From: Nemertoderma westbladi
Lineage: Eukaryota; Animalia; Xenacoelomorpha
Length of the DNA stretch: 64,000 bases
Reading direction: 5' to 3'
NCBI GenBank assembly: GCA_032718475.1
Contig: JAUCBJ010000896.1
Span: forward strand, 1 to 64,000
Shown: piece after piece, positions 1 through 64,000 of the stretch
Position numbering within the stretch: position 1 is the first letter of the stretch
Layout of the letters: every line of letters starts with the position of its first letter
Program-made: the position numbers and the translations under genes
Notes under the pieces: model-generated
The model's database searches: none
What the model saw: only the letters and a program-made list of their open reading frames with translations
What the model was told of the DNA's origin: nothing

Positions 1-29
1 AACGATATACTCTACCTTTACAAGCGTTT

Positions 30-1253
30 GTGGATAGCTTGATACGCGGTGAAGCTGATCCGACTATTACGGAGGACGATGGTCGTTATATCGAACCGCC
101 GATGTCCCAGGAACAACTTACGCGCGAAGCGGACTATAGAAAATTCAGCGCTCGCTATACGAATCGTAATGGTACGTATATGGACTTCTTAACTACCGGT
201 CATCCTACCGATTTACATGATACCGATGATGTAGAAACCGAAAGAGAAATGGTTTTATTCCAATATCATACTCAGAGGAATCGTAATGATAAACCGAGAA
301 TAGATCACGAAAATTCTATTCGTAACAGACTGGGAAGACGAACCAATATGTCTGGAATCTGAAGAGATTCAGCCTATCGCGCTCGGAACAACGACAACGA
401 TTACATCCTAGAATGGTATCAAGGTCCACAGTGTCTCACTGCGTACGATTATCGCCATGCCAACTATGTTTCTCGGCAACGTTGTCGGTTATGCGCATCG
501 AGAGACCATGTTACGCCCATGGACACAAACGTCCGCTGTTCCTATTTCCACGAACAACCGGCGATGGAAATTTATTGCGCGTATTGCAGATTTAATAATT
601 TGCATATTTTTGCGGTTTGCCCTCAATTTATGACTCAATGTCACCACTGTCAACTAAAGGGACACGCCAGTTTCGATTGCCCTTTTTAATCGCGATTTGG
701 AAAGCGTAGATGAAATGATCACACTACGTTACATTAGAGCTTGGGAAGCGAACGCTGATTTACATCGTGATTCGCGCCATCGCTATTATCCTGGACGCGC
801 TTACGAAGGAATTTATGCGTTCCATCCTTATCTATTCGCTTCTGTCGAACAGAAATCACGCATATCGAGTTACAGGAAGTATATCGACGGCCTTACGAGT
901 ACCAAGCCCGCGAACGCGAGTTGGAAAGAACCATTAAACCAAGGAAGTTTCTAACTGCCTATGGTCCACCCACGGCCCTCGTTCAGACCACTCGTAAAGG
1001 ACCCGTAAGAGCGGCTGTCTTGAAACGAGCTCTCAAAGCCGTTAGACCCCTCTCCCCGGACGTTGATGTCAATCAACCCAGTACTTCGACCGGCGGATAT
1101 ACCGATCGCAATCCCATACCTTCTGATGCAATCATATTGCACCCTTCACCCAGGAGTTATAGCCCTCCTCGTAAAGTGGCTCGCCCCAAAGAGAAAAGGA
1201 CTCTTGCTAGCTTCAAAAAACTGCGTAAACGCCGTCCGCGCAAGAAAGACTAA
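30..1253 (+). pseudogene. Decayed LTR-element accessory ORF with three CCHC-type zinc knuckles and a basic C-terminal tail (5' part outside window)
   Basis: Frame of ORF 30-362 continues past TGA 360-362 to CRLC..H..C, YCAYCRFNNLHIFAVC, FMTQCHHCQLKGHASFDC. After a frameshift near 686 it reads WEANADLH...RAYEGIYAFHP; a second shift gives KKLRKRRPRKKD. Aligns by eye with ORF 49669-50868. Confidence 0.8.
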
Positions 1254-1331
1254 CTGTTTAGAGTATTTTTATATTTTAGAAACTGTGATTTTGTATATTT
1301 TATAGACTTAAATCCCATTTTCTGGGAGCGG

Positions 1332-2566
1332 TGTAAAAGCTTTTGTGGGATAACTGATACGTTTGCCTTTGCTGGCCAGTTCCCCCCCAGGCGCTGGAAT
1401 ACTCTAAAAAGGTTTTCTGACTGTATATATATTCCCCTCGCCCGCAAGGTACCTTTACAGGTGTTTTAACGGACATAAAAATAATTCTGCTATATACGTG
1501 TTTTAGTGGACATGGTAAGGCAAAAAACCTGCAATGCACCAACTACCTTTCACAGCTTAGCCGTGATAATTCATATTACGACATCTAGCAGCTGGTTGCT
1601 GACATGGAAACAGCCATTAGATGCAAGGTTCTTTGTTTGGCTTGAGCCAATCAGAGCGATTTTTCCTGTCGACGTGTAGCTTTTAGTCGATCATAAGGAG
1701 AGTGTTCAGTCTTACTGTTTTTTCTTGATACTTTGTTGTTATTGCTGTCTAAGCCAGAAACACCGGCCTTTTAGTAAGAACTATAGTAAACTGCTTGAAT
1801 TATCGAAAGTATAAACTGTTACCTAATCTAACTAACTACCGATCAATTTAATCAATCTTAACTGCATTAATCATATTGCTTGTACTGTTATTTTACCGTC
1901 AGTTATTAATTGTACCTATTTGTTGATGGAAATATTGCTATTTGGATAATACGGATAAATCACCCAATTCCCAATTTTCTTGATAACACTACAGGTTAGA
2001 GAGACCGGCTATACATAACAATTGCGATTTATATTAATGTGGTGTGTATTGAATCCAATGTTATTTAGCAGACCCTACGTGAGTCAATTACTGCTCTCTT
2101 TATGTGTGATCAAATGTACTGACTGTCGGCAGAATAGTGTGTATGATCGTGATTGGTAACAAAGTATTTCCTAAAGAATACGCTTTATACTTTAATCATA
2201 AGCAGTATCGTTGCGTTTTAGTATAAGTCTTAGTTCTGTTTAAATAGATAAAGCGCCACGTCCTAAAGGAACTGTTAATATTTCCCGAAAGCCAATAATA
2301 TCTGTCAGAGATTAATTATTAACGATCTATCGAATAATACATTAGGTATACACTGCAACCTTACACTGTAATAATACAATTCAAGCATCCGAATTCAGTC
2401 TCCCGGGTGTAGATCCATCGGGTGAATGATCGCGCATGGGCTGACTTCGGCTAATGTTTTGCGTATTAGCATAAATTATTGTCGTATGCTAAAGTGGTTT
2501 TAATTAACTAAAAGACATATAAATTTTGGCAGGTTAAACTGCTAAAGGTCTTCAAAAGCGCGAACA
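1332..2566 (+). mobile_element. Probable 3' LTR of a BEL/Pao-like element (right end approximate)
   Basis: GGGAGCGG at 1324-1331 is followed by TG; GGAGCGG also precedes the LTRs at 26456 and 48881 on the minus strand. End placed at ...GTCTTCAAAAGCGCGAACA by weak similarity to the other LTR end. No second copy in the window. Confidence 0.55.
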
Positions 2567-2633
2567 AATACTATTTTGTTTATTATGTATGTGTGTGTGT
2601 TTAGCTGGTTTTTGGTGTAGTTAGTTTGATAAA

Positions 2634-2689
2634 CATGTGTCCCGCATGGGTTAGTGTAGCTGATGAGCCAAATCCCGGCGAAACACATG
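2634..2689 (+). ncRNA. Type III hammerhead ribozyme
   Basis: CATGT-GTC (cut after 2641)-CCGCAT GGGTTA GTGTAG-CTGATGA-GCC AAATCCC GGC-GAAA-CACATG. Intact core, stem III CATGTGT/ACACATG, stem II GCC/GGC, stem I with one C-A mismatch. Confidence 0.7.
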
Positions 2690-4656
2690 CAAAAATGTAA
2701 CCAATGTGATAATTTTACTTACAGTATTTAAACAGGGTTGCGCTTTGTGTCCCTGCTTAAATAAAACGATGGCTACTGTACTTACGGTTGAACAGATAGG
2801 AACATGTTGTTTCTCTGTTTCCAAATAATTTTACTTGCTTGATATTGGTCTGTCAAAAACATAATTCGTTCAACTCAAAATTATATTTAAGAGACCGGAT
2901 CATGCTGAACATGGTTGTATAAATTGCCTTCCTATTATTTTATTTTTATTATATATACACATATATAATATACACATATATAATATATATATAGTGGGAT
3001 GTTATAAACGTCTGCCACAACATTTAAAAAATGTCCATGGTTTCAGTATTCAAAACTTAGAATCGGCTGATTGAAATAAACGATACGCCTACTGACGGAC
3101 AAACCGACAGTAAAACGGACAGACAGCCATATCTCCAGAAGTAAGACAGACCTTGCTAAACGTATTTTGAATTTTGGAATCTTGATAAAATCTGCTCTAG
3201 ATGAAATATAAAAAATTTAATTAGCGCTAACCACCCCCCCCCCCCCCTCCCCCCCCCCCTAAGTAAAAACCGTAGCGGCAGGCATGCAAGGACCGATTGC
3301 AATGACAATCACTAGTCCATTGTTCAGGTTGTGTAATATAATAACATAGGCATGTTGTTATATTAATTATCATTCAGTTATTTGTACCCCCTGGAGCACA
3401 AAAAAAAACAAGTGGGACCGGTAGTGGAAATATGATAATGAACAATCACCACAAAATCAAATTGTATTTATGACCATGAGTTTTTGGGATGCTGATCACG
3501 AACATGGCACTGAAAAATGTCCTACCTTGTTGATAACGGCTTTTTTAGATACGTGTCAATGTGCGGCACGAAAAATACAAGTCGGACAAATTTGAAAAAA
3601 TTAAAAATCATTTCCAAATCAACATTATTATTACTTTGGATTTACGGAGATTCTGATCACGAATAAGACACTCAAAAATATTGTATTATCCAACCAAATT
3701 TGATTTTTCCCGTTTGAAATTTCAACTGGCTTGTTTTTTTCGTCCCACCAAACAAATACCAAAAATTACAGTTGCGTTACCACGAATGATTTTTAACGAG
3801 ATGAATCTGGTATGCAATTCAATGAAACCAAAACAAAATTTATTGTAATTAGTGGGAGTGAATCCGACAGGGTAGAGTTCCGTATTGATGGAATCGCGAT
3901 ATTAAACTGCGACAAATATATTTACCTAGGATCGTTGTTTACACAAGATGAAAAATCTCGACTGTATTGAAACTGCATTCTAAATTCTGTTAGCCGAATT
4001 CGAGTTCGGCTAACAAGTTTGCTATTTTTTGTTCTCGTAATACAACTATGCCTTTTTACTTAAAACTACAAGTTTTTGAAGCCGCTGTACTTATTGCCTC
4101 TATTTTATATGCGTCCGAAGGTTGCCTCTCAAATAATACACGTGTAATACTAAAGGTTTATAGTCGTATGGTTAGGTCATTGTTATCAGTGCGAGTTCAG
4201 ACACCTATAGATATTTGTCTAATCGAATCGGGTATTAAACCATTGAATTACGAGAAAGGCATTTCCTAAAGGAAATGCAACCACGAAGCTAAGGAAAATT
4301 AAACAAACGGCCACAATTTGGTTCGTTGCTTAGCCTAGTTTAGTAGCATTTGCCAATAAATAACTTCTATTCCCATGGAAACTAGAGTTCTCTGGAACTG
4401 TTGCTTTCACCTTTGAAAAAAAATTCAGTACAGATTGTGGTTCAGATAACACATATACTGAGTTTCAGAAAATATTGTAGTTTATGTCCAAATTACCGAT
4501 TTTCTATCAAAATGCATCTGTTTGCATTGGTTGTCATGGAAACTGAAAAATAGAACAATGTAATTCGGATGCAGAATAAGTCATATAGTGGGGGTAGGGG
4601 TTAGTTCCAAGTCATAATACGATTAACTTGTGCTTCAAGTTATCATTTTATAAATT

Positions 4657-5828
4657 TTAATTAAATAAATTGGAGATGAGCTGTTGCAACTGTAATTAAA
4701 GGTGTAATATTATGGGTTTGTTCAGAAGTGGAAAAAATTAGAGCGCGTCACCGGGGGTTGAACCAGCGCTATACGTACGTTTCGGCCTAACAGGCCTCAT
4801 CAGTAGCGCTAACCAGCTCAGCCACTAGCCCCTGACACTCACAGTCCCACCTAATCCACTTCTATTGAACGGGCAGTCTTAAATTGCATATATTCTATCT
4901 CTAACAGTGGACCTACCGGCCTCAAGTATGCTAGAGTGAAACAGGAGGGAAGTACAAATAAATAAATATTCAGCTCGAGTATTGCTGCCAGGTGATATTA
5001 ATTAAATAAATTGGAGATGAGCTGTTGCAACTGTAATTAAAGGTGTAATATTATGGGTTTGTTCAGAAGTGGAAAAATGAGAAAGCGCGTCATCGGGGGT
5101 TGAACCAGCGTTATACGCACGTTTCGGCCTAACAGGCCTCATCAGTAGCGCTAACCAGCTCAGCCACTAGCCCCTGACACTCACAGTCCCACCTAATCCA
5201 CTTCTATTGAACGGGCAGTCTTAAGTTGCATAAATTCTATCTCTAACAGTGGACCTACCGGCCTCAAGTATGCTAGAGTGAAACAGGAGGGAAGTACAAA
5301 TAAATAAATATTCAGCTCGAGTATTGCTGACAGGTGATATTAATTAAATAAATTGGAGATGAGCTGTTGCAACTGTAATTAAGGGTGTAATATTATGGGT
5401 TTGTTCAGAAGTGGAAAAAATGAGAGCGCGTCACCGGGGGTTGAACCAGCGCTATACGTACGTTTCGGCCTAACAGGCCTCATCAGTAGCGCTAACCAGC
5501 TCAGCCACTAGCCCCTGACACTCACAGTCCCACCTAATCCACTTCTATTGAACGGGCAGTCTTAAGTTGCATAAATTATATCTCTAACAGTGGACCTACC
5601 GGCCTCAAGTATGCTAGAGTGAAACAGGAGGGAAGTACAAATAAATAAATATTCAGCTCGAGTATTGCTGCCAGGTGATATTAATTAAATAAATTGGAGA
5701 TGAGCTGTTGCAACTGTAATTAAGGGTGTAATATTATGGGTTTGTTCAGAAGTGGAAAAAATGAGAGCGCGTCACGGGGGTTGAACCAGCGCTATACGTA
5801 CGTTTCAGCCTAAAAGGCCTCATCAGTA
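4657..5828 (-). repeat. Tandem array (~3.5 x 340-342 bp) of hammerhead-ribozyme repeats (retrozyme/Sm-alpha-like), replacing the middle of a Helitron copy
   Basis: Near-identical units; hammerheads start at 4765, 5107, 5448 and 5788 (last truncated). Confidence 0.9.
4765..4810 (-). ncRNA. Type I hammerhead ribozyme (exemplar; further copies 5107-5152, 5448-5493, 8982-9027, 9324-9369, 9665-9710)
   Basis: Minus strand AGCGCTA-CTGATGA-GGCC TGTTA GGCC-GAAA-CGTAC-GTA-TAGCGCT: canonical core, short palindromic stem III (ACGTACGT), GUA cleavage triplet. Confidence 0.9.
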
Positions 5829-8800
5829 AGTGATGCAGAATAAGTTATATAGTGGGGGTAGGGATTGGTCCCAAGTCATAACACCTTGCCCGTAGGCCTC
5901 AAATTAACATTTTATAAATTTTAACATCTGTTTATCCCGGTTGCCAAGGTAACTGGATTTTATATTTAGCCTCAATCGGATCTGCTATGGACCTTATAGT
6001 TGTGTTGCAAAACCCCAAGTTTATATCTATTATAGTTTTCCTACAAATAGAGTTATAAATATTGACTTGAAATACATAGACTTTTTTTGAAGTCCGTTGC
6101 CATGGAAACCAGATTTTTCCTGGATATGAGACCCGGCCCAAAAGATGCGCCTCGCCGAGTAGTATATACATGCAAAATTTCAGGGTACTTTTAAAGGCTA
6201 GTTTTTTCCGGAATCAAAAAAAAACAAATCTGCCCCATACAAGTAAAATAGCCCACTATGAATACACCATCTCAGCTAAGGAAAATCTTTCTTAGCGAAA
6301 GTAGTTGATTTTCCTTAACAAGAAAGGCATTTCCTAAAGGAAATGCAACCACGAAGCTAAGGAAAATTAAACAAACCGCCACAATTAGTTTGTTGCTTAG
6401 CCTAGTTTAGTAGCATTTGACAATAATTAACTTCTATTCCCATGGAAACTAGAGTTCTGTGGAACTGTTGTTTTAACCTTTGAAAAAAGATTCAGTACAG
6501 ATTGTGGTTCAGATAACACATATACAAAGTTTCAGAAAATATTGTAGTTTATGTCCAAATTACCGATTTTCTATCAAAATGCATCTGTTTGTAGTGGTTG
6601 TCATGGAAACTGAAAAATAGAACAATGTAATTCGGATGCAGAATAAGTCATATAGTGGGGGTAGGTGTTGGTCCCAAGTCTTAATAGTATTAACTTGTGC
6701 TTCAAATTATCATTTTATAAATTTTAACATCTGTTTAGTCTTGTTGCTATGGTGACTGGAATTTCTAATTAACCTCGAACGGCTTGGATATGAACCTTAT
6801 AGTTGAGTTGAGAAACCCCAAGTTTATATCTATTGCGGTTTTTCTACAAATAGAGTTATGAATATAGACTTGAATGATATAATCTGTAATAAACTCCAGT
6901 TACCACGGTAACTAGATATTTCTGGAATGATTTGAGTTTCACTAAAAGTTCCAACTAGTGGTCCAGATAACACATACCCAGTTTTGTAAAATTTTATCGT
7001 GAAGTCTATGTCCAAATGAATAAGTTTTGAATAAAAACATCTGTTTTCAGCGGTTGTCATGGTAACTGAAAAATAGAACAATGTAATTCGGATGCAGAAT
7101 AAGTTATATAGTGGGGGTAGGGGTTGGCCCCAAGTCATAACACCTTGCCCTTAGGCCTCAAATTAACATTTTATAAATTTTAACATCTGTTTATCCCGGT
7201 TGCCAAGGTAACTGGATTTTCTATTTAGCTTCAATCGGATCTGCTATGGACCTTATAGTTGTGTTGCGAAACCCCAAGTTTATATCTATTATAGTTTTCC
7301 TACAAATAGAGTTATAAATATTGACTTGAAATACATAGACTTTTTTTGAAGTCCGTTGCCATGGAAACCAGATTTTTCCTGCATATGAGACCCGGCCCAA
7401 AAGATGCGCCTCGTCGAGTAGTATATACATGCAAAATTTCAGGGTACTTTTAAAGGCTAGTTTTTTCACCGGTCAAAAAAAACCAAATCTGCCTCACACA
7501 AGTAAAATAGCCCACTATGAATAGACCATCTCAGCTAAGGAAAATCTTTCTTAGCGAAAGTAGTTGATTTTCCTTAGCTTCGTGGACTTCGTGGATCGTA
7601 TTACTGTAGCACGGAAGAAATTTATATCGAAGATGCTTAAAAACCATGATAGTGAACTTCCCTTTTGTAAAGTACTAGAAAGGCATTTCCTAAAGGAAAT
7701 GCAACCACGAAGCTAAGGAAAATTAAACAAACGGCCACAATTTGGTTCGTTGCTTAGCCTAGTTTAGTAGCATTTGCCAATAAATAACTTCTATTCCCAT
7801 GGAAACTAGAGTTCTCTGGAACTGTTGGTTTTACCTTTGAAAAAAGATTCAGTCCAGATTGTTTTTCAGATAACACATCGAGTTTCAGAAAATATTGTAG
7901 TTTATGTCCAAATTACAGATTTTCTATCAAAATGCATCTGTTTGCAGTGGTTGTCATGGAAACTGAAAAATAGAACAATGTAATTCGGATGCAGAATAAG
8001 TCATATAGTGGGGGTAGGTGTTGGTCCCAAGTCATAATACTATTAAATTGTGCTTCAAATTATCATTTTATTAATTTTAACATCTGTTTACTCTTGTTGC
8101 TATGGTAAATGGATTTTCTAATTAACTTCGAACGGCTTGTATATGGACCTTATAGATGAGTTACAAAACCCCAAGTTTATATATATTACAGTTTTGCTAG
8201 AAATAGAGTTATCAATATAGACTTGAATGATATAGAGTTTAATAAACTACAGTTACCATGGTAACTAAATTTCTGGAATGATTTAAGTTTCACTAAAAGT
8301 TCCAACTAGTGGTGCAGATAACACATACCCAGTTTTGTAAAATTTTATCGCGAAGTCTATGTCCAAATGAATAATTTTTGTATAAAAACATCTGTTTTCG
8401 GCTGTTGTCATGGTAACTGAAAAATAGAACAATGTAATTCGGATGCAGAATAAGTTATATAGTGGGGGTAGGGGTTGGTCTCAAGTCATAACACCTTGCC
8501 CTTAGGCCTCAAATTATCATTTTATAAATTTTAACATCTGTTTATCCCGGTTGCCAACGTAACTGGATTTTCTATTTAGCCTCAATCGGATCTGCTATGG
8601 ACCTTATAGTTGTGTTGCAAAACCCCAAGTTTAAATCTATTATAGTTTTCCTACAAATAGAGTTATAAATATTGACTTGAAATACATAGACTTTTTTTGA
8701 AGTCCGTTGCCATGGAAACCAGATTTTTCCTGGATATGAGACCCGGCCCAAAAGATGCGCCTCGCCGAGTAGTATATACATGCAAAATTTCAGGGTACTT

Positions 8801-8904
8801 TTAAAGGCTAGTTTTTTCGCCTATCAAAAAACCCCAAATCTGCCTCACACAAGTAAAATAGCCCACTATGAATAGACCATCTCAGCTAAGGAAACTGTAA
8901 TTGT

Positions 8905-10045
8905 AACTGTAATTAAAGGTGTAATATTATGGGTTTGTTCAGAAGTGGAAAAAATTAGAGCGCGTCACCGGGGGTTGAACCAGCGCTATACGTACGTTTC
9001 GGCCTAACAGGCCTCATCAGTAGCGCTAACCAGCTCAGCCACTAGCCCCTGACACTCACAGTCCCACCTAATCCACTTCTATTGAACGGGCAGTCTTAAA
9101 TTGCATATATTCTATCTCTAACAGTGGACCTACCGGCCTCAAGTATGCTAGAGTGAAACAGGAGGGAAGTACAAATAAATAAATATTCAGCTCGAGTATT
9201 GCTGACAGGTGATATTAATTAAATAAATTGGAGATGAGCTGTTGCAACTGTAATTAAAGGTGTAATATTATGGGTTTGTTCAGAAGTGGAAAAATGAGAA
9301 AGCGCGTCATCGGGGGTTGAACCAGCGTTATACGCACGTTTCGGCCTAACAGGCCTCATCAGTAGCGCTAACCAGCTCAGCCACTAGCCCCTGACACTCA
9401 CAGTCCCACCTAATCCACTTCTATTGAACGGGCAGTCTTAAGTTGCATAAATTCTATCTCTAACAGTGGACCTACCGGCCTCAAGTATGCTAGAGTGAAA
9501 CAGGAGGGAAGTACAAATAAATAAATATTCAGCTCGAGTATTGCTGACAGGTGATATTAATTAAATAAATTGGAGATGAGCTGTTGCAACTGTAATTAAG
9601 GGTGTAATATTATGGGTTTGTTCAGAAGTGGAAAAAATGAGAGCGCGTCACCGGGGGTTGAACCAGCGCTATACGTACGTTTCGGCCTAACAGGCCTCAT
9701 CAGTAGCGCTAACCAGCTCAGCCACTAGCCCCTGACACTCACAGTCCCACCTAATCCACTTCTATTGAACGGGCAGTCTTAAGTTGCATAAATTATATCT
9801 CTAACAGTGGACCTACCGGCCTCAAGTATGCTAGAGTGAAACAGGAGGGAAGTACAAATAAATAAATATTCAGCTCGAGTATTGCTGACAGGTGATATTA
9901 ATTAAATAAATTGGAGATGAGCTGTTGCAACTGTAATTAAGGGTGTAATATTATGGGTTTGTTCAGAAGTGGAAAAAATGAGAGCGCGTCACGGGGGTTG
10001 AACCAGCGCTATACGTACGTTTCAGCCTAAAAGGCCTCATCAGTA
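8905..10045 (-). repeat. Second hammerhead-repeat array (duplicate)
   Basis: Copy of 4688-5828. Confidence 0.9.
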
Positions 10046-13000
10046 AGTGATGCAGAATAAGTTATATAGTGGGGGTAGGGATTGGTCCCAAGTCATAACA
10101 CCTTGCCCGTAGGCCTCAAATTAACATTTTATAAATTTTAACATCTGTTTATCCCGGTTGCCAAGGTAACTGGATTTTATATTTAGCCTCAATCGGATCT
10201 GCTATGGACCTTATAGTTGTGTTGCAAAACCCCAAGTTTATATCTATTATAGTTTTCCTACAAATAGAGTTATAAATATTGACTTGAAATACATAGACTT
10301 TTTTTGAAGTCCGTTGCCATGGAAACCAGATTTTTCCTGGATATGAGACCCGGCCCAAAAGATGCGCCTCGCCGAGTAGTATATACATGCAAAATTTCAG
10401 GGTACTTTTAAAGGCTAGTTTTTTCCGGAATCAAAAAAAAACAAATCTGCCCCATACAAGTAAAATAGCCCACTATGAATACACCATCTCAGCTAAGGAA
10501 AATCTTTCTTAGCGAAAGTAGTTGATTTTCCTTAACAAGAAAGGCATTTCCTAAAGGAAATGCAACCACGAAGCTAAGGAAAATTAAACAAACCGCCACA
10601 ATTAGTTTGTTGCTTAGCCTAGTTTAGTAGCATTTGACAATAATTAACTTCTATTCCCATGGAAACTAGAGTTCTGTGGAACTGTTGTTTTAACCTTTGA
10701 AAAAAGATTCAGTACAGATTGTGGTTCAGATAACACATATACAAAGTTTCAGAAAATATTGTAGTTTATGTCCAAATTACCGATTTTCTATCAAAATGCA
10801 TCTGTTTGTAGTGGTTGTCATGGAAACTGAAAAATAGAACAATGTAATTCGGATGCAGAATAAGTCATATAGTGGGGGTAGGTGTTGGTCCCAAGTCTTA
10901 ATAGTATTAACTTGTGCTTCAAATTATCATTTTATAAATTTTAACATCTGTTTAGTCTTGTTGCTATGGTGACTGGAATTTCTAATTAACCTCGAACGGC
11001 TTGGATATGAACCTTATAGTTGAGTTGAGAAACCCCAAGTTTATATCTATTGCGGTTTTTCTACAAATAGAGTTATGAATATAGACTTGAATGATATAAT
11101 CTGTAATAAACTCCAGTTACCACGGTAACTAGATATTTCTGGAATGATTTGAGTTTCACTAAAAGTTCCAACTAGTGGTCCAGATAACACATACCCAGTT
11201 TTGTAAAATTTTATCGTGAAGTCTATGTCCAAATGAATAAGTTTTGAATAAAAACATCTGTTTTCAGCGGTTGTCATGGTAACTGAAAAATAGAACAATG
11301 TAATTCGGATGCAGAATAAGTTATATAGTGGGGGTAGGGGTTGGCCCCAAGTCATAACACCTTGCCCTTAGGCCTCAAATTAACATTTTATAAATTTTAA
11401 CATCTGTTTATCCCGGTTGCCAAGGTAACTGGATTTTCTATTTAGCTTCAATCGGATCTGCTATGGACCTTATAGTTGTGTTGCGAAACCCCAAGTTTAT
11501 ATCTATTATAGTTTTCCTACAAATAGAGTTATAAATATTGACTTGAAATACATAGACTTTTTTTGAAGTCCGTTGCCATGGAAACCAGATTTTTCCTGCA
11601 TATGAGACCCGGCCCAAAAGATGCGCCTCGTCGAGTAGTATATACATGCAAAATTTCAGGGTACTTTTAAAGGCTAGTTTTTTCACCGGTCAAAAAAAAC
11701 CAAATCTGCCTCACACAAGTAAAATAGCCCACTATGAATAGACCATCTCAGCTAAGGAAAATCTTTCTTAGCGAAAGTAGTTGATTTTCCTTAGCTTCGT
11801 GGACTTCGTGGATCGTATTACTGTAGCACGGAAGAAATTTATATCGAAGATGCTTAAAAACCATGATAGTGAACTTCCCTTTTGTAAAGTACTAGAAAGG
11901 CATTTCCTAAAGGAAATGCAACCACGAAGCTAAGGAAAATTAAACAAACGGCCACAATTTGGTTCGTTGCTTAGCCTAGTTTAGTAGCATTTGCCAATAA
12001 ATAACTTCTATTCCCATGGAAACTAGAGTTCTCTGGAACTGTTGGTTTTACCTTTGAAAAAAGATTCAGTCCAGATTGTTTTTCAGATAACACATCGAGT
12101 TTCAGAAAATATTGTAGTTTATGTCCAAATTACAGATTTTCTATCAAAATGCATCTGTTTGCAGTGGTTGTCATGGAAACTGAAAAATAGAACAATGTAA
12201 TTCGGATGCAGAATAAGTCATATAGTGGGGGTAGGTGTTGGTCCCAAGTCATAATACTATTAAATTGTGCTTCAAATTATCATTTTATTAATTTTAACAT
12301 CTGTTTACTCTTGTTGCTATGGTAAATGGATTTTCTAATTAACTTCGAACGGCTTGTATATGGACCTTATAGATGAGTTACAAAACCCCAAGTTTATATA
12401 TATTACAGTTTTGCTAGAAATAGAGTTATCAATATAGACTTGAATGATATAGAGTTTAATAAACTACAGTTACCATGGTAACTAAATTTCTGGAATGATT
12501 TAAGTTTCACTAAAAGTTCCAACTAGTGGTGCAGATAACACATACCCAGTTTTGTAAAATTTTATCGCGAAGTCTATGTCCAAATGAATAATTTTTGTAT
12601 AAAAACATCTGTTTTCGGCTGTTGTCATGGTAACTGAAAAATAGAACAATGTAATTCGGATGCAGAATAAGTTATATAGTGGGGGTAGGGGTTGGTCTCA
12701 AGTCATAACACCTTGCCCTTAGGCCTCAAATTATCATTTTATAAATTTTAACATCTGTTTATCCCGGTTGCCAACGTAACTGGATTTTCTATTTAGCCTC
12801 AATCGGATCTGCTATGGACCTTATAGTTGTGTTGCGAAACCCCAAGTTTAAATCTATTATAGTTTTCCTACAAATAGAGTTATAAATATTGACTTGAAAT
12901 ACATAGACTTTTTTTGAAGTCCGTTGCCATGGAAACCAGATTTTTCCTGGATATGAGACCCGGCCCAAAAGATGCGCCTCGCCGAGTAGTATATACATGC

Positions 13001-16000
13001 AAAATTTCAGGGTACTTTTAAAGGCTAGTTTTTTCGCCTATCAAAAAACCCCAAATCTGCCTCACACAAGTAAAATAGCCCACTATGAATAGACCATCTC
13101 AGCTAAGGAAAATCTTTCTTAGCGAAAGTAGTTGATTTTCCTTAGCTTCGTGGATTTGATCTATGTAAGAAAGAAAACTAACCCGGATCCAAATTACTGA
13201 TTGAGAGTCTAAATTCTGGAACTGACCCTTTCTGTGAGATTCATGATAGAATTCGTCGAAAACCAGCATCGTCGACAAAATTTCATACTTACCGGCAATT
13301 AATAAATATACAATTAAAACCACATGTACTGTAGTCCCAACGTAAAGTTTACATACCGGACTTTGTTAGGATATGGTTCATAAGAATACGCGTTATGTCA
13401 CACGACCTCCGAATTGAAAAGGGTAGATGGAGCAGAACCCCTACCACCGAGAACAGAGTGTGTCAGTGTGACAAGACGTCATTACAAACCGAGGACCATG
13501 TTCTGACCAATTGTACGAGAAAGGCATTTCCTAAAGGAAATGCAACCACGAAGCTAAGGAAAATTAAACAAACGGCCACACTTTGGTTCGTTGCTTGCTT
13601 AGCCTCGTTTAGTAGCAATTGTCAATAATTAACTTCTATTCCCATGGAAACTAGAGTTCGCTGGAACTGTTGCTTTAACCTTTGAAAAAAAATTCAGTAC
13701 AGATTGTGGTTCAGATAACACATGTACTGAGTTTTAGAAAATATTGTAGTTTATGTCCAAATTACCGATTTTCTATCAAAATGCATCTGTTTGTAGTGGT
13801 TGTCATGGAAACTGAAAAATAGAACAATGTAATTCGGATGCAGAATAAGTCATATAGTGGGGGTAGGTGTTGGTCCCAAGTCATAATACTATTAACTTGT
13901 GCTTCAAATTATCATTTTATAAATTTTAATATCTGTTTAGTCTTGTTGCTATGGTGACTGGAATTTCTAATTAACCTCGAACGGCTTGGATATGAACCTT
14001 ATAGTTGAGTTGAGAAACCCCAAGTTTATATCTATTGCGGTTTTTCTACAAATAGAGTTATGAATATAGACTTGAATGATATAATCTGTAATAAACTCCA
14101 GTTACCACGGTAACTAGATATTTCTGGAATGTTTTGAGTTTCACTAAAAGTTCCAACTAGTGGTCCAGATAACACATACCCAGTTTTGTAAAATTTTATC
14201 GTGAAGTCTATGTCCAAATGAATAAGTTTTGAATAAAAACATCTGTTTTCAGCGGTTGTCATGGTAACTGAAAAATAGAACAATGTAATTCGGATGCAGA
14301 ATAAGTTATATAGTGGGGGTAGGGGTTGGTCCCAAGTCATAACACCTTGCCCTTAGGCTTCAAATTAACATTTTATAAATTTTAACATCTGTTTATCCCG
14401 GTTGCCAAGGTAACTGGATTTTCTATTTAGCCTCAATCGGATCTGCTATGGACCTTATAGTTGTGTTGCGAAACCCCAAGTTTATATCTATTATAGTTTT
14501 CCTACAAATAGAGTTATAAATATTGACTTGAAATACATAGACTTTTTTTGAAGTCCGTTGCCATGGAAACCAGATTTTTCCTGGATATGAGACCCGGCCC
14601 AAAAGATGCGCCTCGTCGAGTAGTATATACATGCAAAATTTCAGGGTACTTTTAAAGGCTAGTTTTTTCGCCTATCAAAAAACCCCAAATCTGCCTCACA
14701 CAAGTAAAATAGCCCACTATGAATAGACCATCTCAGCTAAGGAAAATCTTTCTTAGCGAAAGTAGTTGATTTTCCTTAGCTTCGTGGATACTAGAAAGGA
14801 TTTCCTAAAGGAAATGCAACCACGAAGCTAAGGAAAATTAAACAAACGGCCACACTTTCGTTCATTGCTTAGCCTAGTTTATTAGTACTAGAAAGGCATT
14901 TCCTAAAGGAAATGCAACCACGAAGCTAAGGAAAATTAAACAAACGGCCACACTTTGGTTCGTTGCTTAGCCTCGTTTAGTAGCATTTGCCAATAATTAA
15001 CTTATATTCCCATGGAAACTAGAGTTCTCTGGAACTGTTGGTTTTACCTTTGAAAAAAGATTCAGTAAAGATTGTGGTTCAGACAACACATACCAAGTTT
15101 CAGAAAATATTGTAGTTTATGTCCAAATTACCGATTTTCTATTAAAATGCAACTGTTTGCAGTGGTTGTCATGGAAACTGAAAAATAGAACAATGTAATT
15201 CGGATGCAGTCATATAATGGGGGTAGGTCTTGGTCCCAAGTCATAATACTATTAACTTGTGCTTCAATAATTATAATTTTATAAATTTTAACATCTGTTT
15301 AGTCTTGTTACTATGGTAACTGGATTGTGTAATTAACGTGGAACGGCTTGTATATGGATGGACCTTATAGATGTGTTGCAAAACCCCAAATTTATATATA
15401 TTACATTATTTTGCTACAAATAGAGTATTGAATTTAGACTTGAATGATATAGACTTTAATAAACTCCAGTCACCATGGTAACTAGATATTTCTGGAATGT
15501 TTTCAGTTTCACCAAAAGTCCCAACTAGTGGTCCAGATAACACATACCCAGTTTCGTAAAATTTTATCGTGAAGTCTATGTCCAAATGAGTAATTTTTGC
15601 ATAAAAACATCTGTTTTCAGCGGTTGTCATGGTAACTGCAAAATAGAACAATCTAATTCGGACGCAGAATAATTTATATAGTGGGGGTAGGGGTTGGTCC
15701 CAAGTCATAACACCTTGCCCTTAGGCTTCAAATTAACATTTTATAAATTTTAACATCTGTTTAGCCTGGTTGCCAAGGTAACTGGATTTTCTATTTAGCT
15801 TCAATCGGCTCTGCTATGGACCTTATAGTTGTGTTGCGAAACCCCAAGTTTATATCTATTATAGTTTTCCTACAAATAGAGTTATAAATATTGACTTGAA
15901 ATACATAGACTTTTTTTGAAGTCCGTTGCCATGGAAACCAGATTTTTCCTGGATATGAGACCCGGCCCAAAAGATGCGCCTCGTCGAGTAGTATATACAT

Positions 16001-17780
16001 GCAAAATTTCAGGGTACTTTTAAAGGCTAGTTTTTTCACCTGTCAAAAAAAACCAAATCTGCCTCACACAAGTAAAATAGCCCACTATGAATAGACCATC
16101 TCAGCTAAGGAAAATCTTTCTTAGCGAAAGTAGTTGATTTTCCTTAGCTTCGTGGATAAACTTGGGGTTTCTCAACTCAACTATAAGGTCCGCAGCAGAG
16201 CCGATTGAGGTTGAATAGAAAATCCAGTTACCTTGGCAACCGGGCTAAACAGATGTTAAAATTTATAAAATGTTAATTTGAAGCCTAAGGTTAATGAGTT
16301 ATTACTTGGGACCAACCCCTACTAGAAAGGCATTTCCTAAAGGAAATGCAACCACGAAGCTAAGGAAAATTAAACAAACGGCCACACTTTCGTTCGTTGC
16401 TTATAGCCTAGTTTAGTAGCATTTGCCAATAATTTACTTCTATTCCCATGGAAACTAAAGTTCTCTGGAACTGTTGGTTTTACCTTTGAAAAAACATTCA
16501 GTCCAGATTGTGGTTCAGATAACACATACCAAGTTTCAGAAAATATTGTAGTTTATGTCCAAATTACCAATTTTCTATCAAAATGCATCTGTTTGCAGTG
16601 GTTGTCATGGAAACAGAAAAATAGAACAATGTAATTCGTATGCAGAATAAGTGATATAGTGGTAGTAGGTGTTGGTCCCAAGTCATAATACTATTAACTA
16701 GTGCTTCAAATTATCATTTTATAAATTTTAACATCTGTTTAGTCTTGTTACTATGGTAGCTGGATTTTCAAATTAACCTCGAACGGCTTGTATGTATATG
16801 GACCTTATAGATGAGTTGCAAAACCCCAAGTTTATATATATTACATTATTTTGCTACAAATAGAGTTATGAATATAGACTTGAATAATATAGACTTTAAT
16901 AAACTACAGTTACCATGGTAACTAGATATTTCTGGAATGTTTTGAGTTTTACTAAAAGTTCCAACTAGTGGTCCAGATAACACATACCCAGTTTTGTAAA
17001 ATTTTATCGCGAATTCTATGTCCAAATGAATAATTTTTGTATAAAAACATATGTTTTCTGCGGTTGTCATGGTAACTGAAAAATATAACAATGTAATTCG
17101 GATGCAGAATAAGTTATATAGTGGGGGTAGGGGTTGGTCCCAAGTCATAACAACTTGCCCTTAGGCTTCAAATTATCATTTTGTAAATTTTAACATCTGT
17201 TTAGCCCGGTTGCCAAGGTAACTGGATTTTCTATTTAGCCTCAATCGGATCTGCTATTGACCTTATAGTTGTGTTGCGAAACCCCAAGTTTATATCTATT
17301 ATAGTTTTCCTACAAATAGAGTTATAAATATTGACTTGAAATACATAGACTTTTTTTGAAGTCCGTTGCCATGGAAACCAGATTTTTCCTGGATATGAGA
17401 CCCGGCCCAAAAGATGCGCCTCGTCGAGTAGTATATACATGGAAAATTTCAGGGTACTTTTAAAGGCTAGTTTTTTCCCCGGTCAAAAAAACCAAATCTG
17501 CTCCATACAAGTAAAATAGCCCACTATGAATAGACCATCTCAGCTAAGGAAAATCTTTCTTAGCGAAAGTAGTTGATTTTCCTTAACTTCGTGGATTATC
17601 TGAACCTGTACGTGTTAAGTATGGCGCTGATATAAATGTTGGAACTTTAGAAAACATTCGGCTGTAATAATGATAAGTTACATACTTTATGTTGTTATAT
17701 TAGGGACGTATTACAGATATACCGCTAAAAATAGCTTTAGTTTATGTAGATTTAATTCACGTTTTCTCCTTCGTTGATTG

Positions 17781-18205
17781 TGCAAATAATATAAAGATTA
17801 TTAATATGATATGTAATTAATATTCGCTCAAAATTCGCTCACTACTACTGTACTACTGTACTAGGTACACTGTACTACTACTGTACTACTACTGTACTAC
17901 TGTACTACTACTGTACTACTGTACTACTACTGTACTACTGTACTACTACTGTACTACTACTGTACTACTGTACTACTACTGTACTACTGTACTACTCTAC
18001 TACTACTGTACTACTACTGTACTACTGTACTACTGTACTACTGTACTACTACTGTACTACTGTACTACTACTGTACAACTGTACTACTGTACTACTACTG
18101 TACTACTGTACTACTGTACTACTGTACTACACTGTACTACTGTACTACTGTACTACTACTGTACTAAGGTACTACAACTGTACTACTGTACTAATGTACT
18201 GCTAT
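17781..18205. repeat. Simple repeat (ACTGTACT/ACT)n
   Basis: Direct reading. Confidence 0.95.
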
Positions 18206-18215
18206 CGTGATCAGA

Positions 18216-19288
18216 GGGTTTGAAAACTTAACAGTTTGAAATTTTTTCTACTTAAAGTACTTTTCGTTCTGGGGCACCATAATGGAACCAAAAATGATGT
18301 TTGCATTTCCAGAAAATATTTTTGAAATAGTGTTGTCGTGACCAGCGTCCTAGAAAAACCTTATACCATCAAAATTTTATTGAACGGAACCGCTTCCGCT
18401 TTGCAGGATATTTGCTGATCAATTTGATTATTTTTGAAAATTTGGTGCCCGCACAACAATTTTTACCCACCGGCGAAAAATACAAGTTTGAAAACTCTTA
18501 TGAAATTTTTACTGATTCCATTGAATTCAGAACCCTCACAAACCCGTATAACGCAAGAAACACGGTGACACAATCAATTGATATTTTTGATGGATTTCAA
18601 ATTTTGTGCTAGCACCACATTTTGCACCCACTTCCGAAAAATACAAGTTTGAGATGTCTAGTTTGATAATTATATATTCCATTGAATTCAAAATAGCCAT
18701 AAACCTCTAAAACGAAAGAAATAAATTGTCACAAAGAATTTTATCTTTTGAATGGATTTTCAAAATTTCGTGCTTGCACCCTAACTTGCACACAGCACCG
18801 AAAAATACAAGTTTGATACGCTTGGTGCAACTTGTATATATTCCATCGAAACCAGAACCCCAAAAATTCCAAATTGCGTAAAAAATAAGTTTCAAACGAT
18901 CAATTTACAAAATTGACATATTTCAAAATTTCGTGCTGGCACAAAAATTTGGCACCCGCCGAAAAAAACAAGTTTTAAATTTCTAAATCAATTTATATAT
19001 GAATTCCATCCAATTGCTAACACCAAAAATCCGGTGTAAAAAAAATAGAGATGTTACAAATCACATTTAATGAACTGTAATTTTCAAAAAACGTCTCAAA
19101 AAAAGTGCCAAAAGTAGGGTTAAAAAATGGTGCTATAACTCGAATTGACTGAAAACGGTTTTCACTACTAGAAAGACAATATATTTTTAGGGAAAATCAT
19201 AAAATTTCAGATTCCCAACTGCGTTTGTTTCAGAATTAAAACAAAAAACAATGACCCCCCCCCCCCCCCTCCCCGGGGTTTAATAGGG
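18216..19288. mobile_element. Probable non-autonomous TTAA-type (piggyBac-like) DNA transposon remnant, one end only
   Basis: Internal degenerate repeats (CCGAAAAATACAAGTTTGA, ATTCCATTGAATT); ends TAATAGGG followed by TTAA. Other terminus not found. Confidence 0.4.
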
Positions 19289-19709
19289 TTAAAAGACACT
19301 GGCCTTGAAAATGCGGATGATCTAGCAAATGTCATGGTTGATAAGGTGTTGTGGCTGCGCAATTTTGTCGACAAGCCGGCACAGCATTCTTATGTAATAT
19401 ATATATATATATATATGATGCAACTGCAATGTAGCATGCCGATCGTAGTAAAGTAATAGTAATAGTGGCTGCGACACTGGTTTCAGGGATTCTATATAAG
19501 AGAAATAACTGGCCCACTAAATTTCATTTAAATAAAAATAACTTTATTTAACATAATATGCAACATGTTTTTATTTGTTAATATAATTGTCAGCTCGACT
19601 GACATACCCGATGAAATGAAATTAAAAACTGGCCCACTAAATTTAGGGGCTTTGCAGCAGCTTGGCGGGTCGTATCTATAGTTGGTCATGACGTTGTTGT
19701 AAAACTTGG

Positions 19710-19998
19710 CGGAAGCCAGGCGCCACGCAGTCTGTCTGTGACCATTAATCATAAGAATGTAATTTAAAGTGATAAATTAACATACAATGGTATCTATACT
19801 AAGGTTAGTTACTAATAATTGTTCAATAATAGGTCTTAATACTTGCCGCCTTTGATTTCCTTTGAGACTATATTGATTGCATAAAGCTCTCTGATGTCAG
19901 AGTCAGCTCCTTTCCTATCGCAGTAAATCCAACAGGCGTCTGCGGCGACAAAGAATGGAAGCTGTACCTCATCTAGTGTGGGTTGGATGTTTCCTTAA
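19710..19998. repeat. Dispersed ~285-bp repeat; diverged second copy at 52509-52786
   Basis: Shared GGAAGCCAGGCG...TTAATCATAAGAATGTAATTTAAAGTGATAA...GTGTGGGTTGGATGTTTCCTTAA. Confidence 0.8.
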
Positions 19999-20074
19999 CA
20001 ATTTGCGTACTAAAGATAAATTACATAAATTTTTACTTCCAATGACCAAGAAAATATATTTGACCAAAGAGGAT

Positions 20075-20300
20075 GTAGAGACATTACCCCGCGCCCGGGA
20101 AGAGACGTGACCCCGTGCCCGTGTAGAGATGTGACCCCGCGCCCGTTTAGAGACGTGACCCTGCACCCGAGTAGAGATGTGACACATCACCCCGTGCCCA
20201 TGTAGAAGCGTGACCCGGCGCCCTTGTAAAGACGTGACCCCGCGCCCGGGTAGAGACGTGACACATAACCCCGTGCCCATGTAGAAGCGTGACCCCGTGT
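20075..20300. repeat. GC-rich minisatellite, first block
   Basis: Units GTAGA(A/G)(G/A)CGTGAC(ACATCAC)CCCG(C/T)GCCC of about 22 or 29 bp. Confidence 0.9.
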
Positions 20301-20991
20301 GTTATAAATAGTATTACATTTTATTAACAAATAATTTCGAAAAGTTGTATGATACTTTTATGCAAGGTGGCTATGTAGACACCTACAGAAAGTTTCAGAC
20401 TAATTGCTCAAAAATTGTAGAAGTAGTAGGGTTTTGAAGTTGACATTTTCTTTAAAAAAATACTTTGAGATAATCGACATTTCCTTATACATACTAATAG
20501 TAATTTCATTAGGAATCCCTAAATGGAAATTGTTATAACTTGAAAACTAAAAGAGCTATTAAATAGCGGTTTTCAGATTTGAAAAAACCATTCAATGGTG
20601 CATTATAATAGACCATAAAAAAATTCGATACATTTTTGACCAAAATGATGTCCCCCCCCCCCCCCCTTAATTATTAATAATTGTCTGAGAATTGTCTGTG
20701 TCGCAATGTAAGGCATTGATGCTACGCCTTGTTTTTATCCCCTTTTTATCCTATGAAAATGGTTTTATCATGAGGTTTTTTGTTATAGAATAAATATTTG
20801 ACCTTCTGACTGTAAGTACTGTAGCTAACAATTTTGTGTGTGAGCTAGTAGCCTACATGTTATTAGATTGTAAAAAAATTAAAATTATACTTTTCTCATC
20901 AATTAAATTTCTCTGAAATAATTTATGAAACATAGCTAGTAATTTGTATTTGATAATAGGATTGCTAGTAATCATTTGCTACTATAGCTAG

Positions 20992-22165
20992 TTTTTTTTT
21001 ATAATTTAATTTATTAATTCAAAAATATTGGTACAGTAAAAACAAGGTACAAAGTTTCACATATGCATAATAATGGTATTACGAAGATATTACGCACGAT
21101 TAATTAAGATTGCTGTAATAATATAAACTTTTAGAGTTCGCTCTACACGATATTAGATAGTACTGCGTCGCAGTACCGCTCGCCACAGAGTCTACAACAG
21201 CAACTACTAGAGGCTGCGTGAAAACGCCCTGTCGAGCAAATATGGTGATGGTATCCGTGCATTGCTAAACGTGAGAGAATTTGTCGAGACTTTTGGTTGG
21301 AGTTCGCCCAACTTCGATCAGAGTGGAGTCCTAAAGACCAAAATTCACTTTGGATGTCATCGAGTTTTTCATTAATATTACTGTGTGATATTAAACTCTG
21401 TTGTGAGTGGAAGATTTAACTTGTCCACCAACTCCAGTGCCAACGGAGGTTCCTGAGCCAATGCGTAGACTAGGCGATTTTTACTAAATTTTGAAACTGA
21501 TAGAGTCTTCTTCAGATAGACTGTTTTAATTTTATCTAAAGTTTCCATATCACTGGATTTCAGATGGGGCCATATTACTCGTAAACCACTTGTTATGACC
21601 GGTACAATCTTAATAGAAAATAAGCACATCGCTGTCGATACTGACAATAAGTGCGGATCGTGTATGGAATGGATTGATTTTAAACATTTACAAGTGACTG
21701 CAACACAATGTTTGGTAAACGATAAGGACGGTTGAAAAATCATTCCAAGATAATTGTAGTTATTTACTATTTTGACTAGTTTTCCATTTAAGTAAAATTT
21801 ATCGTTCAGACACAACTTCCCACCTCGTCGAAACTTCATAATAGCAGTTTTATCCAAATTAACTTCAATACCATATGCTTGTGTCCAATCCCAAAGGGCG
21901 TCTAATGCGGCTTGAATTTCTTCTCTAGTATGGCCGTAAAATAAAAGGTCATCAGCAAACAGCAATATTACAACTTTGCCTACTTTCCGTACTGCTTCTC
22001 TAACAAAACCAAAAATATCAGAAATAAAAATCACAAACAATAAAGGACTGAGCCATTCACCCTGTGCCAATCCCCGTATCTGGGCTAAAATCTTAGATAA
22101 CCGCAGTCCATCATAAATTCTAATAAAATTTGTTTACAAAATGGCTTTAATTATTCTGTAGAGGC
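20992..22165 (-). mobile_element. 5'-truncated LINE (RT C-terminal half, ORF 21378-22070) with poly(A) tail
   Basis: QGEWLSPLLF, LLFADD, VNLDKTAIM, YNYLG RT motifs; AATAAA and an A-run near 20992-21015 on the minus strand. Confidence 0.85.
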
Positions 22166-22319
22166 TTTCTTTAGTTTTTTTTTTACAAAATATACAGAAG
22201 AGATGGCTGTCAAAATACAGTTTGCGGCCTACTATTCACAAATGTAAATTATATACTTTTTTTTATTTTAACAATTTTATTTAATACGGGTATAACGATG
22301 ACGAGACGATAGGGACATG

Positions 22320-24535
22320 ATGCCGCGCCCGGGTAGAGACGTGACACATCACACCGTGCCCGTGTAGAAGCGTCACCCCGCGCCCGGGTAGAGAAGTGAC
22401 ACATCACCCCGTGCCCGTGTAGAAGCGTGATCCCGCGCCCGGGTAGAGACGTGACACATCACCCCGGCCTGTGTAGAAGCGTGACCCCGCGCCTGGGTAG
22501 TAGAGACGTGACACATCCCCCCCGTGCCCATGTAGAAGCGTGATCCTGCGCCCGGGTTGAGACGTGACACATCACCCCATGCCCGTGTAGAAGCGTGACC
22601 CCGCGCCCGGGTAGAGACGTGACACATCACCCCGTGTCCATGTAGAAGCGTGACCCCACGCCCATGTAGAAGCGTGACCCTGCGCCCGTGTAGAGGCGTG
22701 ACCCCGCGCCAGTGTAGAAGCATGACCCTGCGCCCGAGTAGAGACGTGACCCCGCGCCTAGGTAGAGACGTGACACATCACCCAGTGCCTGTGTAGAAGC
22801 GTGACCCCGCACCCGTGTAGAAGCATGACCCTGCGCCCGTGTAGAGACGTGACCCTGCGCCCGGGTAGAAACGTGACACATCACCCCGTGTCCGTGTAGA
22901 AGCGTGACCCCATGCCCAGGTAGAGACGTGACACATCACCCCGTGCCCGTGTAGAAGCGTGACCCCGTGCCCGGGTAGAGACGTAACCCCACGCCCGGGT
23001 AGAGACGTGACACATCACCCCGTGCCCATGTAGAAGCGTAATCCCGCGTCCGGGTAGATACGTGACACATCACCCTGTGCCCGTATAGAAGCGTGACCCC
23101 GCACCCATGTAGAAGCATGACCCTGCGCCCGTGTAGAGACGTGACCCTGCGCCCGGGTAGAAACGTGACACATCACCCCGTGTCCGTGTAGAAGCGTGAC
23201 CCCATGCCCAGGTAGAGACGTGACACATCACCCCGTGCCCGTGTAGAAGCATGACCCTGCGCCCGTGTAGAGACGTAACCCCACGCCCGGGTAGAGACGT
23301 GACACAACACCCCGTGCCCATGTAGAAGCGTGACCCCGTGCCTGGGTAGAGACGTGACACATCACCCCGTGCCCTTGTAGAAGCGTGACCCCATGCCCAG
23401 GTAGAGACGCGACACATCACCCCGTGCCCGTGTAGAAGCGTGACCCCGTGCCCGGGTAGAGACGTGACACATCACCCCGTGTCCGTGTAGAAGCGTGAGC
23501 CCGCGCCCGTGTAGAGACGTGACCCCACGCCCGGGTAGAGACGTGACACATCAGCCCGTGCCCATGTAGAAGCGTAATCCCGCGTCTGGGTAGATACGTG
23601 ACACATCACCCTGTGCCAGTATAGAAGCGTGACCCCGCGCCCGTGTAGAAGCATGACCCTGCGCCCGTGTAGAGATGTGACACTGTGCCCGTGTAGAGAC
23701 GCGACACATCACCCCATGCCCGTTTAGAAGCGTGACCCAGCGCCCGGGTAGAGACGTGACACATCACCCCGTGCCAGTGTAGAAGCGTGACCCAGCGCCC
23801 GGGTAGAGAAGTGACACATCACCCCGTGCCCGTGTAGAAGCATGACCCTGCGCCCGTGTAGAGACGTGACCCGGCACACGGGTAGAGACTCGACACATCA
23901 CCCCATGCCCGTGTAGAAGCGTGACCCCGCGCCAATGTAGAAACGTGACCCTGCGCCCGTGTAGAGACGTGACCCGGCGCCCGGGTAGAGACGTGACACA
24001 TCACCCGGCGCCCGGGTAGAGACGTGACCCCGCGCCCATGTAGAAGCGTGACCCTGCGCCCATGTAGAGGCGTGACCCCGCGCCCGTGTAGAAGCATGAC
24101 CCTGTGCCCGAGTAGAGACGTGACCCCGCGCCTAGTAGAGACATGACACATCACCCAGTGCCCGTGTAGAAGCGTGACCCCGCGCCCGTGTAGAAGCGTG
24201 ACCCTGCGCCTGTGTAGAGACGTGACCCCGCGCCCGGGTAGAGACGTGACACATCACCCTGTGCCTGTGTAGAGACGTAACCCCGCACCCGTGTAGAAGC
24301 GTGACCCTGCGCCCATGTAGAGACGTGACCCCGCGCCGGGTAGAGACGTGACACATCACCCCGTGCCCGTGTAGAAGCGTGAACCTGCGCCCGGGTAGAG
24401 ACGTGACACATCACCCCGTGACTGTGTAGAAGCGTGACCCCGCGCCCATGTAGAAGCGTGACTCTGCGCCCCTGTAGAGACATGACCCAGAGCCCGGGTA
24501 GAGACGTGACACATCACCCCGTGCCCATGTAGAGA
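22320..24535. repeat. GC-rich minisatellite, main block; continues at 52011-52408 after the BEL insertion
   Basis: Same 22/29-bp units; the interrupted unit GT-AGAGA-CGTGAC rejoins across the insertion. Confidence 0.95.
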
Positions 24536-26456
24536 TATTGTGAAGAGACAGTAACAATACCTGCAATATCATACTACAAAGTTTGTGAATCAAATCATAA
24601 TCCGACCTTCTCACCAAAACAGTAAACTCCAAGTAAGCAAATATATTGCAGTATCGGTCTCTTATAACCGGTGAGGCAGAAAACAGTCTACGAACAGACA
24701 AACTTCGATAAAACAAAATCCCGCGCAGCGAATCCTAAAATCAGGCTGACTCACTGACGGACTAAGGGGCTCGTATACTTTGCCGCGGTGTGATTTATAT
24801 GGTTGGGCGAAAAGGACGCTAGCTAGGTGCAGAGATTTGGAGATATCTAACTAGCGGGCAAAGTGCAGTACGGACAAAAGTTAATTTTATATATTTTGAG
24901 GTGTAAATAATTTCTAACGCGCATGTGTTAATTCTGAACAGTCAAGATCAGTTTTGCTCCTTCATATATATAATTACTGGGTACGGTGTGCATTTTACGA
25001 ATATTCTAATTTTGTAACTTGTAGGTCCAATACTCACGAATGATAAGGCTCCTTCCCCTCTTGCGTATTTCCAGGACTCAAATTCAGGCATAAGGTTAAT
25101 ACTACGCCCAGAATTCGGCAATTTTAATTTACCAGGTCCCTAATACTAAGAAGAAATGTGTTAGTTTACTACAGTAGGCGTACTGTTACTAATAGCTAGC
25201 CTGGCGTCCTATCTAGAATTTTGGTTACCTAGGTGGGCTTGGTAACTTCCTATCAGGATGTCGGCGGGGACACGGTAGATGTTAGTATATCCCTAATAGC
25301 CTCAATTTATTTTGCGCCTAGTCGTAAACTGCCCTACCGTCTGAACGGTACAATCCTAATTCAGGTGAAACACAGTAACTCTCCTGGCCTACAAGTTCTA
25401 ATGCAATGGACACCGTTGTACTACAAATAGTCACAGACGCACCTGTACTTAGCAAGAGTTAGGCGTACAGTTTGCTGCACCCTACCAATGTGTATGCTTT
25501 GTACCGGTGTGCCTACGTCCTATCTGCGTACTAGTATCTCTGCCTGAGCTCTCCTCTCCTCTCCCCTGTAGGAATATGAAGGTCTACTGCGGTTTTTTCC
25601 TGAATCAAAACAGTACAGTCCCTAGATGTAATTTTAGGCGTACAGCGTGTCACTACCTCTACCTTCGATCTTTGGTCTTATACTTAGGTAGCAAGGCATC
25701 GAACGCTGTCTAACCTTTCAGGCGATGGGCGAATAACTGAGAGTGATATTGCGGGTTGTCTCCTGTCTACATTCCTTGGATGTTCCCGTTCATTGCTGCG
25801 GCCCGATGTTTAGCCAGCCATCCTGTCCCTCAGTTGAGTTCACCGTGGTGAAGCATAGTAAAACAGATAGAAAAGGGCAGATGTGACAAGTATTTCTAAC
25901 TTTTATTACAAAATCAAACAATAACTATTATACAATAAACAGAATAGATTAAATCGCAAGACTGAGATGTAATAGTGATGTAGTGAATATTGAAGATTGA
26001 GATTGATAACTAATGAACGAAACTGCACCTTTTATACCAAATTTGTGCCGCAATCAATCGAGAAAATTCTCGATTGTTCTATGAGTTCTAACAGAGTTTT
26101 AAAGATAGCCATTGGTCCAGCAAATATATAACTTGTACGACATTGGTTACAATCTAATAACTACAGTCTCATTGGTTAATCTTACTTCGAGCAAATGCAA
26201 TTAATTTGTAGCGGTCAATTTAAATGAGTTGAAATTCTGCACAAAAAACAATTCGCACCTACTAGGATTCGAACTCAATACACACTACATATAATTTCCA
26301 ACGCTCTACCGACTGAGCTACTGAACCACTTGACTAATCATCGTACAAATAGATATAGCAAATACAAATGAGGACTTAATGTAATCTTTAGCAAAGTTAA
26401 TTCGAATAAAATAAAAATTTTGAAAATCCACGGCGTTTAGAGAATATAATTCTATA
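24536..26456 (-). repeat. Family 1 3' LTR (1921 bp, TATAG...CAATA); PPT-like GGAGCGG at 26457-26463
   Basis: Nearly identical to 46961-48881 (offset 22425); boundaries fixed by the TSD and the partial third copy. Confidence 0.9.
26243..26328 (-). promoter_or_regulatory. tRNA-derived Pol III unit in LTR U3 (also near 48668-48753 and 51799-51882)
   Basis: TAGCTCAGTCGGTAGAGCG (A box/D arm), GAGTTCGAATCC (B box), then TTTTTT; no acceptor or anticodon stem. Confidence 0.65.
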
Positions 26457-27243
26457 CCGCTCCATGAAAACAGGATATTATAGTGCATAAAATATACGGT
26501 TTTCACCAATAATCAATCAAATTATAGAATACTTAGGGCGTACTTACATATTTACAAATTAAATTTCAAACAATACTTCCTTTCTACATAATGATTCGAT
26601 ACAAAATAATTACAAATTCAAACTTTACATATTTAAGGCTTTACTAAGTAAGTACAATATAAATCTAAATTAAATTCACCAATATAAATCTATTGCATCT
26701 CAATATTGCAAAATTCAAATAATTACAAATACAAATAAATGAAAATCATAAGAAAGGCTCGCGAGTCTTCCATCTACTATTGCATCTCAAATATTGCATA
26801 AATTCAAATAATTACAAATACTTTCGTGCCTAAATATAGATTGCATAAGTTCGGAATAATTACAAATATGAGTCTTTCTAAGTACAAAACTTTCTAACTA
26901 TAAAACTTTCTAAATACAAAATATAACGCTTTACAAATGAAACTATAAGAAAGGCCCACGAGTCTTCCATCTACTCTTACTTTCTATCTCACTGTAAATA
27001 CAAATACTGCTTATAAGATATATATTGCATAGTATTCGGAACAATATAAATTGCATAAGTTCGGAATAATCACAAATATAAAATATAAATCTTGCAAAAT
27101 ACAAATTCTTACTAAATATAAATCTTACTAAATACGAGTTCTTCCAGAATACAAAACTTACTAAATATAAAACATATAATTCAAATAAATCACAAATTCA
27201 CAAGAAAGGCTCACGAGTCTTCCGTCCACCCTTGCCCTCCCTT

Positions 27244-28708
27244 TTATTGCTTAGTAGATCGAGCCCTGCCTCGTCCTCGAAAACTGCGCACAGGTGACTT
27301 TGCTCGCGATATGGGACTCGTGGGGCGAGTCACTGGTTTTGTTTGGACGTTGGGAGACGGTGCGCCCGTTTCCTCACAAATTCGTCTATTTGGTATCCCG
27401 AAACCTCTACCGATTCCTCGTGACCGATCAGTTGTCACTACAGTTGGTAAAACGTCTGGGAACGCGCGGGAAGCGGACGACGCAGACCCAAGAGTAGCTT
27501 GCGCCCCCTTTTGATCAGCTGGTGTATGTCCCGATCCTCCTGTTGGTTCTCTAGGAAGCGATACCGTATCCCGAGTAATTCGAATAGTCGGCTCGACTCC
27601 CTTGCGTTCTTCTATATTAATAGACTTCTTTAATTGTTGGCTAACTTTCTGGACCCTTATGATCCTACCCTGCCCGTCCTCCCGAGGGTGACGTGCAGAC
27701 GGCGCAACCAGAGTGGCTGGTATATTTGTCGCCTCTAGGATCTCCTCTTCCTCGAATACGCTCGCTCGTATACGCCTATGATAGAACGCGGCTCGGTACG
27801 CCCATGCGACGTTTAACCAAGCTCCTTTATTCCGCTTTTCAGTTCGGAAACGATCAAATTCACCATACGTGATACGATTTACGACTTTCTGAAAATTCCA
27901 CGTGTTCTTTTTGTCCGGGTGAATCTGTAATAGATACTCGCGCACCACTCGGAATCCACTGTCGTGAGGCAAGATGTCGACTACCTCGATAAGTTCGTCA
28001 TATTGGGGCATAGCGGAGATGTATCCTTCCGACATCATCGTTTGGGGATTTACCGCCCAAAATCCAAGATGCGCCCTCATCGGAAATCGTCTTCTTTGTG
28101 CCGATACATGTTCATCGGCTAAATCTTCCCACTCATCGAACAGTTTTCTCACGAGTTTTACAGATTCGTGTTCATAAGGTATGTCTCTTAGTTGGCATTC
28201 AGATGCTCGATGCCCTTTTATATTGCATTAAGTACATTGAGCCATAAATCTCCAGCAAGTATAAAAGGTATGAGACCCTTGATCTCCACACCATCCACAG
28301 ATTAGTTGAGTCGTAGTAATGTGCTTTCCACTGCACTTTGTCATATGATGTCCAGCGACGCCACATTTACAACACATCGTATTGGCAGGGTACCACACTC
28401 GTTCATATATAAGATCTCCAATTGGTCGAGCGCTTCCTCCCACACTATAATCATAATCATCTGGATCTATGGGTTGGTAGGTTTCTGAAGGTTGTATACA
28501 AACTACAGCATCTGTTGCTTCAAGTTGTCGAATCTCCGTCTGAGATTTCTTCGGGAGGTTCCTTTCAATCTCAAGAAGTTCCTCTAAAGGATCGTCAGTG
28601 ATCGTAGTCGTTACTTCGAAATCATCACCAAGGTGACCGATAGGCGCGCGCGTCTGCCGTGATTCATCCATAACCTCCACGATACGTTCTCCTTCATAGG
28701 GTAACAAT
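27244..28708 (-). pseudogene. Accessory ORF, 3' part: triple CCHC zinc knuckle, conserved helical domain and basic tail; nonsense codon at 28228-28230
   Basis: CCKCGVAGHHMTKC, CGWCGDQGSHTFYTC, CT*CNIKGHRASEC; the duplicate copy has TAT (Tyr) at the stop position. Confidence 0.85.
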
Positions 28709-29642
28709 GTAAATGTTAGGGTTATGATTGATGGTGTTATGCGGGACTGATATACTGTATGTATATAGGTAGGAGGATTCCAAAGAGATACCGGTTACTA
28801 CCTAGGTCAGTACGGCAGGAGGTAGAGATAGATAGATTCAGTACAGCAGTACATTGTATTCGTCCGTCCTGCTTTACTTTATGCCGTCATACCATCAGTA
28901 TGGGACTGCAGGTTTATAGGAATATATAGATATATATGATCATCACTTATCTTTATTATATCTTCACGTTTACCTTGGGAACTAACAAATGGCGCTGCGA
29001 GTTGAAAGAAACCTATGGGCCTTGATACTGACTAACTGGACTACAGACCAGGGCCACGCATTGCTGCTTTGATTAGGCCTATTGATTTGATACTACATCA
29101 GCAGGACGGTAATTGCAACTACAGAACTACTGACCAAATTGCTACATCAGTACAGACCGGTACGGATCAACCGTACTGAGGTCACTGCTACAGCTTTTAC
29201 ATACGTACCGTCTCACCGTCGGTTGCTACCGCCACAACCAGACAACGATTACCGTTGCTTTCAAAACTTCTACCTACCATTCCAACCAGCCTAGACCGTA
29301 CATTCCTGCATTCGTTTTTTCTTACACCGGTATTACAAACCGGGCTGGCAGGAGGGAAATAGGCCAACCCTGCTACTCTAAGCCTACAGTCTGACAGTAA
29401 CTACAAACATTTCTACCAGTAAATTGCTATTGCAGTATTGTAACCCGTCTTTAAAAATATTCCAGTTATACTTGTTGACTGGAAGGAAAGAACCTGTATT
29501 CTTTGGCCATTCTGCCATTCGTTCATTTGTTCTACAATATGCAATACACCGGTACTCATTACTGATATACCTGTATACAGAGCAATACTTGTCAGACTAC
29601 TGGTAGGCCTAGATCTGCCAAATAAACATTTCTATACATACA

Positions 29643-32600
29643 ATGGCAGCGGCAGCCCCTGTATATACAAGGCTGTTTAAACCTTTCAAACAAACAGACA
29701 AATGGAGTGTCTATAAAACCATGATTTTGACAATTATAAATTCTGTTAGAATACCAGATAACAGTAACCCCGAAGAAGAAAAAAGGAAAATTTTAATTTC
29801 AAATTGTGGAACTGACCTCCTTGAAATAATAATAGATATTATTTACCCAGTAGACGTCAATGATGCTACATTTACAGTCATTATAGATGCTCTCAATGAT
29901 TATTTTCAATCATCCATAAACAAAGAGGCTGAAGTACGCAAATTTATTAGATTGCAGCAATTGCCTGCAGAATCTGTAACTGATTTTGTTAAACGTCTAC
30001 GCTCTGGGTCACGCTACTGTGAATTTGGAACAAGCCTGGACAGCAGGCTGAAAGAACAATTGCTTGCAGGCATAGCGAATGAATCTATAGCTACAGAATT
30101 GATGCGGTCAAAACCTACAGATTTTGCTACCGCGATTCAAGTTGCACGAAATTATGAAGAGGCATGCAATTTTGCAAAACGAGATATAGACGGGTTAACG
30201 GTACAAATGTCTAAACTAAACCCAAACTATGGGGCTTCTGAGCCGCATAATTATAAAAGTAGTAGTTTTTCACACATTCAATGCTTACGTTGTAATAAAA
30301 AAGGGCATAAATCTAACAGATGCAATGTGTCAGCAAGTATAACATGTCACTTTTGTGGAAATGCGGGCCATTTAGAAGTTGCGTGTTTGAAGAAAAGGGC
30401 CACATACACAAATTCAGGCAGTTTTAAACAGCAACGACCTGATAGACAGTTAAATACAAGTTCTAATAAAACTTGTAAATCATTTAGTAAAGCCCATGCA
30501 GTTGATGTTACAGATACAGGTGAAAGTACAGATGAAGAAGATATGTTTGAACAAATGAAAAGTTTTACTATAAAAGCAGAAATTGAAACCAATCAACTTA
30601 ATAAGGTAGATCCAATGACTACAATCATAACTGTAAATAACTCAAAGCCAATAATTTTTGAGCTTGACACAGGTGCACGTCATTCGGCCATTACATATTC
30701 AACATTAGAAAAGTATATACCAGAATTTAAGTTGGAAGAGAGTGATGCAACACTACGTGGTTACTGTGATGGTACAAAAAAGGTTCTAGGTCTTTGCCAT
30801 GTCACAGTACATATACCCAAATTGAACAAGACAGTTAATAATCTACCATTACTAGTGATCAATGGAAAAGTGAATACACCACTTTTTGGAAAACATTGGG
30901 TGGATACGTTTGGAGAAGGAGTGGATAAGCTAGTAGAAACTGCTCCGTTCATAGTGAAGTCCTTAGTACCCAGGAGTGCCTTAGAAACTATTCTTGAAAA
31001 TAATAGAAATGTATTTGATGGATTAGGATGTTACAATGGTACGCCAGCTAATGTTAGTTTGAAAGTGAATGCCCAGCCCAAGTTTTTAAAGTGTAGAACT
31101 GTCCCCCACGCATTTTGCGAGAAAGTGGAGTTGATATTACAGTCAGATATTGACAAGGGCAGCCTTCGTAAACCACTACCAAATGAAAACATTGAATGGG
31201 CTACCCCACTTGTTGTCGCAAAAAAACCTGGTTTAGATGACAAAATACGAGTCTGTGGGGATTATAAAAGTACATTAAATCCACATATCATAGATGATCC
31301 ATTTCCCTTACCTACATTTGATGAAATTGCAGCAAAACTGGAGGGTGGAGAAGAGTTTACAGTGATTGACCTAAGAGAAGCCTACCATCAGCTTCCTCTA
31401 GATCAGCATTCCCAACTACTTACGACTTTAAATACTCCACTTGGACTCTTAATACCAACTCGTGTTCCTTACGGGATAAAAACCGCAAGCACTAAGTGTT
31501 TAAAAGTTGTTGATGAGGTACTTCAAGAAGTCGACTGTAAAGAATCTGTTGCTGCTTACATGGATGAAATAATAATAACAGGTACAAATCGTCAGGATCA
31601 TTTAGAGAGACTTTGCAAAGTTCTCAAACAATTACAACAACGAAACATAACGTTACGGAGAGAAAAGTGTGCATTTTTACAGGATGAAGTCAAATTCTGC
31701 GGCCATGTCATTTCGAAACATGGAATTGCTCCTGATAAGGACAAAATTGAAGCAGTAGTGAAATTGCAGGAACCTTCAACTACCAAAGAGCTTCAGTCAG
31801 CTTTAGGATGTCAAAGTCGATTTTAACAATGTGATTTCTCAGAAGGATGGAACGACTTTGCATGGCTGCGATTACGCAATAAAGGGGGTCATGCTGTCAT
31901 GGGCGTTGTAACTTGAATTCGAGAAAACTATCTCGCTCACAAACGGATAAATGGTGTCTATAATTGAGGTCAATGAACTTGCTACCTAGGCCTATCTAAC
32001 GTGGGAGGTTATTATGATATCAAGCTTTAATTAGGTTATACCCAAGAGGTTTATAAATAACTCCAAAAACTCACCGGATTGATAATAATCGGCCCCCAAC
32101 CTAGGAGCTGTCTCCAGTAATAATTATTGTGGTTCAATAATATCGGCAATAGGTCTATAGCAATAAGCACCAACATTAACAACCAAACTGTAGGTCAACA
32201 TTACAGCATTAGAAATCTTGGAATATTGAAATATATCCGAAAATAAGGCGAGATAACAGTTTGTAGGGGTTTGGACCCGACAAACGCTGTGTTTCAGAAT
32301 TTCAAATGCCCCAATAATCCATCCTTGAGCTGTTCACGGTACAGACGGTACACGGTACCGCTATCACAAGTAAAGGTTGACTGACACGGTCAGACGGGCA
32401 ATTGAAAGTGATGACTGCAGACTGACACGGTCAGATGTACAAAGTATGTATAAAGTAATGAATACAGACTGACACGGTCAGACTGTACAAAGTATGTATA
32501 AAGTAATGAATACAGACTGACACAGTCAGACTGTAATTAATGATAATAAAAACACAGCGCCAATTTGCCTGTGGACCAACATCGGCAAACCGCCGTTGAC

Positions 32601-34751
32601 ATAGGATTCTTCAACTATTTGAGAAAGTTCATCCCGAATTATGCAGAAATGGCCCAACCCCTTTACAAAATGTTAGAGAAAGGAAATAAGTTTTTGTGGA
32701 CCAAAGTTGAAAGTAAGGCTTTTACCGACCTGAAACGGGCCATCACAAAATATACAATGCTTTGTTTTTTTGATACAAGAAAGGAAACACATCTAATTAC
32801 AGATGCTTCAGAACAGACAATATCTGCAATATTGTTACAGAAGAATACTGAAGGAAATCTATGCCCTATCGAATTCATGTCTGCTTCCCTATCACAATGT
32901 CAGAAGCGCTATTCACAACTTGATCGTGAGGCTCTTGCTATCATTAGTGGAATCCGGAAATTCCGAAATTATTTAATAGGTAGAAAATTCCATTTCATTA
33001 CCGACAACGAGCCTCTCCGACATATATTATCACCTTCAAAGGCATTGCCAGCTCTAGCAGTTTCTCGGCTTCAGCACTGGGCAATGGAGTTGTCATCCTA
33101 TGAATTCAGTATGTCATACATAAAGTCACAATTGAACCCATCCGATTGTTTTACTCGAATTTCGCAACCAGGTAACATTGTAGATGATGATATTGATATC
33201 AAATGCTTTGATATTCAAGAAGAGCAAAACATTCGAGAGATACCATTAAATCGAGATGGTTTAAAAGCAGCCACTGCTAATGATAACGTTTTAAAATTAA
33301 TACTACAGCATTTAAATTGTCCAAATTCCGGAATTGCAAAGGATAAAGCTCTTCATGATTACAAACCTTTAATGATTGAACTATCCAGTAATGATGGAAT
33401 TTTATGCAGAGGAACAGCAACAATAATCTCAATATCACTTCAGAAGAAAGTTCTCCAAGAGCTCCATGGACCACATACTTGCGCACGACGAATGAAAGAA
33501 ACTGCTCGTAATGTAGTTTGGTGGTTGGGAATCTCAAAAGATATAGAACTATATGTGAAAAGTTGTGAAAGTTGCCAGAGATGTGCGAAAGAGGTACATG
33601 TCACAACATGTCCAATGCCAGAACCAATAGAACCTTTTGAAAGAATACATCTTGACTTTGCAGAATACGAATCGACAATCTTCTTAGGAATAGAATGTGC
33701 CAAGACAAAATGGTCTCGAGTTATTGTTCCCAACAAAGCAACAGCAGCTATAGTCATCACTGAACTTCGGAAATTTTTCGCCGATTTCTCTATCCCTAAA
33801 ATTATCGTTGCAGATAATGGTCCCCAATTCCGAGCCGAAGAATTGGATGCTTTTTGCATTGCAAATGGCATTAACCGATGGCCCTCACCACCATATAAAC
33901 CGTCTTGTAATGGTGCAGCTGAGAGACTAGTGCAATCATTCAAATCGTCATTAAAGAAACAAGAAGATGATAATGAAAAATTATCTATGGCAGATCGTAT
34001 AAGTAGATTCATGTTGTTTGACCATAATGCAATAAAATCAAATGGGAAAACCCCCGCCGAGTTAGTGTTAGCGTACAAGCCAAAGACCCGATTAGATAGA
34101 CTGATCAACTTCCCAGCAAAGATCAAGGACCCAAAAAATAGTCCTTACGTTATTGGTGAAGCTGTATGGATACGTAATTATTCACGATTATCTGGGCACT
34201 ATGAGCGTTGGTTGCCTGGTAAAGTGGTTCAATACATCGGAAATAGAATTATCACGGTTGAAGTGTGCGGTGTCATTGTCCGTCGCCACATTGACCAAAT
34301 GAGACGCCGTTATAGTCCATTTGTAGGAACTTCACGCAGTATAGCGCCCCCCGAGATAACTAGTTCGCAACCCCTACCACCATATTACCATAGGTTAATA
34401 AATATTCCGGAAACAACTCCGGTCCATATTCAACGACGTTCTGAGAAGACACTTACCCAGATTCCACTGGAATGCACCTTCGAACCAACACAAGAACGGG
34501 TCGAGAGCTTTGTAACGCCCTGCAACAACCCACCATCACCTCATATTCAACGACGTTCTGAGAAGACACTTACCCAGATTCCACTGGAATGCACCTTCGA
34601 ACCAACACAAGAACGGGTCGAGAGCTTTGTAACGCCCTGCAACAACCCACCATCACCTACGGTACACAACCAGGGTGAACAACTCTCCAATGAACATCTA
34701 GCGAGATACCCACGACGGGCTCATAAGAAACCAAACTATTATGGATATTAA
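29643..34751 (+). CDS. Gypsy gag-pol polyprotein (1436 aa once the solo LTR and one TSD are removed)
   Basis: Two CCHC knuckles, protease FELDTGA, RT (IRVCGDYK, YMDE), RNase H (ITDAS, YSQLDREAL), integrase (HLDF, VADNGPQF, NGAAERLV); SALG/FFNY rejoins in frame. Confidence 0.92.
31809..32601. mobile_element. Solo LTR (793 bp) of an unrelated family inserted in Gypsy pol
   Basis: TGTCAA...TTGACA termini; TSD TAGGA at 31804-31808 and 32602-32606. Confidence 0.85.
34425..34658 (+). repeat. 117-bp in-frame tandem duplication in the Gypsy integrase tail
   Basis: HIQRRSEKTL...CNNPPSP occurs twice. Confidence 0.95.
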
Positions 34752-35114
34752 TATGGGAATAGGAGACTATAATAAGCCTGAACATAATACTAAAAGATTC
34801 ATATTGTGTGTTTTATATGAATTATTTTGTGGGGGGAAATTGTTAGGGTTATGATTGATGGTGTTATGCGGGACTGATATACTGTATGTACATAGGTAGG
34901 AGGATTCCAAGGAGATACCTGTTACTACCTAGGTCAGTACGGCAGGAGGTAGAGATAGATAGATTCAGTACAGCAGTACATTGTATTCGTCCGTCCTGCT
35001 TTACTTTATGCCGTCATACCATCAGTATGGGACTGCAGGTTTATAGGAATATATAGATATATATGATCATCACTTATCTTTATTATATCTTCACGTTTAC
35101 CTTGGGAACTAACA

Positions 35115-35671
35115 GTAAACATAGATGGTCTTTCGATAAGAGATCCCGCACAGCGTAGATACACGTCTCGAAATATACTAAATCCTGCTCGAGTAAAGGC
35201 ATTACACTGAGCGTCGGAGTTGTAGAAGGGTTCAAGAAATCGTCTAAACACGTCGGTATGAATTCTCCCTTCCATGTAGAACGTATGATCTTCTCCGAGA
35301 CAAAGTGGATGTCTTTTAAGAGTCCGAGACACAATGTCGGCGATTAAGCAAACATTCACTGACGACTCTATTGCTAAATAATATTGTAGGACCGCTCTTG
35401 GAGGTGACGTAATAGCCCAATACACGCATCCTCTCCATTTGAGCTGCGATTCAAACTCACTCATATCTGGAGTATCACCTTCTCCATAAGTCTCAATATA
35501 CTTAGCTCTCTTACTTTCCTTATAATCCCAATTGAATAACAGGTAGGAAATGTATCCAGTTCCAGTCTTCTGAGTATTATACTCACGAAAATATCCCTGT
35601 TCTATAGACCACAAGATAAGGGGTCGAGTGTCGACGTAAGGTGTCGGTAGTCGGTCATCGCTGTCCGTCAT
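35115..35671 (-). CDS. Accessory ORF, middle part (unknown function), cut by the Gypsy insertion
   Basis: Removing the Gypsy element and one GTAAA joins ...ERPSMFT to LLPYEGERIV... in frame. Confidence 0.75.
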
Positions 35672-35734
35672 GCCGGCGAAGTCGCTAATTAAGTCCTCCC
35701 TTACTCCTGATCCAATCTTTACAACAGTTTTATC

Positions 35735-37375
35735 TCAAATCATATTTCTTACCATCTTCGGTAGCATTCTAGCATCGATATTACAAGCTTGGTCCATCTT
35801 CTTTACTATGTCAGTGATGAGATGGTGTCGCTTTGTATTTACTGGGGGTATCGGCATTCGTTTGTCGCTCCTCTGTCTACTGAAAACGTGCAAGACTCCG
35901 TCCGCCGCTCTAATTTGTATAGTCTTAGAAGTTAAACTCTGTTGATGACTGCCGCCCTCATTATCGTAAAACATGTAACCATTTTCCTGAAACGATCTAA
36001 ACGTTCTATTCCATTCGTCCAACAATTCTTCCGAAGGTTGCCAAATCTTCTCTATGTCCTTATCATCTTCGAAACGAATAACCTTACCTCGCCAATCTGC
36101 GGCAATATCTTTATCCGACTCGAAGGTTCCAGTTCCAATCCATAAACGAATCGTTCTGGTTAAATATCCTTTCAAATTACTCGGAGCTATATCAGCACCA
36201 GCTCTATCCAGTTCCTTAAAGTCTTGAATATGAGGTGGAATGTTATACACGACCTTTTGAGTAATATGTCTACGTAAATCATATATCTTACTCATATCGC
36301 TAAAAACAACTGCAGGAAGGAACTCCAAGTTTGAAATGATTTCTGGATGATCCACGATGGGTATTTCGTACGTCGTATCCTGTCGGACTGGTATACTAAT
36401 AGAAAAATTGAGTGTCGTACTCAATGGTTTCGTAGTCGAAGTACTATATGGTTGCATTTCTCTTGTCCTCTCCGGGGATGCAATCTGTAGTCTCTGAATA
36501 ACGTTTTGAGCAAAGTTTATGCTCTCGAAAACTTCCGGTGTCATCTCCTTAGCTGGAGTTTGATCGTGTGACGTCCAATGGTAAGGTAGGCTCGCGAGTC
36601 TTCCGCCCCATTCTTCCATCTCACCTTTCTCGAAAGCCTTGTAGGCTCTGTATAGGCTAAGAGCTTCTTTCTTTTCGCGGGTTGACTGATTCGCCTCGTC
36701 CAGCGTAAGTTCAAATGCATCGGGTTCAACAACCTTAGGTGGGTAAACAACAGTTTCTCCCGCCTTTGGTCCAGTCATAGCAAACGAATGATATGGATTT
36801 GATAAAGGATACCCTCCTTCCTGGTAGCGTAGTTGTTGATGGTTCGAACACCTCGCCAATATCGGTTCAGGATTTTCCTTATTCAAACGCATCGGAATCG
36901 CATTTCGTTGTTCGCGCATACAAGAACCGCATTGATAATAAAGTTTATAAACTGAAAATGCTTCCTTGGTTTCTCTATCGTCCCCTCGTGTTCGTCTGTA
37001 AAGATGCATTCCATCAAATTCATCGCGTACCGCGGGCATAGGTTCGTGCGCCTTCAGGTATTGCATAGTATGATACAAACGACTAATTTCAGTATCGGGG
37101 TCTTCGCTAATGTCTCCCGTATCACACAAAGCGTCGTACGGGTAAAGTTCATTGAAGGTTTTGCGTAAACTTTCGATTCTTTCATTTAATGCGTTTTGCC
37201 TTCTCTTTAATACATTTGAGTCATATTTAGTTCTTGCGAGTTTTGCCGTACTTTCTGATAATTCTTTTATACCAAATATAGTATAGTCTTTGGCTCCAAA
37301 TCTCTCAAATGGCGCTGCTGCTTCCTCTTGGATATCATATCCCCATCTCGGCTCTCCATGTATCTCCTTCTCCAT
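35735..37375 (-). CDS. Accessory ORF, 5' part (unknown function; first ATG at 37375); possible CxxC...CxxH metal site
   Basis: Long sense ORF downstream of pol; in frame with the next part across one TGA; no evident signal peptide or transmembrane segment. Confidence 0.75.
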   Translation of the reverse strand: MEKEIHGEPRWGYDIQEEAAAPFERFGAKDYTIFGIKELSESTAKLARTKYDSNVLKRRQNALNERIESLRKTFNELYPYDALCDTGDISEDPDTEISRLYHTMQYLKAHEPMPAVRDEFDGMHLYRRTRGDDRETKEAFSVYKLYYQCGSCMREQRNAIPMRLNKENPEPILARCSNHQQLRYQEGGYPLSNPYHSFAMTGPKAGETVVYPPKVVEPDAFELTLDEANQSTREKKEALSLYRAYKAFEKGEMEEWGGRLASLPYHWTSHDQTPAKEMTPEVFESINFAQNVIQRLQIASPERTREMQPYSTSTTKPLSTTLNFSISIPVRQDTTYEIPIVDHPEIISNLEFLPAVVFSDMSKIYDLRRHITQKVVYNIPPHIQDFKELDRAGADIAPSNLKGYLTRTIRLWIGTGTFESDKDIAADWRGKVIRFEDDKDIEKIWQPSEELLDEWNRTFRSFQENGYMFYDNEGGSHQQSLTSKTIQIRAADGVLHVFSRQRSDKRMPIPPVNTKRHHLITDIVKKMDQACNIDARMLPKMVRNMI

Positions 37376-38036
37376 AATTAGAGGTGTAGTTACATAATCA
37401 TTACTACTAGAGGGAATACAACAGAGTTTATAGTTAGTTGTGAGGAGACGTGAGAGTTTCGTCTGCCTTTTGGGCTTCGACAACGCTCTAACCTCCTACC
37501 CATAGCCTAAGATCTAGGGTTTCTTTAATGACACGCTGCTTCTTATCTAAAATTTTTTGCTGAAATAAAAACGAATTTGGGCTAAACTGGCTGTGAGTCT
37601 AAAATACTCACCTTTTGATCCCAAACTATTATCAGAAAATAAGCAATCAAGAATTAGTAATAAATATAGGGGAGTCTATTTTGACGTAACTTATTGAAAC
37701 AAGACCGTGTAAAATTTAATTAAAATTTTAAGAAAGGCTCGCAAGTCTTCCTCTCTTGTTTCTCTAATTTTTAAGTTCCACCCGACTGTACCCTGAAATC
37801 TATTCACTGGAGAAAATTTTGAAAATTTTTCAAATCCAAATGGATTGTCTAAAATTTCGAAAATGTCTCAATATTGTGAGTTCCAAGTAGAATTCCATTT
37901 CTTATACCTACAAATCCCGCTCCTATGTGACACATAAGGGTACTACCCTCAATGTTCACATATAAAGACAATGGAATTCTACCGCTGTCCTTACTACGGT
38001 GTACAGGTACGTGGAAATCTATTTGTAAACTCCTAA

Positions 38037-41000
38037 TTATTTACTAATATTTGTTGGAGATTTGTAGTCTCCAGACTCGTTACGAGTCTCTTCAAGAAGT
38101 ACGAGACGTTGAGTCGGTCTGTCAACTGTACGACCGTCAATTGTCCGTACCGTCACAGTTCTTGTCACTCCATCCATAGATGGATGTGTGGCTAAAATTA
38201 CACCTGTTATCCAGAAGCGTCTTTTTAGATTCACTTCCGCTAACAGCACGTGATCTCCCGGCTTTAATGCCCGGGTGTTATTGTACCAGTTTGTTCTGGC
38301 AGAAATAGAGGGCAAATAATGGTTTTGCCATATCTCCCAGAATTTGTTAGCTAGTAGTTGCGTGATTTTCCACGCTTTTCTACCGTAGCTATCGCCTTCC
38401 ATTGGAAAAGAAATAGGCGTCAAAGTAGTCGGTGCCTGCATTAGCAGGTGTGCAGGTGTTAAAGCAAACTGGGATTGTTTGTCATCGGGTACTAATACTA
38501 TTGGTCTAGTATTTAGTATTGCCTCGATTTCAACAAACAATGTGGTCAATTGGTCGTCTGTCAATATGTGGTTTACTGGAATGACCTTTGCCATTGCCGT
38601 TTTGATAGATCTAATCAATCTCTCCCAGACTCCGCCTCTCCATGGACTATCTGGAGGATTAAACTTCCAAATAATCTTGTAAGGACGTAGTTCGTTTGAG
38701 ATTTGATCGTGATCTAATTTCTTAAAGGCTCTAGCTATTTCATTTCGAGCACCAACAAAGTTTGTCCCTTGGTCTGAGTACAAGCATTTCACTAGTCCGC
38801 GTCTAGCGATAAATCGCCGCAATGCTAGTATAAACGCGTTGGTGGAAAGATCCATCACACGTTCGATATGAACTGCCCTACTGGACATACATGTGAAAAT
38901 CAGTCCCCAGCGTTTTACTAGTATACGTCCACGTTTCGTATGTATGGGACCAAAGCAATCAATTCCAGTCTCTGTAAAAGGTGGTCTGAATGCTTGAAGT
39001 CGTGCTTGTGGAAGTTCACTCATTTCTTGGGTACCTATTCTAGAATGTACCTTTTTACAAATAATACACGTACGTGTCACTGAACTTAACGCTTTACTGG
39101 GTCTAATCAATACAAATCTTGTACGTAAGTAGGAAAGACAGTGGTGTCTTCCAGCGTGTTTCAGATGTAAATGTGCGTCCAGTATCATTGCACGTTGTAA
39201 TTCGTGATGCTGCGGTATTATTATTGGGTACCTAAAGTTCGTGTTAAAGTCAATGTTTTGAAGCCGAGATTTATGACAAATTAAGCCATTATAAATTATC
39301 GGACTCCAACTCAATATTGGTGACGACTTGATTGGTTGACCTTGATTTATAGATGTGAATTCGCGTGCGAAGTATCGCAGTTGGTAATGGCGAATTAATT
39401 TAATTTCACACCTGTCAATCTCAGTCAATGTAAGTCGACGTGTAAAGTCGCATTTGCCTTTAACGTATTGTACAAAACGTACAATCCACGCTAATTTTCG
39501 GCAAGCATTTGTCCAAGAATCTGTTAGGTTTACAATACGGTCGACGTAAGTATTTGTGACGTCATCAGGTAAGTCAATGGAGAATTTGGAAGGTTTTGAT
39601 TTACTAGAAGGTCCCACGGGTCCGCCGGTAAGTATTCCCTTGTTGACTGTTGATCCGTCCGGGTCTACAAGTAATTCGTCCTTCCTTGTTTTCTTACCTT
39701 GATTGTCAGTACTTTGTAAGTCGATCGTTAATGGTGGTTTGAACTCTATGGGGTCACTGGGTTTCGGTAAACTTAATTTTCTGCCGATATTAATCCCAGG
39801 GCTCACCATAGGTTGCAAGTTTGGTATGTCTCTTGAGCGCAAAGTAACACCTGTATTTACATTAGCGTAGGTACTACCCACATCTGTAATACATGAGGTT
39901 TCACTGTGCTCATGGTTGCTCAAGTGTGTCAAATTTGGTAGTTTGTCAATACAAGGCTGCTCCAATAGGGAAACTGCGGCTTTACTATTTGTCAATATGT
40001 TACTAGTGTCTGGTAGAACATTTTGTGACATGTCTGGTAAAATGTTTCGCGGAACATCCGGCGAAATATCTAGTGACGTGTCTGGCAAAACGTCTGGTTG
40101 ACCGTCTAGTAACGCGTCTGGTGATACGTCTGGTAACGTGTCTGGTTGACCGTCTGGCGATATGTCTGGTGTAGAAAGGCTCGCAAGTCTTCCGTTCTTG
40201 ACTTTTGAAGTTATCGCCTTCCATTTCGCCTTCGGTTTTTTCTTAAGTTTAGCCGCCGTCTTTTTCTTTGCTTTCCCTTTCTTTGGTTTTTTAATTTCGG
40301 CGTCTTTAGGGATAGTGTTAGACTTGTTGTCGTATAGTGGCGGCCAATGTAGTGTTGATCTTTGCAAGAATTGTGGTCCGTGCTGCCAAAATTCTTTGTT
40401 CTCCGATTTACAGAATTCCTCAGGCATCATTCCTCGCGACGCAATATCGGCTGGGTTTTGTGGTCCGGGACAATGTCGCCAATCTTCCTTTATTGAACGG
40501 TCTAGAATTTCTGCGCGACGGTTAGCTACGAATGTCTTGAATTCGAGTGTGTCGTTGTTTATGTAAAATAAAACCAACGTCGCGTCAGTCCAATAAAATA
40601 TCTGTAAACTTGACTGTAGTTCCGTCTGTATAAGGTTCACGATTGTGGTTGACAGGGTTGCTGCTTGTAGCTCAGCGCGTGGTGTCGTCATATACTTAGT
40701 AGGCATAGTCTTAGCCTTAGAGGTAATGAGCGAAACATCAAACTCTTCTGAGTCTACTTGTCTGCGCAAGTACGCTGCCACTCCAAAGCCGTTGTCACTG
40801 GCGTCGGAAAAACAATGTAATTCCAAGTTGTCGGGAAATGTCGTTTGTAATAAGTACACTCTGGGTATGGAATAATCCTCTAGTGAAGATAATTCTGCCT
40901 CCCAGGTTTTCCATAAATCCACTTGTTCTGATGAGATCGGCTCGTCCCATGTCAGTCCATCCTTCCAAATACTGCGCATATAGATTCTGGCTTGCAGTAT

Positions 41001-42539
41001 TATTGGACTGATGAATCCTAATGGATCGAATAATCGACTCAATTTTGACAAGCAGGATCTCTTTGTCAGAGTGTTTTCTTGAGTGTCCAGTCTCACCTTC
41101 ACTCGAAAGTTGTCCGTGTTTGGGTCCCAAAAGAGCCCCAACACCTTGGTCGTCGGTAGTGGTTCAAACTCTAGGTCTATTTCACCACCTCCACGCTCAG
41201 TCGTTCCGAATGAGTCTACCAATTCGGCACTGTTTGAGGCGAATTTGGTGAGGTTAAAACCTCCGCCCGCTAAGCAGTCCCGTAATTGATGTGCTACTGT
41301 TATAGCACGTTCTACTGTGTCACAACTCTGTAAACCATCGTCCACGTAAAAGTCACGTTCTACGATCTTGATTATCTCTGGGTCATATATATGTTTCTGA
41401 TCCCTAGCGGCTTGCTTTAGGGCGTACATCGTACAGTTTGGGCTGTCCCTGGCACCGAAAACGCGAACTTGCATTTGGTAAGTCGCTGGTGGTAGACCTA
41501 AGTCTCCTTCCGTGTACCAGAGGAACCTCAAACTGTCTCTGTCTCGCTCTAACGCTCTCACTTGGTGAAACATCGCTTCAACGTCACAAGTAAAGGCTAC
41601 CTGGCGTTGACGGAAGCGCATAATCACCCCCATAAGATAATTATTCATGCTCGGTCCATCCATCAACTCGCTATTGAGGGACATTCCCTCAAACAGAGCC
41701 GCACAGTCATTGACTACACGTACTTTGTCTGGTTTGTCGGGATGTCTCACGTAGTGATGTGGTAAGTAGTATGTCTGGTCTGTCACAATCTCTGGGTTAG
41801 TCATTCTGATGGCGTATCCCTTTGTTAAATACGTCTCCATCTGAGTATTATACTGCAGATGGGCTTTCTCGTCCTTTAATAGATGTTGTCGTATTGAGTG
41901 TAAACGTCTTAAGGCTAGCGGATAGTTATTTATGAGTTTAGGACGTTGGTTACGCCATAGCATCCCTACCTCATAATGTCCGTCTTTCGTCTGGCGGATA
42001 GTATCTTCCATGATCTTCAAAGATTGTTTCTCTTGTTCCGACATACATGGATCGTAGCTACCAGGTTCAGCTGTATCTTGTTCTAACCACCTGATAGTCT
42101 TCTCCGTTAATTCTTTGTCCAATGCAGCTTGTTCCACTTGATGATTTCTTAATGCGTTATCATCGATATCGACGGGCATTGTTGAGGTTATTGGTGTAGG
42201 TAGACTCGCAAGCCTTCCGGCGTTATCATCTGTCGTCGATGGAATCTCTGGCTGACTCGTCTTCTCCCCAAGTTCTAAACTCACCTGGTGGATTAGCTGC
42301 TCCTTGTGACTTATCATACTAGCTACACACGTCGTATCATGTTTTGTCGAATGTAGTGTAGTATAGTCTATGTCGTGTGAAAAGGAATGAGTCGAAGTTG
42401 TAGTTAATAAACTACATGTACTTTGTATATCGTCTTCCTCGTCACTTATATCCAGTGTGCGCACAGGCGCTCGAGTATACCACCCTATCGGCGTTCTACA
42501 GGCGTATGCGTTTCCAGCTACGACTGCCGATGGTCTGGT
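38037..42539 (-). CDS. BEL/Pao pol: RT, RNase H, integrase
   Basis: YYLPHH..KVRVVNDC, DVEAMFHQV, RDFYVDD, LHCFSDAS, TPRAELQAA, NPADIASRG, TGIDCFGP, YSDQGTNF, GGVWERLI, LTPAHLL; in frame with the protease ORF across one TAA (42540-42542). Confidence 0.95.
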   Translation of the reverse strand, partial: TRPSAVVAGNAYACRTPIGWYTRAPVRTLDISDEEDDIQSTCSLLTTTSTHSFSHDIDYTTLHSTKHDTTCVASMISHKEQLIHQVSLELGEKTSQPEIPSTTDDNAGRLASLPTPITSTMPVDIDDNALRNHQVEQAALDKELTEKTIRWLEQDTAEPGSYDPCMSEQEKQSLKIMEDTIRQTKDGHYEVGMLWRNQRPKLINNYPLALRRLHSIRQHLLKDEKAHLQYNTQMETYLTKGYAIRMTNPEIVTDQTYYLPHHYVRHPDKPDKVRVVNDCAALFEGMSLNSELMDGPSMNNYLMGVIMRFRQRQVAFTCDVEAMFHQVRALERDRDSLRFLWYTEGDLGLPPATYQMQVRVFGARDSPNCTMYALKQAARDQKHIYDPEIIKIVERDFYVDDGLQSCDTVERAITVAHQLRDCLAGGGFNLTKFASNSAELVDSFGTTERGGGEIDLEFEPLPTTKVLGLFWDPNTDNFRVKVRLDTQENTLTKRSCLSKLSRLFDPLGFISPIILQARIYMRSIWKDGLTWDEPISSEQVDLWKTWEAELSSLEDYSIPRVYLLQTTFPDNLELHCFSDASDNGFGVAAYLRRQVDSEEFDVSLITSKAKTMPTKYMTTPRAELQAATLSTTIVNLIQTELQSSLQIFYWTDATLVLFYINNDTLEFKTFVANRRAEILDRSIKEDWRHCPGPQNPADIASRGMMPEEFCKSENKEFWQHGPQFLQRSTLHWPPLYDNKSNTIPKDAEIKKPKKGKAKKKTAAKLKKKPKAKWKAITSKVKNGRLASLSTPDISPDGQPDTLPDVSPDALLDGQPDVLPDTSLDISPDVPRNILPDMSQNVLPDTSNILTNSKAAVSLLEQPCIDKLPNLTHLSNHEHSETSCITDVGSTYANVNTGVTLRSRDIPNLQPMVSPGINIGRKLSLPKPSDPIEFKPPLTIDLQSTDNQGKKTRKDELLVDPDGSTVNKGILTGGPVGPSSKSKPSKFSIDLPDDVTNTYVDRIVNLTDSWTNACRKLAWIVRFVQYVKGKCDFTRRLTLTEIDRCEIKLIRHYQLRYFAREFTSINQGQPIKSSPILSWSPIIYNGLICHKSRLQNIDFNTNFRYPIIIPQHHELQRAMILDAHLHLKHAGRHHCLSYLRTRFVLIRPSKALSSVTRTCIICKKVHSRIGTQEMSELPQARLQAFRPPFTETGIDCFGPIHTKRGRILVKRWGLIFTCMSSRAVHIERVMDLSTNAFILALRRFIARRGLVKCLYSDQGTNFVGARNEIARAFKKLDHDQISNELRPYKIIWKFNPPDSPWRGGVWERLIRSIKTAMAKVIPVNHILTDDQLTTLFVEIEAILNTRPIVLVPDDKQSQFALTPAHLLMQAPTTLTPISFPMEGDSYGRKAWKITQLLANKFWEIWQNHYLPSISARTNWYNNTRALKPGDHVLLAEVNLKRRFWITGVILATHPSMDGVTRTVTVRTIDGRTVDRPTQRLVLLEETRNESGDYKSPTNISK

Positions 42540-45500
42540 TTACCACACTTGATGTAGGTTGAATTGATCTGTCCCGATCAGCATTGCTACCGACCTATAG
42601 TTGACAGGACATTCAGGTACACCAAGGTGTCTGAAGTACTTACGGTCCTCCAAGGATTGTTCTGGGACAGGACCTAGTAGGTTACTAAAGTCCTTGGTTG
42701 CCGCAAAAGTCAAATCCTTAAAGGGCAACAAAGACCTCTCCTTTTCGCTGTGTTGCGATTTCGGAAGGAGAGTGTCTAAGTTTAACTTAACTCGTGTCAC
42801 TGGTATTGCACGTTGTCCATGCATACTACTTACGGTGTAACTGACGTTCTTACCTTGTTGGAGATCCGTCACAACATCAGCTACTTTCTCATCCACATAA
42901 CTATGTGATGAGGCTGAATCCAGGATAGCGTAGATCCTTTTGCTCCCTTTGGTGCCAGTAATCTTGACAGGAATTATACTAAACCCCTTTAGTTGATCAG
43001 GCGTCAGATGCGCAATCGATGGTTGTTTGTCTCCAGTATCAAAGTAAACGTCGTCGTCTTCCGACTCTTCATCCGACGATCCTGATTGTTCCGAGAAGCA
43101 ATCTCTAATGTGCGTCACGAAAGTCGGTGTTGTTTTCGACTCTCGACCCTTATATGCTGTGTTGCATCTTGCTGCCGCTTCCGGGTGTTCCCTGGTGAAG
43201 CGTTTGGTCGGCGTATGACTGTCTGTGTGGAGCAAACCGTCATGGTTGCGTCCACACGAAGGACAGGTGTCTGTATTTGGGCAGTCTTTACGGACATGTC
43301 CATGTAGTGTACACCGCCAACAAGAGTCCAATGGCCGTATTTGTAGTCGTCGTTCCTCCGAGTTCAATTCGCGGAATAGTCGACAACCTCTCAGTTTATG
43401 GCTAGTATGTCGTTTACCTAGCCGTTCGCAATATTGGCAACCGCTGAAATCCACAGTTAGCTGTTGTCTGGTCTGTTTGGTCCCAATTGGTGCGGATACC
43501 TTATTATTGTCCGAAAATTGTCGGGTGTCGGTCGATGTTGCGTAAGTAACCGTCTTGGTGGATGTTGTTTGGGGTTTTTGTCGGTTCGAGGATGGTAATG
43601 TTATTCCTTCCGCCACGATATGTTGGTCCGTGTAGTTCGAACGCGTCTCGACTACTGCCTCTCTGGATATCAGTAAGTAGACGTCTTCCAACTTCAAGAA
43701 TCCGCCCCTCTCTTCTCGCTGATATTCTATCTTTCGCCACTCCCGACGAAGTCGATGGTGTAATCTTCCTATTATTTTCAATAGGACTGTCGGAGTGTTT
43801 GCGTAGTCAAGTTGTCCAATCGAGCGTAGTGTAGTAATGGCGTTCTTAATCTCGTCAGCTAATTTCAGTAAGTCAACGGGTTTTGTTATAGCCCCCCCCC
43901 TTACAGAGTTCTTCTATCACTGACTTAGCCATACTAACGGTGCCTCCGTAAATCGAAGTTAAGCGATCATACGCTAGTTCGAAGGCATCTGGTACACCGA
44001 CAAAGGTCTCCGCTAGACGTTTCGGTTCTCCCGTCAGCGTTTGTAGCAGGTAGTTGAATTTCTCCCTCGATGTAAAGGCGCATGCTGCTATTTGTGTCTC
44101 GATGTAGTCCACAAAGGTGTGCCAATGTTTTGAATTACCTGAAAACTTCGGTGGTTGTTGCACCGGTAGCCCTTGTCTTGCTGCGAATTTCGCTATCTCC
44201 TCGGCCACGTTCAAAGTTTTGCGTCCTTGGTTGGCAATCGAGTTGATGTTCTCTCGTCTTGGCGCTTTTCCTTGATACGAGGTGTTTCTCGAGGGTTGCT
44301 TTCTTTGTTGCTTCGGGTGTCTAGAGTGTTTCCTCTAAACGTTCCTCTATCTGGGCCAACTTGTCTACAACTGGGCGCATTATTTCGGCGAGTTGTTGCG
44401 TACTAATTGCGTCCGTTGGTTGTAACGCTTTCTGTGTTGGTGTATTTTGTGGAGGATTGTCGATAAAGGAGTTATCTGAACGCTCACGTTTATATTCGTC
44501 GGCCGCTCCTGTTCTAAATACCTCACGTTTCGGGTAATCCGATTCACTCGAAGTACTACTGTCACCTGGATACGGTGGTCGACGTGCTCGTGTCCGTTGC
44601 GTTGTTCGAATTCTAACATTCCGTTTCGGAACATCGTCCACTGGTCTCCGTTGTTCGGTAGGCTCGCGAGTCTTCCTCGAAGTCGTAGATTGCGATGTAA
44701 ACTGGTTAAACGGTTGCGTTTCCACTGGTCTCCGTTGTTCGGTAGGCTCACAAGTCTTCCTCGAAGTCGTAGATTGCGATGTAAACTGAATCGGTGGTCG
44801 AGTAACAGCGTTTGAATCCAAAGGCCTTGTAGGTCTAAACACAGTTGGGTAAGCGTAGTGTGTAACGGGTTTAGGTGTCGAAGGTGGACTCACCTGTTTA
44901 GTCGTCAGTAATGCAGGTGCGGTCAACAAACTACTACGATCTGTAATCGGCGGGTTACTTACCTTGACTTTTAGAATGGGCGACGACGTTGCTCTTGGCT
45001 GCACAAACTTGTCCGGAATAACAAACCTGTGTTCCGTCGCACCATGGATAGGAGAAATGTTACTACTACCCGCAATCGAAACAGGTTCTTTAGTCGTAAT
45101 TGGTGCAAACATAGGAGTTACTTGAGGGAATCTTTGACATAAGTCTTTAACTAATTGTCTTTCTCGCCCAGGTGCCCCTACACTTCCTTCCTTCATTCGT
45201 TCCTGAATTTGGCGGTGCCTTACCTCTATCTGGTCCAAATCATGTCCGTCACGAGATCTCATCGATCGATCGCGGGCTAGAAGATCCAGATTTTCCTTGG
45301 CTTCGGCTTCTATAGTGCTGTTGTTGCTGTCTGGAAATTTCTGACGTCACTATACTTACCTCGCCAATTTCGCTACGAATACTCACTAACGATTGGTCCA
45401 GTATTCCCGGTGCCGATTCGATTTGTACGGGCGAAGTTTCCCTCGTATATTCTGGCACGGTTTCCAAATCGCCGACGTCTTCGCCGCACATACGTAAGTG

Positions 45501-46151
45501 GTCCGTCAGATGTTTCAATTGTCCATCCAGTCGGTACAGTTCCTGTTCTTCCTTGGGCTGAAATAATTCGTCCGAAACTGACTCACCTAACAACTGGTCC
45601 GCTTGTTCCTGTTGTATCTGCCTAATCGTCGACTTAAACTGAATCAGTTTCTCTCTAGCGATCATTAGTTTCTCGAGGATTCTAAGTTGAGTATCCACGT
45701 CCTGTCTCTGTCTAGCTAGATCTTGTAGACCAATTAGATTATCTACGGACTTATGTACTCTACTTTGTACTCTAACCTGGAGGGTGTAGAACTCAAACCG
45801 AGACATCGGAGCGGTCAACTCGTCTAATATGCGTTGGCCTTCTCCAATACTCCTGGTAATATGCGCCATGTAGCCGCCGACGCTTCTAACCACACTCTCC
45901 TGGCTTCCTACTGAACTTACCATGTCCGTTTCCCTGTATCTAGGTTGCGGGACCGTTAGAAAGTCCTCGGTCCTGCCGTCGCCTCGTACTACGGCATCCG
46001 GTACTCCCGTTGGATGTACTGGTGACGCACACGGTGTAGGTTTGGTAGGCTCGCGAGTCTTCCCCTGTGGTTCTTCCGCTGCTGACTTATCTCCGTCACA
46101 TGAGTCATAGTTGGTAGGTGTATTCTTCGTATAGTCTTGTTTGTCACTCAT
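42540..46151 (-). pseudogene. BEL/Pao gag-protease, frameshifted (pieces 46151-45249, 45262-44321, 44214-43873, 43781-42540)
   Basis: PPKFSGNSKHWHTF..EKFNYL capsid-like motif; triple knuckle CQYC..H..C, CWRC..H..C, CPSC..H..LLH; protease YAILDSAS. Confidence 0.88.
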
Positions 46152-46949
46152 TTCGGTAGTTGTAAGTCAAGTAAAGTGAGTGTCAAAGTATCGAATTTAC
46201 CGTATTTATATCTAACGGTACTAATTACAGTCATATAAAATTAGCCTACCGGCCGATTTTATAGCAAATGGATAAAATTAGCCTAGACGGCCAATTTTAC
46301 AGCAAATAAATGTCACGGTATAAGTATATAATAAAATTAGCCTAACGGCCAATTTTATAACAAATAAATCGGATAACGATATACGTTATCAAAATATAAA
46401 TTTAACACAAATAATACGGACTAATTCAGCAATAAACAAAGAAATCGTACGGAATGCATAAATACTTGAGACAGTGGAACCCACAATAATTTTAACTAAT
46501 ATGGTAATGCCTAACTGATTAATGCAACTTTTCAAACTCACCCACTCCAATAATTCTCCAGAAAAAACAGATTCCCAGATACAAACCGGACGTGAACCTT
46601 TCCGTTTCCAACGCTGCGGACGAAGTGCGATTTTCCCAACCAAAATTGTTGAGTTATCTATCTCCCAAACTCGTGAAACACGGTCTTGCTCCCGTTACAG
46701 TCTAGAAATGAGGTCTGAATCCTGAAAAACAAAAGAGTTAGGTTTTACTTTTACGAAAATTTTGTACCGGTACAATATGGTATTTAAACCCTTTTAAACA
46801 CCGGTATTCAATTCCAAAATGTTTTACACGCGGTTCAAATCAAATTTTATTTCAAAAAATTAGCACTTAGCTAATCAAATATAAATTTTTACCTCAAAAT
46901 ACAAAATTTTCAAATAACTTTAGTCCTACCGAACCGTAGTTCAGTAAAA

Positions 46950-46960
46950 CATATTCCTAC
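46950..46960 (-). promoter_or_regulatory. Non-tRNA primer-binding-site candidate GTAGGAATATG, complementary to LTR 47993-48003
   Basis: Abuts the LTR end; no TGG; perfect 11-bp inverted match inside the LTR. Confidence 0.65.
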
Positions 46961-48881
46961 TATTGTGAAGAGACAGTAACAATACCTGCAATATCATACT
47001 ACAAAGTTTGTGAATCAAATCATAATCCGACCTTCTCACCAAAACAGTAAACTCCAAGTAAGCGAATATATTGCAGTATCGGTCTCTTATAACAGGTGAG
47101 GCAGAAAACAGTCTACGGACAGACAAACTTCGATAAAACAAAATCCCGCGCAGCGAATCCTAAAATCAGGCTGACTCACTGACGGACTAAGGGGCTCGTA
47201 TACTTTGCCGCGGTGTGATTTATATGGTTGGGCGAAAAGGACGCTAGCTAGGTGCAGAGATTTGGAGATATCTAACTAGCGGGCAAAGTGCAGTACGGAC
47301 AAAAGTTAATTTTATATATTTTGAGGTGTAAATAATTTCTAACGCGCGTGTGTTAATTCTGAACAGTCAAGATCAGTTTTGCTCCTTCATATATATAATT
47401 ACTGGGTACGGTGTGCATTTTACGAATATTCTAATTTTGTAACTTGTAGGTCCAATACTCACGAATGATAAGGCTCCTTCCCCTCTTGCGTATTTCCAGG
47501 ACTCAAATTCAGGCATAAGGTTAATACTACGCCCAGAATTCGGCAATTTTAATTTACCAGGTCCCTAATACTAAGAAGAAATGTGTTAGTTTACTACAGT
47601 AGGCGTACTGTTACTAATAGCTAGCCTGGCGTCCTATCTAGAATTTTGGTTACCTAGGTGGGCTTGGTAACTTCCTATCAGGATGTCGGCGGGGACACGG
47701 TAGATGTTAGTATATCCCTAATAGCCTCAATTTATTTTGCGCCTAGTCGTAAACTGCCCTACCGCCTGAACGGTACAATCCTAATTCAGGTGAAACACAG
47801 TAACTCTCCTGGCCTACAAGTTCTAATGCAATGGACACCGTTGTACTACAAATAGTCACAGACGCACCTGTACTTAGCAAGAGTTAGGCGTACAGTTTGC
47901 TGCACCCTACCAATGTGTATGCTTTGTACCGGTGTGCCTACGTCCTATCTGCGTACTAGTATCTCTGCCTGAGCTCTCCTCTCCTCTCCCCCGTAGGAAT
48001 ATGAAGGTCTACTGCGGTTTTTTCCTGAATCAAAACAGTACAGTCCCTAGATGTAATTTTAGGCGTACAGCGTGTCACTACCTCTACCTTCGATCTTTGG
48101 TCTTATACTTAGGTAGCAAGGCATCGAACGCTGTCTAACCTTTCAGGCGATGGGTGAATAACTGAGAGTGATATTGCGGGTTGTCTCCTGTCTACATTCC
48201 TTGGATGTTCCCGTTCATTGCTGCGGCCCGATGTTTAGCCAGCCATCCTGTCCCTCAGTTGAGTTCACCGTGGTGAAGCATAGTAAAACAGATAGAAAAG
48301 GGCAGATGTGACAAGTATTTCTAACTTTTATTACAAAATCAAACAATAACTATTATACAATAAACAGAATAGATTAAATCGCAAGACTGAGATGTAATAG
48401 TGATGTAGTGAATATTGAAGATTGAGATTGATAACTAATGAACGAAACTGCACCTTTTATACCAAATTTGTGCCGTAATCAATCGAGAAAATTCTCGATT
48501 GTTCTATGAGTTCTAACAGAATTTTAAAGATAGCCATTGGTCCAGCAAATATATAACTTGTACGACATTGGTTACAATCTAATAACTACAGTCTCATTGG
48601 TTAATCTTACTTCGAGCAAATGCAATTAATTTGTAGCGGTCAATTTAAATGAGTTGAAATTCTGCACAAAAAACAATTCGCACCTACTAGGATTCGAACT
48701 CAATACACACTACATATAATTTCCAACGCTCTACCGACTGAGCTACTGAACCACTTGACTAATCATCGTACAAATAGATATAGCAAATACAAATGAGGAC
48801 TTAATGTAATCTTTAGCAAAGTTAATTCGAATAAAATAAAAATTTTGAAAATCCACGGCGTTTAGAGAATATAATTCTATA
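46961..48881 (-). repeat. Family 1 LTR in the 5' position (upstream of gag)
   Basis: Near-identical to 24536-26456. Confidence 0.92.
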
Positions 48882-51785
48882 CCGCTCCATGAAAACAGGA
48901 TATTATAGTGCATAAAATATACGGTTTTCACCAATAATCAATCAAATTATAGAATACTTAGGGCGTACTTACATATTTACAAATTAAATTTCAAACAATA
49001 CTTCCTTTCTACATAATGATTCGATACAAAATAATTACAAATTCAAACTTTACATATTTAAGGCTTTACTAAGTAAGTACAATATAAATCTAAATTAAAT
49101 TCACCAATATAAATCTATTGCATCTCAATATTGCAAAATTCAAATAATTACAAATACAAATAAATGAAAATCATAAGAAAGGCTCGCGAGTCTTCCATCT
49201 ACTATTGCATCTCAAATATTGCATAAATTCAAATAATTACAAATACTTTTGTGCCTAAATATAGATTGCATAAGTTCGGAATAATTACAAATATGAGTCT
49301 TTCTAAGTACAAAACTTTCTAACTATAAAACTTTCTAAATAGAAAATATAATGCTTTACAAATGAAACTATAAGAAAGGCCCACGAGTCTTCCATCTACT
49401 CTTACTTTCTATCTCACTGTAAATACAAATACTGCTTATAAGATATATATTGCATAGTATTCGGAACAATATAAATTGCATAAGTTCGGAATAATCACAA
49501 ATATAAAATATAAATCTTGCAAAATACAAATTCTTACTAAATATAAATCTTACTAAATACGAGTTCTTCCAGAATACAAAACTTACTAAATATAAAACAT
49601 ATAATTCAAATAAATCACAAATTCACAAGAAAGGCTCACGAGTCTTCCGTCCACCCTTGCCCTCCCTTTTATTGCTTAGTAGATCGAGCCCTGCCTCGTC
49701 CTCGAAAACTGCGCACAGGTGACTTTGCTCGCGATATGGGACTCGTGGGGCGAGTCACTGGTTTTGTTTGGACGTTGGGAGACGGTGCGCCCGTTTCCTC
49801 ACAAATTCGTCTATTTGGTATCCCGAAACCTCTACCGATTCCTCGTGACCGATCAGTTGTCACTACAGTTGGTAAAACGTCTGGGAACGCGCGGGAAGCG
49901 GACGACGCAGACCCAAGAGTAGCTTGCACCCCCTTTTGATCAGCTGGTGTATGTCCCGATCCTCCTGTTGGTTCTCTAGGAAGCGATACCGTATCCCGAG
50001 TAATTCGAATAGTCGGCTCGACTCCCTTGCGTTCTTGTATATTAATAGACTTCTTTAATTGTTGGCTAACTTTCTGGACCCTTATGATCCTACCCTGCCC
50101 GTCCTCCCGAGGGTGACGTGCAGACGGCGCAACCAGAGTGGCTGGTATATTTGTCGCCTCTAGGATCTCCTCTTCCTCGAATACGCTCGCTCGTATACGC
50201 CTATGATAGAACGCGGCTCGGTACGCCCATGCGACGGTTAACCAAGCTCCTTTATTCCGCTTTTCAGTTCGGAAACGATCAAATTCACCATACGTGATAC
50301 GATTTACGACTTTCTGAAAATTCCACGTGTTCTTTTTGTCCGGGTGAATCTGTAATAGATACTCGCGCACCACTCGGAATCCACTGTCGTGAGGCAAGAT
50401 GTCGACTACCTTGATAAGTTCGTCATATTGGGGCATAGCGGAGATGTATCCTTCCGACATCATCGTTTGGGGATTTACCGCCCAAAATCCAAGATGCGCC
50501 CTCATCGGAAATCGTCTTCTTTGTGCCGATACATGTTCATCGGCTAAATCTTCCCACTCATCGAACAGTTTTCTCACGAGTTTTACAGATTCGTGTTCAT
50601 AAGGTATGTCTCTTAGTTGGCATTCAGATGCTCGATGCCCTTTTATATTGCAATAAGTACATTGAGCCATAAATCTCCAGCAAGTATAAAAGGTATGAGA
50701 CCCTTGATCTCCACACCATCCACAGATTAGTTGAGTCGTAGTAATGTGCTTTCCACTGCACTTTGTCATATGATGTCCAGCGACGCCACATTTACAACAC
50801 ATCGTATTGGCAGGGTACCACACTCGTTCATATATAAGATCTCCAATTGGTCGAGCGCTTCCTCCCACACTATAATCATAATCATCTGGATCTATGGGTT
50901 GGTGTTTCTGAAGGTTGTATACAAACTACAGCATCTGTTGCTTCAAGTTGTCGAATCTCCGTCTGAGATTTCTTCGGGAGGTTCCTTTCAATCTCAGGAA
51001 GTTCCTCTAAAGGATCGTCAGTGATCGTAGTCGTTACTTCGAAATCATCACCAAGGTGACCGATAGGCGCGCGCGTCTGCCGTGATTCATCCATAACCTC
51101 CACGATACGTTCTCCTTCATAGGGTAACAATGTAAATGTTAGGGTTATGATTGATGGTGTTATGCGGGACTGATATACTGTATGTATATAGGTAGGAGGA
51201 TTCCAAGGAGATACCGGTTACTACCTAGGTCAGTACGGCAGGAGGTAGAGATAGATAGATTCAGTACAGCAGTACATTGTATTCGTCCGTCCTGCTTTAC
51301 TTTATGCCGTCATACCATCAGTATGGGACTGCAGGTTTATAGGAATATATAGATATATATGATCATCACTTATCTTTATTATATCTTCACGTTTACCTTG
51401 GGAACTAACAAATGGCGCTGCGAGTTGAAAGAAACCTATGGGCCTTGATACTGACTAACTGGACTACAGACCAGGGCCACGCATTGCTGCTTTGATTAGG
51501 CCTATTGATTTGATACTACATCAGCAGGACGGTAATTGCAACTACAGAACTACTGACCAAATTGCTACATCAGTACAGACCGGTACGGATCAACCGTACT
51601 GAGGTCACTGCTACAGCTTTTACATACGTACCGTCTCACCGTCGGTTGCTACCGCCACAACCAGACAACGATTACCGTTGCTTTCAAAACTTCTACCTAC
51701 CATTCCAACCAGCCTAGACCGTACATTCCTGCATTCGTTTTTTCTTACACCGGTATTACAAACCGGGCTGGCAGGTGGGAAATAG
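48882..51785. repeat. Duplicate of 26457-29362: PPT, accessory ORF 3' part, Gypsy LTR (51137-51410), PBS and leader
   Basis: Near-identical sequence with a 2-bp deletion near 50903. Confidence 0.92.
49669..50868 (-). CDS. Duplicate triple-CCHC accessory ORF segment, open through all knuckles
   Basis: 399-codon open frame with three CCHC knuckles and FDEWEDLAD..RAHLGFWAVNP; frameshifted upstream. Confidence 0.75.
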   Translation of the reverse strand: MGGSARPIGDLIYERVWYPANTMCCKCGVAGHHMTKCSGKHITTTQLICGWCGDQGSHTFYTCWRFMAQCTYCNIKGHRASECQLRDIPYEHESVKLVRKLFDEWEDLADEHVSAQRRRFPMRAHLGFWAVNPQTMMSEGYISAMPQYDELIKVVDILPHDSGFRVVREYLLQIHPDKKNTWNFQKVVNRITYGEFDRFRTEKRNKGAWLTVAWAYRAAFYHRRIRASVFEEEEILEATNIPATLVAPSARHPREDGQGRIIRVQKVSQQLKKSINIQERKGVEPTIRITRDTVSLPREPTGGSGHTPADQKGVQATLGSASSASRAFPDVLPTVVTTDRSRGIGRGFGIPNRRICEETGAPSPNVQTKPVTRPTSPISRAKSPVRSFRGRGRARSTKQ

Positions 51786-51798
51786 TAATAGTAATAGG

Positions 51799-52010
51799 AA
51801 AACAATTTGCACCTACTAGGATTCGAACTCAATACACACTACATATAATTTCCAACGCTCTACCGACTGAGCTACTGAACCACTTGACTAATCATCGTAC
51901 AAATAGATATAGCAAATACAAATGAGGACTTAATGTAATCTTTAGCAAAGTTAATTCGAATAAAATAAAAATTTTGAAAATCCACAGCGTTTAGAGAATA
52001 TAATTCTATA
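51799..52010 (-). repeat. Partial family 1 LTR (first 212 bp) forming the true element end
   Basis: Matches 26245-26456 and is followed by TSD AGAGA. Confidence 0.9.
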
Positions 52011-52408
52011 AGAGACGTGACCCCGCGCCCGTGTAGAACCATGACCTTGCGCCCGTGTGGAGAAATGACCCCGCGCCCGGGTAGAGACGTGACACATCAC
52101 CCCGTGTAGAAGCGTGACCCTGCGCCCGTGTAGAGCTGTGATCCCGCGCCCAGGTAGAGACGTGACACATCACCCCATGCCCATGTAGAAGCGTGACCCC
52201 GCGCCCATGTAGAAGCGTGACCCCGCACCCGTGTAGAGACGTGACCCCGCACCTGGGTAGAGACGTGACACATCACCCCGTGCCCGTCTAGAAGCGTGAC
52301 CCGGCGCCCGTGTAGAAGCGTGACCCCACGCCCGTATAGAGACGTGACCCCGGGCTCGGGTAGAGACGTGACACATCACCTCGTGTAGAAGCGTGACCCC
52401 GCGCCCGG
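52011..52408. repeat. GC-rich minisatellite, last block
   Basis: Same units as 22320-24535. Confidence 0.95.
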
Positions 52409-54162
52409 ATTTGGAGTGTTGTAATTTAGTAACCTTTAATTTTATTATTCTTTTTTCACTGTTCAGTGACGCCCCTGTCTGTAACTGGTAGGCAGTCTGT
52501 TGGTAACTGGAAGCCAGGCGGCAGCAGTCTTTCTGTGAAAGTTAATCATAAGAATGTAATTTAAAGTGATAACTAACACACAGTGGTATCTATACTAAGG
52601 TTAGTTACTAATAATTGTTCTATAAAGGTCTTAATACTTGCCGCCTTTGATTGCCTTTATGAGACTTTATTGATTGCATAAGCTCTCTGCTCTCAGCTCT
52701 TTTCCTTTCGGCTGTAAATCCAAAAGGCGTCTGCGGCATAGAAGGGAAGTTTTACCTTATAAAGTGTGGGTTGGATGTTTCCTTAAACCCCGGTTTATAC
52801 ACTCAAAAAAATTTATTGTTCTCCAAACTGCCAAAAACATTATCAGTACGACAACATAATCTATTTAAAAAATATAAGAATGTGATGGGATCCACGAAGG
52901 ATCCCGATTTATCCGTTTGTCAATTTACGCGTCCCCGCCGTGTGTGAAAGGTAAAAGAGTTTGCGTTGTTCGTTGTATATAATTTCCGGGTATAGATAGG
53001 TATAGATAATGTGTTATAGTATAGAGTATCTAAATGTTGGTATATGGAAGGCGGGAAACGGTAATTGAAGTCCCGGTACTTCCCTAGCTAAACTATCCCA
53101 ACTAACACCAATAACATACTGAGATAACTGAACTGAATGATTGCTGATACCTAATAATATATTGCACGGTTTGGCCTTGCTACAGTAAATAGCCGATGCT
53201 TCCCCCCTGATTGGCTAATATCCTTGTTGGCGCCCTTTGGAGTGTTCCCGTTCACTCCAGCTATTCTCCCTCTGTTAGGGGTTTGGCCCCTGACCCTCAT
53301 TGTGCGTCTCTCCTTCCCACTTTGTTGGGGTGACACGAGTTATTGATTATCCAATCTCGTGGCCCCCAATATTGCTTAATGATTGACTTTATGGGTTCGT
53401 GTTAGCGGAATTGAATAAGCTAACACTCCCCCCCATGCTATCTTCCCGGTGAGAAGATAGCATCCACCTTTAAGTGCGCTACAATTCCGCTGGACCCCGA
53501 TCTAGTATCGGGTGTGGGGTGGAACTATTTTCTCTCAGAGCCGGCTTTCCAGGCCGCTCCCTATGGGTATGATATCGCTACCCGGGTTCGCCTGGCATCC
53601 CATGTCGGGCTGATTGTGCGCTCCTCTCACACGACTTTTGTTTCCCCAACACTTTCGCCACTTTGACTCCACTCCGTTCTCACCCTGACTCTCTTCTACT
53701 CCTCTTCTCTCTCACTCTAACTCTCGGACTTCCCTGTCCCTCACTCAGCCTCTTATCCTCCCCCCCCACACTTGAATTGCATCCGCGCTCTCTCCGCACA
53801 CCGCACTATCACCTTTACTCGACCCCTCTTTGACCTCCTTATCCTTTCTGACGAGTCCCACCCCCCTCCTGTGCTGTCGCACTCAAGAAGTGTGAAATCG
53901 TCTGGTGTCTCGTCCATAGTGCCATAGTCAGTTAGCCCCCCAGTCCCAGTAGCTAATTGAGAAAGGTTGTATGACTATAGTACTTACTTCGAATGTATAT
54001 TTCATGACTAAACTACTGATTACTACGTACGTACATACAAATTGCACTTATTTAATTATTTGCATCATTTTGAATTTGTACTTAATAGTTCGTACTTCCC
54101 ACGTGGCGCCTTCCAGGCGTACCACGTCCAAGTCTCAGTTTCTCTCTCCCAGCCCTGGGAAC

Positions 54163-55592
54163 CTATTTGTCCCTCCTGAGATAGTTCCCTCTGGCGTCCT
54201 CCTCCCTGGGTCGTTTCTTGGTCACTACCGCTCCTCTGGGATCCGCTTTCTGCCTTCGGACTTTCGCCGCCACCTCCCTACTGATCCCGGTCATTGGCTC
54301 CTTGGGCGCTGGTGTTATCAGTGCCCGATATCGCTTCGCCGGTGGCCCCTCCGAGTGGCCCTGTTGTCTCCCCCTGGTGGCGTCCCATAAGATCATCTTC
54401 ATTGCCTGCGGCACGTGCTCCGCCAAGAAATCCCTAAACTCCCCTCGGTTCTGTGGTGTCCACCTGTCCAAATACCTTTGTGTATTTATTACCCCGGCAT
54501 ACGACGCCGCCGTCGCTACCTCTTGATAGGTAAACGGTAGCCTCCTCTTTATGATCTCCAAGTGAGCCTCCTGGTTGATTAGGAAGAAACCCCAATTAAA
54601 CTCCTGGGCCTTCATGCGTTGCCGCGTCATGGCCCCGACGTCGGCCCATTCTTCGAAGATCCTGAACTTCTCCTCATCGTCCATCCAGTCGCACTGGTGT
54701 CCGTAGTGTCCCCAAAAGTTACACTTCGGACATCGGTTATGCAACCGTGGACACGCCCAATCCTGTGGCTCGACTCGCGGCAGTAGAGACAACTAGTCCC
54801 TTTCTGGAATCGGTACAGGCAGCTCATTTCCTGGTGGGTCTGTCTCCCACAGTAGTCACAGCCGAGCACCAATGTCTCCCGCCCCACGTCGTCTTTCGTC
54901 CCAAGCGATCTCCGCGGTCTGTGGAGTCGCTGATAGGCAAACTTCTGGACGTTAGCGTCCCTGTCTACGTCGATTTCCTCACCCCTCCCGGGCATTGTCT
55001 CCCCGAATACTACTCGTGGTGCCGTCCCCGGTTGATCGCCCAACCTGATAGTGCTCCCCGCGAAATCCATCGCCGGTCCCTCGTGCACCCAGGCCCGCTT
55101 GCCGGGTTTGTCCCAGAAGGCTCTTGCCCCACTGGCCGTCACCACCCTCCCGCCAACCCAGTCCGTGTCCGAGTGGCCTATCCTCTCGATGGGTGGCATC
55201 TCTCTGAACTCGTCGTCGTCCTCGTCCTCCTCTCGCAGTGGTTCCAACCCCGGTATCCTGGTGGACCCACTATGTCCCTTCCCGCCTTGGTTCTTGCCCG
55301 TAACTCTCCATTCCTCAAGCTCCCCTAGCTTCCTTTGCGGTTGATCGCCCTCGGCGCCTGCTGGTATGGGCATCGCTTGCAATCCCGACGTCGACTGTTT
55401 CGGTGATCCCACCGTCCACCCCAGTTCTTTCCCTAGAGACTCCCCCGAACTCCCTGACGAAGTCCAACGAAGTACGTCTAAGGCCATTTGTTCCTCGAAG
55501 CCGTAGCTCTGCGCCCTAGCTTCCTCCTCCCTCTCTTCTGCTTCTCTCCTCTCCCACAAGTTTGCCTGCCATCTCGAACTCTGCCCGATCGC
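54163..55592 (-). pseudogene. Family 2 accessory triple-CCHC ORF (frameshift near 54765)
   Basis: CDYCGRQTHQEMSC, CLYCRESSH/DWAC, CPKCNFWGHYGHQC, then FRIFEEWADVG..FNWGFFLINQ and a basic tail. Confidence 0.8.
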
Positions 55593-56641
55593 TCACCCGT
55601 AGGTGGTGCCTTGCCAAGGTGTGACGGGATCTACGGATCCCGGTTTATCCGTTGGGTTTTCTATCTACGCGTCCCCGCCGTGTGTGAAAGGTAAAAGAGT
55701 TCTGATGTTCGGTTATATGTATAAGGTATAATATAGTTGATATATAGGCTTTAGTATAGTATGGCACAGTTACCGGTAGATAAGTATGATGGCAGTAGCG
55801 GACGGTGATAGAAGTCACCGTTCCACCCTACTGAACTAACTGAGTAAACTGAGTGAATGATTGCTGTACAGGTAATATATACTGCACGGGTTTGGCCGTT
55901 ACAGTACTTAGTCGATGCTGTCCCCCCATTGGCTAATATCCCTGTTGGCACCCTTTGCCCCCCTCTGAAGTGCTTCCCTTCGCCCTTGCTGTTCTCTCTT
56001 GGTTAGGGGTTTGGCCCCTGACCCTTATTGTGTGTGTCTCCTTTGGGGCCTGTTGTCCCCGTTTACTGGGGTGACACGAGGTTGATTGGTAATCAACCTC
56101 GTGCTCCCAATATTGCTTAATGGCTCACTCTATGGGTTTGTGTTAGCGGAATTGGATAAGCTAACACTCCCCCCCATGCTATCTTCCCGGTGAGAAGATA
56201 GCATCCAACTCAAGTGCGCTACAATTCCGCTGGATCCCGATCTATTATCGGGTGTGGGGTGGGTCTATTTTTTCGGAGTCGGCTTTCCAGGCCGCTCCCT
56301 ATGGGTATGATGTCACTACCCTCTGGCGTCTCGTGTCGGGCCGATCGTGCGCTTCTCTCATACAATTTTTGTTTCCCCAACACTCTCACCACTCTAACTC
56401 CGCTCTCTGACTCAACTCGCTCTTACCCTCTCCCCACACCTGAATCGCACTCCTCTCTCTCGCCAACAGTTCCTCTCACTATCTCCTCTCTAATCTCTGC
56501 CACTCTCTAAGGCCCTGACCTCTAATGCTACCCCTGTGCTATCATACTATCTACCTACTACTCACTTGCTAACTATCTAACTCTCTTACTAACTCTAACT
56601 ATCTCTCTAAGCCTACTAACTTTAACTCTAACTCTTTTACT

Positions 56642-57330
56642 ACGTGGTGCTTAGGGTGCCCACAACCCTCTGCTACTACCTCCATCTACGTGGCGCTTGC
56701 GGTGCCCACAACCACTCTACTACTAACACTAACTAAAACCCTCTATCTACGTGGCGCTTGTGGTGCCCACAACCACTCTACTATCTACCCTCTACTACTC
56801 TACTACCTGGCACCCTATGTGCCCTCTCTACTACTCTACTCTCTGGCACCCTATGTGCCCTCTCTACTACCTCTATTCTATCTACATCTCCACCTCAACT
56901 AATACCTCTATCTACGTGGTGCTAACGGTGCCCACAACCACAACCGGTACTACGTACCCTCTTACTAACTCTACCAACTCTCTACTAACTCTACTAACTC
57001 TCTATCTACGTGGCGCTTGTGGTGCCCACAACCATTCTACTACTACTTCTACTCTGCTAATATCTTTCTACGTGGCGCTTCCGGTGCCCACAACCACTCT
57101 CTGCTACTACTTTCTACGTGGCGCTTGCGGTGCCCACAACCCCTCTCTGCTACTACTTTCTACGTGGCGCTTACGGTGCCCACAACCTCCCTACTACTAC
57201 TCGTGGCATGACAATATGCCACACTCCCTTACCCCGCCGCCTTCTAACTTCTCTACTTACTATCCTTCTACGTGGCGCTTACGGTGCCCACAACCTCCCT
57301 ACTACTACTCGTAGCATGACAATATGCCAC
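56642..57330. repeat. Array of hairpin repeats ACGTGG(C/T)GCTNNNGGTGCCCACAACC (9 copies plus variants) with G-poor spacers
   Basis: Copies near 56642, 56688, 56749, 56914, 57008, 57070, 57116, 57162, 57270. Confidence 0.9.
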
Positions 57331-57729
57331 ACTCCCTTACCCCGCCGCCTTCTAACTTACCCTCTACTAACTTATCTTCTGCTAACTATTATTATTTAAT
57401 TATTTATTATTATTTATTTTTATTTTTAATTAAATAATTAATTTCTTGTGGGAAGGGCGTCTCGTCTCGCCCTCATTCCCACCCCCCTCAGTCCAAATAT
57501 TGGACGACTAAACTCTAAGCTGCCCCTCGATCTTCCATCGATTCTTCCATAAGGCACTGTCCCGCTGTCCCCCTGCGCGTCCTCTTATCTTTCCACCCAC
57601 TTTCCTCGCCAACTCCAACTCATCTGGAATTGGCTCTCCCCCTTTCACCACCCCAAAATCGGGTCTCTCCACCACCTTCTTAACTATGTCCTCTCTTGGC
57701 ATCAAAATGCCATCTCTTTCTTTGTTGTC

Positions 57730-59214
57730 TCACGCTGGCAGAATGAATAGAAAGTGAAAGAACAGGCAGAACAGTAGTCCTATTCCTTTCCATCCTGCCT
57801 TCCTTCTCGACTTCCCCCTTGTCGGTATGCCTCCAAACCGGACCGGCATCTCTTCCGGACACTCCTCTAGACACTCCTCCAGACACTCCTCTGGAGTGTT
57901 GTCCTCCGGACACCTCGCCGTCCGCTCCGCTTCATCTCCATACCGATGCTTGCTGGGAAACCTACTCTCCTCTGCCCACTTTCTTACTGTCACCTCCCTA
58001 TCTGGCTCTACTATCTCCTCCGGCTTCTTATCTTCGTCCTCTGTGTCTGCGGTGCCTGGTAACATGCATCCTGATGTCTCTGTCACACTGCATGGTATCT
58101 TAGTTTTAACTGGGCCGCTAAGCATCCACCCGAACGGCGTGAGGATCGCCGTCGGATCCCGCTGCCTGTCTTCGCCGAAGACCGTCTTCGTTCTCTCGTG
58201 GGCCGTCGGGCAGTCCATCCCTACTATAATGGACACCTTCCTAACGTCCACCTTTGGTATTGAGAAATCGATACCATCCAGGAATCTATATTGTTCGACC
58301 TCAATGTTGGTTGGTCGCCTGGCGTTGATGTTTATCGATTCTATGACGTGGATGGGGTCGATCGTCGCCCCATAGTCGTATCCCGGTGCAATCGCTGCTA
58401 TCCTGCACCGCCCCACCCTCGTCTCCAGGACCTCATCTTTACTCGAGACGGTAGTCACCACCATTCTATTCGGCCTTGTCTTTAGCCCTATCTCTTCGGC
58501 CACCCAGTTCTCCACCAGCGTGAAGGCTGCTCCACTGTCGACCAGCATTAATGTCGTTACTGATCGACCGCCCTCTCCTGATATCTTTACTGGTACTACC
58601 CCGAGTAGTACTTTTCTCTTCTTCTTCTCTTCTGTCGTGCTTGTGGCCATTGCCTGGCCTCCAGTCTCGGACTCTCTAACTGCTGTTTCTCTACACTCTC
58701 CGGATCTGTGTCCTTCTACCACACATCGATGACATAGTCCGTTCGCGTCTGTGTAGGCTATACGATCTTGTTTGGGCAACGCTTGCCAGTGCTTACAACT
58801 CCTGGTCTTATGTGTTCCATCCCGATGTAATTGACATTCGAATCCTGGATCATAGCGTTCCCTGTATAGTCCCTCACGTATCGCGCCTAGGTTTATATGT
58901 ACCGATTTAGTGTTTTGGTTGTCTGTATTCGGCCTACTGGGTACATTGGGATTATGTTTATTTATGGTGTTATTTTCTTTCTGTCCCCGCCATGGTGTGG
59001 CCCTGCTACCAGCTAACTGTGGACTAGCAGTCCCCTGTGTGGCCGCATGTGGTAGTGATTGTCCGCATGACCTGTTCTCATCCAAGGGGTTCGATGTCCT
59101 TGCTCCTATTGGGGTATATTGTCGATATTGTGATGGGGGAATGTCACCCTGTCCCCCCCCCCCACCGGTATGTTTGGTACTGGGGTTGATGTTAATATAT
59201 TGGGGCCCATACAT
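57730..59214 (-). CDS. BEL-type Gag zinc knuckles and aspartic protease
   Basis: CQLH..H..SC, LCHRC..GHRSGEC, LLGVVPV..MLVDSGAAFTLV, IIVGMD, TPFGWML. Confidence 0.85.
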   Translation of the reverse strand: MYGPQYININPSTKHTGGGGGQGDIPPSQYRQYTPIGARTSNPLDENRSCGQSLPHAATQGTASPQLAGSRATPWRGQKENNTINKHNPNVPSRPNTDNQNTKSVHINLGAIREGLYRERYDPGFECQLHRDGTHKTRSCKHWQALPKQDRIAYTDANGLCHRCVVEGHRSGECRETAVRESETGGQAMATSTTEEKKKRKVLLGVVPVKISGEGGRSVTTLMLVDSGAAFTLVENWVAEEIGLKTRPNRMVVTTVSSKDEVLETRVGRCRIAAIAPGYDYGATIDPIHVIESININARRPTNIEVEQYRFLDGIDFSIPKVDVRKVSIIVGMDCPTAHERTKTVFGEDRQRDPTAILTPFGWMLSGPVKTKIPCSVTETSGCMLPGTADTEDEDKKPEEIVEPDREVTVRKWAEESRFPSKHRYGDEAERTARCPEDNTPEECLEECLEECPEEMPVRFGGIPTRGKSRRKAGWKGIGLLFCLFFHFLFILPA

Positions 59215-60106
59215 CTATCTGCAATAATTACCCCCTCCCCTGGATATATGTTGTGTCCCTGGAAATTATAGTCATGCTGCTGTACCGGTACCGATATAGG
59301 CCTATTCACTTCTTGCCTACCTACCGGTATGTACTCCGCGACTTCCGGGTTTAATCCCGTCGTCCGCGCTACCCTATCGCCTACTCTATCTCTCCCAGCA
59401 TGGCCTATAATAGTATGTGCAGTAAGGCCTACAGTATGTCCTGCAGTCTGCATGTGCCCTTCCGAATCGAAGTTTATTCTTCTCGAATCTCCCCGTGACT
59501 ACCGTACTCTCGATCGGCAGCTATATCACGTCGGGAAGTTTCTCTTCGATCCCCACTCCTGTTCTCTTCTTCGTATCGGTACATCCTGTACCCCTCTCCT
59601 GGCCTGCGGTGCGTTTCTCCGGGGCGACGGCAATCTCCCGAAGTTCGACCCCACTGACTCTCCGTCTCAATCTCTACTACTGACGGCTCGCTATCCGTCC
59701 TTGCTCTCCTGTTGCTCCTAGCAACGATTCTTCTACTCTCTCCACTTCTTCTATCTTCGACCTCTCTATTAAACTCTACTAATCTTCTCTCTTCTGACTG
59801 GGCTCGACGTTCCGTCGCCCGCCCTCTCGCGACGTCAACCTGTCTCTCTCTGCTCGATCGCACGCCGCTGGGGATACTCGCAATCCCCCTATTATTCTCC
59901 GTCGCCGGGTGTTGCGGTTTACCTAATTCGGCCCGCGCATTATCCGCCGACGCCTGTGGGACACTCCCTGCCCCCCTCTCTCGCTACTAATGTCTCGCGG
60001 TGGGGTGCCCGTAGTCCCCCCCCACCCGCCACTTCTAACTTCATTATCTCTCACTACACTTCTGCGTACCTCTTGTGGGGCATTCTCTGCCCCCCCTCTC
60101 TCGCCA

Positions 60107-61663
60107 CTAATCTTCCGTGGTGGGGCGCCCGTAGCCCCCCCCCCACCCGCCACATCTAACTTCAATATCTCTTACTTCGTCTCTACACTCCTCTCTAGTC
60201 GACACACTATCTCTACTACGGCTGGGTCTATTCACCCCCGCCTCTCTCTCTACTACTGCGAGGCCTACCAGGCCAACCTCGGGTTGGCTCAACCCTGCTA
60301 CCTCCTGCCTACCAACTACGTGGCCTACCAGGCCGCCGTCGGGTTGGCGCAACCCCGCCACTTCCTGCCTACTAACTACGTGGCCTACCAGGCCGCCGTC
60401 TGCCGGGCTATACACGTCTGACGCGTTCATATTAATAGCACCATTCCCAATATTATTTGTTAAATCAATTAAATTATTAGAATTTGAAACGGGATTATTA
60501 TTTAAATTATTTAAGTTAGAATTATTATTATTTTCAAAATTTAAATTGCTATTCGAATTATTTGAATTATTTTGATTATTCTGAATATTTGAATTAATAT
60601 TATTATTTGAATTTAAACTTAAATTACTACTACCGGGTAAAATATTTCCTGTAATAAAGGGATTAGGGTTATTTACTACAGTACTATTAATACCAATATT
60701 TCCTAACGCACTACTACTACCCCCCTCACCCGTACGGTTACTGTACGTACTGTACGTGTACCGCACGCTCTGTTCTCTTGCCTCACGCTCTTCGCGTTCA
60801 CTCTCTTGCTCCTTCCTTCCCCTCAGTCGCCACTCTAATTCTTCCATTTTTAATTTATATGCCATGCGCTCACTCTCTCGCACCCGTCTTTCTTTTGCGG
60901 AGGATGTAGCAGACTTATCGGTTGCGACGGACTCCCGCCGCCCCTCCGTCCTACTAACTTTCCCCCACTCTCCGGGGTTCTCGCTGACCAACGAGACCGA
61001 ATCCTCGGAGCTAACCTCGGATTCGCCCTCGTGCGGTCCCGCCCAACCCACTAACTTAACTTCCCTGGCATCGACTAAGTATGGCCCTATGTACACTACA
61101 CCAGGCCCCATACCCCTACGTTCCCATAGCCCAAACAGTTCGAAGGCAACCCCTCTCGCTCTCTCCTCGGCCAGTTCTCCCTGCCCAGAACGCACTAGGT
61201 AATCAAAGTATCTGTTCGACTCACCTAGTCGTCTCCTCAACTTCACCTGGTCTATCTCAGCCCCTCCTCTAGCTTCCTTCAGTTGCTCCCGGGTCGCGGC
61301 GTAGGCTCGTCGGAGCCGTACGACCCCGACGCCCTCGTCGTCGACATCTCCTCTCTCCCTCCGGGTTCGGCGTCGTACCGTCGGCCCCACCGTTGCCGTT
61401 CCGGTGGGCCGTCCGTCGCCCTCGGCCTCTCGCTGGCCGGCGACATCGGCATATCGACCGCCGCCCTGTGTCGACTCGTCTCTCTCCTCTCCAAACTCGT
61501 CCTCTCGCTGTAGACGACCCCCCGCATCTTGGTTCGCCGGGTTACTCGTTATCGACGTAGCATCGACCGGCGTCGTGGGTCCGTATTGTCTCGCCGTGGC
61601 CTCGCGGATCGTTAGATCGTCGTCCGGGGTCCGCGGCGGTGTCGTTCCTCTCTCTCGACTCAT
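60107..61663 (-). CDS. Gag N-terminal low-complexity region (R/E-rich, Asn-rich tract, 20-aa repeats)
   Basis: ATG about 170 nt after the 5' LTR; 518-aa ORF; frameshifted toward the downstream gag ORFs. Confidence 0.65.
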   Translation of the reverse strand: MSRERGTTPPRTPDDDLTIREATARQYGPTTPVDATSITSNPANQDAGGRLQREDEFGEERDESTQGGGRYADVAGQREAEGDGRPTGTATVGPTVRRRTRRERGDVDDEGVGVVRLRRAYAATREQLKEARGGAEIDQVKLRRRLGESNRYFDYLVRSGQGELAEERARGVAFELFGLWERRGMGPGVVYIGPYLVDAREVKLVGWAGPHEGESEVSSEDSVSLVSENPGEWGKVSRTEGRRESVATDKSATSSAKERRVRESERMAYKLKMEELEWRLRGRKEQESEREEREAREQSVRYTYSTYSNRTGEGGSSSALGNIGINSTVVNNPNPFITGNILPGSSNLSLNSNNNINSNIQNNQNNSNNSNSNLNFENNNNSNLNNLNNNPVSNSNNLIDLTNNIGNGAINMNASDVYSPADGGLVGHVVSRQEVAGLRQPDGGLVGHVVGRQEVAGLSQPEVGLVGLAVVEREAGVNRPSRSRDSVSTREECRDEVRDIEVRCGGWGGGYGRPTTED

Positions 61664-61823
61664 CTTCGTCTTTAGTAGCCGTCAGTCACAGTCTGTCAGG
61701 CCAGTTGGTTGGATCTAGTTCTATCACTGTCAGACTGTTAGGGCAGCTGCTAGGATTCTATCTCTGTCAGGGCAGCTGGGCGGATCTAATTCTATCACTG
61801 TCAGGGCAGCTGGGCGGATCTGA

Positions 61824-61832
61824 TTCTATCAC
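61824..61832 (-). promoter_or_regulatory. Non-tRNA primer-binding-site candidate GTGATAGAA, complementary to LTR 62018-62026; reiterated at 61790, 61756 and 61719
   Basis: Abuts the LTR end; no TGG; inverted match inside the LTR with extended pairing. Confidence 0.65.
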
Positions 61833-62796
61833 TGTGACGGGATCTACGGATCCCGGTTTATCCGTTGGGTTTTCTATCTACGCGTCCCTGCCGTGTGTGA
61901 AAGGTAAAAGAGTTCTGATGTTCGGTTATATGTATAAGGTATAATATAGTTGATATATAGGCTTTAGTATAGTATGGCACAGTTACCGGTAGATAAGTAT
62001 GATGGCGGTAGCGGACGGTGATAGAAGTCACCGTTCCACCCTACTGAACTAACTGAGTAAGCTGAGTGAATGATTGCTGTACAGGTAATATATACTGCAC
62101 GGGTTTGGCCGTTACAGTACTTAGTCGATGCTGTCCCCCCATTGGCTAATATCCCTGTTGGCACCCTTTGCCCCCCTCTGAAGTGCTTCCCTTCGCCCTT
62201 GCTGTTCTCTCTTGGTTAGGGGTTTGGCCCCTGACCCTTATTGTGTGTGTCTCCTTTGGGGCCTGTTGTCCCCGTTTACTGGGGTGACACGAGGTTGATT
62301 GGTAATCAACCTCGTGCTCCCAATATTGCTTAATGGCTCACTCTATGGGTTTGTGTTAGCGGAATTGGATAAGCTAACACAAGGCGCAAACGTGATGAGT
62401 GATGAGTTTAGGTGGTTTAAGTTCAGTTCGATGGCCTATCTCTCTCTGAATTTCTGAGTTATTAAATTGTACCCTAAATTTGCAATTTTCAGCCCTATTC
62501 TTCTATTTATTTTAATTTACTTTTAACCCTACTGTCCTACTACTTGCTACTGCCTATGGATTATTCTATCTCCTAATCCACATTCTGGCCTACTCTGTGG
62601 GCCTGTGCAGTACAACAGTATGCATCGCGTGGCCACATGATTTATCCAGCTGTACTCACATGCCCCCCTCTCGCTACTAATTACTGACTGCTAACTAATA
62701 TCTATATCATATATACCCTTCTACCTCTATCTCTATCTTTTACTAACTAGTACTACATACTTTCTTGCTAACTCTTACTCTCTCTAACTAACTAAC

Positions 62797-63390
62797 GGTA
62801 CTACGTACCCTCTAACTCTTACTCTCTCTCTAACTAATGGTACTACGTACCCTCTAACTCTTACTCTCTCTCTAACTAACTAACGGTACTACGTACCCTC
62901 TAACTCTTACTCTCTCTCTAACTAACGGTACTACGTACCCTCTAACTCTTACTCTACTAACTAACGGTACTACGTACCCTCTAACTCTCTAACTAATGGT
63001 ACTACGTACCCTCTAACTCTTACTCTCTCTCTAACTAATGGTACTACGTACCCTCTTACTACTCTCTACTAACAGTACTACGTACCCTCTCACTACTCCA
63101 CTAACTAACGGTACTACGAACCCTCTAACTCTTACTCTCTCTCTAACTAACGGTACTACGTACCCTCTTACTACTCTCTACTAACGGTACTACGTACCCT
63201 CTCACTACTCCACTAACTAATGGTACTACGTACCCTCTCACTACTCCACTAACTAACGGTACTACGTACCCTCTCACTACTCCACTAACTAACGGTACTA
63301 CGTACCCTCTTACTACTCTCTACTAACTGACAGTACTACGTACCCTCTAACTCTTACTCTAACTCTACTAACTGATGGTACTACGTACCT
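62797..63390. repeat. Array of 16 GGTAC-TAC-GTACC hairpin repeats at 32-46 bp spacing
   Basis: Counted directly; spacers are composed almost only of C, T and A. Confidence 0.9.
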
Positions 63391-63594
63391 CCTAACTAAC
63401 TAACTAACTAACTAACTCCCTCTTGCTAACTACCCTCTTACTGACTAACTTCTGCCTACTAACTGCGTACCTGCTATGTACTATTATTTTTATTTTTATT
63501 TTCTATTTTTATATGTGTGGGAAGGGCGTCTCGCCCTCAATCCCACCCCCCTCAGTCCAAAACTTGGACGACTAAACTCCTCTCTAACTCCAAT

Positions 63595-63996
63595 CTAAGG
63601 TGCCCCTTCTAATAGACAGCATTTCCCTACAGCTCTCCTGTAGGTTTTTCTGTCCTTCGCACCTATCTTGCCACCTATCCACACTTCTACAGATCGGACT
63701 CTTCCGTCCTCATCGTAGTAAGTGCCTACAACTCTCGCCAACCGCCACTGGTTGTTGATGATAGTATCATCCGTGACGATTACGAGATCTCCCTCTTTTA
63801 GCTCCCTATTCGACTTCCTCCACTTGCTTATTTTGTGAAGCGTGGGTAGGTATTCCTCAACCCACCTCCTCCAATACTCTGCGCTTATCGCTTTAGCGAC
63901 TTTCCAACTCTGGCGGGAGTATATGTTGTCTGGATCTACACCCCGCATATTGATGGTCGCTGGCCTTTCCATTAGAAAATGGCTTGGCGTCAGCAC
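63595..63996 (-). CDS. BEL/Pao integrase C-terminal region (partial pol)
   Basis: LTPSHFL, YWRRWVEEYLPTL, LKEGDLVIV, WRLARV, DGRVRSVEV. Confidence 0.92.
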   Translation of the reverse strand: MLTPSHFLMERPATINMRGVDPDNIYSRQSWKVAKAISAEYWRRWVEEYLPTLHKISKWRKSNRELKEGDLVIVTDDTIINNQWRLARVVGTYYDEDGRVRSVEVWIGGKIGAKDRKTYRRAVGKCCLLEGAP

Positions 63997-64000
63997 ATCT

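Follow-up and report, generated by a model that had tools for sequence, protein, structure and literature searches.

Zinc knuckles joined to a predicted DEDDy exonuclease domain in a third gene of BEL/Pao retrotransposons

Bdelloid rotifers host LTR retrotransposons, Juno and Vesta, which like the Athena/Terminon elements carry an ORF3 coding for a DEDDy exonuclease (Rodriguez et al., 2017; PMC5408684). According to the available sections of that paper, this is a non-env gene placed after pol, with a DEDDy fold, retained catalytic residues and no membrane anchor, and a role in processing the 3' end of element RNA has been suggested for it, as we do below. The rotifer elements are not BEL/Pao, and, compared by description, their motif is DEED whereas that of the family reported here is D-E-D-Y-D/E. 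The same sections describe no C-terminal triple knuckle, their five mentions of a ‘knuckle’ concerning gag, pol or dUTPase, and note a Cys-His-Cys motif in Vesta2/5 (PMC5408684). A layout like the present one, with a DEDDy domain, a linker and several CCHC fingers, is found in Trypanosoma brucei RNase D (PDB 7C42/7C45), whose CCHC domain, in the part of the report available, provides RNA binding and boosts cleavage (PMC7797062). That enzyme trims guide RNAs for the cell and has four canonical fingers, whereas here there are three, irregular and element-borne, and the two do not qualify as orthologues. Nibbler/Mut-7, EXD2, WRN, EXD1 and Egalitarian share the fold and the order of motifs, but at 12–19% identity, and are host genes without the knuckle module.

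Belpaoviridae, as profiled by the ICTV, have in common with the elements studied here the gag-pol organisation, LTRs and polypurine tract (PPT), but in that profile env is the sole third gene, priming uses host tRNA-Arg/Gly with an 18-base site, and LTRs measure 0.2–1.2 kb, against 1.9 kb for our element B (PMC8742986). In Tf1/Tj1 the primer site is described as complementary to the LTR of the element itself and not to a tRNA, as here (9–11 exact bases); in the available text both are Ty3/Gypsy elements with the primer at the mRNA 5' end, released by an RNase H cut, whereas ours are BEL/Pao with a partner predicted inside the transcript (PMC4600332). DEDDy third genes are thus already known from rotifer Gypsy elements, and we found no description of a knuckle-fused BEL/Pao family: no BEL/Pao ORF of the exonuclease-knuckle type appeared in the literature searched, Repbase, Dfam and subscription papers being outside the search. 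A paper by Malik and colleagues from 2000 is said possibly to mention an exonuclease domain in nematode elements of the Cer7/13 type, and one by Ganko and colleagues from 2001 reportedly may mention an element-encoded primer in Cer7.

The window analysed is the whole stretch of 64,000 bases of Nemertoderma westbladi (GCA_032718475.1, JAUCBJ010000896.1:1-64000). A preliminary description had reported, in three LTR elements of a BEL lineage (A, B and C), an ORF just upstream of the PPT with three CCHC knuckles, a shared domain and a basic tail. Its peptides (WEANADLH/RAYEGIYAFHP, FDEWEDLADEH/RAHLGFWAVNP and FEEWADVG/FNWGFFLINQ) occur where it placed them, the LTRs are indeed dissimilar (no mutual blastn match at E 1e-8), and all three elements have a helical segment 3' of the knuckles and a K/R-rich end, with 15–18 K+R among the final 60 aa of each ORF. 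Other points needed amendment. B and C are BEL/Pao, but the pol of A lies beyond the window and its class is not assignable; the ORF adjoins the PPT in A (79 bases from stop to LTR), but not in B (788) or C (737); and each element has three Cys/His motifs, but only five of the nine fit a strict CX2CX4HX4C (Table 1).

Table 1. Coordinates of the features discussed, counted from the first base of the window.
Feature	Position	Strand	Remarks
A accessory ORF, 3' part	3–1253	+	stop 360–362; frame changes near 686 and 955
A knuckles	483–539, 576–620, 639–680	+	
A shared segment, then basic tail	~715–890, tail to 1253	+	
A polypurine tract and 3' LTR start	1318–1335	+	TG at 1332
B accessory ORF, 3' half	27244–28707	-	linker, triple knuckle, shared segment, basic tail; stop 28228–28230
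Nested Gypsy element splitting B ORF	28714–35114	+	5-base target duplication; TGG-type primer site
B accessory ORF, 5' half	35117–37375	-	in-frame stop 35735–35737
B predicted DEDDy 3'-5' exonuclease domain	35300–35980	-	profile match
B catalytic residues	D 35965, E 35959, D 35695, Y 35380, E 35368	-	
B gag-pol (BEL/Pao)	38037–46166	-	DUF1759, Peptidase_A17, integrase, DUF5641; with breaks
Gag knuckles	43281–43322, 58693–58734		
B primer-binding site	46950–46960	-	11 bases complementary to own LTR
B LTR	46961–48881	-	1,921 bp, TAT...ATA ends; second copy 24536–26456
B anti-primer-site in LTR	47993–48014	-	11 exact pairs (48003–47993) and 7-pair arm
Duplicate of B 3' half	49669–51133	-	segment of the preliminary description; 2-base gap near 50904
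Knuckles of duplicate	50799–50758, 50724–50680, 50661–50620	-	
Older C 3' LTR	52881–53426	-	
Older C accessory ORF	54163–55592	-	shared segment and basic tail present
C knuckles	54860–54819, ~54791–54750, 54732–54691	-	frame change inside the second
Young gag-protease-only relative nested in C	55620–62380	-	LTRs 99.5% alike; 5-base target duplication
Young C primer-binding site	61824–61832	-	9 bases complementary to own LTR
Young C anti-primer-site	62018–62040	-	9 exact pairs (62026–62018) and further arms
Older C pol end	63595–63999	-	DUF5641 (BEL/Pao), E 3e-24

In the region after the knuckles, A and B resemble each other strongly (z 8.8, with none of 5000 shuffles as good), B and C less so (z 2.3; 182/5000), and A and C not above chance (2171/5000). 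A single family profile matched C, B and A at E 2.5e-23, 4.9e-21 and 9.9e-15, values that are partly circular because the three served as seeds in collecting the family; C, whose pairwise score is weak, is counted as a member by this match. Judged from these comparisons of sequence, the three knuckle modules are homologous, and chance resemblance was rejected. They are also, as had been claimed, distinct from the Gag knuckles: the latter score z 1.5–7.2 against them from Cys/His content alone and match the family profile at best at E 2.7e-4, and a displaced Gag copy was rejected as their source. An env-like gene of the roo, Tas, Cer13 or Atlas type was rejected too, the signal peptide, membrane anchor or fusion homology of such genes not being found: ten ORF pieces contained no hydrophobic segment (best Kyte-Doolittle 19-mer at most 1.38), in agreement with the earlier statement on membrane anchors, and Pfam gave no env family.

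Beyond the window, a search of 1.84 billion proteins returned 92 relatives at E<=1e-3, grouped in about 90 clusters that share less than 50% identity and in which the Cys/His ligands are invariant. The pattern of knuckles 2–3 is present in 84 of the 92, and among these 84 an F/W-E-x-x-A-x-x-G motif occurs in 63 and a W-G-F-type motif in 59. One relative, P0116, joins Peptidase_A17, integrase, DUF5641 and the accessory protein in a single frame, a fusion to Pao pol that makes it the one database relative with a demonstrated BEL/Pao context; in another, P0005, the module adjoins CCCH and homeobox domains. The proposal of a lineage-wide, non-env, conserved accessory protein is borne out by these data, and the protein probably binds nucleic acid, to judge from its knuckles. 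No Pfam family covers it, its helical W-G-F segment has no PDB match at E<=1e-3, the family profile recovered only its seed in a word-based homolog search, and scans of metagenomes and viruses yielded none of the relatives' loci.

The segment 49669–50925, previously taken for a complete gene, lies within a duplicate (46961–51785 equals 24536–29362, at 99.5%) that repeats just the 3' half of a frame of far greater length. The full B frame starts near 37375, spans ~1,240 codons and ends with the knuckle module; its first ~470 aa are without relatives and are followed by the exonuclease domain. What had been seen was only the gene's tail, and on profile evidence the longer protein of B and of most long relatives has the knuckles as its C-terminal module. 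Word-based homolog searches found nothing for the N-terminal 586 aa of B (longer proteins only) and no relatives of its module, and Atlas yielded no usable match to the N-terminal part. Every copy inside the window is broken: B by two stops and one insertion, its duplicate by the additional gap, C by the frame change within knuckle 2 and by the nested element at the ORF 5' end, and A as listed in Table 1. The 15 listed ORF differences between the B copy and its family (6 synonymous) are mostly private to that copy and so uninformative on selection.

Two nuclease profiles each had a sole match in the window, both in the B 5' half: one built from the relatives' N-terminal parts (35773–35222, E 1.6e-17), the other from 13 intact exonuclease domains (35980–35300, E 8.8e-20). 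Neither matched the C ORF. The residues D-N-E, D and Y-x3-E keep all five catalytic positions in B, the last acidic one being E and not D, and D-E-D-Y-E is kept in B and 13 relatives. Against the PDB, the family profile found EXD2 best (E 1.8e-8), then trypanosome RNase D (E 0.002) and WRN; an AlphaFold model of the relative P0024 (pLDDT 78) matched the Nibbler, EXD2, NrnC and WRN exonucleases, fold evidence to which B's own domain is linked by profile. T. brucei RNase D was a top but weak fold match (E 0.13), also matched by Atlas features, and the top Atlas match of P0068 was a euglenozoan exonuclease-CCHC cluster (0.89), which we take as a lead only. The B domain is thus predicted to be a DEDDy 3'-5' exonuclease fold of the Nibbler/EXD2/WRN kind. 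Since in B and most long relatives the knuckles form the C-terminal module of such a protein, the gene groups with the rotifer nuclease third genes and not with a knuckle-only class. This proposes an identity for a widespread, unnamed BEL/Pao accessory gene (~90 clusters), and third genes coding for nucleases are no longer confined to the Gypsy elements of rotifers.

The nuclease is not kept uniformly. The domain was matched in 29 of 39 long relatives, 10 remaining unmatched at E 1e-3; of 35 scorable domains, 14 keep all five catalytic positions and 21 have lost at least one, a well-supported clade of nine lying among the latter, in a tree that is a quick version with many long branches. Because the intact sets are spread over the tree at ~20% overall identity, we argue that catalysis has been selected in many lineages. 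Dead exonuclease domains are nevertheless conserved. Within 12 clusters, variable residues number 10/2788 in the exonuclease and 14/1736 in the module, compared with 48/3288 in the linker (p 7e-6 for the exonuclease, 0.06 for the module).

A primer site of apparently non-tRNA type, suspected in the preliminary description, was seen in both testable elements, B and the young C relative, where it pairs with the element's own LTR. In both, the exact complement begins at the first base past the LTR, pairing reaches about 18 with gaps, and the site does not start with TGG. Shuffling equalled the 11-base complement of B in 8/5000 cases and the 9-base complement of young C in 25/5000, whereas the Gypsy control had a complement of 4 bases (4722/5000); in duplex energy B and C beat 300/300 shuffles and the control was matched by 190/300. 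The anti-primer-site lies ~50 bases (young C) and ~450 bases (B) past a TATA-like box, hence inside the transcript as predicted from the boxes only. A splice-built primer was rejected, a junction inside the LTR giving no longer pairing in B or C, as was a tRNA-like stretch of the B LTR, called by neither ARAGORN nor Rfam. The co-occurrence of ORF and self-pairing rests on two elements, and the young C relative is itself without pol and without the knuckle ORF.

We tentatively favour a reading in which the BEL/Pao third gene, as knuckles and, in B and most long relatives, an exonuclease, encodes an RNA-binding trimmer that helps the element make its own primer. The knuckle module would bind the element's RNA, as the analogy with trypanosome RNase D suggests; an LTR-derived RNA would pair with the primer site; and an intact exonuclease may trim this RNA back to the site, from which reverse transcription would be primed. 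Where the nuclease is dead or absent, the protein might only hold the duplex, RNase H or a host enzyme making the 3' end. That a BEL/Pao lineage has swapped tRNA priming altogether for a two-part system of its own, LTR-derived RNA plus an RNase D-like knuckle exonuclease that makes the 3' end, we consider doubtful. Several observations count against the trimmer: the C ORF has no exonuclease match, yet the C family has a self-pairing site; 21/35 domains have lost catalytic residues while dead ones stay conserved; 10/39 long relatives are unmatched and BEL/Pao context is seen in one database relative; and B's final acidic residue is E. Moreover, Tf1 self-priming, in the portion of the source available, relies on RNase H (PMC4600332), so that an extra nuclease is unnecessary in principle. 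Intact natural proteins make the function of a retrotransposon DEDDy gene testable, together with the primer source of BEL/Pao elements without a tRNA site, and the active, dead and nuclease-less versions are a built-in comparison; a priming role, if true, would be a route to a reverse-transcription primer not found described in the literature searched.

The closest rival, which we hold to be rather unlikely, is a silencing suppressor that would bind or nibble piRNAs, siRNAs or their precursors, mimicking Nibbler/Mut-7/EXD1 and shielding element RNA. It fits the presence of Nibbler among the closest folds and of an EXD1-like cluster among the Atlas matches (0.80), the dead but conserved nucleases, which would suit a decoy, the apparently very high abundance of the B family in four runs (as depth, not copy number), and the small-RNA link that the accessible text of Rodriguez et al. 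raises for rotifer DEDDy ORF3s (PMC5408684); it leaves unexplained the self-pairing primer sites, though these are possibly independent. Less probable still is a non-catalytic adaptor, whose module and exonuclease fold would bind the transcript for export, localisation or packaging, like the dead domain of Egalitarian, catalysis being incidental: the fold matches include complexes of Egalitarian with RNA, the tails are basic and the module persists without an active nuclease, or without any, but the intact catalytic sets across the tree speak against it.

We give little credence to DNA-end processing or proofreading, in which a WRN/EXD2-like activity would, ahead of integration, trim the ends of the cDNA or what is left of the primer. 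The best match by sequence is to EXD2, the fold is close to that of WRN, the TAT...ATA ends of B are unusual, and the DEDDy domain of Dada DNA transposons has been proposed to process 3' ends, in the part of that paper available (PMC3706591); but the presence of CCHC knuckles and the similarity to RNase D indicate RNA, and the C element, which has no nuclease, ends in the ordinary TG...CA. That the gene is a fragment captured from the host, or a neutral passenger that does nothing for the element, is very improbable. The window copies are all broken, the ORF is missing from the young non-autonomous element and P0005 suggests that non-element versions may exist; yet the gene has a common position in three dissimilar elements, ligands are invariant across clusters, the domains are less variable in their residues than the linker and, among 30 relatives looked up, none is named beyond ‘hypothetical protein’.

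Predicted splice-like signals are located 5' of the accessory ORF.

LTR elements are nested and stacked across the window. On the reverse strand, element B is a BEL/Pao element by its Gag-Pol domains, and its long frame downstream of pol is, as judged from sequence, a nuclease third gene fused to zinc knuckles within BEL/Pao. The preliminary description had recorded a triple-knuckle ORF at 49669-50868; the feature is real, but its bounds hold only in part, as it falls inside a 99.5% duplicate of the 3' half of the element B frame, and the exonuclease half was missed. The duplicate sits in the element B 5' LTR, after the first 212 bases, and is either a rearrangement or an assembly artefact.

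Features of the nested elements in the window
Feature	Position	Strand	Remarks
Element A, broken frame	3-1253	+	only 3' end of element inside window
Element A, polypurine tract	1315-1331	+	near-identical to that of element B
Element A, LTR	from 1332	+	does not align with element B LTR
LINE reverse-transcriptase fragment	21378-22133	-	
Element B, LTR copies	24536-26456, 46961-48881	-	1,921 bp; ends appear TAT...ATA, not TG...CA
Element B, long frame, 5' part	first Met 37375 to 35117	-	752 codons, one stop
Nested Gypsy element	28714-35114		splits element B long frame; 5-base target duplication
Element B, long frame, 3' part	down to 27244	-	487 further codons
Element B, N-terminal region	36000-37375	-	about 470 aa
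Duplicate of element B 3' end	46961-51785		4.8 kb, including part of nested Gypsy
tRNA/SINE-like A- and B-box stretch	48690-48765	-	near start of element B LTR
Element B, polypurine tract	48882-48898	-	
Element C, extra ORF	55592-54163	-	
Young gag-protease-only BEL/Pao element (young C)	62380-55620	-	nested in older element C, between its pol and extra ORF
Element C, DUF5641	63595-63999	-	older BEL/Pao copy

The domain upstream of the knuckles is a DEDDy 3'-5' exonuclease by sequence profile and model match: the family profile matches EXD2 (E 1.8e-8) and, after it, trypanosome RNase D as well as WRN, and the predicted model of one relative, P0024, matches Nibbler, EXD2, NrnC and WRN. A knuckle-free profile, built from the upstream parts of the 39 relatives with at least 300 residues ahead of the module, has a single match in the window, the element B long frame (E 1.6e-17). 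Read with X at its stop, this frame has the catalytic motifs D-x-E, D and Y-x3-E. All five catalytic positions are kept in 14 of 35 scorable rows (40 were aligned, five lacking coverage of the first motif). A profile of 13 intact relatives matches element B (E 8.8e-20) and 29 of the 39 long relatives, 13 of these by construction; it does not match element C, in a comparison covering B and C since the upstream part of element A lies outside the window. Our high confidence applies to the gene's identity, an exonuclease-knuckle accessory gene, and not to its role.

For the family, independent proof of a BEL/Pao context comes from a single cluster member, P0116, where Pao RNase H, integrase, DUF5641 and the accessory protein share one frame. 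Residues ~840-1928 of this frame run from Pao pol through a short hydrophobic stretch and a degenerate exonuclease to the knuckle module. The region ahead of the element B exonuclease carries a Cys/His motif and is much longer than in most relatives; no relatives of it were found.

As initially described, elements A, B and C each have three Cys/His motifs, a shared segment and a basic tail, and the ORFs have no membrane segment. In pairwise comparison, the segment after the knuckles is significantly similar between A and B (0/5000 shuffles as good), marginally between B and C (182/5000) and not between A and C (2171/5000). A profile of the window pieces, the check suggested beforehand, picked up 92 relatives at E<=1e-3, including two at 1e-10. 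A second profile, from 72 of the 92, matches all three elements (E 1e-14 to 1e-23), a partly circular result as the family was gathered from window pieces; by this match element C is placed in the module family. The knuckle 2-3 pattern occurs in 84 of the 92, and among these an F/W-E-x-x-A-x-x-G motif in 63 and a W-G-F-type motif in 59; at least two matches, P0045 and P0069, have the look of false positives picked up by their knuckles alone. No Pfam family covers the module. The model of the element B module has a confident core (mean pLDDT 76, pTM 0.71) and no PDB match at E<=1e-3, its weak top match being trypanosome RNase D. The common polypurine tract is in line with the closer A-B protein similarity. 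P0001 has two copies of the module, and in P0005, possibly a host gene, the module is flanked by a CCCH finger and a homeodomain.

Contigs of all four runs (at most three samples, from three studies) contain a joint that precisely leaves out the nested Gypsy, and at the 35736 stop the whole depth of three runs shows a different letter; the insertion and the stop are therefore specific to this copy. Summed depth is 1e4-9e4 over the element B ORF versus ~1e2 over Gypsy, which hints at an abundant family, depth being no copy number. Among the 12 indel rows listed, out of 52, five lie in element B just outside the Met-to-stop frame, five in Gypsy, and two that compensate each other, both from one contig, inside the frame. 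At the protein level, in 12 database clusters (32 members, fragments excluded), variable residues make up 0.36% of the exonuclease, 0.81% of the module and 1.46% of the linker (p 7e-6 and 0.06). Among these clusters, the six whose active sites are degenerate follow the same pattern (5/1379 versus 36/2324, hand-summed).

Host-tRNA priming is given for the family by ICTV (PMC8742986). Co-occurrence of the module with a non-tRNA primer site, raised earlier, was looked at in element B and young C, where the 11 and 9 bases directly after the LTR have exact complements inside their own LTR (8/5000 and 25/5000 shuffles, respectively), with pairing that ends at the LTR border. A Gypsy control and six cross-pairings give complements of just 4-7 bases. 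Both duplexes extend to ~18 interrupted pairs and beat 300/300 shuffles, which the Gypsy control does not. Splicing out an LTR intron brought no gain in pairing. The partner lies ~50 (C) or ~450 (B) bases after TATA-like boxes, and is therefore probably not the transcript's 5' end, unlike in Tf1/Tj1 self-priming as described in the text of PMC4600332; RNA beyond such an internal partner would need removal. Following its LTR, young C carries about four copies of its primer-site unit of ~34 bases.

Beyond the observed domains, motifs, context, constraint and pairing, we propose that the knuckles might hold single-stranded RNA, by analogy with trypanosome RNase D, in which knuckle deletion reduces binding and cleavage (PMC7797062, in part). 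The exonuclease would chew R-region RNA 3'-to-5' until the primer-site duplex is reached, which would leave a 3' end adjoining U5. Such trimming of knuckle-held RNA toward a primer is the leading, though tentative, candidate for the protein's role, and a stricter version, in which the protein makes the primer by its own catalysis, is doubtful. The main problem is that catalysis is dispensable in many lineages: element C has no nuclease and the active site is degenerate in 21 of the 35 scorable rows; on a quick tree the state has to switch five times, though there may have been a single origin. Suppression of small RNAs, rather unlikely, would be another use of the protein. A non-catalytic RNA adaptor is unlikely, and processing of DNA ends by the exonuclease very unlikely. 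A neutral passenger, given the low exonuclease variability, is highly improbable.

DEDDy third genes are known from the rotifer elements Juno and Vesta (PMC5408684), a comparison based on the text, whose figures and supplement may hold further detail on Cys motifs, and Dada transposons likewise carry a DEDDy domain (PMC3706591, in part). In their survey, de la Chaux and Wagner use neither 'exonuclease' nor 'zinc' in the main text (PMC3118150), and a BEL/Pao exonuclease-knuckle ORF is not described in the available portions of PMC6431247, PMC5718144, PMC13524379, PMC5006619, PMC9094657, PMC6338049 and PMC3985635. The architecture is apparently undescribed in BEL/Pao, and gives a testable link to self-priming. 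Malik et al. are said to have reported in 2000 that BEL elements of nematodes carry an exonuclease; in that case the class was in print earlier, and the novelty is confined to the knuckle-fused family.

ARAGORN and Rfam made no call in the tRNA/SINE-like stretch. The element B target duplication, 5 bases, lies in satellite. A 24/31-base satellite and tandem arrays share one list of coordinates (22000-24535; 52011-52408; 4250-17400), and the large arrays have 1.35- and 4.2-kb periods.

What the first reader, a model, noticed from the sequence alone, without database searches (positions are those of the whole stretch)
4730..4842. Hammerhead ribozyme built into a tRNA-like Pol III gene
Seen (minus strand): GGGGCTAG-TGGCTGAGCTGG (A box)-TT-[type I hammerhead]-GGTTCAACCCC (B box)-CGGTGACGCGCTCT-AA-TTTTTT. 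The ribozyme occupies the place of the anticodon/variable arm, and GAGTGTCA/TGACGCGCTC could close the RNA. Established: tandem hammerhead repeats of a few hundred bp (non-LTR retrozymes, schistosome Sm-alpha with A/B boxes) occur in animals, and short palindromic stem III favours dimeric cleavage. Inference: each unit makes a ~110-nt self-cleaving Pol III RNA, with readthrough giving ~341-nt monomers or circles.
Basis: partly seen in the sequence, partly recalled or inferred. Interest (0 to 1): 0.7.

Follow-up and report, generated by a model that had tools for sequence, protein, structure and literature searches.

The report
Ribozyme splitting a tRNA-type promoter
A 341-base tandem repeat, probably from an animal, has a hammerhead self-cutting RNA motif sitting between the two halves of a tRNA-type promoter with a stop signal just behind, so it likely makes its own short RNA and, by read-through, the unit-length RNAs that would let it jump; blood flukes have a similar element, but with the ribozyme behind the promoter.

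Summary
The sequence is as described. On the minus strand each 341-bp unit has an A box (4824-4813), a complete type I hammerhead (4810-4765), an exact B box (4764-4754) and T6 (4737-4732). The strict B box occurs 8 times in the window, always in these units. Both boxes landed there in 1 of 20,000 shuffles. In two runs the four common variants inside these 71 bases all keep pairing or consensus. Stem III is a palindrome predicted to form only in a dimer.

It is a non-LTR retrozyme of the schistosome Sm-alpha kind. What differs: in an Sm-alpha copy both boxes precede the ribozyme and I saw no T4 run. Here the cut falls between the boxes, so promoter and ribozyme exist only across a unit junction, and a terminator follows.

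Corrections: no cloverleaf forms, the closing stem is weak, the short RNA would be about 105 nt, and the second array is a duplicate. Transcription, cleavage and circles are untested; no RNA holder was listed. This scan noted promoter-bearing retrozymes on other DNA, but none described with this nested order. Verdict: new variant of a known kind.

The parts
4657..5831 (-). Tandem array of 341-bp units: three complete cut-to-cut monomers (340, 341, 342 nt), a 5' stub and a 3' partial unit, inserted in another repeat
4813..4824 (-). A box, 12-nt form; one base longer than the published 11-nt consensus
4765..4810 (-). Type I hammerhead: stem I 4810-4804 with 4771-4765 (7 bp), core CUGAUGA 4803-4797, stem II 4796-4784 (5 bp, 3-nt loop), GAAA 4783-4780
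   Evidence: sequence; stem I and II pairing probabilities 0.6-1.0
4773..4780 (-). 8-nt palindrome forming stem III: 2 bp within one RNA (probability under 0.02), 8 bp between two RNAs
4771..4772 (-). Predicted cleavage site, after GUA; lies between box A and box B
   Evidence: position from hammerhead anatomy; cleavage not tested
4754..4764 (-). B box, exact match to GGTTCRAnYCY; 48 nt after the 12-nt A box
4732..4737 (-). T6 run, candidate Pol III terminator; the only run of 4 or more T in a unit on this strand
4732..4836 (-). Predicted short Pol III transcript, about 105 nt; would be cut into about 65 + 39 nt
   Evidence: inferred from box position
5074..5166 (-). Second unit: boxes intact, but a C-A mismatch in stem I, G-U pairs in the palindrome and T5; probably weakened
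5415..5507 (-). Third unit: A box, hammerhead, B box, T6, all intact
5777..5831 (-). 5'-truncated stub: starts 2 nt before the core after 3 extra bases, has no A box, keeps the B box
4657..4660 (.). 3' junction: 4-nt TTAA overlap with the AT-rich host repeat; no target-site duplication
8901..10045 (-). Second array; part of a 4,211-bp duplication (4684-8894 = 8901-13111, 4 differences), not an independent insertion

Best explanation
This is a non-coding 341-bp tandem repeat of the hammerhead 'retrozyme' kind whose ribozyme lies between a tRNA-type A box and B box and ahead of a T6 run, and it likely uses these as its own RNA polymerase III promoter and leaky terminator. Inferred steps: (1) Pol III starts near 4835 and often stops at T6, giving an RNA of about 105 nt with one hammerhead. 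(2) That hammerhead is predicted to cut only when two copies pair through the 8-nt palindrome. (3) Read-through of T6 crosses 236 nt free of T4 runs and reaches the next unit, giving a two-ribozyme RNA of about 447 nt from which one 341-nt monomer would be cut and could be ligated to a circle. (4) A Penelope-type reverse transcriptase probably copies circles or multimers into new AT-rich sites. Shown from the sequence: the cut site separates box A from box B, so a cut monomer begins with box B and ends with box A, and promoter and ribozyme are both whole only across a unit junction.
For: Anatomy and non-random placement of the boxes; B box exact and A box one base long against the published consensus; spacing 48 nt, above human tRNAs (32-43) and below 7SL (52). 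Dimer fold gives the double hammerhead with 8-bp stem III, 11 kcal/mol below two monomers for the 105-nt RNA; monomer stem III under 0.02. In runs X1 and X3, 4 sites within 4824-4754 vary at 3% or more and 4 of 4 keep pairing or consensus; 57 of 213 possible changes are neutral, chance about 0.015 for this mix. At the CpG 4784-4783 the change that leaves a G-U pair reaches 27% and 32%, while the change that would hit the core G is not listed. Six of six shown loose-end rows that reach the terminator keep a run of 6-7 T although the linker differs (20 rows shown, 260 not). Purified human Pol III terminated only 52-65% on T4-T9 (PMC13385618 passages). Junctions fit a retro-copy: 5' truncation with 3 extra bases, 4-nt overlap at an AT-rich site, no duplication; all three full units share a letter that under 2% of X1 depth has (4908/5250/5591), as expected from one template. 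Unit size, GC 44% and no long ORF match retrozymes.
Against: No transcription, cleavage or circle is shown. The selection signal is mostly on the ribozyme: only 1 of the 4 neutral variants lies in a box, and no variant in an 11-nt B box is what a young family would give anyway. A minor subfamily has lost the final GG of box A (loose ends at 4812: 7 and 10 records in X1 and X3). In the two-unit transcripts the two palindromes pair in at most 1.3% of the computed ensemble (both transcripts include the weakened unit, and the program cannot draw pseudoknots). Lack of further T4 runs is not significant (3,682 of 20,000 shuffles have 0 or 1). A T6 just behind box B should cut the yield of unit-length RNA. 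Only 1 of 9 Xenopus retrozyme dimers cut in vitro, so motif presence does not guarantee activity. No Penelope-type gene was found in the 14 ORFs scanned. Units differ by 1.5-3%, and about 363 bp of host repeat are missing at the site, which DNA recombination could also give.
Confidence: 0.6

Rival explanations
1. An ordinary retrozyme that is read passively by host read-through (Pol II or other). The A box, B box and T run are leftovers of a captured tRNA or SINE head, kept because the family is young and because they abut ribozyme stem I.
For: Reviews state that metazoan retrozymes seem to lack promoters and rely on read-through (PMC7761336 passage). Box conservation cannot be told from family youth. 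A minor subfamily has an altered A box. T6 would hinder multimer synthesis by Pol III.
Against: The B box is exact, the A box one base long, the spacing usable and the T run in the tRNA-gene position, while the rest of the tRNA (acceptor stem, half the D and T pairs) has decayed; the T run survives in diverged subfamilies.
Confidence: 0.22
2. A short Pol III hammerhead gene of about 105 nt that is spread at the DNA level (unequal exchange, conversion, satellite turnover); the 341-nt RNA and circles play no part.
For: Discrete promoter-terminator unit; no target-site duplication and a host deletion at the site; the array lies in a repeat-rich region that has itself just duplicated; units are not identical.
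Against: 5' truncation with extra bases and a short AT-rich overlap at the 3' end; short arrays of 3-4 units are typical of retrozymes (75% of families at most 7 units); contigs run off the element into unlike flanks (table 8).
Confidence: 0.1
3. The unit is the terminal repeat of an autonomous Penelope-like element, amplified locally.
For: Penelope terminal repeats carry type I hammerheads with a short palindromic stem III and a promoter; 24 of 57 Xenopus retrozyme families matched known elements, nearly all Penelope-like, at their ends.
Against: No coding sequence adjoins either end; both flanks are the host repeat. A T6 would be a poor start for a multi-kb coding transcript made by Pol III (inference).
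Confidence: 0.08

Closest known systems
Sm-alpha / Sj-alpha SINE-like hammerhead elements of Schistosoma (PMC6765202 and PMC2770079 passages; W36.2_W001 in the supplement of PMC8490949; the 1998 and 2000 primary papers were not held)
   Same: Unit of about 335-341 bp, tRNA-type A and B boxes, type I hammerhead, tandem copies, Pol III as the presumed source of multimers.
   Different: In the 335-bp Sm-alpha copy, read by eye, box A and box B both precede the hammerhead core, and I saw no run of four T. The review places the promoter at the 3' end of the cut monomer. Here the ribozyme and its cut lie between the boxes, a T6 follows 17 nt after box B, and stem III is a 2-bp palindromic type. No match to Rfam Hammerhead_1 was listed.
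Metazoan non-LTR retrozymes (PMC7229834, parts 2 and 4 of 6 and passages; bioRxiv 10.64898/2026.07.22.740005, parts 1-3 of 5)
   Same: Tandem units of 150-450 bp, one type I hammerhead each, GC under 50%, non-coding, no LTR features; meets the preprint's definition of two or more consecutive units with complete motifs.
   Different: Described as apparently promoter-less. Linear and circular RNAs are shown for coral, mussel and axolotl, not here.
Dimer-acting hammerheads of Penelope-like elements and amphibian satellites (passages)
   Same: Very short palindromic stem III that needs a second copy.
   Different: Newt satellite transcripts appear to be made by Pol II; no tRNA-type boxes are reported for these in what I read.
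tRNA-derived SINEs (type 2 Pol III promoter; PMC10137851 passages)
   Same: Internal A and B boxes, T-run terminator.
   Different: No A-rich tail or target duplication, tandem and circularly permuted copies, ribozyme inside the promoter.

Membership tests
Type I hammerhead ribozyme | Core CUGANGA, GAAA and NUH with three stems, ends in stem I | tested here: met
   stem III only 2 bp in a monomer
Type I hammerhead ribozyme | Rfam model at gathering score | tested here: not met
   none at gathering; Hammerhead_3 19 bits of 48.5
Type I hammerhead ribozyme | Self-cleavage | not testable with these tools
   needs in vitro assay
Non-LTR retrozyme | Two or more consecutive 150-450-bp units with complete type I motif | tested here: met
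   341 bp, 3 full motifs plus a stub
Non-LTR retrozyme | Non-coding, GC under 50% | tested here: met
   longest ATG frame 46 codons, GC 44%
Non-LTR retrozyme | Multi-copy, dispersed family | tested here: inconclusive
   1,413 and 716 contigs laid in X1 and X3, some running into unlike flanks; depth is not a copy number and no genome was held
Non-LTR retrozyme | Linear and circular unit-length RNA | not testable with these tools
   no RNA holder listed
Non-LTR retrozyme | Mobilised by a Penelope-like element | tested here: inconclusive
   junction shape fits; no such gene among 14 ORFs scanned
Sm-alpha family | tRNA-type A and B boxes in the unit | tested here: met
Sm-alpha family | Promoter wholly upstream of the hammerhead | tested here: not met
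   hammerhead lies between the boxes
Sm-alpha family | Sequence homology to Sm-alpha | not tested
   no alignment was run; compared by eye only
tRNA gene | Cloverleaf with acceptor and anticodon arms | tested here: not met
   0 genes by ARAGORN, no Rfam tRNA hit; folds give a long hairpin
Type 2 Pol III gene | Box A, box B at usable spacing, T-run terminator | tested here: met
   B exact; A with one extra base; 48-nt spacing; T6
Type 2 Pol III gene | Transcription by Pol III | not testable with these tools
   needs ChIP, inhibitor or extract transcription

The most novel reading that the evidence does not exclude
A self-gating retroelement: the ribozyme was built into a tRNA gene so that each cut splits the promoter, only junction-bearing (circle- or multimer-derived) copies can fire, and the abundant 105-nt Pol III RNA serves as the trans-acting partner that switches on cleavage of the rarer read-through precursors through the palindromic stem III. 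An unrelated hammerhead followed by a B-box hairpin in fungal-looking contigs (L123, L126, L129, L133) hints that ribozyme-in-tRNA designs arose more than once.
Probability: 0.2. Interest if true: 0.72.

Novelty: new variant of a known kind. Interest (0 to 1): 0.47.

Why it matters
How animal retrozymes are transcribed is open: a review says they seem to have no promoter. This unit names a polymerase, a start (about 4835), a stop (T6) and fragment sizes (about 105, 65, 39, 341 and 447 nt), so the question can be tested with a 100-bp construct. It would also be a compact natural case of one stretch serving as DNA promoter and RNA catalyst, and a design for making circular RNA from a Pol III cassette. 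The idea of a Pol III-driven hammerhead repeat is not new (Sm-alpha), which caps the surprise.

Tried and rejected
No genome is held for this window, so copies could not be aligned directly. No RNA holder was listed. Run X4 (RNA only guessed, other organism label) holds one 371-nt contig at depth 5.5 that loops with period 341, but the run also holds the flanking repeat; not used. Rfam: nothing at gathering; weak wrong-type hit. ARAGORN at a lowered threshold gave 95 calls on 1.2 kb, uninformative. A tRNA-like D-arm plus T-arm fold scored -16.1 against -14.7 kcal/mol for the bare monomer hammerhead, both far above the -32.2 minimum of nearly the same stretch, so I do not claim a switch. The closing stem is not supported as a conserved feature. 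T4 depletion is not significant. Tighter patterns gave 0 in viral contigs and 13 in metagenome contigs, none of this family: 4 type III hammerheads followed by a hairpin (L122, L125, L128, L131), 4 copies of one fungal-looking element, L121 of uncertain type, and 4 that look like chance. Earlier findings by sequence and by relatives: none. The host was not identified; the Atlas look-up of a Gypsy protein says only eukaryote; BEL/Pao and Gypsy elements suggest an animal (range recalled). The primary Sm-alpha paper and three other look-ups were not held, and the supplement of PMC7229834 could not be read; published retrozyme sequences there may already show this order.

Full report
Observation. 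From 5' to 3': A box 4824-4813, two T, hammerhead 4810-4765, B box 4764-4754, a short linker, T6 4737-4732. The hammerhead has a 7-bp stem I, the core CUGAUGA, a 5-bp stem II, GAAA, an 8-nt palindrome and GUA, with the cut predicted after 4772. The block repeats every 341 bp, 3.4 copies at 97%, with cut-to-cut lengths 340, 341 and 342. A second array at 8901-10045 lies in a 4,211-bp duplication with 4 differences, so it is the same insertion twice.

More than chance. The strict B-box pattern matches 8 times on both strands of the window, each time in one of the 8 hammerhead units. The strict A pattern (12-nt form, recalled) matches 12 times, 6 in the units; the two 5' stubs lack it. With the ribozyme fixed and the other 295 bases shuffled 20,000 times, loose A and loose B boxes both fell in place once. 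Against a published consensus (PMC10137851, passages) box B is exact and box A has one extra base. The 48-nt spacing is longer than in human tRNA genes (32-34 or 41-43) and shorter than in 7SL (52). That paper puts box A 11 bp from the start, which gives a start near 4835 and about 105 nt to the end of T6.

It is not a tRNA. ARAGORN and Rfam call none. By tRNA numbering (recalled) the acceptor strands no longer pair in register, and ribozyme stem I uses the 3' D-stem strand and the 5' T-stem strand. What survives is what a type 2 promoter needs in DNA.

Ribozyme. Stems I and II form with probability 0.6-1.0; the 2-bp stem III of a monomer with under 0.02. Two 105-nt RNAs co-fold into the double hammerhead with free cores and an 8-bp stem III, 11 kcal/mol below two monomers. 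Short palindromic stems III that act as dimers are known from Penelope-like elements and amphibian repeats (PMC6765202 and PMC7761336, passages). Against: in two-unit transcripts the palindromes paired in at most 1.3% of the ensemble; both tested transcripts include the weakened unit and pseudoknots are not modelled. Rfam scores the motif at only 19 bits under the type III model.

Other copies. No genome was held, so I laid contigs of four public runs on the unit: 1,413, 716, 1 and 53 contigs on 4715-4885. In X1 and X3, four sites inside 4824-4754 vary at 3% or more: 4817 (the R of box A), 4790 (loop II), 4784 (G-C to G-U) and 4776 (A-U to G-U in the dimer helix). All 4 are neutral, where 57 of 213 possible changes would be; chance about 0.015. 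At the CpG 4784-4783 only the harmless change is listed. Six sites vary in the 26 bases just upstream, but none is listed in 4851-4882, so variant density alone does not single out the motif. X5 has five further low-level variants on 1-3 contigs, two in the core, plus a 4-nt insertion and an 8-nt deletion on one contig each. No B-box variant is listed in any run, which a young family could give by itself. Six of six shown loose-end rows that reach the terminator keep 6-7 T (20 rows shown, 260 not). One minor subfamily has lost the last GG of box A. So selection on the ribozyme is supported; selection on the promoter is suggested, not shown.

Insertion site. The array sits in a larger repeat. 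At the RNA 3' end it overlaps the host by TTAA in an AT-rich stretch; at the 5' end it stops 2 nt before the core and carries 3 extra bases; about 363 bp of host are missing and there is no target duplication. All three full units share a letter found in under 2% of X1 depth, pointing to one template, though they differ by 1.5-3%. This fits reverse transcription of a circle or multimer by a Penelope-type enzyme, the favoured model for retrozymes (PMC7229834 parts 2 and 4 of 6; bioRxiv 10.64898/2026.07.22.740005 parts 1-3 of 5). No such enzyme was found in the 14 of 19 long ORFs scanned, which gave Gypsy-type, BEL/Pao and one other reverse transcriptase.

Mechanism. Shown: the order of parts, and that the cut lies between the boxes. 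Inferred: Pol III makes a 105-nt RNA that cuts only as a dimer; leak through T6 gives a two-ribozyme RNA of about 447 nt and from it a 341-nt monomer, which an RtcB-type ligase could close as in other retrozymes. Leak is plausible: purified human Pol III terminated 52-65% on T4-T9 (PMC13385618, passages). A cut monomer starts with box B and ends with box A, so a single linear copy would have neither promoter nor ribozyme; both return only across a junction. I put this whole reading at 0.6, and the retrozyme identity alone at about 0.9.

Comparison. The nearest known element is schistosome Sm-alpha, described as a promoter followed by a hammerhead and apparently read by Pol III (PMC2770079 passages). 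In the 335-bp copy printed in the supplement of PMC8490949 (read by eye; main-text passages) box B comes before the hammerhead core and I saw no T4 run. So this element works like Sm-alpha but fails the family's order of parts. It meets the sequence definition of a non-LTR retrozyme, a group said to lack evident promoters. Eight literature searches (listings, with passages of the papers named here and of PMC10886601 and PMC6309819) showed no hammerhead nested between A and B boxes. The library lacks the primary Sm-alpha and Sj-alpha papers, and one key supplement was unreadable, so this is not proof of absence. Earlier notes of this scan describe retrozymes behind a tRNA-like promoter or with U6-like boxes on other DNA; they are unchecked leads.

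Side result. The metagenome scan returned 13 stretches, none of this family. Four (L123, L126, L129, L133) share about 120 bases at contig starts: a type III hammerhead (27.6 bits) whose stem I loop resembles a D loop, followed by a B-box hairpin, then different flanks, one of which looks like a fungal WD40 gene by eye. The B box was selected by the pattern, so this is only a hint of a parallel design.

Verdict. Real, non-random, a new variant of a known kind. Interest 0.47.

Noticed in passing
window 4684-8894 and 8901-13111: A 4,211-bp tandem duplication with only 4 differences, starting inside the hammerhead array; very recent or an assembly artefact.
   Followed up: partly
window 4246-17600: Host tandem repeat of about 1,350 bp built of two 76-80% alike sub-units, with one inverted piece at 16156-16322; very deep in the runs.
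   Followed up: no
window 2646-2705 (+): A lone hammerhead-like core (CTGATGA, 3-bp stem II, GAAAC) with an imperfect stem I and no clean cleavage triplet; probably decayed.
   Followed up: partly
window 26336-26264, 48761-48689, 51890-51818 (-): Three near-identical tRNA-like heads with an A box and a loose B box, no ribozyme, not called by ARAGORN.
   Followed up: partly
L123:1-125, L126, L129, L133: Shared repeat end with a type III hammerhead, D-loop-like stem I loop and B-box hairpin, ending near CACA, in different fungal-looking flanks; possibly a fungal LTR retrozyme.
   Followed up: partly
L122:875-929 and 1495-1549; L125, L128, L131: Type III hammerheads (up to 39.9 bits) followed by a hairpin with a T-loop-like loop; L122 has two about 620 bases apart.
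   Followed up: no
window 4767-4812, runs X3 and X5: A joint that goes back 46 bases with 19 other letters between, i.e. two hammerheads about 65 nt apart with box B removed; one contig in each run.
   Followed up: no
window 21378-61681: Nested retrotransposon remains: Gypsy-type (29613-34751), BEL/Pao (38037-42539), a reverse transcriptase fragment (21378-22133) and a duplicated ORF with no Pfam match (27244-28227, 49669-50925).
   Followed up: partly

Follow-up and report, generated by a model that had tools for sequence, protein, structure and literature searches.

The window, the whole 64,000-nt stretch of Nemertoderma westbladi DNA that was analysed, contains a giant animal BEL/Pao LTR retrotransposon of high copy number with LTRs of 1,921 bp. 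This element, referred to here as family 1, is the host of a repeated 20-nt motif. It lies next to a related family, family 2. The main features are the following:

24536..26456, minus strand: 3' LTR of family 1, 1921 bp, then the TCTCT target-site duplication, in a satellite
27244..37375, minus strand: accessory ORF, about 1240 codons without the Gypsy insertion, broken here by two stops and the Gypsy
28714..35114, plus strand: nested Gypsy element with 274-bp LTRs and a 5-bp target-site duplication, 0 motif copies
37407..46541, minus strand: putative GT-AG intron of 9135 nt, donor GG/GTGAGT in the leader, acceptor preceded by a CTAAC that resembles a branch point and by a pyrimidine tract
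38037..46151, minus strand: BEL/Pao gag-pol, five ORFs in this broken copy (DUF1759, three Gag knuckles, protease region, RT, Peptidase_A17, integrase, DUF5641)
46961..48881, minus strand: LTR upstream of gag, 1921 bp, TAT...ATA ends, 0 motif copies
48882..52010, minus strand: what is left of a tandem copy (first 212 bp of the LTR, a deletion, a 5' piece of the Gypsy, 3' part of the accessory ORF, 3' UTR)
54163..55592, minus strand: family 2 accessory ORF, frameshifted
56644..57291, minus strand: family 2 repeated dyad motif, 9 copies

The assignment to BEL/Pao is based on a Pao-type RT/RNase H, a DUF1759 Gag, a DUF5641 domain and the order PR-RT-RH-IN, together with three Gag zinc knuckles, the LTRs and a 5-bp target-site duplication (TCTCT). 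Pfam matches were obtained to PF05380 (1.4e-42), PF18701 (1.1e-20) and PF03564 (9.6e-9), and a protein search returned 1468 matches with a top identity of 42%, PF05380 being present in all among the matches listed. LTR elements usually carry TG...CA termini and a TGG primer site, neither of which is strictly defining. Both are absent here: all three LTR starts read TAT, both ends read ATA and no TGG follows the LTR. A search for tRNA genes found none, and Rfam covariance models applied to 24-64 kb gave two matches (E 2.3 and 3.8), far under gathering scores and neither on a motif copy.

Eleven copies of a 20-nt dyad

A sequence-only reading of this DNA had reported ten copies of a quasi-palindrome in family 1. 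All ten are present and eight match the pattern it gave exactly; the copy at 26949 has one mismatch, which had gone unflagged, and that at 42199, flagged as a variant, has two. The count was nevertheless one short, as an eleventh copy lies at 28639. It carries a symmetric double change at positions 8/13 and three mismatches to that pattern, and its weight-matrix score is 20.2, the next unrelated site in the window scoring 7.1. From 5' to 3' on the element the copies are:

46044..46063, minus strand: copy 1, first gag ORF, about 90 nt past the ATG, KTREPT phase
44741..44760, minus strand: copy 2, gag, twin of 44657 within an 84-bp tandem duplication
44657..44676, minus strand: copy 3, gag, KTREPT phase
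42199..42218, either strand: copy 4, protease-RT linker, GRLASL phase, positions 6/15 swapped
40174..40193, minus strand: copy 5, lineage-specific insertion between RNase H and integrase, GRLASL phase
37732..37751, minus strand: copy 6, in the non-coding stretch that separates pol from the accessory ORF, within the putative intron
36585..36604, minus strand: copy 7, accessory ORF, GRLASL phase
28639..28658, minus strand: copy 8, newly found, 3' part of the accessory ORF, QTRAPI phase, duplicate at 51062
27204..27223, minus strand: copy 9, 3' UTR, directly past the accessory stop, duplicate at 49629
26949..26968, minus strand: copy 10, degenerate tandem unit of the 3' UTR, duplicate at 49374
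26752..26771, minus strand: copy 11, degenerate tandem unit of the 3' UTR, duplicate at 49177

The duplicates at 49177, 49374 and 49629, already reported, were found again; the duplicate copies come from the tandem-copy remnant, which TCTCT precedes. On both strands and with up to three mismatches, the window holds 21 matches against 0.04 per shuffled window, and 300 shuffles of the 16-kb element background gave five. No copy occurs in the LTR, the leader, the nested Gypsy, the neighbouring elements or elsewhere outside 26.7-51.1 kb. The reported absence from the Gypsy is thus borne out, as is, within the window, the specificity for the family. A common orientation had been claimed for all copies and is firm for 10 of 11; copy 42199 has two mismatches on either strand alike. 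A 9-nt deletion at this copy in runs X1, X2 and X4 (among the 40 of 1134 differences listed) would make it read better inverted, provided no unlisted change adjoins.

Conservation is 2 bits up to the ends of the dyad and at background level immediately beyond them, as measured on ten of the eleven copies with the 84-bp twin 44741 left out. The unit is a 20-mer of two-fold symmetry with no conserved flank; a few flanking letters are common to some copies. All 22 half-sites match G-R-H-A-G-R-C-B-Y-R, with four letters invariant. In the YGYG centre the G at positions 10 and 12 is invariant, and UGCG is found in three of the eleven copies. The self-complementary core CTCGCGAG emphasized previously is intact in only four of them, and the variation, said to fall mostly in a loop, divides the copies into two classes at positions 18-19. 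An A.C mismatch at 6/15 is retained in 10 of 11.

Four copies are non-coding, three are read in the GRLASL phase and four in a KTREPT-type phase (7/11 coding). Both frames agree with the sequence-only reading, and the spread over non-coding sequence and two phases supports its proposal of a constraint at the nucleotide level. In Gag-Pol, copies occur only in non-conserved linkers, where 0-5 of 73 BEL homologues align. Spacing is fairly even, with gaps of 1147-2458 nt (CV 0.30, p about 0.002 in a post hoc test on 8 sites and 7 gaps, for which the tandem pair was collapsed to one site and the 3' UTR triplet to another). Two groups of copies were made by local tandem duplication, and no other dispersed 12-mer family was found in the element. 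Across four runs, none of 21 variable sites of the 3' UTR falls inside its three motifs (p = 0.08), whose variants are absent from the listed differences to these runs. Between the duplicates, 8 of 14 transitions are in CpG context, and two C>T changes in copy 44741 may be post-insertion CpG decay. CpG decay was rejected as the source of all variants, family-level transitions being in CpG context in 8 of 32 cases against a background of 0.22. A BANP/Kaiso-type site, which we take to be the 10-bp palindrome TCTCGCGAGA, was also rejected: its 8-bp core occurs in 4 of 11 copies, with both flanking letters different in all.

Folding and pairing of the copies

The sense-strand hairpin proposed in the sequence-only reading did not withstand folding analysis. 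Its predicted energy is -0.4 to -2.0 kcal/mol in nine of the eleven copies (full range -0.4 to -4.9), and it folds no better than shuffles (of five sense copies tested, four have a z-score above 0). With 30-nt flanks the pairing probability is at most 0.14 in every copy, and an in-context hairpin is predicted in at most one. The antisense strand folds better than the sense strand, and covariation does not rise above shuffles on either. A stand-alone sense hairpin was rejected on these energies, pairing probabilities and shuffles, and so were GNRA-loop or anticodon-loop registers, since slid registers pair only 33-57% of cells. Stem-loops with covarying stems on the genomic strand, as expected of dispersed packaging signals, were not found among the copies.

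Duplexes between copies average -19.5 kcal/mol, copy 42199 being the best partner of all the others (-26 to -32 kcal/mol). On the sense strand, 14 of the 20 positions are paired whichever of the 121 copy pairs is taken, the central four included; on the antisense strand 2.73 of the 4 central positions pair. Where only one side varies, the change on the sense strand is without exception C>U facing G or A>G facing U. This wobble asymmetry is based on four classes of change that are independent of each other (a chance of 1 in 16), and two of the changes may be CpG decay. The two nearest copies are predicted to fold into each other, and the three 3' UTR copies have no predicted mutual pairing in cis (probability at most 0.07). 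Overall, copy-to-copy pairing fits the variation better than a hairpin does, and a double-stranded DNA site fits almost as well.

A candidate spliced accessory protein and its family 2 counterpart

The joint 46541-37407 is present in one contig of run X4 (depth 210.9, short side 25 letters) and in none of X1 and X2. It falls on the canonical donor, branch and acceptor and connects the leader to a point 31 nt before the accessory ATG, which suggests splicing; the accessory protein would then probably be made from spliced RNA, as are Rev and CERV. Run X4 is guessed to be DNA, in which case the joint may be an integrated spliced copy. Six of the eleven motif copies lie in the putative intron and the other five would stay in the spliced subgenomic RNA.

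The accessory ORF encodes three CCHC knuckles near 28374-28200. In the duplicate their reading frame is open, with the knuckles at 50799, 50724 and 50661 and the knuckle domain at 50146-50838. They are nucleocapsid-type, with weak matches to RSV NC (E 0.4) and MLV NC (E 1.4), under Pfam cut-offs. The ORF pieces have no family match at E 0.01. No homologues were found in word-indexed searches or among 1.84 billion representatives, blanks that are no proof of novelty; a pattern search gave 58 matches with 0 confirmed, and the Atlas no usable match. AlphaFold gave a mean pLDDT of 35.9 for the knuckle domain alone. The protein, already proposed as candidate reader of the motif, retains that role.

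In family 2, the accessory ORF is homologous to the family 1 knuckle-plus-helical domain (E 2e-5), and its nine dyad copies form one array, all on the sense strand, of a sequence that differs from the family 1 motif. A scan of viral contigs for the family 1 motif gave no locus and one of metagenome contigs 26 loci with one exact match each. None of the 26 has a tblastn match to this pol or a blastn match to the window, and they were treated as chance. Rfam on eight of them gave two matches, both away from the motif.

What reads the dyad

Our best explanation, which falls somewhat short of an even chance, treats the dyad as a conserved signal that one BEL/Pao family carries at even spacing and as an RNA docking site for the three-knuckle accessory protein of this family. 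The protein as reader, RNA as substrate and the function are deduced, as is splicing at the joint, and binding is putative. The accessory protein, probably made from spliced RNA, would dock on copies along the element RNA and, in the manner of CERV and Rev, license export of the long unspliced RNA or protect it. What is read could be the sequence (the invariant G10 and G12 in YGYG) or a duplex of about 20 bp between two copies; as a free-standing hairpin the motif is predicted not to work. Sharp limits, three reading contexts, linker placement, spacing, wobble-type variation, the GT-AG joint and the knuckles count in favour of RNA docking. Against it count the weak hairpin, missing covariation, the 6/15 mismatch, the ambiguity of 42199, the lack of cis pairing in the 3' UTR and the five of eleven copies in spliced RNA, whereby the motif does not mark unspliced RNA alone. 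Among the closest known systems is CERV of Cer1 in C. elegans, a novel cysteine-rich accessory protein made from spliced RNA and needed for export of unspliced RNA (PMC10309623). Family 1 resembles Cer1 and HIV Rev/RRE in having an LTR-element accessory protein, putatively from spliced RNA, with a cysteine-rich module (PMC10309623). In contrast to Cer1 CERV, no sequence likeness was found and the export role is here a proposal. A term search of the CERV paper found no 'response element', 'stem-loop' or 'cis-acting', and it thus names no cis-motif; the HIV RRE is a single structured region (PMC10309623), unlike the 11 dispersed 20-mers, of which 6 lie in the putative intron and 5 elsewhere, with no stable local fold. 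The knuckles of HIV NC hold the G residues at positions 2 and 4 of a loop, and a UGCG loop is the target of RSV NC; HIV-1 SL2/SL3 and the UGCG of RSV SL-C are stable hairpins of the 5' leader (PMC7599994, PMC5035970), and UGCG mutation left Gag specificity unreduced (PMC5035970). The dyad likewise has four central bases with G at 2 and 4, UGCG in 3/11 and CCHC knuckles on the element, but its hairpin is unstable and its copies lie outside the leader. The SPRE of endogenous retroviruses is another short, sequence-defined RNA element of LTR elements without conserved predicted structure; it is described as a 17-nt core, 3'-biased, about one per family (393 matches/378 families), not a dyad and of unknown reader (PMC8579622).

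CCHC knuckles are a class that binds single-stranded nucleic acid, and as the sole recognisable module of the accessory protein they speak against a double-stranded DNA site. Such a site, bound by a dimer of the accessory protein or of a host factor and keeping the whole element open or unsilenced like VANC motifs or Sirevirus boxes, was not considered in the sequence-only reading; it is nearly as likely as RNA docking. The 22 matching half-sites, the exact dyad limits, the near absence of covariation, the lack of a stable sense hairpin, and the ambiguous 42199, where the 9-nt deletion would favour an inverted reading, all accord with it. Family 1 also lacks CpG depletion (o/e 1.04-1.21 against 0.72 in the nested Gypsy). 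The left and right halves however differ in how they vary, with a bias that preserves G.U pairs on sense RNA, and no copy lies in the 1.9-kb LTR or the leader, where promoter control would be expected, an absence that could be chance. VANC21 and VANC6 motifs of VANDAL plant DNA transposons are 9-bp, non-palindromic and mainly non-coding, with dsDNA binding shown (PMC5735166, PMC6719617). They share with the dyad, here within the window, an element-encoded accessory protein, a family-specific many-copy motif in one-orientation, partly tandem arrays, and a different motif in a related family (PMC5735166, PMC6719617). The differences are a 20-nt dyad, 7/11 coding copies, a CCHC protein without VANC homology at E 0.01 and an animal retrotransposon. 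Sirevirus RM boxes of plant Copia, with a CGG-CCG core and clustered in LTRs and upstream of env, are also high-copy palindromes whose flanks diverge, and their host is likewise an LTR retrotransposon that has an additional ORF (PMC2829016); the dyad has no copy in the LTR, no CGG-CCG core and is spread through gag-pol.

It appears improbable that the copies are dispersed signals for packaging or dimer linkage, which the Gag knuckles would read or which would pair two genome copies directly and compact an unusually long genomic RNA. Sense-strand self-complementarity through the centre, duplexes near -20 kcal/mol, even spacing and three Gag knuckles would suit such signals, and dimerisation or copy-to-copy pairing, which may still hold, fits the variation. 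Selective packaging is weakened because five of the eleven copies remain in spliced subgenomic RNA, and the leader, the place of retroviral packaging and dimer signals, has no copy. The many short, degenerate, capsid-read stem-loops along ssRNA virus genomes (PMC6281560) show that dispersed signals exist, whereas the dyad is near-invariant without covariation, a fixity that pure pairing would not require. Functionless by-products, in which template switching would have dispersed a quasi-palindrome and repeated recombination between copies would have kept it uniform, are very unlikely: tolerant linkers, the few shared flanking letters and the two tandem-duplicated groups are in keeping with them, but recombination tracts would not stop at the dyad limits 11 times, and even spacing and the lack of any other dispersed 12-mer family also oppose them. 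A constraint on the peptide GRLASLP/S, which we take to be an RxxS-type phosphorylation motif, is hardly credible. The three GRLASL copies differ at synonymous positions only within the hexapeptide, yet 8/11 copies are non-coding or in another phase, the pattern occurs in 0 of 120 BEL homologues, and the non-coding copies largely refute a peptide-only constraint.

A wider proposal, of much the same probability as RNA docking, is a complex-retrovirus-like control that evolved in an animal BEL/Pao lineage, in which a spliced three-knuckle protein without known relatives may read a family-specific dyad evenly spaced through the whole element, coding sequence included. Sister families would pair homologous proteins with their own motifs, and this code of self-recognition would coat the element so that it is exported, protected or unsilenced. 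For few elements is it known by what means long retrotransposon RNAs with introns evade silencing and retention in the nucleus. Here one element combines a candidate reader, a small knuckle domain, with a candidate site of 20 nt that has sharp limits, and the second protein-motif pair in the adjoining family 2 provides a specificity control. An RNA-level system like Rev and CERV, or a DNA-level one like VANC, would if true be new for BEL/Pao, as far as the literature was searched.

Structure of the host element and its accessory gene

Family 1, the carrier of the motif, is a minus-strand BEL/Pao LTR retrotransposon. Its parts in the window are:

24536-26456 and 46961-48881, minus strand: LTRs of 1921 bp with TAT...ATA ends
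Start 37375, end 27244, minus strand: accessory gene, with three CCHC knuckles
28714-35114: nested Gypsy, interrupting the long extra ORF downstream of pol
48882-52010: deleted tandem remnant

The block 24536-52010 is inserted in satellite and flanked by TCTCT. This clean 5-bp duplication fixes the LTR ends, which start with TAT (26456, 48881, 52010) and finish with ATA (24536, 46961) instead of TG...CA. A TGG primer site is absent after the LTR. The copy in the window is disrupted by stops, frameshifts and the Gypsy insertion. Four public sequencing runs yield contigs that cover the element; their summed depth is very high in X1 and X2, and some contig pieces are about 80% identical to it; the family is thus abundant and comprises diverged subfamilies.

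Within U3, tRNA-like A and B boxes (TAGCTCAGTCGG ... GAGTTCGAATCC) are found on the minus strand at 26260-26335, 48685-48760 and 51815-51890, with a TATA-like box some 240 nt downstream; neither ARAGORN nor Rfam calls them. In Pol, an insertion of about 250 residues (39500-40290) separates RNase H from integrase; it contains a lysine-rich run as well as PD-rich repeats and is missing from 73 BEL homologues. Most of RT/RNase H (40260-42167) is bypassed in contigs of X1 and X2, a weak observation given short sides of 18-32 letters; both motif copies flanking this region fall outside the skipped part. Between the duplicates 24536-29362 and 46961-51785, 8 of 14 transitions affect a CpG, against a background of 0.20 (p 0.002), and family 1 overall is not CpG-depleted; the broken locus appears methylated and the active family not. 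Higher-order repeats of 456 bp and the 24/31/55-bp satellite, the element's insertion target, occur among positions 4300-17400, 19990-24535 and 52011-52410, and an RT fragment at 21378-22133.

The accessory CCHC knuckles score below the Pfam cut-off, and several kinds of database search found no homologue of the protein. In one contig of X4, a run presumed to be DNA, positions 37406 and 46542 meet at a joint with GT-AG ends in the orientation of the element (depth 210.9); the joint has zero depth in X1, X2 and X5, and its short side is 25 letters. The donor (GG/GTGAGT) lies in the leader, and the acceptor, preceded by CTAAC and a pyrimidine tract, 31 nt before the accessory ATG. We infer that the accessory ORF is expressed from a spliced subgenomic RNA, caught as such or in the form of an integrated copy. 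The intron holds six motif copies; the other five are outside. A second pair of splice signals, a donor (AAG/GTGAGT) and an acceptor separated by about 50 nt, precedes the accessory ORF (37560-37612, minus strand) and represents a possible short intron or alternative splice.

Distribution of the motif

All positions listed by the sequence-only reading hold the motif. Eight of the ten non-duplicate copies match its pattern exactly, those at 26949 and 42199 having one and two mismatches. A weight matrix built from these ten identified an additional copy at 28639 (duplicate 51062), scoring 20.2 versus 7.1 for the next-best site; by chance, such matches are expected at 0.04 per shuffled window and arose five times in 300 shuffles of element background. 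Duplicate copies are non-independent because 48882-52010 is a tandem remnant. The reported absence from the nested Gypsy was borne out, and the LTR, leader and other elements likewise contain no copy. A local AT-rich repeat aside, the motif is the element's only dispersed 12-mer family. Single matches in 26 metagenome contigs, none of them a BEL element, were discarded as apparent chance hits. Two X2 contigs carry the motif followed by about 133 letters unlike the window (at 26771), a motif copy in a diverged flank, probably of another subfamily.

Constraint on the motif and its possible readers

Each of the 20 positions carries 1-2 bits of conservation, compared with no more than 0.84 in the flanks. 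Independence from reading frame was upheld: four copies are non-coding, three encode GRLASL and four K/QTxxPx, and a constrained peptide is the least credible explanation. The gag-pol copies are confined to stretches in which no more than 5 of the 73 long BEL homologues can be aligned. Once local tandem copies are collapsed, seven inter-copy gaps measure 1147-2458 nt (CV 0.30), an even spacing for which a post hoc test gives p 0.002 against random placement and 0.0002 under restriction to tolerant regions. All 21 variable sites of the 3' UTR lie outside its three motifs (p 0.08), which is only suggestive of sparing from variation. Judged by its sequence, the motif is a real, selected, family-specific cis-element of an unusual BEL/Pao element, and functionless copies are very unlikely.

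The sense-RNA hairpin proposed earlier was not supported. It is a weak fold, with -0.4 to -2.0 kcal/mol for 9 of 11 copies, and four of the five copies tested fold no better than shuffles. Its pairing probability does not exceed 0.14 in any of the 11 when 30-nt flanks are included, and rises above 0.15 in one copy with 80-nt flanks. The antisense strand folds better, and neither strand shows covariation above shuffles. Single-sided changes at 2/19, 8/13, 9/12 and 10/11 all leave a G.U pair on the sense strand but disrupt pairing on the antisense (four classes, 1 in 16 by chance; the two changes of copy 44741 may be CpG decay). Those at 9/12 and 10/11 are pairable solely between copies, and the central four positions pair in 121 of 121 copy pairs; a packaging or dimer linkage signal read by Gag is improbable. 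Close behind our preferred reading comes a DNA site in a role like that of VANC, the VANDAL transposon proteins: all 22 half-sites have four invariant letters in common, the limits of conservation coincide with those of the dyad, and copy 42199 is equally good read inverted. Template switching yields copies in direct orientation. VANC DNA motifs are co-oriented too, according to the accessible parts of PMC5735166 and PMC6719617, and for both reasons the single orientation is not decisive between RNA and DNA. We tentatively prefer, by analogy, docking sites on the element RNA for the accessory protein, whose nucleocapsid-type knuckles are the candidate reader. Of the four central positions, the second and the fourth are always G, as in NC-bound retroviral loops (PMC7599994 and PMC5035970, in part). 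The regulator would probably come from spliced RNA, as in Cer1 (PMC10309623, in part), and the sites would cover the very long element RNA evenly.

Neighbouring elements and known systems

The neighbouring family 2 has an ORF homologous to the family 1 accessory ORF (E 2e-5) and a different dyad, in nine copies forming a single array. It is arranged (52881-62380) as LTR, gag/protease-like ORFs, motif array, LTR, accessory ORF and diverged LTR; placed between two LTRs, the accessory ORF looks like a subgenomic copy that was retrotransposed, and the basic stretches at its end (PPAKRYR, KKRPR) resemble nuclear localisation signals. In a third element, a perfect 5-bp hairpin, GGTAC-GTA-GTACC, is repeated 16 times in tandem downstream of where pol ends (62797-63392); the hairpin also occurs once inside the family 2 array, at 56946.

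No Rfam family matches the motif, and no BEL/Pao element with a comparable motif or accessory protein was found in the literature, subscription papers and repeat databases being thinly covered. As far as the accessible parts of the sources go, the motif differs from the repeated RM boxes of Sireviruses in core and location (PMC2829016), and from SPRE, an endogenous-retrovirus RNA element, in number and symmetry (PMC8579622). By analogy, the motif system would work like CERV/Rev, CERV being the Cer1 accessory protein, or like VANC, yet would belong to neither.

Follow-up and report, generated by a model that had tools for sequence, protein, structure and literature searches.

A BEL/Pao retrotransposon family of Nemertoderma westbladi with a candidate self-primer in its own long terminal repeat

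Structure and classification of the family 1 element

The window, a stretch of 64,000 nucleotides from Nemertoderma westbladi (contig JAUCBJ010000896.1, positions 1 to 64,000), contains sequences of three BEL families, here numbered 1 to 3, of which family 1 is the main subject of this analysis. The following features define the family 1 insert and a Gypsy element nested within it.

46961..48881, minus strand: family 1 long terminal repeat (LTR) next to the internal region, 1921 bp long with TA..TA ends (self-BLAST)
24536..26456, minus strand: family 1 3' LTR, 1921 bp, with a copy of the pairing site at 25578-25568
51799..52010, minus strand: true left end of the insert, the first 212 bp of the LTR, followed by a duplicated 3' region
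38037..46166, minus strand: BEL/Pao gag-pol, five open frames in this (broken) copy
27244..37495, minus strand: extra 3' open reading frame (ORF) that has zinc-knuckle-like motifs and is disrupted both by stops and by the inserted Gypsy element
28990..29001, plus strand: TGG-type primer-binding site (PBS) of the nested Gypsy element, read from the sequence; the element has Pfam Gypsy domains

The insert spans 52010 to 24536 on the minus strand, lies within a minisatellite and is flanked as a whole by a 5-bp target site duplication (TSD), TCTCT, at 52015-52011 and 24535-24531. Since the repeat stops at 46961 and 24536 and the TCTCT duplication flanks the insert, the LTR ends could be fixed as TA..TA, not TG..CA, independently of the pairing described below. 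Self-BLAST and direct comparison revealed 9 differences between the two LTRs. At its left, the insert runs from 212 bp of LTR through a short filler into a duplicate of the 3' region; 51785-46961 duplicates 29362-24536 with 22 differences, indicating that the 5' end of this insert has been rearranged.

The proteins by which BEL/Pao elements are recognized were found in family 1, including a Gag with DUF1759 (Pfam, E 1e-8), a Pao peptidase A17 (Peptidase_A17, E 1e-42) and an integrase with DUF5641 (E 1e-20), in the order protease, reverse transcriptase (RT), RNase H, then integrase. The acidic motifs of RT, RNase H and integrase are all present in the last frame of gag-pol. The best of 229 homologues were BEL polyproteins with identities of up to 43%, and those with names were mostly from marine invertebrates. 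By its proteins, family 1 is a member of BEL/Pao and not of the Tf1/sushi group. The extra 3' ORF had no match among 120 BEL polyproteins. Family 1 is high-copy in the DNA runs of the organism, and it forms a long branch with no starred sister in a tree of relatives that contains no named reference elements. Viral contigs searched with a single protein and with an alignment yielded no loci.

The 2021 ICTV profile of the Belpaoviridae gives the family an 18-nt PBS that pairs with the 3' end of either tRNA-Arg or tRNA-Gly, and LTRs that measure 0.2-1.2 kb (PMC8742986). Family 1 resembles this family in domain order, in DUF1759, Peptidase_A17 and DUF5641, in its 5-bp TSD and in its extra 3' ORF, but departs from the profile in having no tRNA PBS, an LTR of 1.9 kb, TA..TA ends and a short polypurine tract. 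Because the Belpaoviridae are defined by their proteins, the missing tRNA PBS weakens the textbook statement rather than the membership of family 1. The nested Gypsy element has an ordinary TGG site and serves as an internal control, demonstrating that such sites are detectable in this DNA.

Complementarity between the LTR junction and the LTR

The bases that immediately follow the LTR are where minus-strand synthesis begins. For family 1, the features at and around this position are as follows.

46950..46960, minus strand: primer-binding position; lacks TGG and comprises 11 nt, beginning at offset 0, that complement 48003-47993
47993..48003, minus strand: LTR-internal complement, the candidate 3' segment of a self-primer, ending in AC; predicted cut after 47993
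46924..46949, minus strand: hairpin of 11-12 bp with a UACG loop, directly behind the PBS (folds)
47974..47992, minus strand: purine run that follows the candidate primer end and is predicted to pair with pyrimidines at about 46973-46967 (end of U5)

The initial annotation held that no TGG follows the family 1 LTR and that the next 11 nt are complementary to the LTR itself, at 47993-48003 and 25568-25578. Both statements were confirmed. Positions 46960-46950 are the exact complement of the segment in both LTRs, and the match ends at 11 nt. In 20,000 dinucleotide shuffles the match had p=0.00045 at offset 0, and a fraction of 0.0026 when offsets 0-3 were allowed; matches of at least 11 nt were reached at 9 of 11,741 interior positions of the element, the real site included. 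A complementarity of at least 10 nt beginning 0-5 nt after the LTR is the Tf1-type criterion in the accessible text of PMC6317226, and family 1 has 11 nt at offset 0. The anchored duplex was predicted at -14.4 kcal/mol, a value equalled by none of 100 shuffles; an unanchored 40-nt duplex was unexceptional, with 34 of 300 shuffles as good.

Two further elements of the initial annotation stood in part. The letters of the CAGTA/TACTG pairing described beyond the 11-nt match are indeed complementary, but the helix was not predicted and was rejected, as TACTG is taken up by the UACG hairpin, the winner in every fold that includes this stretch (-12.1 kcal/mol; 3 of 500 shuffles as good). Likewise, the purine run 3' of the putative primer end is present, but its predicted pairing with the pyrimidines at the U5 end did not rise above shuffles (65 of 300). 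An anticodon-loop reading of the 11-mer, based on general tRNA features, was considered and dropped. ARAGORN and Rfam returned no matches in the window.

In sequencing runs of the organism, a subfamily variant at 48001 that would break one of the 11 pairs accounts for 11% of depth in run X1, 9% in X3 and all of it in X4. No compensating change at the partner, 46952, was present among the 40 of 71 variant rows listed, with the PBS barely covered by X4. The variants listed include none at 46950-46960.

Second and third BEL families in the window

Family 2 provides a second example in the same window, with the following features.

61833..62379, minus strand: family 2 5' LTR, 547 bp, TG..CA ends; 5-bp TSD CCTTG
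61821..61832, minus strand: family 2 primer-binding position, lacking TGG and recurring downstream in tandem units of 34 bp
62018..62030, minus strand: family 2 LTR-internal complement, 9 perfect pairs and 3 more beyond a one-base bulge

The other LTR of this RT-less element lies at 56166-55620 and is bounded by the same TSD. Its gag-protease frame matches 84 of 120 BEL polyproteins and is barely alignable with that of family 1 (E=0.001). The 9-mer behind the family 2 LTR pairs with its own LTR at 62026-62018 (p=0.002), only 4 of 300 shuffles were as stable as the anchored duplex, and the pairing is predicted to extend further upstream. There was no cross-fit, either of the family 1 site with the family 2 LTR or the reverse. 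The family 2 primer end lies 77 nt after a TATA box that is conserved with the family 3 LTR, placing the pairing segment about 46-54 nt into the predicted transcript. The family 3 LTR is altered at the homologous site, at about 53065-53050, and the PBS predicted for it would fit this altered sequence rather than that of family 2; the 5' end of family 3 lies outside the window.

Comparison across related families

In order to compare post-LTR bases among relatives of family 1, an alignment of the RT-RNase H region was used to collect 79 metagenome loci, the best 79 of at least 554 confirmed among at least 600 matches. A repeat was visible in 34 of these 79 and the LTR end could be fixed in 13; the other 66 stand outside the main count. 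For four loci (L017, L049, L055 and L067) the LTR boundary was shifted by eye, over a distance of 1-9 nt, and for L049 and L055 this was done after the match had been seen. The 13 relatives are 41-74% identical in RT to each other and 36-41% identical to family 1, and thus represent distinct families, not independent origins.

The initial annotation noted the absence of TGG for family 1. This absence is not peculiar to the family but the rule in this part of BEL/Pao, as none of the 13 testable relatives has TGG in the first 8 nt after the LTR (L055 lacks it after its boundary was re-set as well). Furthermore, in 12 of the 13 the bases from 2-4 nt behind the LTR onwards can pair over 10-15 nt with the LTR of the same element. 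The match is contiguous in four (L006, L041, L055 and L059). In the remaining eight (L013, L014, L017, L026, L034, L049, L054 and L063) it exists only across a GTAAG..YAG junction, i.e. after removal of a predicted intron, which suggests pairing at the RNA level. The thirteenth, L067, reached 6 nt in the strict test with canonical sites; by eye, 12 pairs including one G-U could be drawn at a non-canonical donor. Spliced and contiguous types were not clustered on the tree beyond shuffles (103/500 and 97/500). For families 1 and 2 a splice-built primer was rejected, the contiguous match being better.

Controls were carried out with exchanged LTRs and with pseudo-sites. Five of 210 cross-family pairs reached 10 nt, three of them among L013, L017 and L026, and in each of the 12 relatives none of 150 pseudo-sites matched as well. 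A looser split test that accepted any GT..AG gave at least 10 nt in 26 of 210 cross pairs and was therefore replaced by canonical splice sites. Nine further loci with no fixed LTR end gave at least 11 nt in three (L016, L018 and L048), 10 nt in one and at most 9 nt in five; these values are multiple-tested and were not counted.

The post-LTR bases thus covary with each family's own LTR in family 2 and in 12 of 13 relatives, in agreement with the proposal in the initial annotation that this lineage may prime minus-strand synthesis from its own RNA, which these same families support by sequence comparison. Candidate primers end in AC in 11 of 14 cases (the 12 relatives and the two window families). 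The hexamer A(A/T)TAAA was found 9 times in the 1435 nt downstream of the primer end in the 12 relatives and not once in the 3402 nt upstream (p=2e-5), and its restriction to the downstream side is the arrangement that self-priming requires. The Tf1-type flank, a duplex of the bases after the primer with the U5 end, was above shuffles in 1 of 14 families.

Promoter, polyadenylation signals and candidate transcripts of family 1

The position of the pairing segment relative to the ends of the family 1 RNA was examined using the following predicted features.

48429..48601, minus strand: predicted Pol II promoter with three CCAAT boxes, TATA at 48461 and an inferred start near 48429 (read from the sequence)
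48327..48332, minus strand: AATAAA on the upstream side, 340 nt ahead of the end of the candidate primer
47731..47736, minus strand: AATAAA downstream of the candidate primer, 256 nt past the primer end; candidate end signal of the replicating RNA
46722..48139, minus strand: candidate GT-AG intron of 1418 nt, whose excision would leave an mRNA with neither the LTR site nor the PBS

The TATA box placed near 48461 by the initial annotation is present, with three CCAAT boxes upstream of it, and the pairing site lies about 437 nt into the predicted transcript. Family 1 has AATAAA on both sides of the primer end; the upstream hexamer is absent in all 12 matching relatives. The spacing of TATA, start and AATAAA at 48461, 48429 and 48332 is that of a textbook transcription unit.

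In run X4, whose type is a guess, the summed contig depth is about 17,000 above 48420 but drops to about 900 within U5. Should X4 be RNA, this would be a hint that the majority of transcripts stop short of the pairing site, contig depth being a poor measure. The loose end of a diverged contig at 48300 in run X5 (type likewise guessed) retains the AATAAA hexamer, as read by eye. The candidate intron is represented by one X4 contig joint (depth 250, with a 25-nt side; run type guessed) and by its splice-site context; the joint 48139/46722 is absent from runs X1, X2, X3 and X5. This weak evidence allows that a separate spliced mRNA lacking both site and PBS may serve translation.

Proposed priming mechanism and alternative readings

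Taking the junction match together with family 2 and the related families, the family 1 primer is likely derived from the element's own RNA, whether it acts in cis, is used on a second template or comes from a nearby transcription start. Among these versions we lean, by a modest degree of belief, towards priming in cis with an internal cut, on a single replicating RNA that reads through 48332. Unspliced family 1 RNA would start near 48429, and its LTR segment 48003-47993 would pair with the site 46960-46950 behind the LTR. A cut after 47993, probably by the element's RNase H, would then release a free primer of about 437 nt. RNase H is required for cleavage of the Tf1-type self-primer; to our knowledge, such cleavage has been proven for Tf1 only. 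RT would extend the family 1 primer through U5 until it reached the cut, giving about 1030 nt of strong-stop DNA, and the new DNA would jump to the 3' LTR via a repeat beginning at 47992. Within the 3' LTR, the replicating RNA would have to pass the AATAAA at 48332 and terminate beyond the one at 47736. For these BEL elements in general, the location of the hexamers suggests that the strand-transfer repeat begins behind the cut.

It is possible, though unlikely, that the self-derived primer instead requires a second RNA. All full-length RNA would then end at the first AATAAA (near 48310), leaving the site in U5; the primer would come from one RNA, or from an excised or short transcript, and the DNA would be copied from, or jump to, an uncut co-packaged RNA, recovering the rest of U5 and R. 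The classic spacing of the TATA, start and first hexamer is consistent with this, as is the candidate intron that contains both site and PBS; the X4 depth step and the hexamer retained in X5 point weakly in the same direction. Against it, a further AATAAA is available at 47736, and every hexamer in the 12 relatives lies downstream of where the primer ends, so that the simple route with one RNA looks ancestral.

Priming in cis from a full leader is also challenged by the folds, which gave the 11-nt helix a pairing probability of 0 in the leader from 48432; when the RNA was made to begin at 48050, 48021 or 48003, 10 of the 11 pairs reached 0.7-1.0. A second start near 48003-48050 could accordingly make the replicating RNA with a short, cap-near primer as in Tf1, leaving the promoter at 48461 for mRNAs, and Tf2 has alternative starts with and without the self-primer (PMC5341516, in its accessible part). 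We consider this distinctly unlikely, as there is no TATA or clear initiator near 48030-48003 and read-through of 48332 at the 3' end would still be needed. In family 2, moreover, the distance from the conserved TATA to the primer end means that the RNA does not begin with the 11 nt of the pairing segment.

Very unlikely, in our estimation, is a reading in which the helix is structural, serving packaging, dimer formation or translation control, and the primer is some host RNA such as a tRNA half or another small RNA. Anticodon-loop tRNA fragments do prime some elements that have no TGG (accessible parts of PMC6317226 and PMC10886601), and the strong hairpin right behind the site marks a structured region. 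However, all 14 matched families have the first paired base 0-4 nt behind the LTR, at the very place where DNA synthesis has to begin, and the sites vary by family and track each LTR, eight of them across splice junctions. No shared host primer could match so many different sites, each of which suits the LTR of its own family, in many cases only once spliced.

A chance match, or a by-product of the rearranged 5' end of a copy for which no listed contig piece was shown bridging the LTR-PBS junction by 31 nt on each side, is largely refuted and exceedingly improbable given p=0.00045 and the same pattern in the independent, unrearranged family 2 and in 12 of 13 relatives.

Comparison with known self-primed elements

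The Tf1/sushi group, including Tf1, Tf2 and Tj1, has no tRNA site, and about 11 nt after the LTR pair with the LTR (PMC4600332, PMC5341516 and PMC10085805, as far as accessible); in Tf1 and Tf2 the self-primer is cut from the element's own RNA with RT (accessible parts of PMC5341516 and PMC4600332). Family 1 is similar in having no tRNA site and 11 post-LTR nucleotides that pair with its own LTR, a likeness in predicted pairing only. Tf1/sushi elements are Ty3/gypsy chromoviruses, whereas family 1 has BEL/Pao domains and no chromodomain match in Pfam. The Tf1 self-primer is the 5' end of the RNA; the family 1 and family 2 segments lie about 437 nt and about 46-54 nt, respectively, from their predicted starts. 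As for the three-duplex 'pretzel' of Tf1 (PMC10085805, accessible text), the U5-end flank exceeded shuffles in only one of 14 BEL families, and the other flank of family 1 is predicted to fold as a local hairpin. Also unlike Tf1, eight BEL relatives build the pairing segment by splicing. The candidate spliced mRNA of family 1 lacking site and PBS, if real, resembles a short Tf2 mRNA (PMC5341516, accessible part).

Self-primers have also been predicted, from at least 10 nt of complementarity 0-5 nt after the LTR, in Tcn1 (gypsy) and in TAR, Houba and Osr-1 (copia), according to the accessible text of PMC6317226; their occurrence in these lineages indicates that the trait arose more than once. 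These are plant and fungal elements of other superfamilies, with the same kind of evidence as in family 1. The accessible text of PMC6317226 does not mention a splice-built primer for any of them.

No report of BEL/Pao self-priming was found in the literature as far as it was accessible, with GyDB, Repbase, most subscription papers and supplements outside this coverage. The accessible text of the main BEL/Pao survey contains no occurrence of primer, PBS or tRNA, and that of the Sinbad paper none of PBS or tRNA.

Implications

Among the LTR groups of animals, BEL/Pao ranks second in abundance (PMC3118150, accessible part); the official assumption is that tRNA primes its replication, which is described as poorly understood (PMC8742986). 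What appears to be new here is the probable use of a known self-priming mechanism in a superfamily to which tRNA priming is officially ascribed; comparative support at the sequence level is strong. If this holds for a large branch, the ICTV description of BEL/Pao needs changing, the number of LTR superfamilies with known or predicted self-priming would rise to three, and annotation that relies on a PBS would overlook such BEL/Pao elements. These elements would presumably also be beyond control via tRNA 3' fragments.

A broader reading can be offered only tentatively. A wide branch of BEL/Pao may be self-primed, with many primers assembled by splicing from an intron in the LTR, and the family 1 primer may be an internal U5 segment beyond the poly(A) signal, so that one RNA would provide the primer while another, left uncut, would act as template, a route undescribed for any LTR element in the literature searched. 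Splice-built primers would couple replication of the element to host splicing. Family 1 offers exact, testable RNA ends at 47993/47992, and its unusual geometry separates cis from trans priming.

Extra 3' open reading frames and the nested Gypsy element

An extra 3' open reading frame (ORF) with zinc-knuckle-like motifs was found in three BEL families of the window. The stretches concerned, and the Gypsy element that interrupts the frame in family 1, are as follows.

37495-35115 and 28713-27244: extra 3' ORF of family 1
55592-54163: extra 3' ORF
1-1253: extra 3' ORF, read from sequence
28711-35114: nested Gypsy element, LTRs of 277 bp, primer binding site (PBS) of the TGG type

No clear Pfam family was assigned to the extra 3' ORFs, zf-CCHC being matched only weakly, and no match was obtained against 120 BEL polyproteins, the frame at 1-1253 having been read by eye only. 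By the Pfam and BEL polyprotein comparisons, these ORFs are not env-like. Strong splice donor and acceptor motifs lie immediately before the family-1 extra ORF (37612-37560, minus strand), suggesting that this ORF may be expressed from a subgenomic mRNA. The nested Gypsy element contains a 117-bp tandem duplication at 34425-34658.

LTR ends, rearranged 5' end and Pol III-type unit of family 1

The LTR ends of family 1 (52010/24536) are non-canonical, with the form TA..TA and the two ends altered in step, and an LTR terminus of TA rather than CA was also found in the metagenome relatives L006, L034, L049, and L055. The family-1 5' end (52010-46961) is rearranged, comprising an LTR fragment, a 13-nt filler, and a duplicated stretch that represents part of the nested Gypsy element and the BEL 3' region. 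At 22 differences in 4827, the duplicates have diverged from each other as much as the two family-1 LTRs have (9 in 1921).

The U3 of the family-1 LTR holds a tRNA-derived Pol III-type unit, with further copies in the window.

48752-48668, minus strand: Pol III-type unit in U3
26327-26243: further copy
51881-51799: further copy

As read from the sequence, the A box at 48745 is perfect, while the B box (48700-48690) is near-perfect, spaced from the A box as in tRNA, and followed by a run of six T. It is in this T run that the truncated left family-1 LTR piece breaks off. ARAGORN and Rfam made no call for this unit in the window. Similar tRNA-derived boxes are described for Helenus LTRs (PMC10886601); the family-1 boxes, however, sit in a coding BEL element.

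Other BEL-like elements and tandem arrays

Behind the family-2 LTR (61832-61700), the PBS motif occurs as three to four repeats in 34-bp units, each preceded by ACA, and the predicted fold could use a later copy. The family-3 LTR (53425-52881), approximately 71% alike to family 2, carries substitutions where the family-2 pairing site has its homologue, and upstream of that position 22 nt are inserted. A fourth family, also BEL-like, is represented by its 3' LTR from 1333 onward (plus strand) and shares its short purine tract with family 1.

In metagenome loci L045, L046, and L057, whole BEL elements are arrayed head-to-tail with a period of 6.1-6.3 kb; these may be genuine arrays or assembly circles. 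Within the window, a complex higher-order satellite occupies 4300-17400, with periods of 4217 bp and 450-1350 bp and one inverted copy (16156-16322).

Follow-up and report, generated by a model that had tools for sequence, protein, structure and literature searches.

Two BEL/Pao elements, N and B, within the window (the whole 64,000-nt stretch of Nemertoderma westbladi DNA analysed here) and distant relatives possess a primer binding site (PBS) that does not begin with TGG, is the complement of a stretch of that element's long terminal repeat (LTR), and co-varies with this stretch across families. Judged from these sequence features, N and B likely start reverse transcription with their own RNA, Tf1-like self-priming being the likely mechanism. 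Here, we will distinguish between four elements (N, H, B, and D, labels coined in this analysis), of which N is nested in the host element H.

H is on the minus strand, and the window contains only its 3' LTR (52881..53425; 545 bp, ends TGT...ACA), an additional Cys/His-rich ORF located behind the integrase (54163..55592; two frames, with a break near 54760), and the end of pol (63595..63999), which encodes DUF5641, the domain found after the BEL/Pao integrase (Pfam E 3.3e-24). The polypurine tract occupies 53426..53434 on the minus strand, its complement adjoining the 3' LTR on the forward strand, and AAGAA at 52876..52880 is the expected 5-bp target site duplication (TSD), in parallel with the 5-bp TSDs present in N and in B; its second copy would be past the window edge. 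The 5' LTR of H and the adjoining PBS are located beyond position 64000, outside the window (by the proportions of B, the LTR would lie roughly 5-9 kb further on), and the first-pass annotation had predicted this PBS from a 9-mer in the 3' LTR. Sequence check and ungapped alignment bore out the 9-mer at 53061-53069 with ACG and GTC on either side, as well as the AAGAA next to the LTR and the limits given for the LTR: GTAATTGAA occurs once in the window and aligns without gaps with GTGATAGAA of both N LTRs (55805 and 62018), with mismatches at positions 3 and 6 of 9, and the LTRs of H and N are identical at 386 of 516 aligned bases (75%). From the alignment to the N segment, the predicted self-primer core of H is 53061..53069 (minus strand), with AC as the RNA end. 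These bases are probably the 3' end of the H self-primer, and the predicted PBS would begin with GTAATTGAA, or a G-U variant, 0-5 bases after the 5' LTR; that this PBS reads GTAATTGAA or a wobble variant is a prediction of which we are reasonably confident, even when we take into account that the register could be wrong or that the single H copy could have decayed. Exact H LTR patterns gave no matches in the metagenome contig and viral contig collections.

The premise of the prediction, that the PBS is complementary to the element's own LTR, held in two of two BEL/Pao elements of the window with a readable PBS and in 16 of 16 relatives with a defined LTR end (15 perfect over at least 10 nt, one with a mismatch). 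The proposed test, reading the bases beside the partner LTR, is weaker than it was written. When G-U pairs are allowed, 8 of the 9 bases in a PBS of the nested type can pair with the segment of H, so that only position 6 (T, not A) separates the predicted H PBS from that of N. Self-priming could hold while the PBS of H is not GTAATTGAA, the H LTR having drifted or the family tolerating a mismatch, with a PBS that is N-like or one position off. H is older than N, since N sits inside it, and because H offers a single LTR copy and a broken 3' ORF, it may have mutated after insertion. On the other side, the H and N LTRs, at 75% identity, show many family-level differences, so most of these predate the insertion, and the last 134 codons of H pol are open. 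We regard such drift or tolerance as unlikely, and the relatives described below bear on it as well.

N spans 55620-62379 on the minus strand between two copies of its TSD, CAAGG (55615-55619 and 62380-62384). The insertion point is the centre of a short palindrome (55608-55619 and 62380-62387) just upstream of the H 3' ORF. The 3' LTR (55620..56166) and 5' LTR (61833..62379) have 3 differences, and the coding part (57730..61681) encodes an aspartic protease and has a gag-like ORF. N is taken to be non-autonomous, since ORFs for RT, RNase H, and integrase were not seen in it. On the minus strand, the 5' LTR is followed directly by GTGATAGAA, with no spacer and no TGG; this PBS (61832-61824) opens a 34-nt leader unit at 61799..61832. 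The primer core complementary to the PBS is at 62018..62026 (minus strand), and is supported by shuffles and by pair probability: the anchored complement measures 9 nt (62026-62018), when the LTR was shuffled 1000 times, matches of at least 9 nt with a spacer of up to 5 nt arose in 6 cases, and the RNA fold gives the core helix a pair probability of 0.93. Beyond the PBS, the leader unit finds its partner in LTR sequence upstream of the core, the pairing continuing via three more short helices to ~29 bp in all, with bulges, and the energy of this extended duplex was reached by 0 of 200 shuffles. The fold of the whole region is unremarkable in both N (z-score -1.14) and H (z-score -0.27). As N was the starting point of the first-pass annotation, it provides no independent test of the premise.

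The N leader contains further PBS-like copies at 61790, 61756, and 61719, none of which is a predicted partner of the core (probability 0.01 or less). In front of three of the four PBS-like units in the leader (61719-61832) stands a TGACA or TAACA-like motif that imitates the LTR end, and the units could reflect repeated duplication in priming or strand transfer. An intron splitting the N core was sought by split-match search and none was found; there is no GT(A/G)AG donor site in the H LTR.

In both N and H, the core also lies within a local hairpin (predicted at 53051..53088 on the minus strand in H, -10.0 kcal/mol; the N equivalent has -17.8), and the 3' arm of this hairpin is mimicked by the leader, which makes it a possible switch. 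A 7-bp hairpin shortly upstream of the LTR end (52887..52905, minus strand, in H) is common to both elements, with a different loop and one changed pair. A motif scan placed TATA-like boxes upstream of the 3' end of the core, at a distance of 76 nt in N, 100 nt in H, and 468 nt in B, and put the transcript starts 46-430 nt upstream; in H, the box (from 53161) and an initiator-like site at 53129 (53129..53161, minus strand) give a predicted transcript start ~68 nt upstream of the primer 3' end. The primer core is thus probably internal to the transcript.

A potential hairpin switch, and a core that is not located at the predicted transcript start, would also suit a regulatory reading, in which the pairing of LTR and PBS is real but serves packaging, dimerisation, or translation control, and a tRNA fragment or small host RNA is the displacing primer; priming in these BEL/Pao elements has, moreover, been deduced from the letters of the DNA. 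Set against this, the paired stretch begins precisely at the place required for the start of priming, 0-5 nt from the LTR end; ARAGORN detected no tRNA gene, and Rfam gave no match in 46000-64000. We consider a purely regulatory pairing improbable, and prefer self-priming.

B, which was not used by the first-pass annotation, is an independent test of the premise. Its 5' LTR is at 46961..48881 (minus strand; 1921 bp) and the other copy is at 24536-26456; the unusual LTR ends, TAT...ATA, are fixed by the TSD AGAGA at 24531-24535 and 52011-52015. The pol ORF (38037..42539, minus strand; 1500 aa) encodes an RT region, Peptidase_A17, an integrase zinc finger, and DUF5641, the Pfam matches of B being Peptidase_A17 (E 1.4e-42), DUF5641, Integrase_H2C2, and DUF1759, and PF05380 was present in all of the best 120 matches to B pol. 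Since N and H are without RT in the window, it is by their layout and a weak similarity of proteins that they are taken to be kin of B. Two more ORFs, of 586 and 242 aa, are found between B pol and the 3' ORF (35006-37495, minus strand), and neither has a Pfam match.

The PBS of B, GTAGGAATATG (46950..46960, minus strand), again has no spacer and no TGG. An 11-nt complement, the primer core, is present in the LTR at 47993..48003 (minus strand); it is unlike the sequence of N, and a match of this quality was reached by 8 of 1000 shuffles. The core helix is present in the minimum-energy fold over 1030 nt, and its probability is 0.79-0.93 for RNA starts no more than 70 nt away from the core; with a start at the TATA-predicted site ~430 nt upstream, it drops to 0.00. 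The energy of the extended duplex is not unusual (reached by 21 of 100 shuffles). AATAAA is found both 339 nt upstream and 257 nt downstream of the core, and with the upstream copy R would end too early; we have no full explanation for this double placement. An intron splitting the B core was rejected (best match 9 nt, 42 of 60 shuffles).

The B region (24536-52010) is a tandem with a shared middle LTR: an LTR, the internal part, which carries a Gypsy insertion (TSD GTAAA), the middle LTR, a partial second copy that breaks at 51785, and an LTR end of 212 bp. The entire tandem has inserted into a 24/31-bp minisatellite and is flanked by the TSD AGAGA. The nested Gypsy element (28711..35114, plus strand; 277-bp LTRs) serves as a control: it has a TGG PBS at 28990, and no complement to this PBS was found in its own LTR (4 nt, 982 of 1000 shuffles).

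An ordinary tRNA could still prime H at a TGG site, with the segment at 53061-53069 being a relic or a chance match, given that the H PBS is outside the window and that the International Committee on Taxonomy of Viruses (ICTV) profile gives an 18-nt site for tRNA-Arg or tRNA-Gly (PMC8742986). We think this very improbable; N, with an LTR 75% identical to that of H, is without TGG, as are B and all 16 relatives, whose first 8 nt after the 5' LTR were examined. Self-priming remains the preferred reading of the H segment.

All three copies of the B U3 contain a stretch resembling a tRNA (26245-26340 on the minus strand, 48670, and 51799), in which motifs similar to an A box and a B box precede a run of T. 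It was unmatched by ARAGORN and Rfam and, by eye, does not match the B PBS. Primers in the form of an element-encoded tRNA are found in Cer7 of C. elegans; here, ARAGORN detected 0 genes and Rfam 0 matches (46000-64000), and such a primer was rejected.

Distant relatives were collected by aligning the RT/RNase H of B with 30 of the 120 listed homologues, which gave 91 loci, mostly at 36-45% identity. A long direct repeat was present in 51, and the 40 without one were dropped. The 51 loci were judged by eye: 16 have a defined LTR end, 20 have an LTR start only, and 15 were dropped, either because the repeat had no recognisable LTR ends or because it belonged to another element. The latter was the case with L088, where positions 1530-6249 are a separate element on the opposite strand with 331-bp LTRs and a PBS resembling the half-tRNA-Met type of Copia elements. 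Twelve contigs from bacterial genome bins (L080-L091) carry an animal-type BEL/Pao pol, several with both LTRs, and are probably host DNA within those bins; the viral contig collection contained no BEL/Pao relative. In RT/RNase H, the 16 relatives with a defined LTR end share only 38-45% identity with B; they should be counted as about ten families because kin pairs are not independent.

A contiguous PBS complement in these LTRs is short (6-9 nt, 28-612 of 1000 shuffles), and each such complement is directly behind a pyrimidine tract and AG; a split match was therefore preferred. When one GT-AG intron was allowed, a match of 10-15 nt across the junction was obtained in 12 of 13 loci with delimited LTRs, with a score that was reached by 0-13 of 300 shuffles in each of the 12 tested. 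L039, L041, and L077, which are outside the shuffle-tested set, have split matches of 12, 15, and 15 nt, and L081 fits with one core mismatch, so that 15 of the 16 relatives possess a PBS complement of 10-15 nt across a GT-AG intron in the LTR. Donor choice was unrestricted in the search of the delimited LTRs, complementarity alone being scored, and yet the best donor was GT(A/G)AG in 10 of 12 loci, although such sites make up only 1-9 of the 26-120 GT per LTR; the exceptions are L050, with GTACGT, and L086, in which three donors tie, GTGAGT among them. The predicted introns are 67 to 451 nt in length, which varies even among close kin. For the 20 start-only loci, the LTR end and junction were searched jointly with GT(A/G)AG donors only; 14 give at least 10 nt and 6 do not, compared with 4.5% of 800 shuffles. 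Splicing of the LTR in the relatives is a prediction from these matches.

When each PBS is compared with each LTR, high scores fall along the diagonal of the table and among kin, and three non-kin cells reach 10-12. Co-variation extends to the junction: the last three bases of exon 1 are CAC in L086 and TAA in L087, and the PBS has the matching GTG and TTA. As in N, B, and the segment of H, the primer ends in AC in 14 of the 16 relatives. The relatives have 12 different 9-nt cores between them, and one fixed host primer cannot fit these plus N and B, which is a further point against a purely regulatory pairing. The first 9 nt of the core are perfect in 15 of the 16 relatives and in both window elements, which tells against drift or tolerance in H, while the single mismatch among the relatives is a point in its favour.

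Folding of the spliced RNA predicts the helix at a probability of 0.67 or more in 9 of 13 relatives and does not predict it in the other 4; in unspliced RNA, it is at 0.21 or less in all 13. In 12 of 13, A(A/T)TAAA is found 8-104 nt downstream of the acceptor, so R would reach past the cut; near the LTR end of N and H there is only GATAAA. A TATA-like word is within 75 nt of the donor in only 3 of 13, which lends no support to a Tf1-like 5'-terminal primer. In a tree of 84 sequences (midpoint root, without an outgroup), B falls, with weak support (0.79), on a long branch in the midst of intron-bearing loci, and the tree does not polarise the change between intron-bearing and intron-less LTRs.

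By analogy with Tf1, the following mechanism may be proposed. The 5' part of the genomic RNA would fold back and pair with the PBS through a core of 9-15 bp and one or two short helices, and would be cut just after the core (nearly always after AC), probably by the RNase H of the RT, which would leave a 3'-OH. The RT would extend this end into U5 and the remainder of R, followed by transfer to the 3' end. Plus-strand synthesis would then copy the primer, such that the PBS is rewritten from the LTR segment, and this would explain why the two change together. In N, B, and H the core is contiguous, whereas in most relatives it would arise only after the LTR intron has been spliced; such an intron would be heritable only when the 3' copy of R remains unspliced, and RNA spliced at both ends, once copied, would yield an intron-less LTR as in N, H, and B. 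The broadest version of this proposal is that a wide animal BEL/Pao lineage swapped tRNA priming for a two-exon LTR self-primer assembled by the spliceosome, and that the window elements are an intron-less branch with a ready-made, hairpin-masked primer, cut well inside the transcript (not at base 11), and a PBS rewritten in each cycle; we would put the chances of this full scenario at even. If true, a spliceosome-built primer would make reverse transcription depend on splicing and leave priming to the 5' copy of R alone, in its spliced form.

The extra Cys/His-rich ORF behind the integrase is present at 49669-50925 and 27244-28794 in B, at 54163-55592 in H, and at ~400-690 in a fourth related element, D. 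It has no Pfam family, and no homologue was found among 3599 candidates of 229-732 aa or in the 91 loci. The window opens with the 3' end of D (1 to ~1332 onward, plus strand), with the Cys/His-rich frame, a B-like purine tract, and an LTR apparently from near 1332. Positions 4300-17400 are an array of repeat units of 450-1400 bp each; it includes a higher-order duplication that is exact over 4217 bp, and a single copy (16156-16322) is inverted.

In classification, B has the pol domain order of BEL/Pao, H shows DUF5641 only and N the protease only within the window; the layout of LTRs, polypurine tract, and TSD is complete in N and B, and one LTR and the polypurine tract of H are in the window. 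The likeness to Belpaoviridae comprises the order of Gag DUF1759, protease, RT, Peptidase_A17, integrase, and DUF5641, along with the LTRs, polypurine tract, and 5-bp TSD. The ICTV profile of that family describes priming by host tRNA-Arg or tRNA-Gly and LTRs of 0.2-1.2 kb, and calls BEL/Pao replication poorly understood (PMC8742986). The elements described here differ in several respects: N, B, and the 16 relatives lack TGG and thus the 18-nt tRNA site, the B LTR is 1.9 kb with TAT...ATA instead of TG...CA ends, and H and B have the extra 3' ORF. Full-text literature searches brought up no report of self-priming or split primers in BEL/Pao, and PMC3118150, PMC6238403, and PMC8556966 gave no match for PBS, tRNA, intron, or self-priming; PMC6934838, PMC8220671, PMC3601003, and PMC554778 were also consulted. 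An earlier mention may exist in Repbase, GyDB, subscription journals, or supplements.

Self-priming has so far been reported for Ty3/gypsy elements (Tf1/sushi) and predicted for some Ty1/copia elements, while BEL/Pao has been described as tRNA-primed. For the TAR lineage of plant Ty1/copia (Houba, Osr-1) and the Tcn1 chromoviruses, it was predicted from an LTR complement of at least 10 nt starting 0-5 nt after the LTR (PMC6317226); B and 15 relatives reach at least 10 nt, and N has 9 exact. Those elements belong to other superfamilies and hosts, and no split primer is mentioned in the passages of PMC6317226 considered here. The closest parallel is with Tf1/Tf2 and Tj1 of fission yeasts (Ty3/gypsy), for which PMC7175516 and PMC4600332 describe the lack of a tRNA site and a PBS that matches, as complement, ~11 nt within the 5' LTR of the same element; in Tf1, the RNA's first 11 bases pair with the PBS, and RNase H cuts between bases 11 and 12 (PMC7175516). 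N and B likewise have no tRNA site and a PBS complementary to their own LTR, as do the relatives after predicted splicing. They are not members of Tf1/sushi, the pol being Pao-type and not that of a Ty3/gypsy chromovirus, and the cleavage that was demonstrated for Tf1 is inferred here. If the interpretation is correct, PBSs and LTR ends can be located by this rule where tRNA-based tools score the PBS as absent, and self-priming occurs in all three LTR superfamilies, in many BEL/Pao elements in dependence on splicing within the LTR.

Follow-up and report, generated by a model that had tools for sequence, protein, structure and literature searches.

Predicted self-priming from its own LTR in a non-autonomous BEL/Pao derivative and in related LTR elements

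What primes minus-strand DNA synthesis in an LTR element whose primer binding site (PBS) matches its own LTR and not a tRNA? The question is raised by an element, here called family 2, at 62379-55620 on the minus strand of the window, by which we mean the whole 64,000-nucleotide stretch of DNA analyzed, a repeat-rich eukaryotic sequence with nested LTR elements. A preliminary description of this locus had drawn attention to a self-complementary PBS close to a predicted transcript 5' end, and had compared it with a PBS of the same architecture in another element, family 1. Its coordinates and sequence strings all agree with the sequence, and its reading as self-priming is supported here by the predicted duplex, by shuffle and cross-locus controls, and by a survey of sibling families. 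We consider it probable, judging from sequence, that family 2 primes its minus-strand DNA with a piece of its own RNA, by way of a PBS that matches its own LTR. The features on which the argument is built are collected in Table 1.

Table 1. Positions of the features discussed in the text
Feature	Positions	Strand	Remarks
Family 2, 5' LTR	61833..62379	-	547 bp, TGTTAG...TCACA
Family 2, 3' LTR	55620..56166	-	99.45% identical to the 5' LTR
Target site duplication CCTTG, 5' side	62380..62384	-	Sequence
Target site duplication CCTTG, 3' side	55615..55619	-	Sequence
Polypurine tract GGGGGGGAG before the family 2 3' LTR	56167..56175	-	G-rich; the same tract precedes the sibling LTR
ORF1, gag position, 524 codons	60107..61681	-	ATG at 61663
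ORF2, 494 codons	57730..59214	-	Cys-His region and BEL/Pao-type aspartic protease (PF13650); repeats behind it
CCAAT block	62141..62160	-	19/20 identical in the sibling LTR
TATA-like box TATATATT	62087..62094	-	Block 13/18 identical in the sibling LTR
Initiator-like block, predicted start site	62053..62080	-	TCATTC at 62073, TCAG with A at 62063; 23/28 identical in the sibling
Predicted self-primer, 46 nt	62018..62063	-	Core TGAC TTCTATCAC at 62030-62018, 3' end at 62018; from duplex, shuffles, and ensemble
Alternative hairpin of 12 bp, spanning the predicted cut	62010..62040	-	Loop CTTCTA, -17.8 kcal/mol
7-bp hairpin at the U5 end, beside the PBS	61838..61855	-	P 0.99-1.00; also formed by the sibling LTR, where the loop differs
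PBS unit, copy 1	61799..61832	-	34 nt, flush with the LTR end, no TGG
PBS unit, copy 2	61765..61798	-	34 nt
PBS unit, copies 3 and 4	61694..61764	-	Start at 61764 and 61727, degenerate
Sibling 3' LTR, host of the family 2 insertion	52881..53425	-	71% identical to the family 2 LTR
Integrase C terminus of the sibling (host) element	63595..63999	-	DUF5641, E 3e-24
Family 1, self-primer candidate CATATTCCTAC	47993..48003	-	11 Watson-Crick pairs, 2/300 shuffles
Family 1, PBS GTAGGAATATG	46950..46960	-	Flush with the family 1 LTR end

Family 2 lies nested inside a sibling LTR element. Its LTR pair emerged from self-comparison of the window as a 547-bp direct repeat with 544 identical positions and 3 differences. 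No family match was found for ORF1. In a BEL-only set, ORF2 matches BEL/Pao loci (tblastn, E 4e-26) and BEL/Pao proteins (blastp, E 4e-23), whereas its best match to the Gag-Pol of the gypsy element in the window reaches an E value of only 0.04; an unbiased search among longer proteins, which is a weak test, gave no relatives at 1e-5. No reverse transcriptase (RT), RNase H, or integrase was found between the family 2 LTRs, and only the integrase tail of the sibling Pol is present in the window. Its LTR identity, the absence of an RT, the match of ORF2, and its position within a BEL/Pao sibling mark family 2 as young, non-autonomous, and derived from BEL/Pao, but not as a full member of the family. 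The ICTV describes the Belpaoviridae (Semotivirus) as tRNA primed, with an 18-nt PBS for tRNA-Arg or tRNA-Gly, and their replication as poorly understood (PMC8742986). Family 2 resembles them in its TG...CA LTR termini, 5-bp target duplication, polypurine tract, and BEL/Pao-type Gag-protease with its Cys-His region, but differs from them in having neither the tRNA-Arg or tRNA-Gly PBS nor a BEL/Pao Pol with RT, RNase H, and integrase.

The leader of family 2, GTGATAGAA TCA GA TCCGCCC AG CTG, begins at 61832, directly after the LTR end TCACA. As previously described, the LTR segment CAG TA GGGTGGA ACGG TGA C TTCTATCAC at 62046-62018 pairs with this leader over 9+3+7 (one G-U)+3 bp. A ViennaRNA duplex extends the pairing to 9+3+7+4+5 bp across 36 leader nucleotides, at -37 kcal/mol and with 62054-62018 on the LTR side. 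These 36 paired nucleotides correspond to about one 34-nt leader unit, and the leader holds four tandem copies of this unit, two of them good and two decayed. Since the bulged form is kept in the units, they would appear to have arisen by duplication of the leader rather than by copying of the primer. The first 24 leader nucleotides pair with LTR positions 62041-62018 at -27.1 kcal/mol, compared with -17.0 +/- 2.3 kcal/mol in shuffled LTRs, and a pairing as stable was obtained in 2 of 2,000 dinucleotide shuffles of the LTR (23 of 2,000 when 30 leader nucleotides were used). The exact 9-mer was present in 52 of 20,000 shuffles, and the family 2 leader formed at most 8 bp with 20 other LTRs.

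The preliminary description had also placed the pairing segment within the first ~46 nt of the RNA. The spacing behind this claim holds, with the A of TCAG 31 nt past the TATA-like box and 46 nt to 62018, although the start site itself is a prediction from conserved motifs. A TATATAT at 61959, downstream of the primer, was considered as an alternative promoter and is less likely, with only 10 of the 24 positions of its block identical in the sibling. The sibling keeps the CCAAT, TATA, and initiator blocks but not the downstream TATATAT, and this favors the upstream promoter as the predicted start of the family 2 RNA. The predicted primer would then be 46 nt long, or 54 nt from the other initiator, and the distance from the predicted start to the PBS would be 230 nt.

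In three folding trials that included both good PBS copies and began at the predicted start, the primer core paired with copy 1 or copy 2 at a summed probability of 0.87 to 0.92. The 366 nucleotides of 62065-61700 are not unusually stable as a whole (z -1.1; 15/100 shuffles). The segment can alternatively fold into a hairpin, for which a role as a switch had been suggested. This hairpin, of 12 bp, does exist, but it is a minor form when the PBS is present (P 0.03 to 0.07) and is not kept throughout the lineage, so that a switch is unproven; without the leader its probability rises to 0.91. The LTR of the sibling also folds a hairpin at this position, with the primer core in the loop. No general masking hairpin was found in the intron-less loci, the structure being clear in family 2 and the sibling and unremarkable in family 1, L005, L055, and L062. 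The 3' copy of R is the likelier place for the hairpin to form. Neither a known ribozyme nor a tRNA-like element was recognized in 61500-62500, where an Rfam search gave a single chance-level match (E 0.55, under the gathering score), and ARAGORN found no tRNA gene within the 64-kb window.

Family 1 was taken to be the BEL/Pao element at approximately 48890-35006, the sole other element found in the window with such a PBS. It carries Peptidase_A17 and DUF5641, and the RT, RNase H, and integrase of the BEL/Pao clade are present. The gypsy element (LTRs at 28711-28987 and 34838-35114) was rejected as family 1; it has an ordinary TGG PBS and a self match of 4 nt. In family 1, the PBS pairs with the LTR over 11 bp and over a second stem of 7 bp, the two sites lie 1,032 nt apart, and the first TGG after the LTR is at leader nucleotide 145. 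The primer-PBS helix reaches a probability of only 0.12 in a 1.18-kb fold. We also noted GTGAGT donor-like sites at 47462 and 47179 on the minus strand, downstream of the primer in the 1.9-kb LTR of this element; splicing from these donors could shorten the distance between primer and PBS. The preliminary description had argued that an unrelated sequence with the same architecture makes coincidence unlikely. We likewise found no similarity between the LTRs of the two families, but both belong to BEL/Pao and are therefore not independent in origin; what they represent is covariation within one lineage of shared ancestry.

Our survey of other BEL/Pao loci supports the self-complementary PBS on a wider basis. 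The query, a profile of the family 1 Pol and 29 of the 120 relatives listed, retrieved 115 loci, 45 of which have a direct repeat around pol. We took the 21 loci in which both repeat copies end inside the contig, leaving out loci cut by a contig end and excluding L083 and L092, whose 78 to 83% repeats have no LTR ends. Three of these (L051, L078, and L112), with a repeat ending unlike an LTR, were dropped, and 18 readable loci remained, with the LTR ends of L055 and L102 shifted by 2 and 1 nt by eye. A shared TGG-type PBS is found in 4 of the 18 loci, and 14 have none.

Scored by rule, 13 of the 14 non-TGG loci have a match of 11 to 15 nt to their own LTR, beginning 0 to 4 nt past the LTR end, where a primer must end. 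The match is contiguous (11 to 12 nt) in L005, L055, and L062, and in the other 10 loci it appears only across the junction of a GT-AG intron inside the LTR, the splicing being predicted. In the typical split case, the match starts right after a pyrimidine-rich AG and is completed by the letters preceding an upstream GT donor. Eight of the splice cases were obtained under the first acceptor rule (9 pyrimidines in 14), and L088 and L095 were added after relaxing the rule to 8; in L086, the match stays at 8 nt with one mismatch. L080 and L082 are close relatives, so the matching loci represent at most 12 lineages. Between these two, three exon-1 letters (CAC and TAA) and the facing PBS letters (GTG and TTA) change in step, and when either PBS is swapped onto the LTR of the other, the match falls from 11 to 8. 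A further nine loci with a cut 3' LTR, whose end was chosen by score, gave in 6 cases a top splice-type match of 10 to 11 nt at an LTR end that is plausible; they were not counted, because the corresponding control reached 11 nt in 8 of 72 pairs and 10 nt in 22 of 72.

The survey includes its own controls. Own-LTR matches are only 4 to 6 nt long in all four TGG loci and in the gypsy element of the window, used as a TGG control. When each PBS was placed on the LTRs of other loci, at least 10 nt matched in 2 of 418 cross-pairs and at least 9 nt in 8 of 418, and both pairs that reached 10 consisted of a TGG PBS on the 1.9-kb LTR of family 1. These results bear on the explanation that the complementarity in family 2 is due to chance, or to a one-off inverted duplication without function. 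Family 2 taken by itself leaves some room for this: its longest unbroken run is 9 bp, below the 11 to 15 of the other loci and at a length reached by those 8 cross-pairs, the fold of the whole region is ordinary, and a variant in its PBS (see below) is unlinked. The shuffle and cross-locus controls speak against this explanation, which the cross-locus survey already largely refutes, and an inverted duplication of DNA cannot make a match that is built across splice junctions in 10 loci. We regard this as the least probable of the explanations considered.

It could also be argued that the helix is a structural stem between R/U5 and the leader, serving packaging or translation control, and that priming at this site or close to it is done by a host RNA such as a tRNA half or fragment. 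Such stems are known from retroviral leaders, and half-tRNAs are used by some copia lineages (PMC6317226). However, the helix covers nucleotide +1 onward after the LTR, the only place for a primer end. The PBS, moreover, varies with every family and tracks its own LTR, whereas a host primer would fix it, as the single PBS shared by the four TGG loci illustrates. The first TGG of family 2 is found only at leader nucleotide 130, with none in the preceding 129. A structural stem with host priming is therefore quite improbable.

The four TGG loci (L101, L102, L109, and L111) fall in one clade (support 0.995) of a FastTree phylogeny, and the self-matching loci are spread over the rest of the tree, with the four contiguous cases in four places. 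The tree was midpoint rooted and comprised 99 rows, 17 loci having been left out for short RT matches (including L086, L095, and L115); since it has neither a clade test nor an outgroup, we claim no order of events. The loci in the tree with a PBS flush with the LTR (L036, L037, L062, L015, L088, and L089) form one clade (support 0.973), and in the others the match starts 1 to 4 nt later; the PBSs of families 1 and 2 are also flush, yet family 1 lies outside this clade. A TATA-like box occurs upstream in only 9 of the 21 elements and at varied distances, so a 5'-terminal primer is unsupported for the lineage as a whole. In L012, the TATA-like box lies 36 nt before the donor, which would leave an exon 1 of a few nucleotides.

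The following mechanism is the one that we consider likely. The predicted first 46 nt of the family 2 RNA would fold onto the PBS, and the RNA would be cut after UUCUAUCAC (62018/62017) to yield the minus-strand primer. By analogy with Tf1, the cleavage would be carried out by RT/RNase H, which an autonomous sibling would supply in trans. After the cut, the template would start at 62017, the strong-stop DNA would jump to the R region at the 3' end, and all sequence on the upstream side of the cut would be copied from the RNA of the 3' LTR. In the intron-bearing relatives, the intron would be spliced in the 5' copy, completing the primer, and would be inherited from the unspliced 3' copy, which could not compete for the PBS. 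An intron could thus persist inside the primer in 10 of 13 relatives, because the cut lies downstream and the LTR is copied from the 3' copy, in which the intron is retained. Families 1 and 2 would be forms without the intron; in family 2, the hairpin is the probable fold of the 3' copy and may likewise keep that copy from competing for the PBS.

A primer without any cut would be available if the natural 3' end of the RNA lay at the primer position of the 3' LTR. The same letters are indeed present there (55813-55805), and the LTR of family 2 has no A[A/T]TAAA. Among the 14 non-TGG loci, however, 11 have a single A[A/T]TAAA in the LTR, and in all 11 it lies 1 to 94 nt past the primer end, which means that R outlasts the primer, as the cut-and-jump model needs. 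The family 2 segment, when the PBS is not in cis, also folds into the hairpin (P 0.91). Priming by a natural 3' end thus seems very improbable. A different possibility is that the primer is derived from the element but acts in trans, as a short RNA made from a different transcript, either a short 5' fragment or one processed by the host, with no cut in the folded genome. Sequence cannot separate cis from trans, and a primer in trans would fit both the weak long-range fold of family 1 and the four PBS copies of family 2. Against it, the 5' copy of the genome itself pairs at a probability of about 0.9 in family 2, and an LTR that keeps a 5'-spliced intron would need a template start downstream of that intron. 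We consider priming in trans improbable and prefer a primer cut from the 5' end of the folded genomic RNA.

Variants in contigs of the same organism provided a further comparison; the search for sequencing runs gave seven, none of them registered as RNA. The letters of the sibling LTR at the primer position (53069-53061) differ from those of family 2, and it was predicted beforehand that the unseen PBS of the sibling should complement the primer site of the sibling itself. In one run (X5), a loose end extends past the end of the sibling LTR; among the loose-end rows listed, it has no TGG start, and its first six letters complement the primer-site variant of that run, a T-to-C change at 53065 present in all of the depth. 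Three contigs are mixed in this loose end (agreement 0.61), it is not linked to the LTR variant, and past the sixth letter the match breaks off, so the prediction held in part. In family 2 itself, a T-to-C change at PBS position 5 (61828) makes up 67 to 75% of the depth in all three covered runs (X2, X3, and X5). A compensating change at 62022 is not among the variants listed, in a table that omits many differences (a contig with seven differences is one row), and the change homologous to it is listed at 53065 in the sibling; the variant thus lends the model no support. One X5 contig is without one of the 34-nt PBS units.

Self-priming has been described in one other group of LTR elements and predicted in a second. 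Tf1, Tf2, and Tj1, together with the Tf1/sushi group (Tcn1) of Ty3/gypsy chromoviruses, have no tRNA PBS and show approximately 11 nt of perfect pairing to their own LTR, and for Tf1 an RNase H cut between nucleotides 11 and 12 has been demonstrated (PMC7175516, PMC4600332). The Tf1 primer consists of the first 11 nt, and LTR sequence that lies past the primer on its downstream side takes part in two flanking duplexes, an arrangement called a "pretzel" (bioRxiv 2022.12.06.519325). Family 2 shares with this group a PBS complementary to its own 5' LTR, but it lacks Ty3/gypsy chromovirus proteins and belongs to a different superfamily. It forms no pretzel, its extra stems using sequence upstream of the core, with only 2 to 3 bp and the U5 hairpin flanking the cut site; its primer is predicted from promoter motifs to be 46 nt long; its PBS is tandemly repeated; and in its relatives the primer would span an intron. 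In the TAR lineage of Ty1/copia (Houba and Osr-1), self-priming has been predicted from LTR-PBS complementarity of at least 10 nt starting 0 to 5 nt after the LTR (PMC6317226). These are plant elements, and the contiguous 10-nt rule would miss family 2, with its 9 bp, as well as the splice-built cases.

The best reading is likely that family 2 represents a predicted Tf1-like self-priming in a family that the ICTV describes as tRNA primed. Family 2 would thus work like the Tf1 type while standing outside that group, and would break the priming rule stated for its own family. For Cer7, a BEL/Pao element of Caenorhabditis elegans, a tRNA-like primer encoded by the element itself has been proposed, which would be an internal segment and not the 5' end of the LTR. 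We found no report of self-priming or of a splice-built primer for BEL/Pao in the literature searched (subscription papers, Repbase, and GyDB lay outside this scope), nor did a term search find mention of a PBS or of priming in four papers (PMC3118150, PMC554778, PMC6238403, PMC8556966); self-priming in BEL/Pao is likely new to the literature.

For the lineage as a whole, we incline slightly toward a more general proposal, namely that a large animal branch of BEL/Pao has dropped tRNA priming and uses a primer cut from its own 5' end. In most lineages the host spliceosome would assemble this primer across an intron, whose survival would depend entirely on the position of the cut downstream of it. 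Reverse transcription would then be licensed by host splicing, and the intron-less families would rely on an RNA hairpin and extra PBS copies instead. If self-priming in BEL/Pao holds, this would be a third LTR superfamily that uses it, in animals and by a different RNA architecture, and annotation that needs a TGG PBS or a contiguous LTR match would miss such elements. Completion of the primer by splicing would couple reverse transcription, at its first step, to the RNA processing of the host, and would account for the persistence of an intron within the LTR. Family 2, with 230 nt from predicted start to PBS and one predicted cut position, offers a compact test case.

Several further observations were made in the course of this work. 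Loci L079 to L115 are BEL/Pao elements, several with both LTRs, on contigs of bacterial and archaeal genome bins, and these are likely animal host DNA. LTR motif scans of metagenome and viral contigs gave no match, and protein scans of viral contigs found no relative. Within the window, pol and the 3' LTR are separated by an extra ORF region in three BEL/Pao-type elements, at 55592-54163 (minus strand), 37495-35006 with 28794-27244 (minus strand), and 1-1253 (plus strand). Each has a CCHC-like knuckle, their mutual similarity is weak (best E 1e-4), and those of the ORFs that were scanned gave no Pfam match; the insertion of family 2 lies at the start of one such region and that of the gypsy element inside another.

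A 4.8-kb block, made up of the LTR and 3' region of family 1 and a part of the inserted gypsy element, occurs at 24536-29362 and 46961-51785 with 99.5% identity; this points to a tandem array of family 1 with a shared LTR. A 212-bp repeat whose head resembles a tRNA, at 48670-48881, 26245-26456, and 51799-52010, is situated close to the beginning of the family 1 LTR and in one place outside it, and is likely a SINE carried by that LTR. Tandem arrays with units of approximately 340, 450, and 1,350 bp, together with a 24/31-bp minisatellite, occupy 4246-17600, 19990-24500, and 52011-52408. Finally, a further RT ORF fragment at 21378-22133 on the minus strand (RVT_1, E 2e-16), which ends near an A-run, is likely a truncated LINE.
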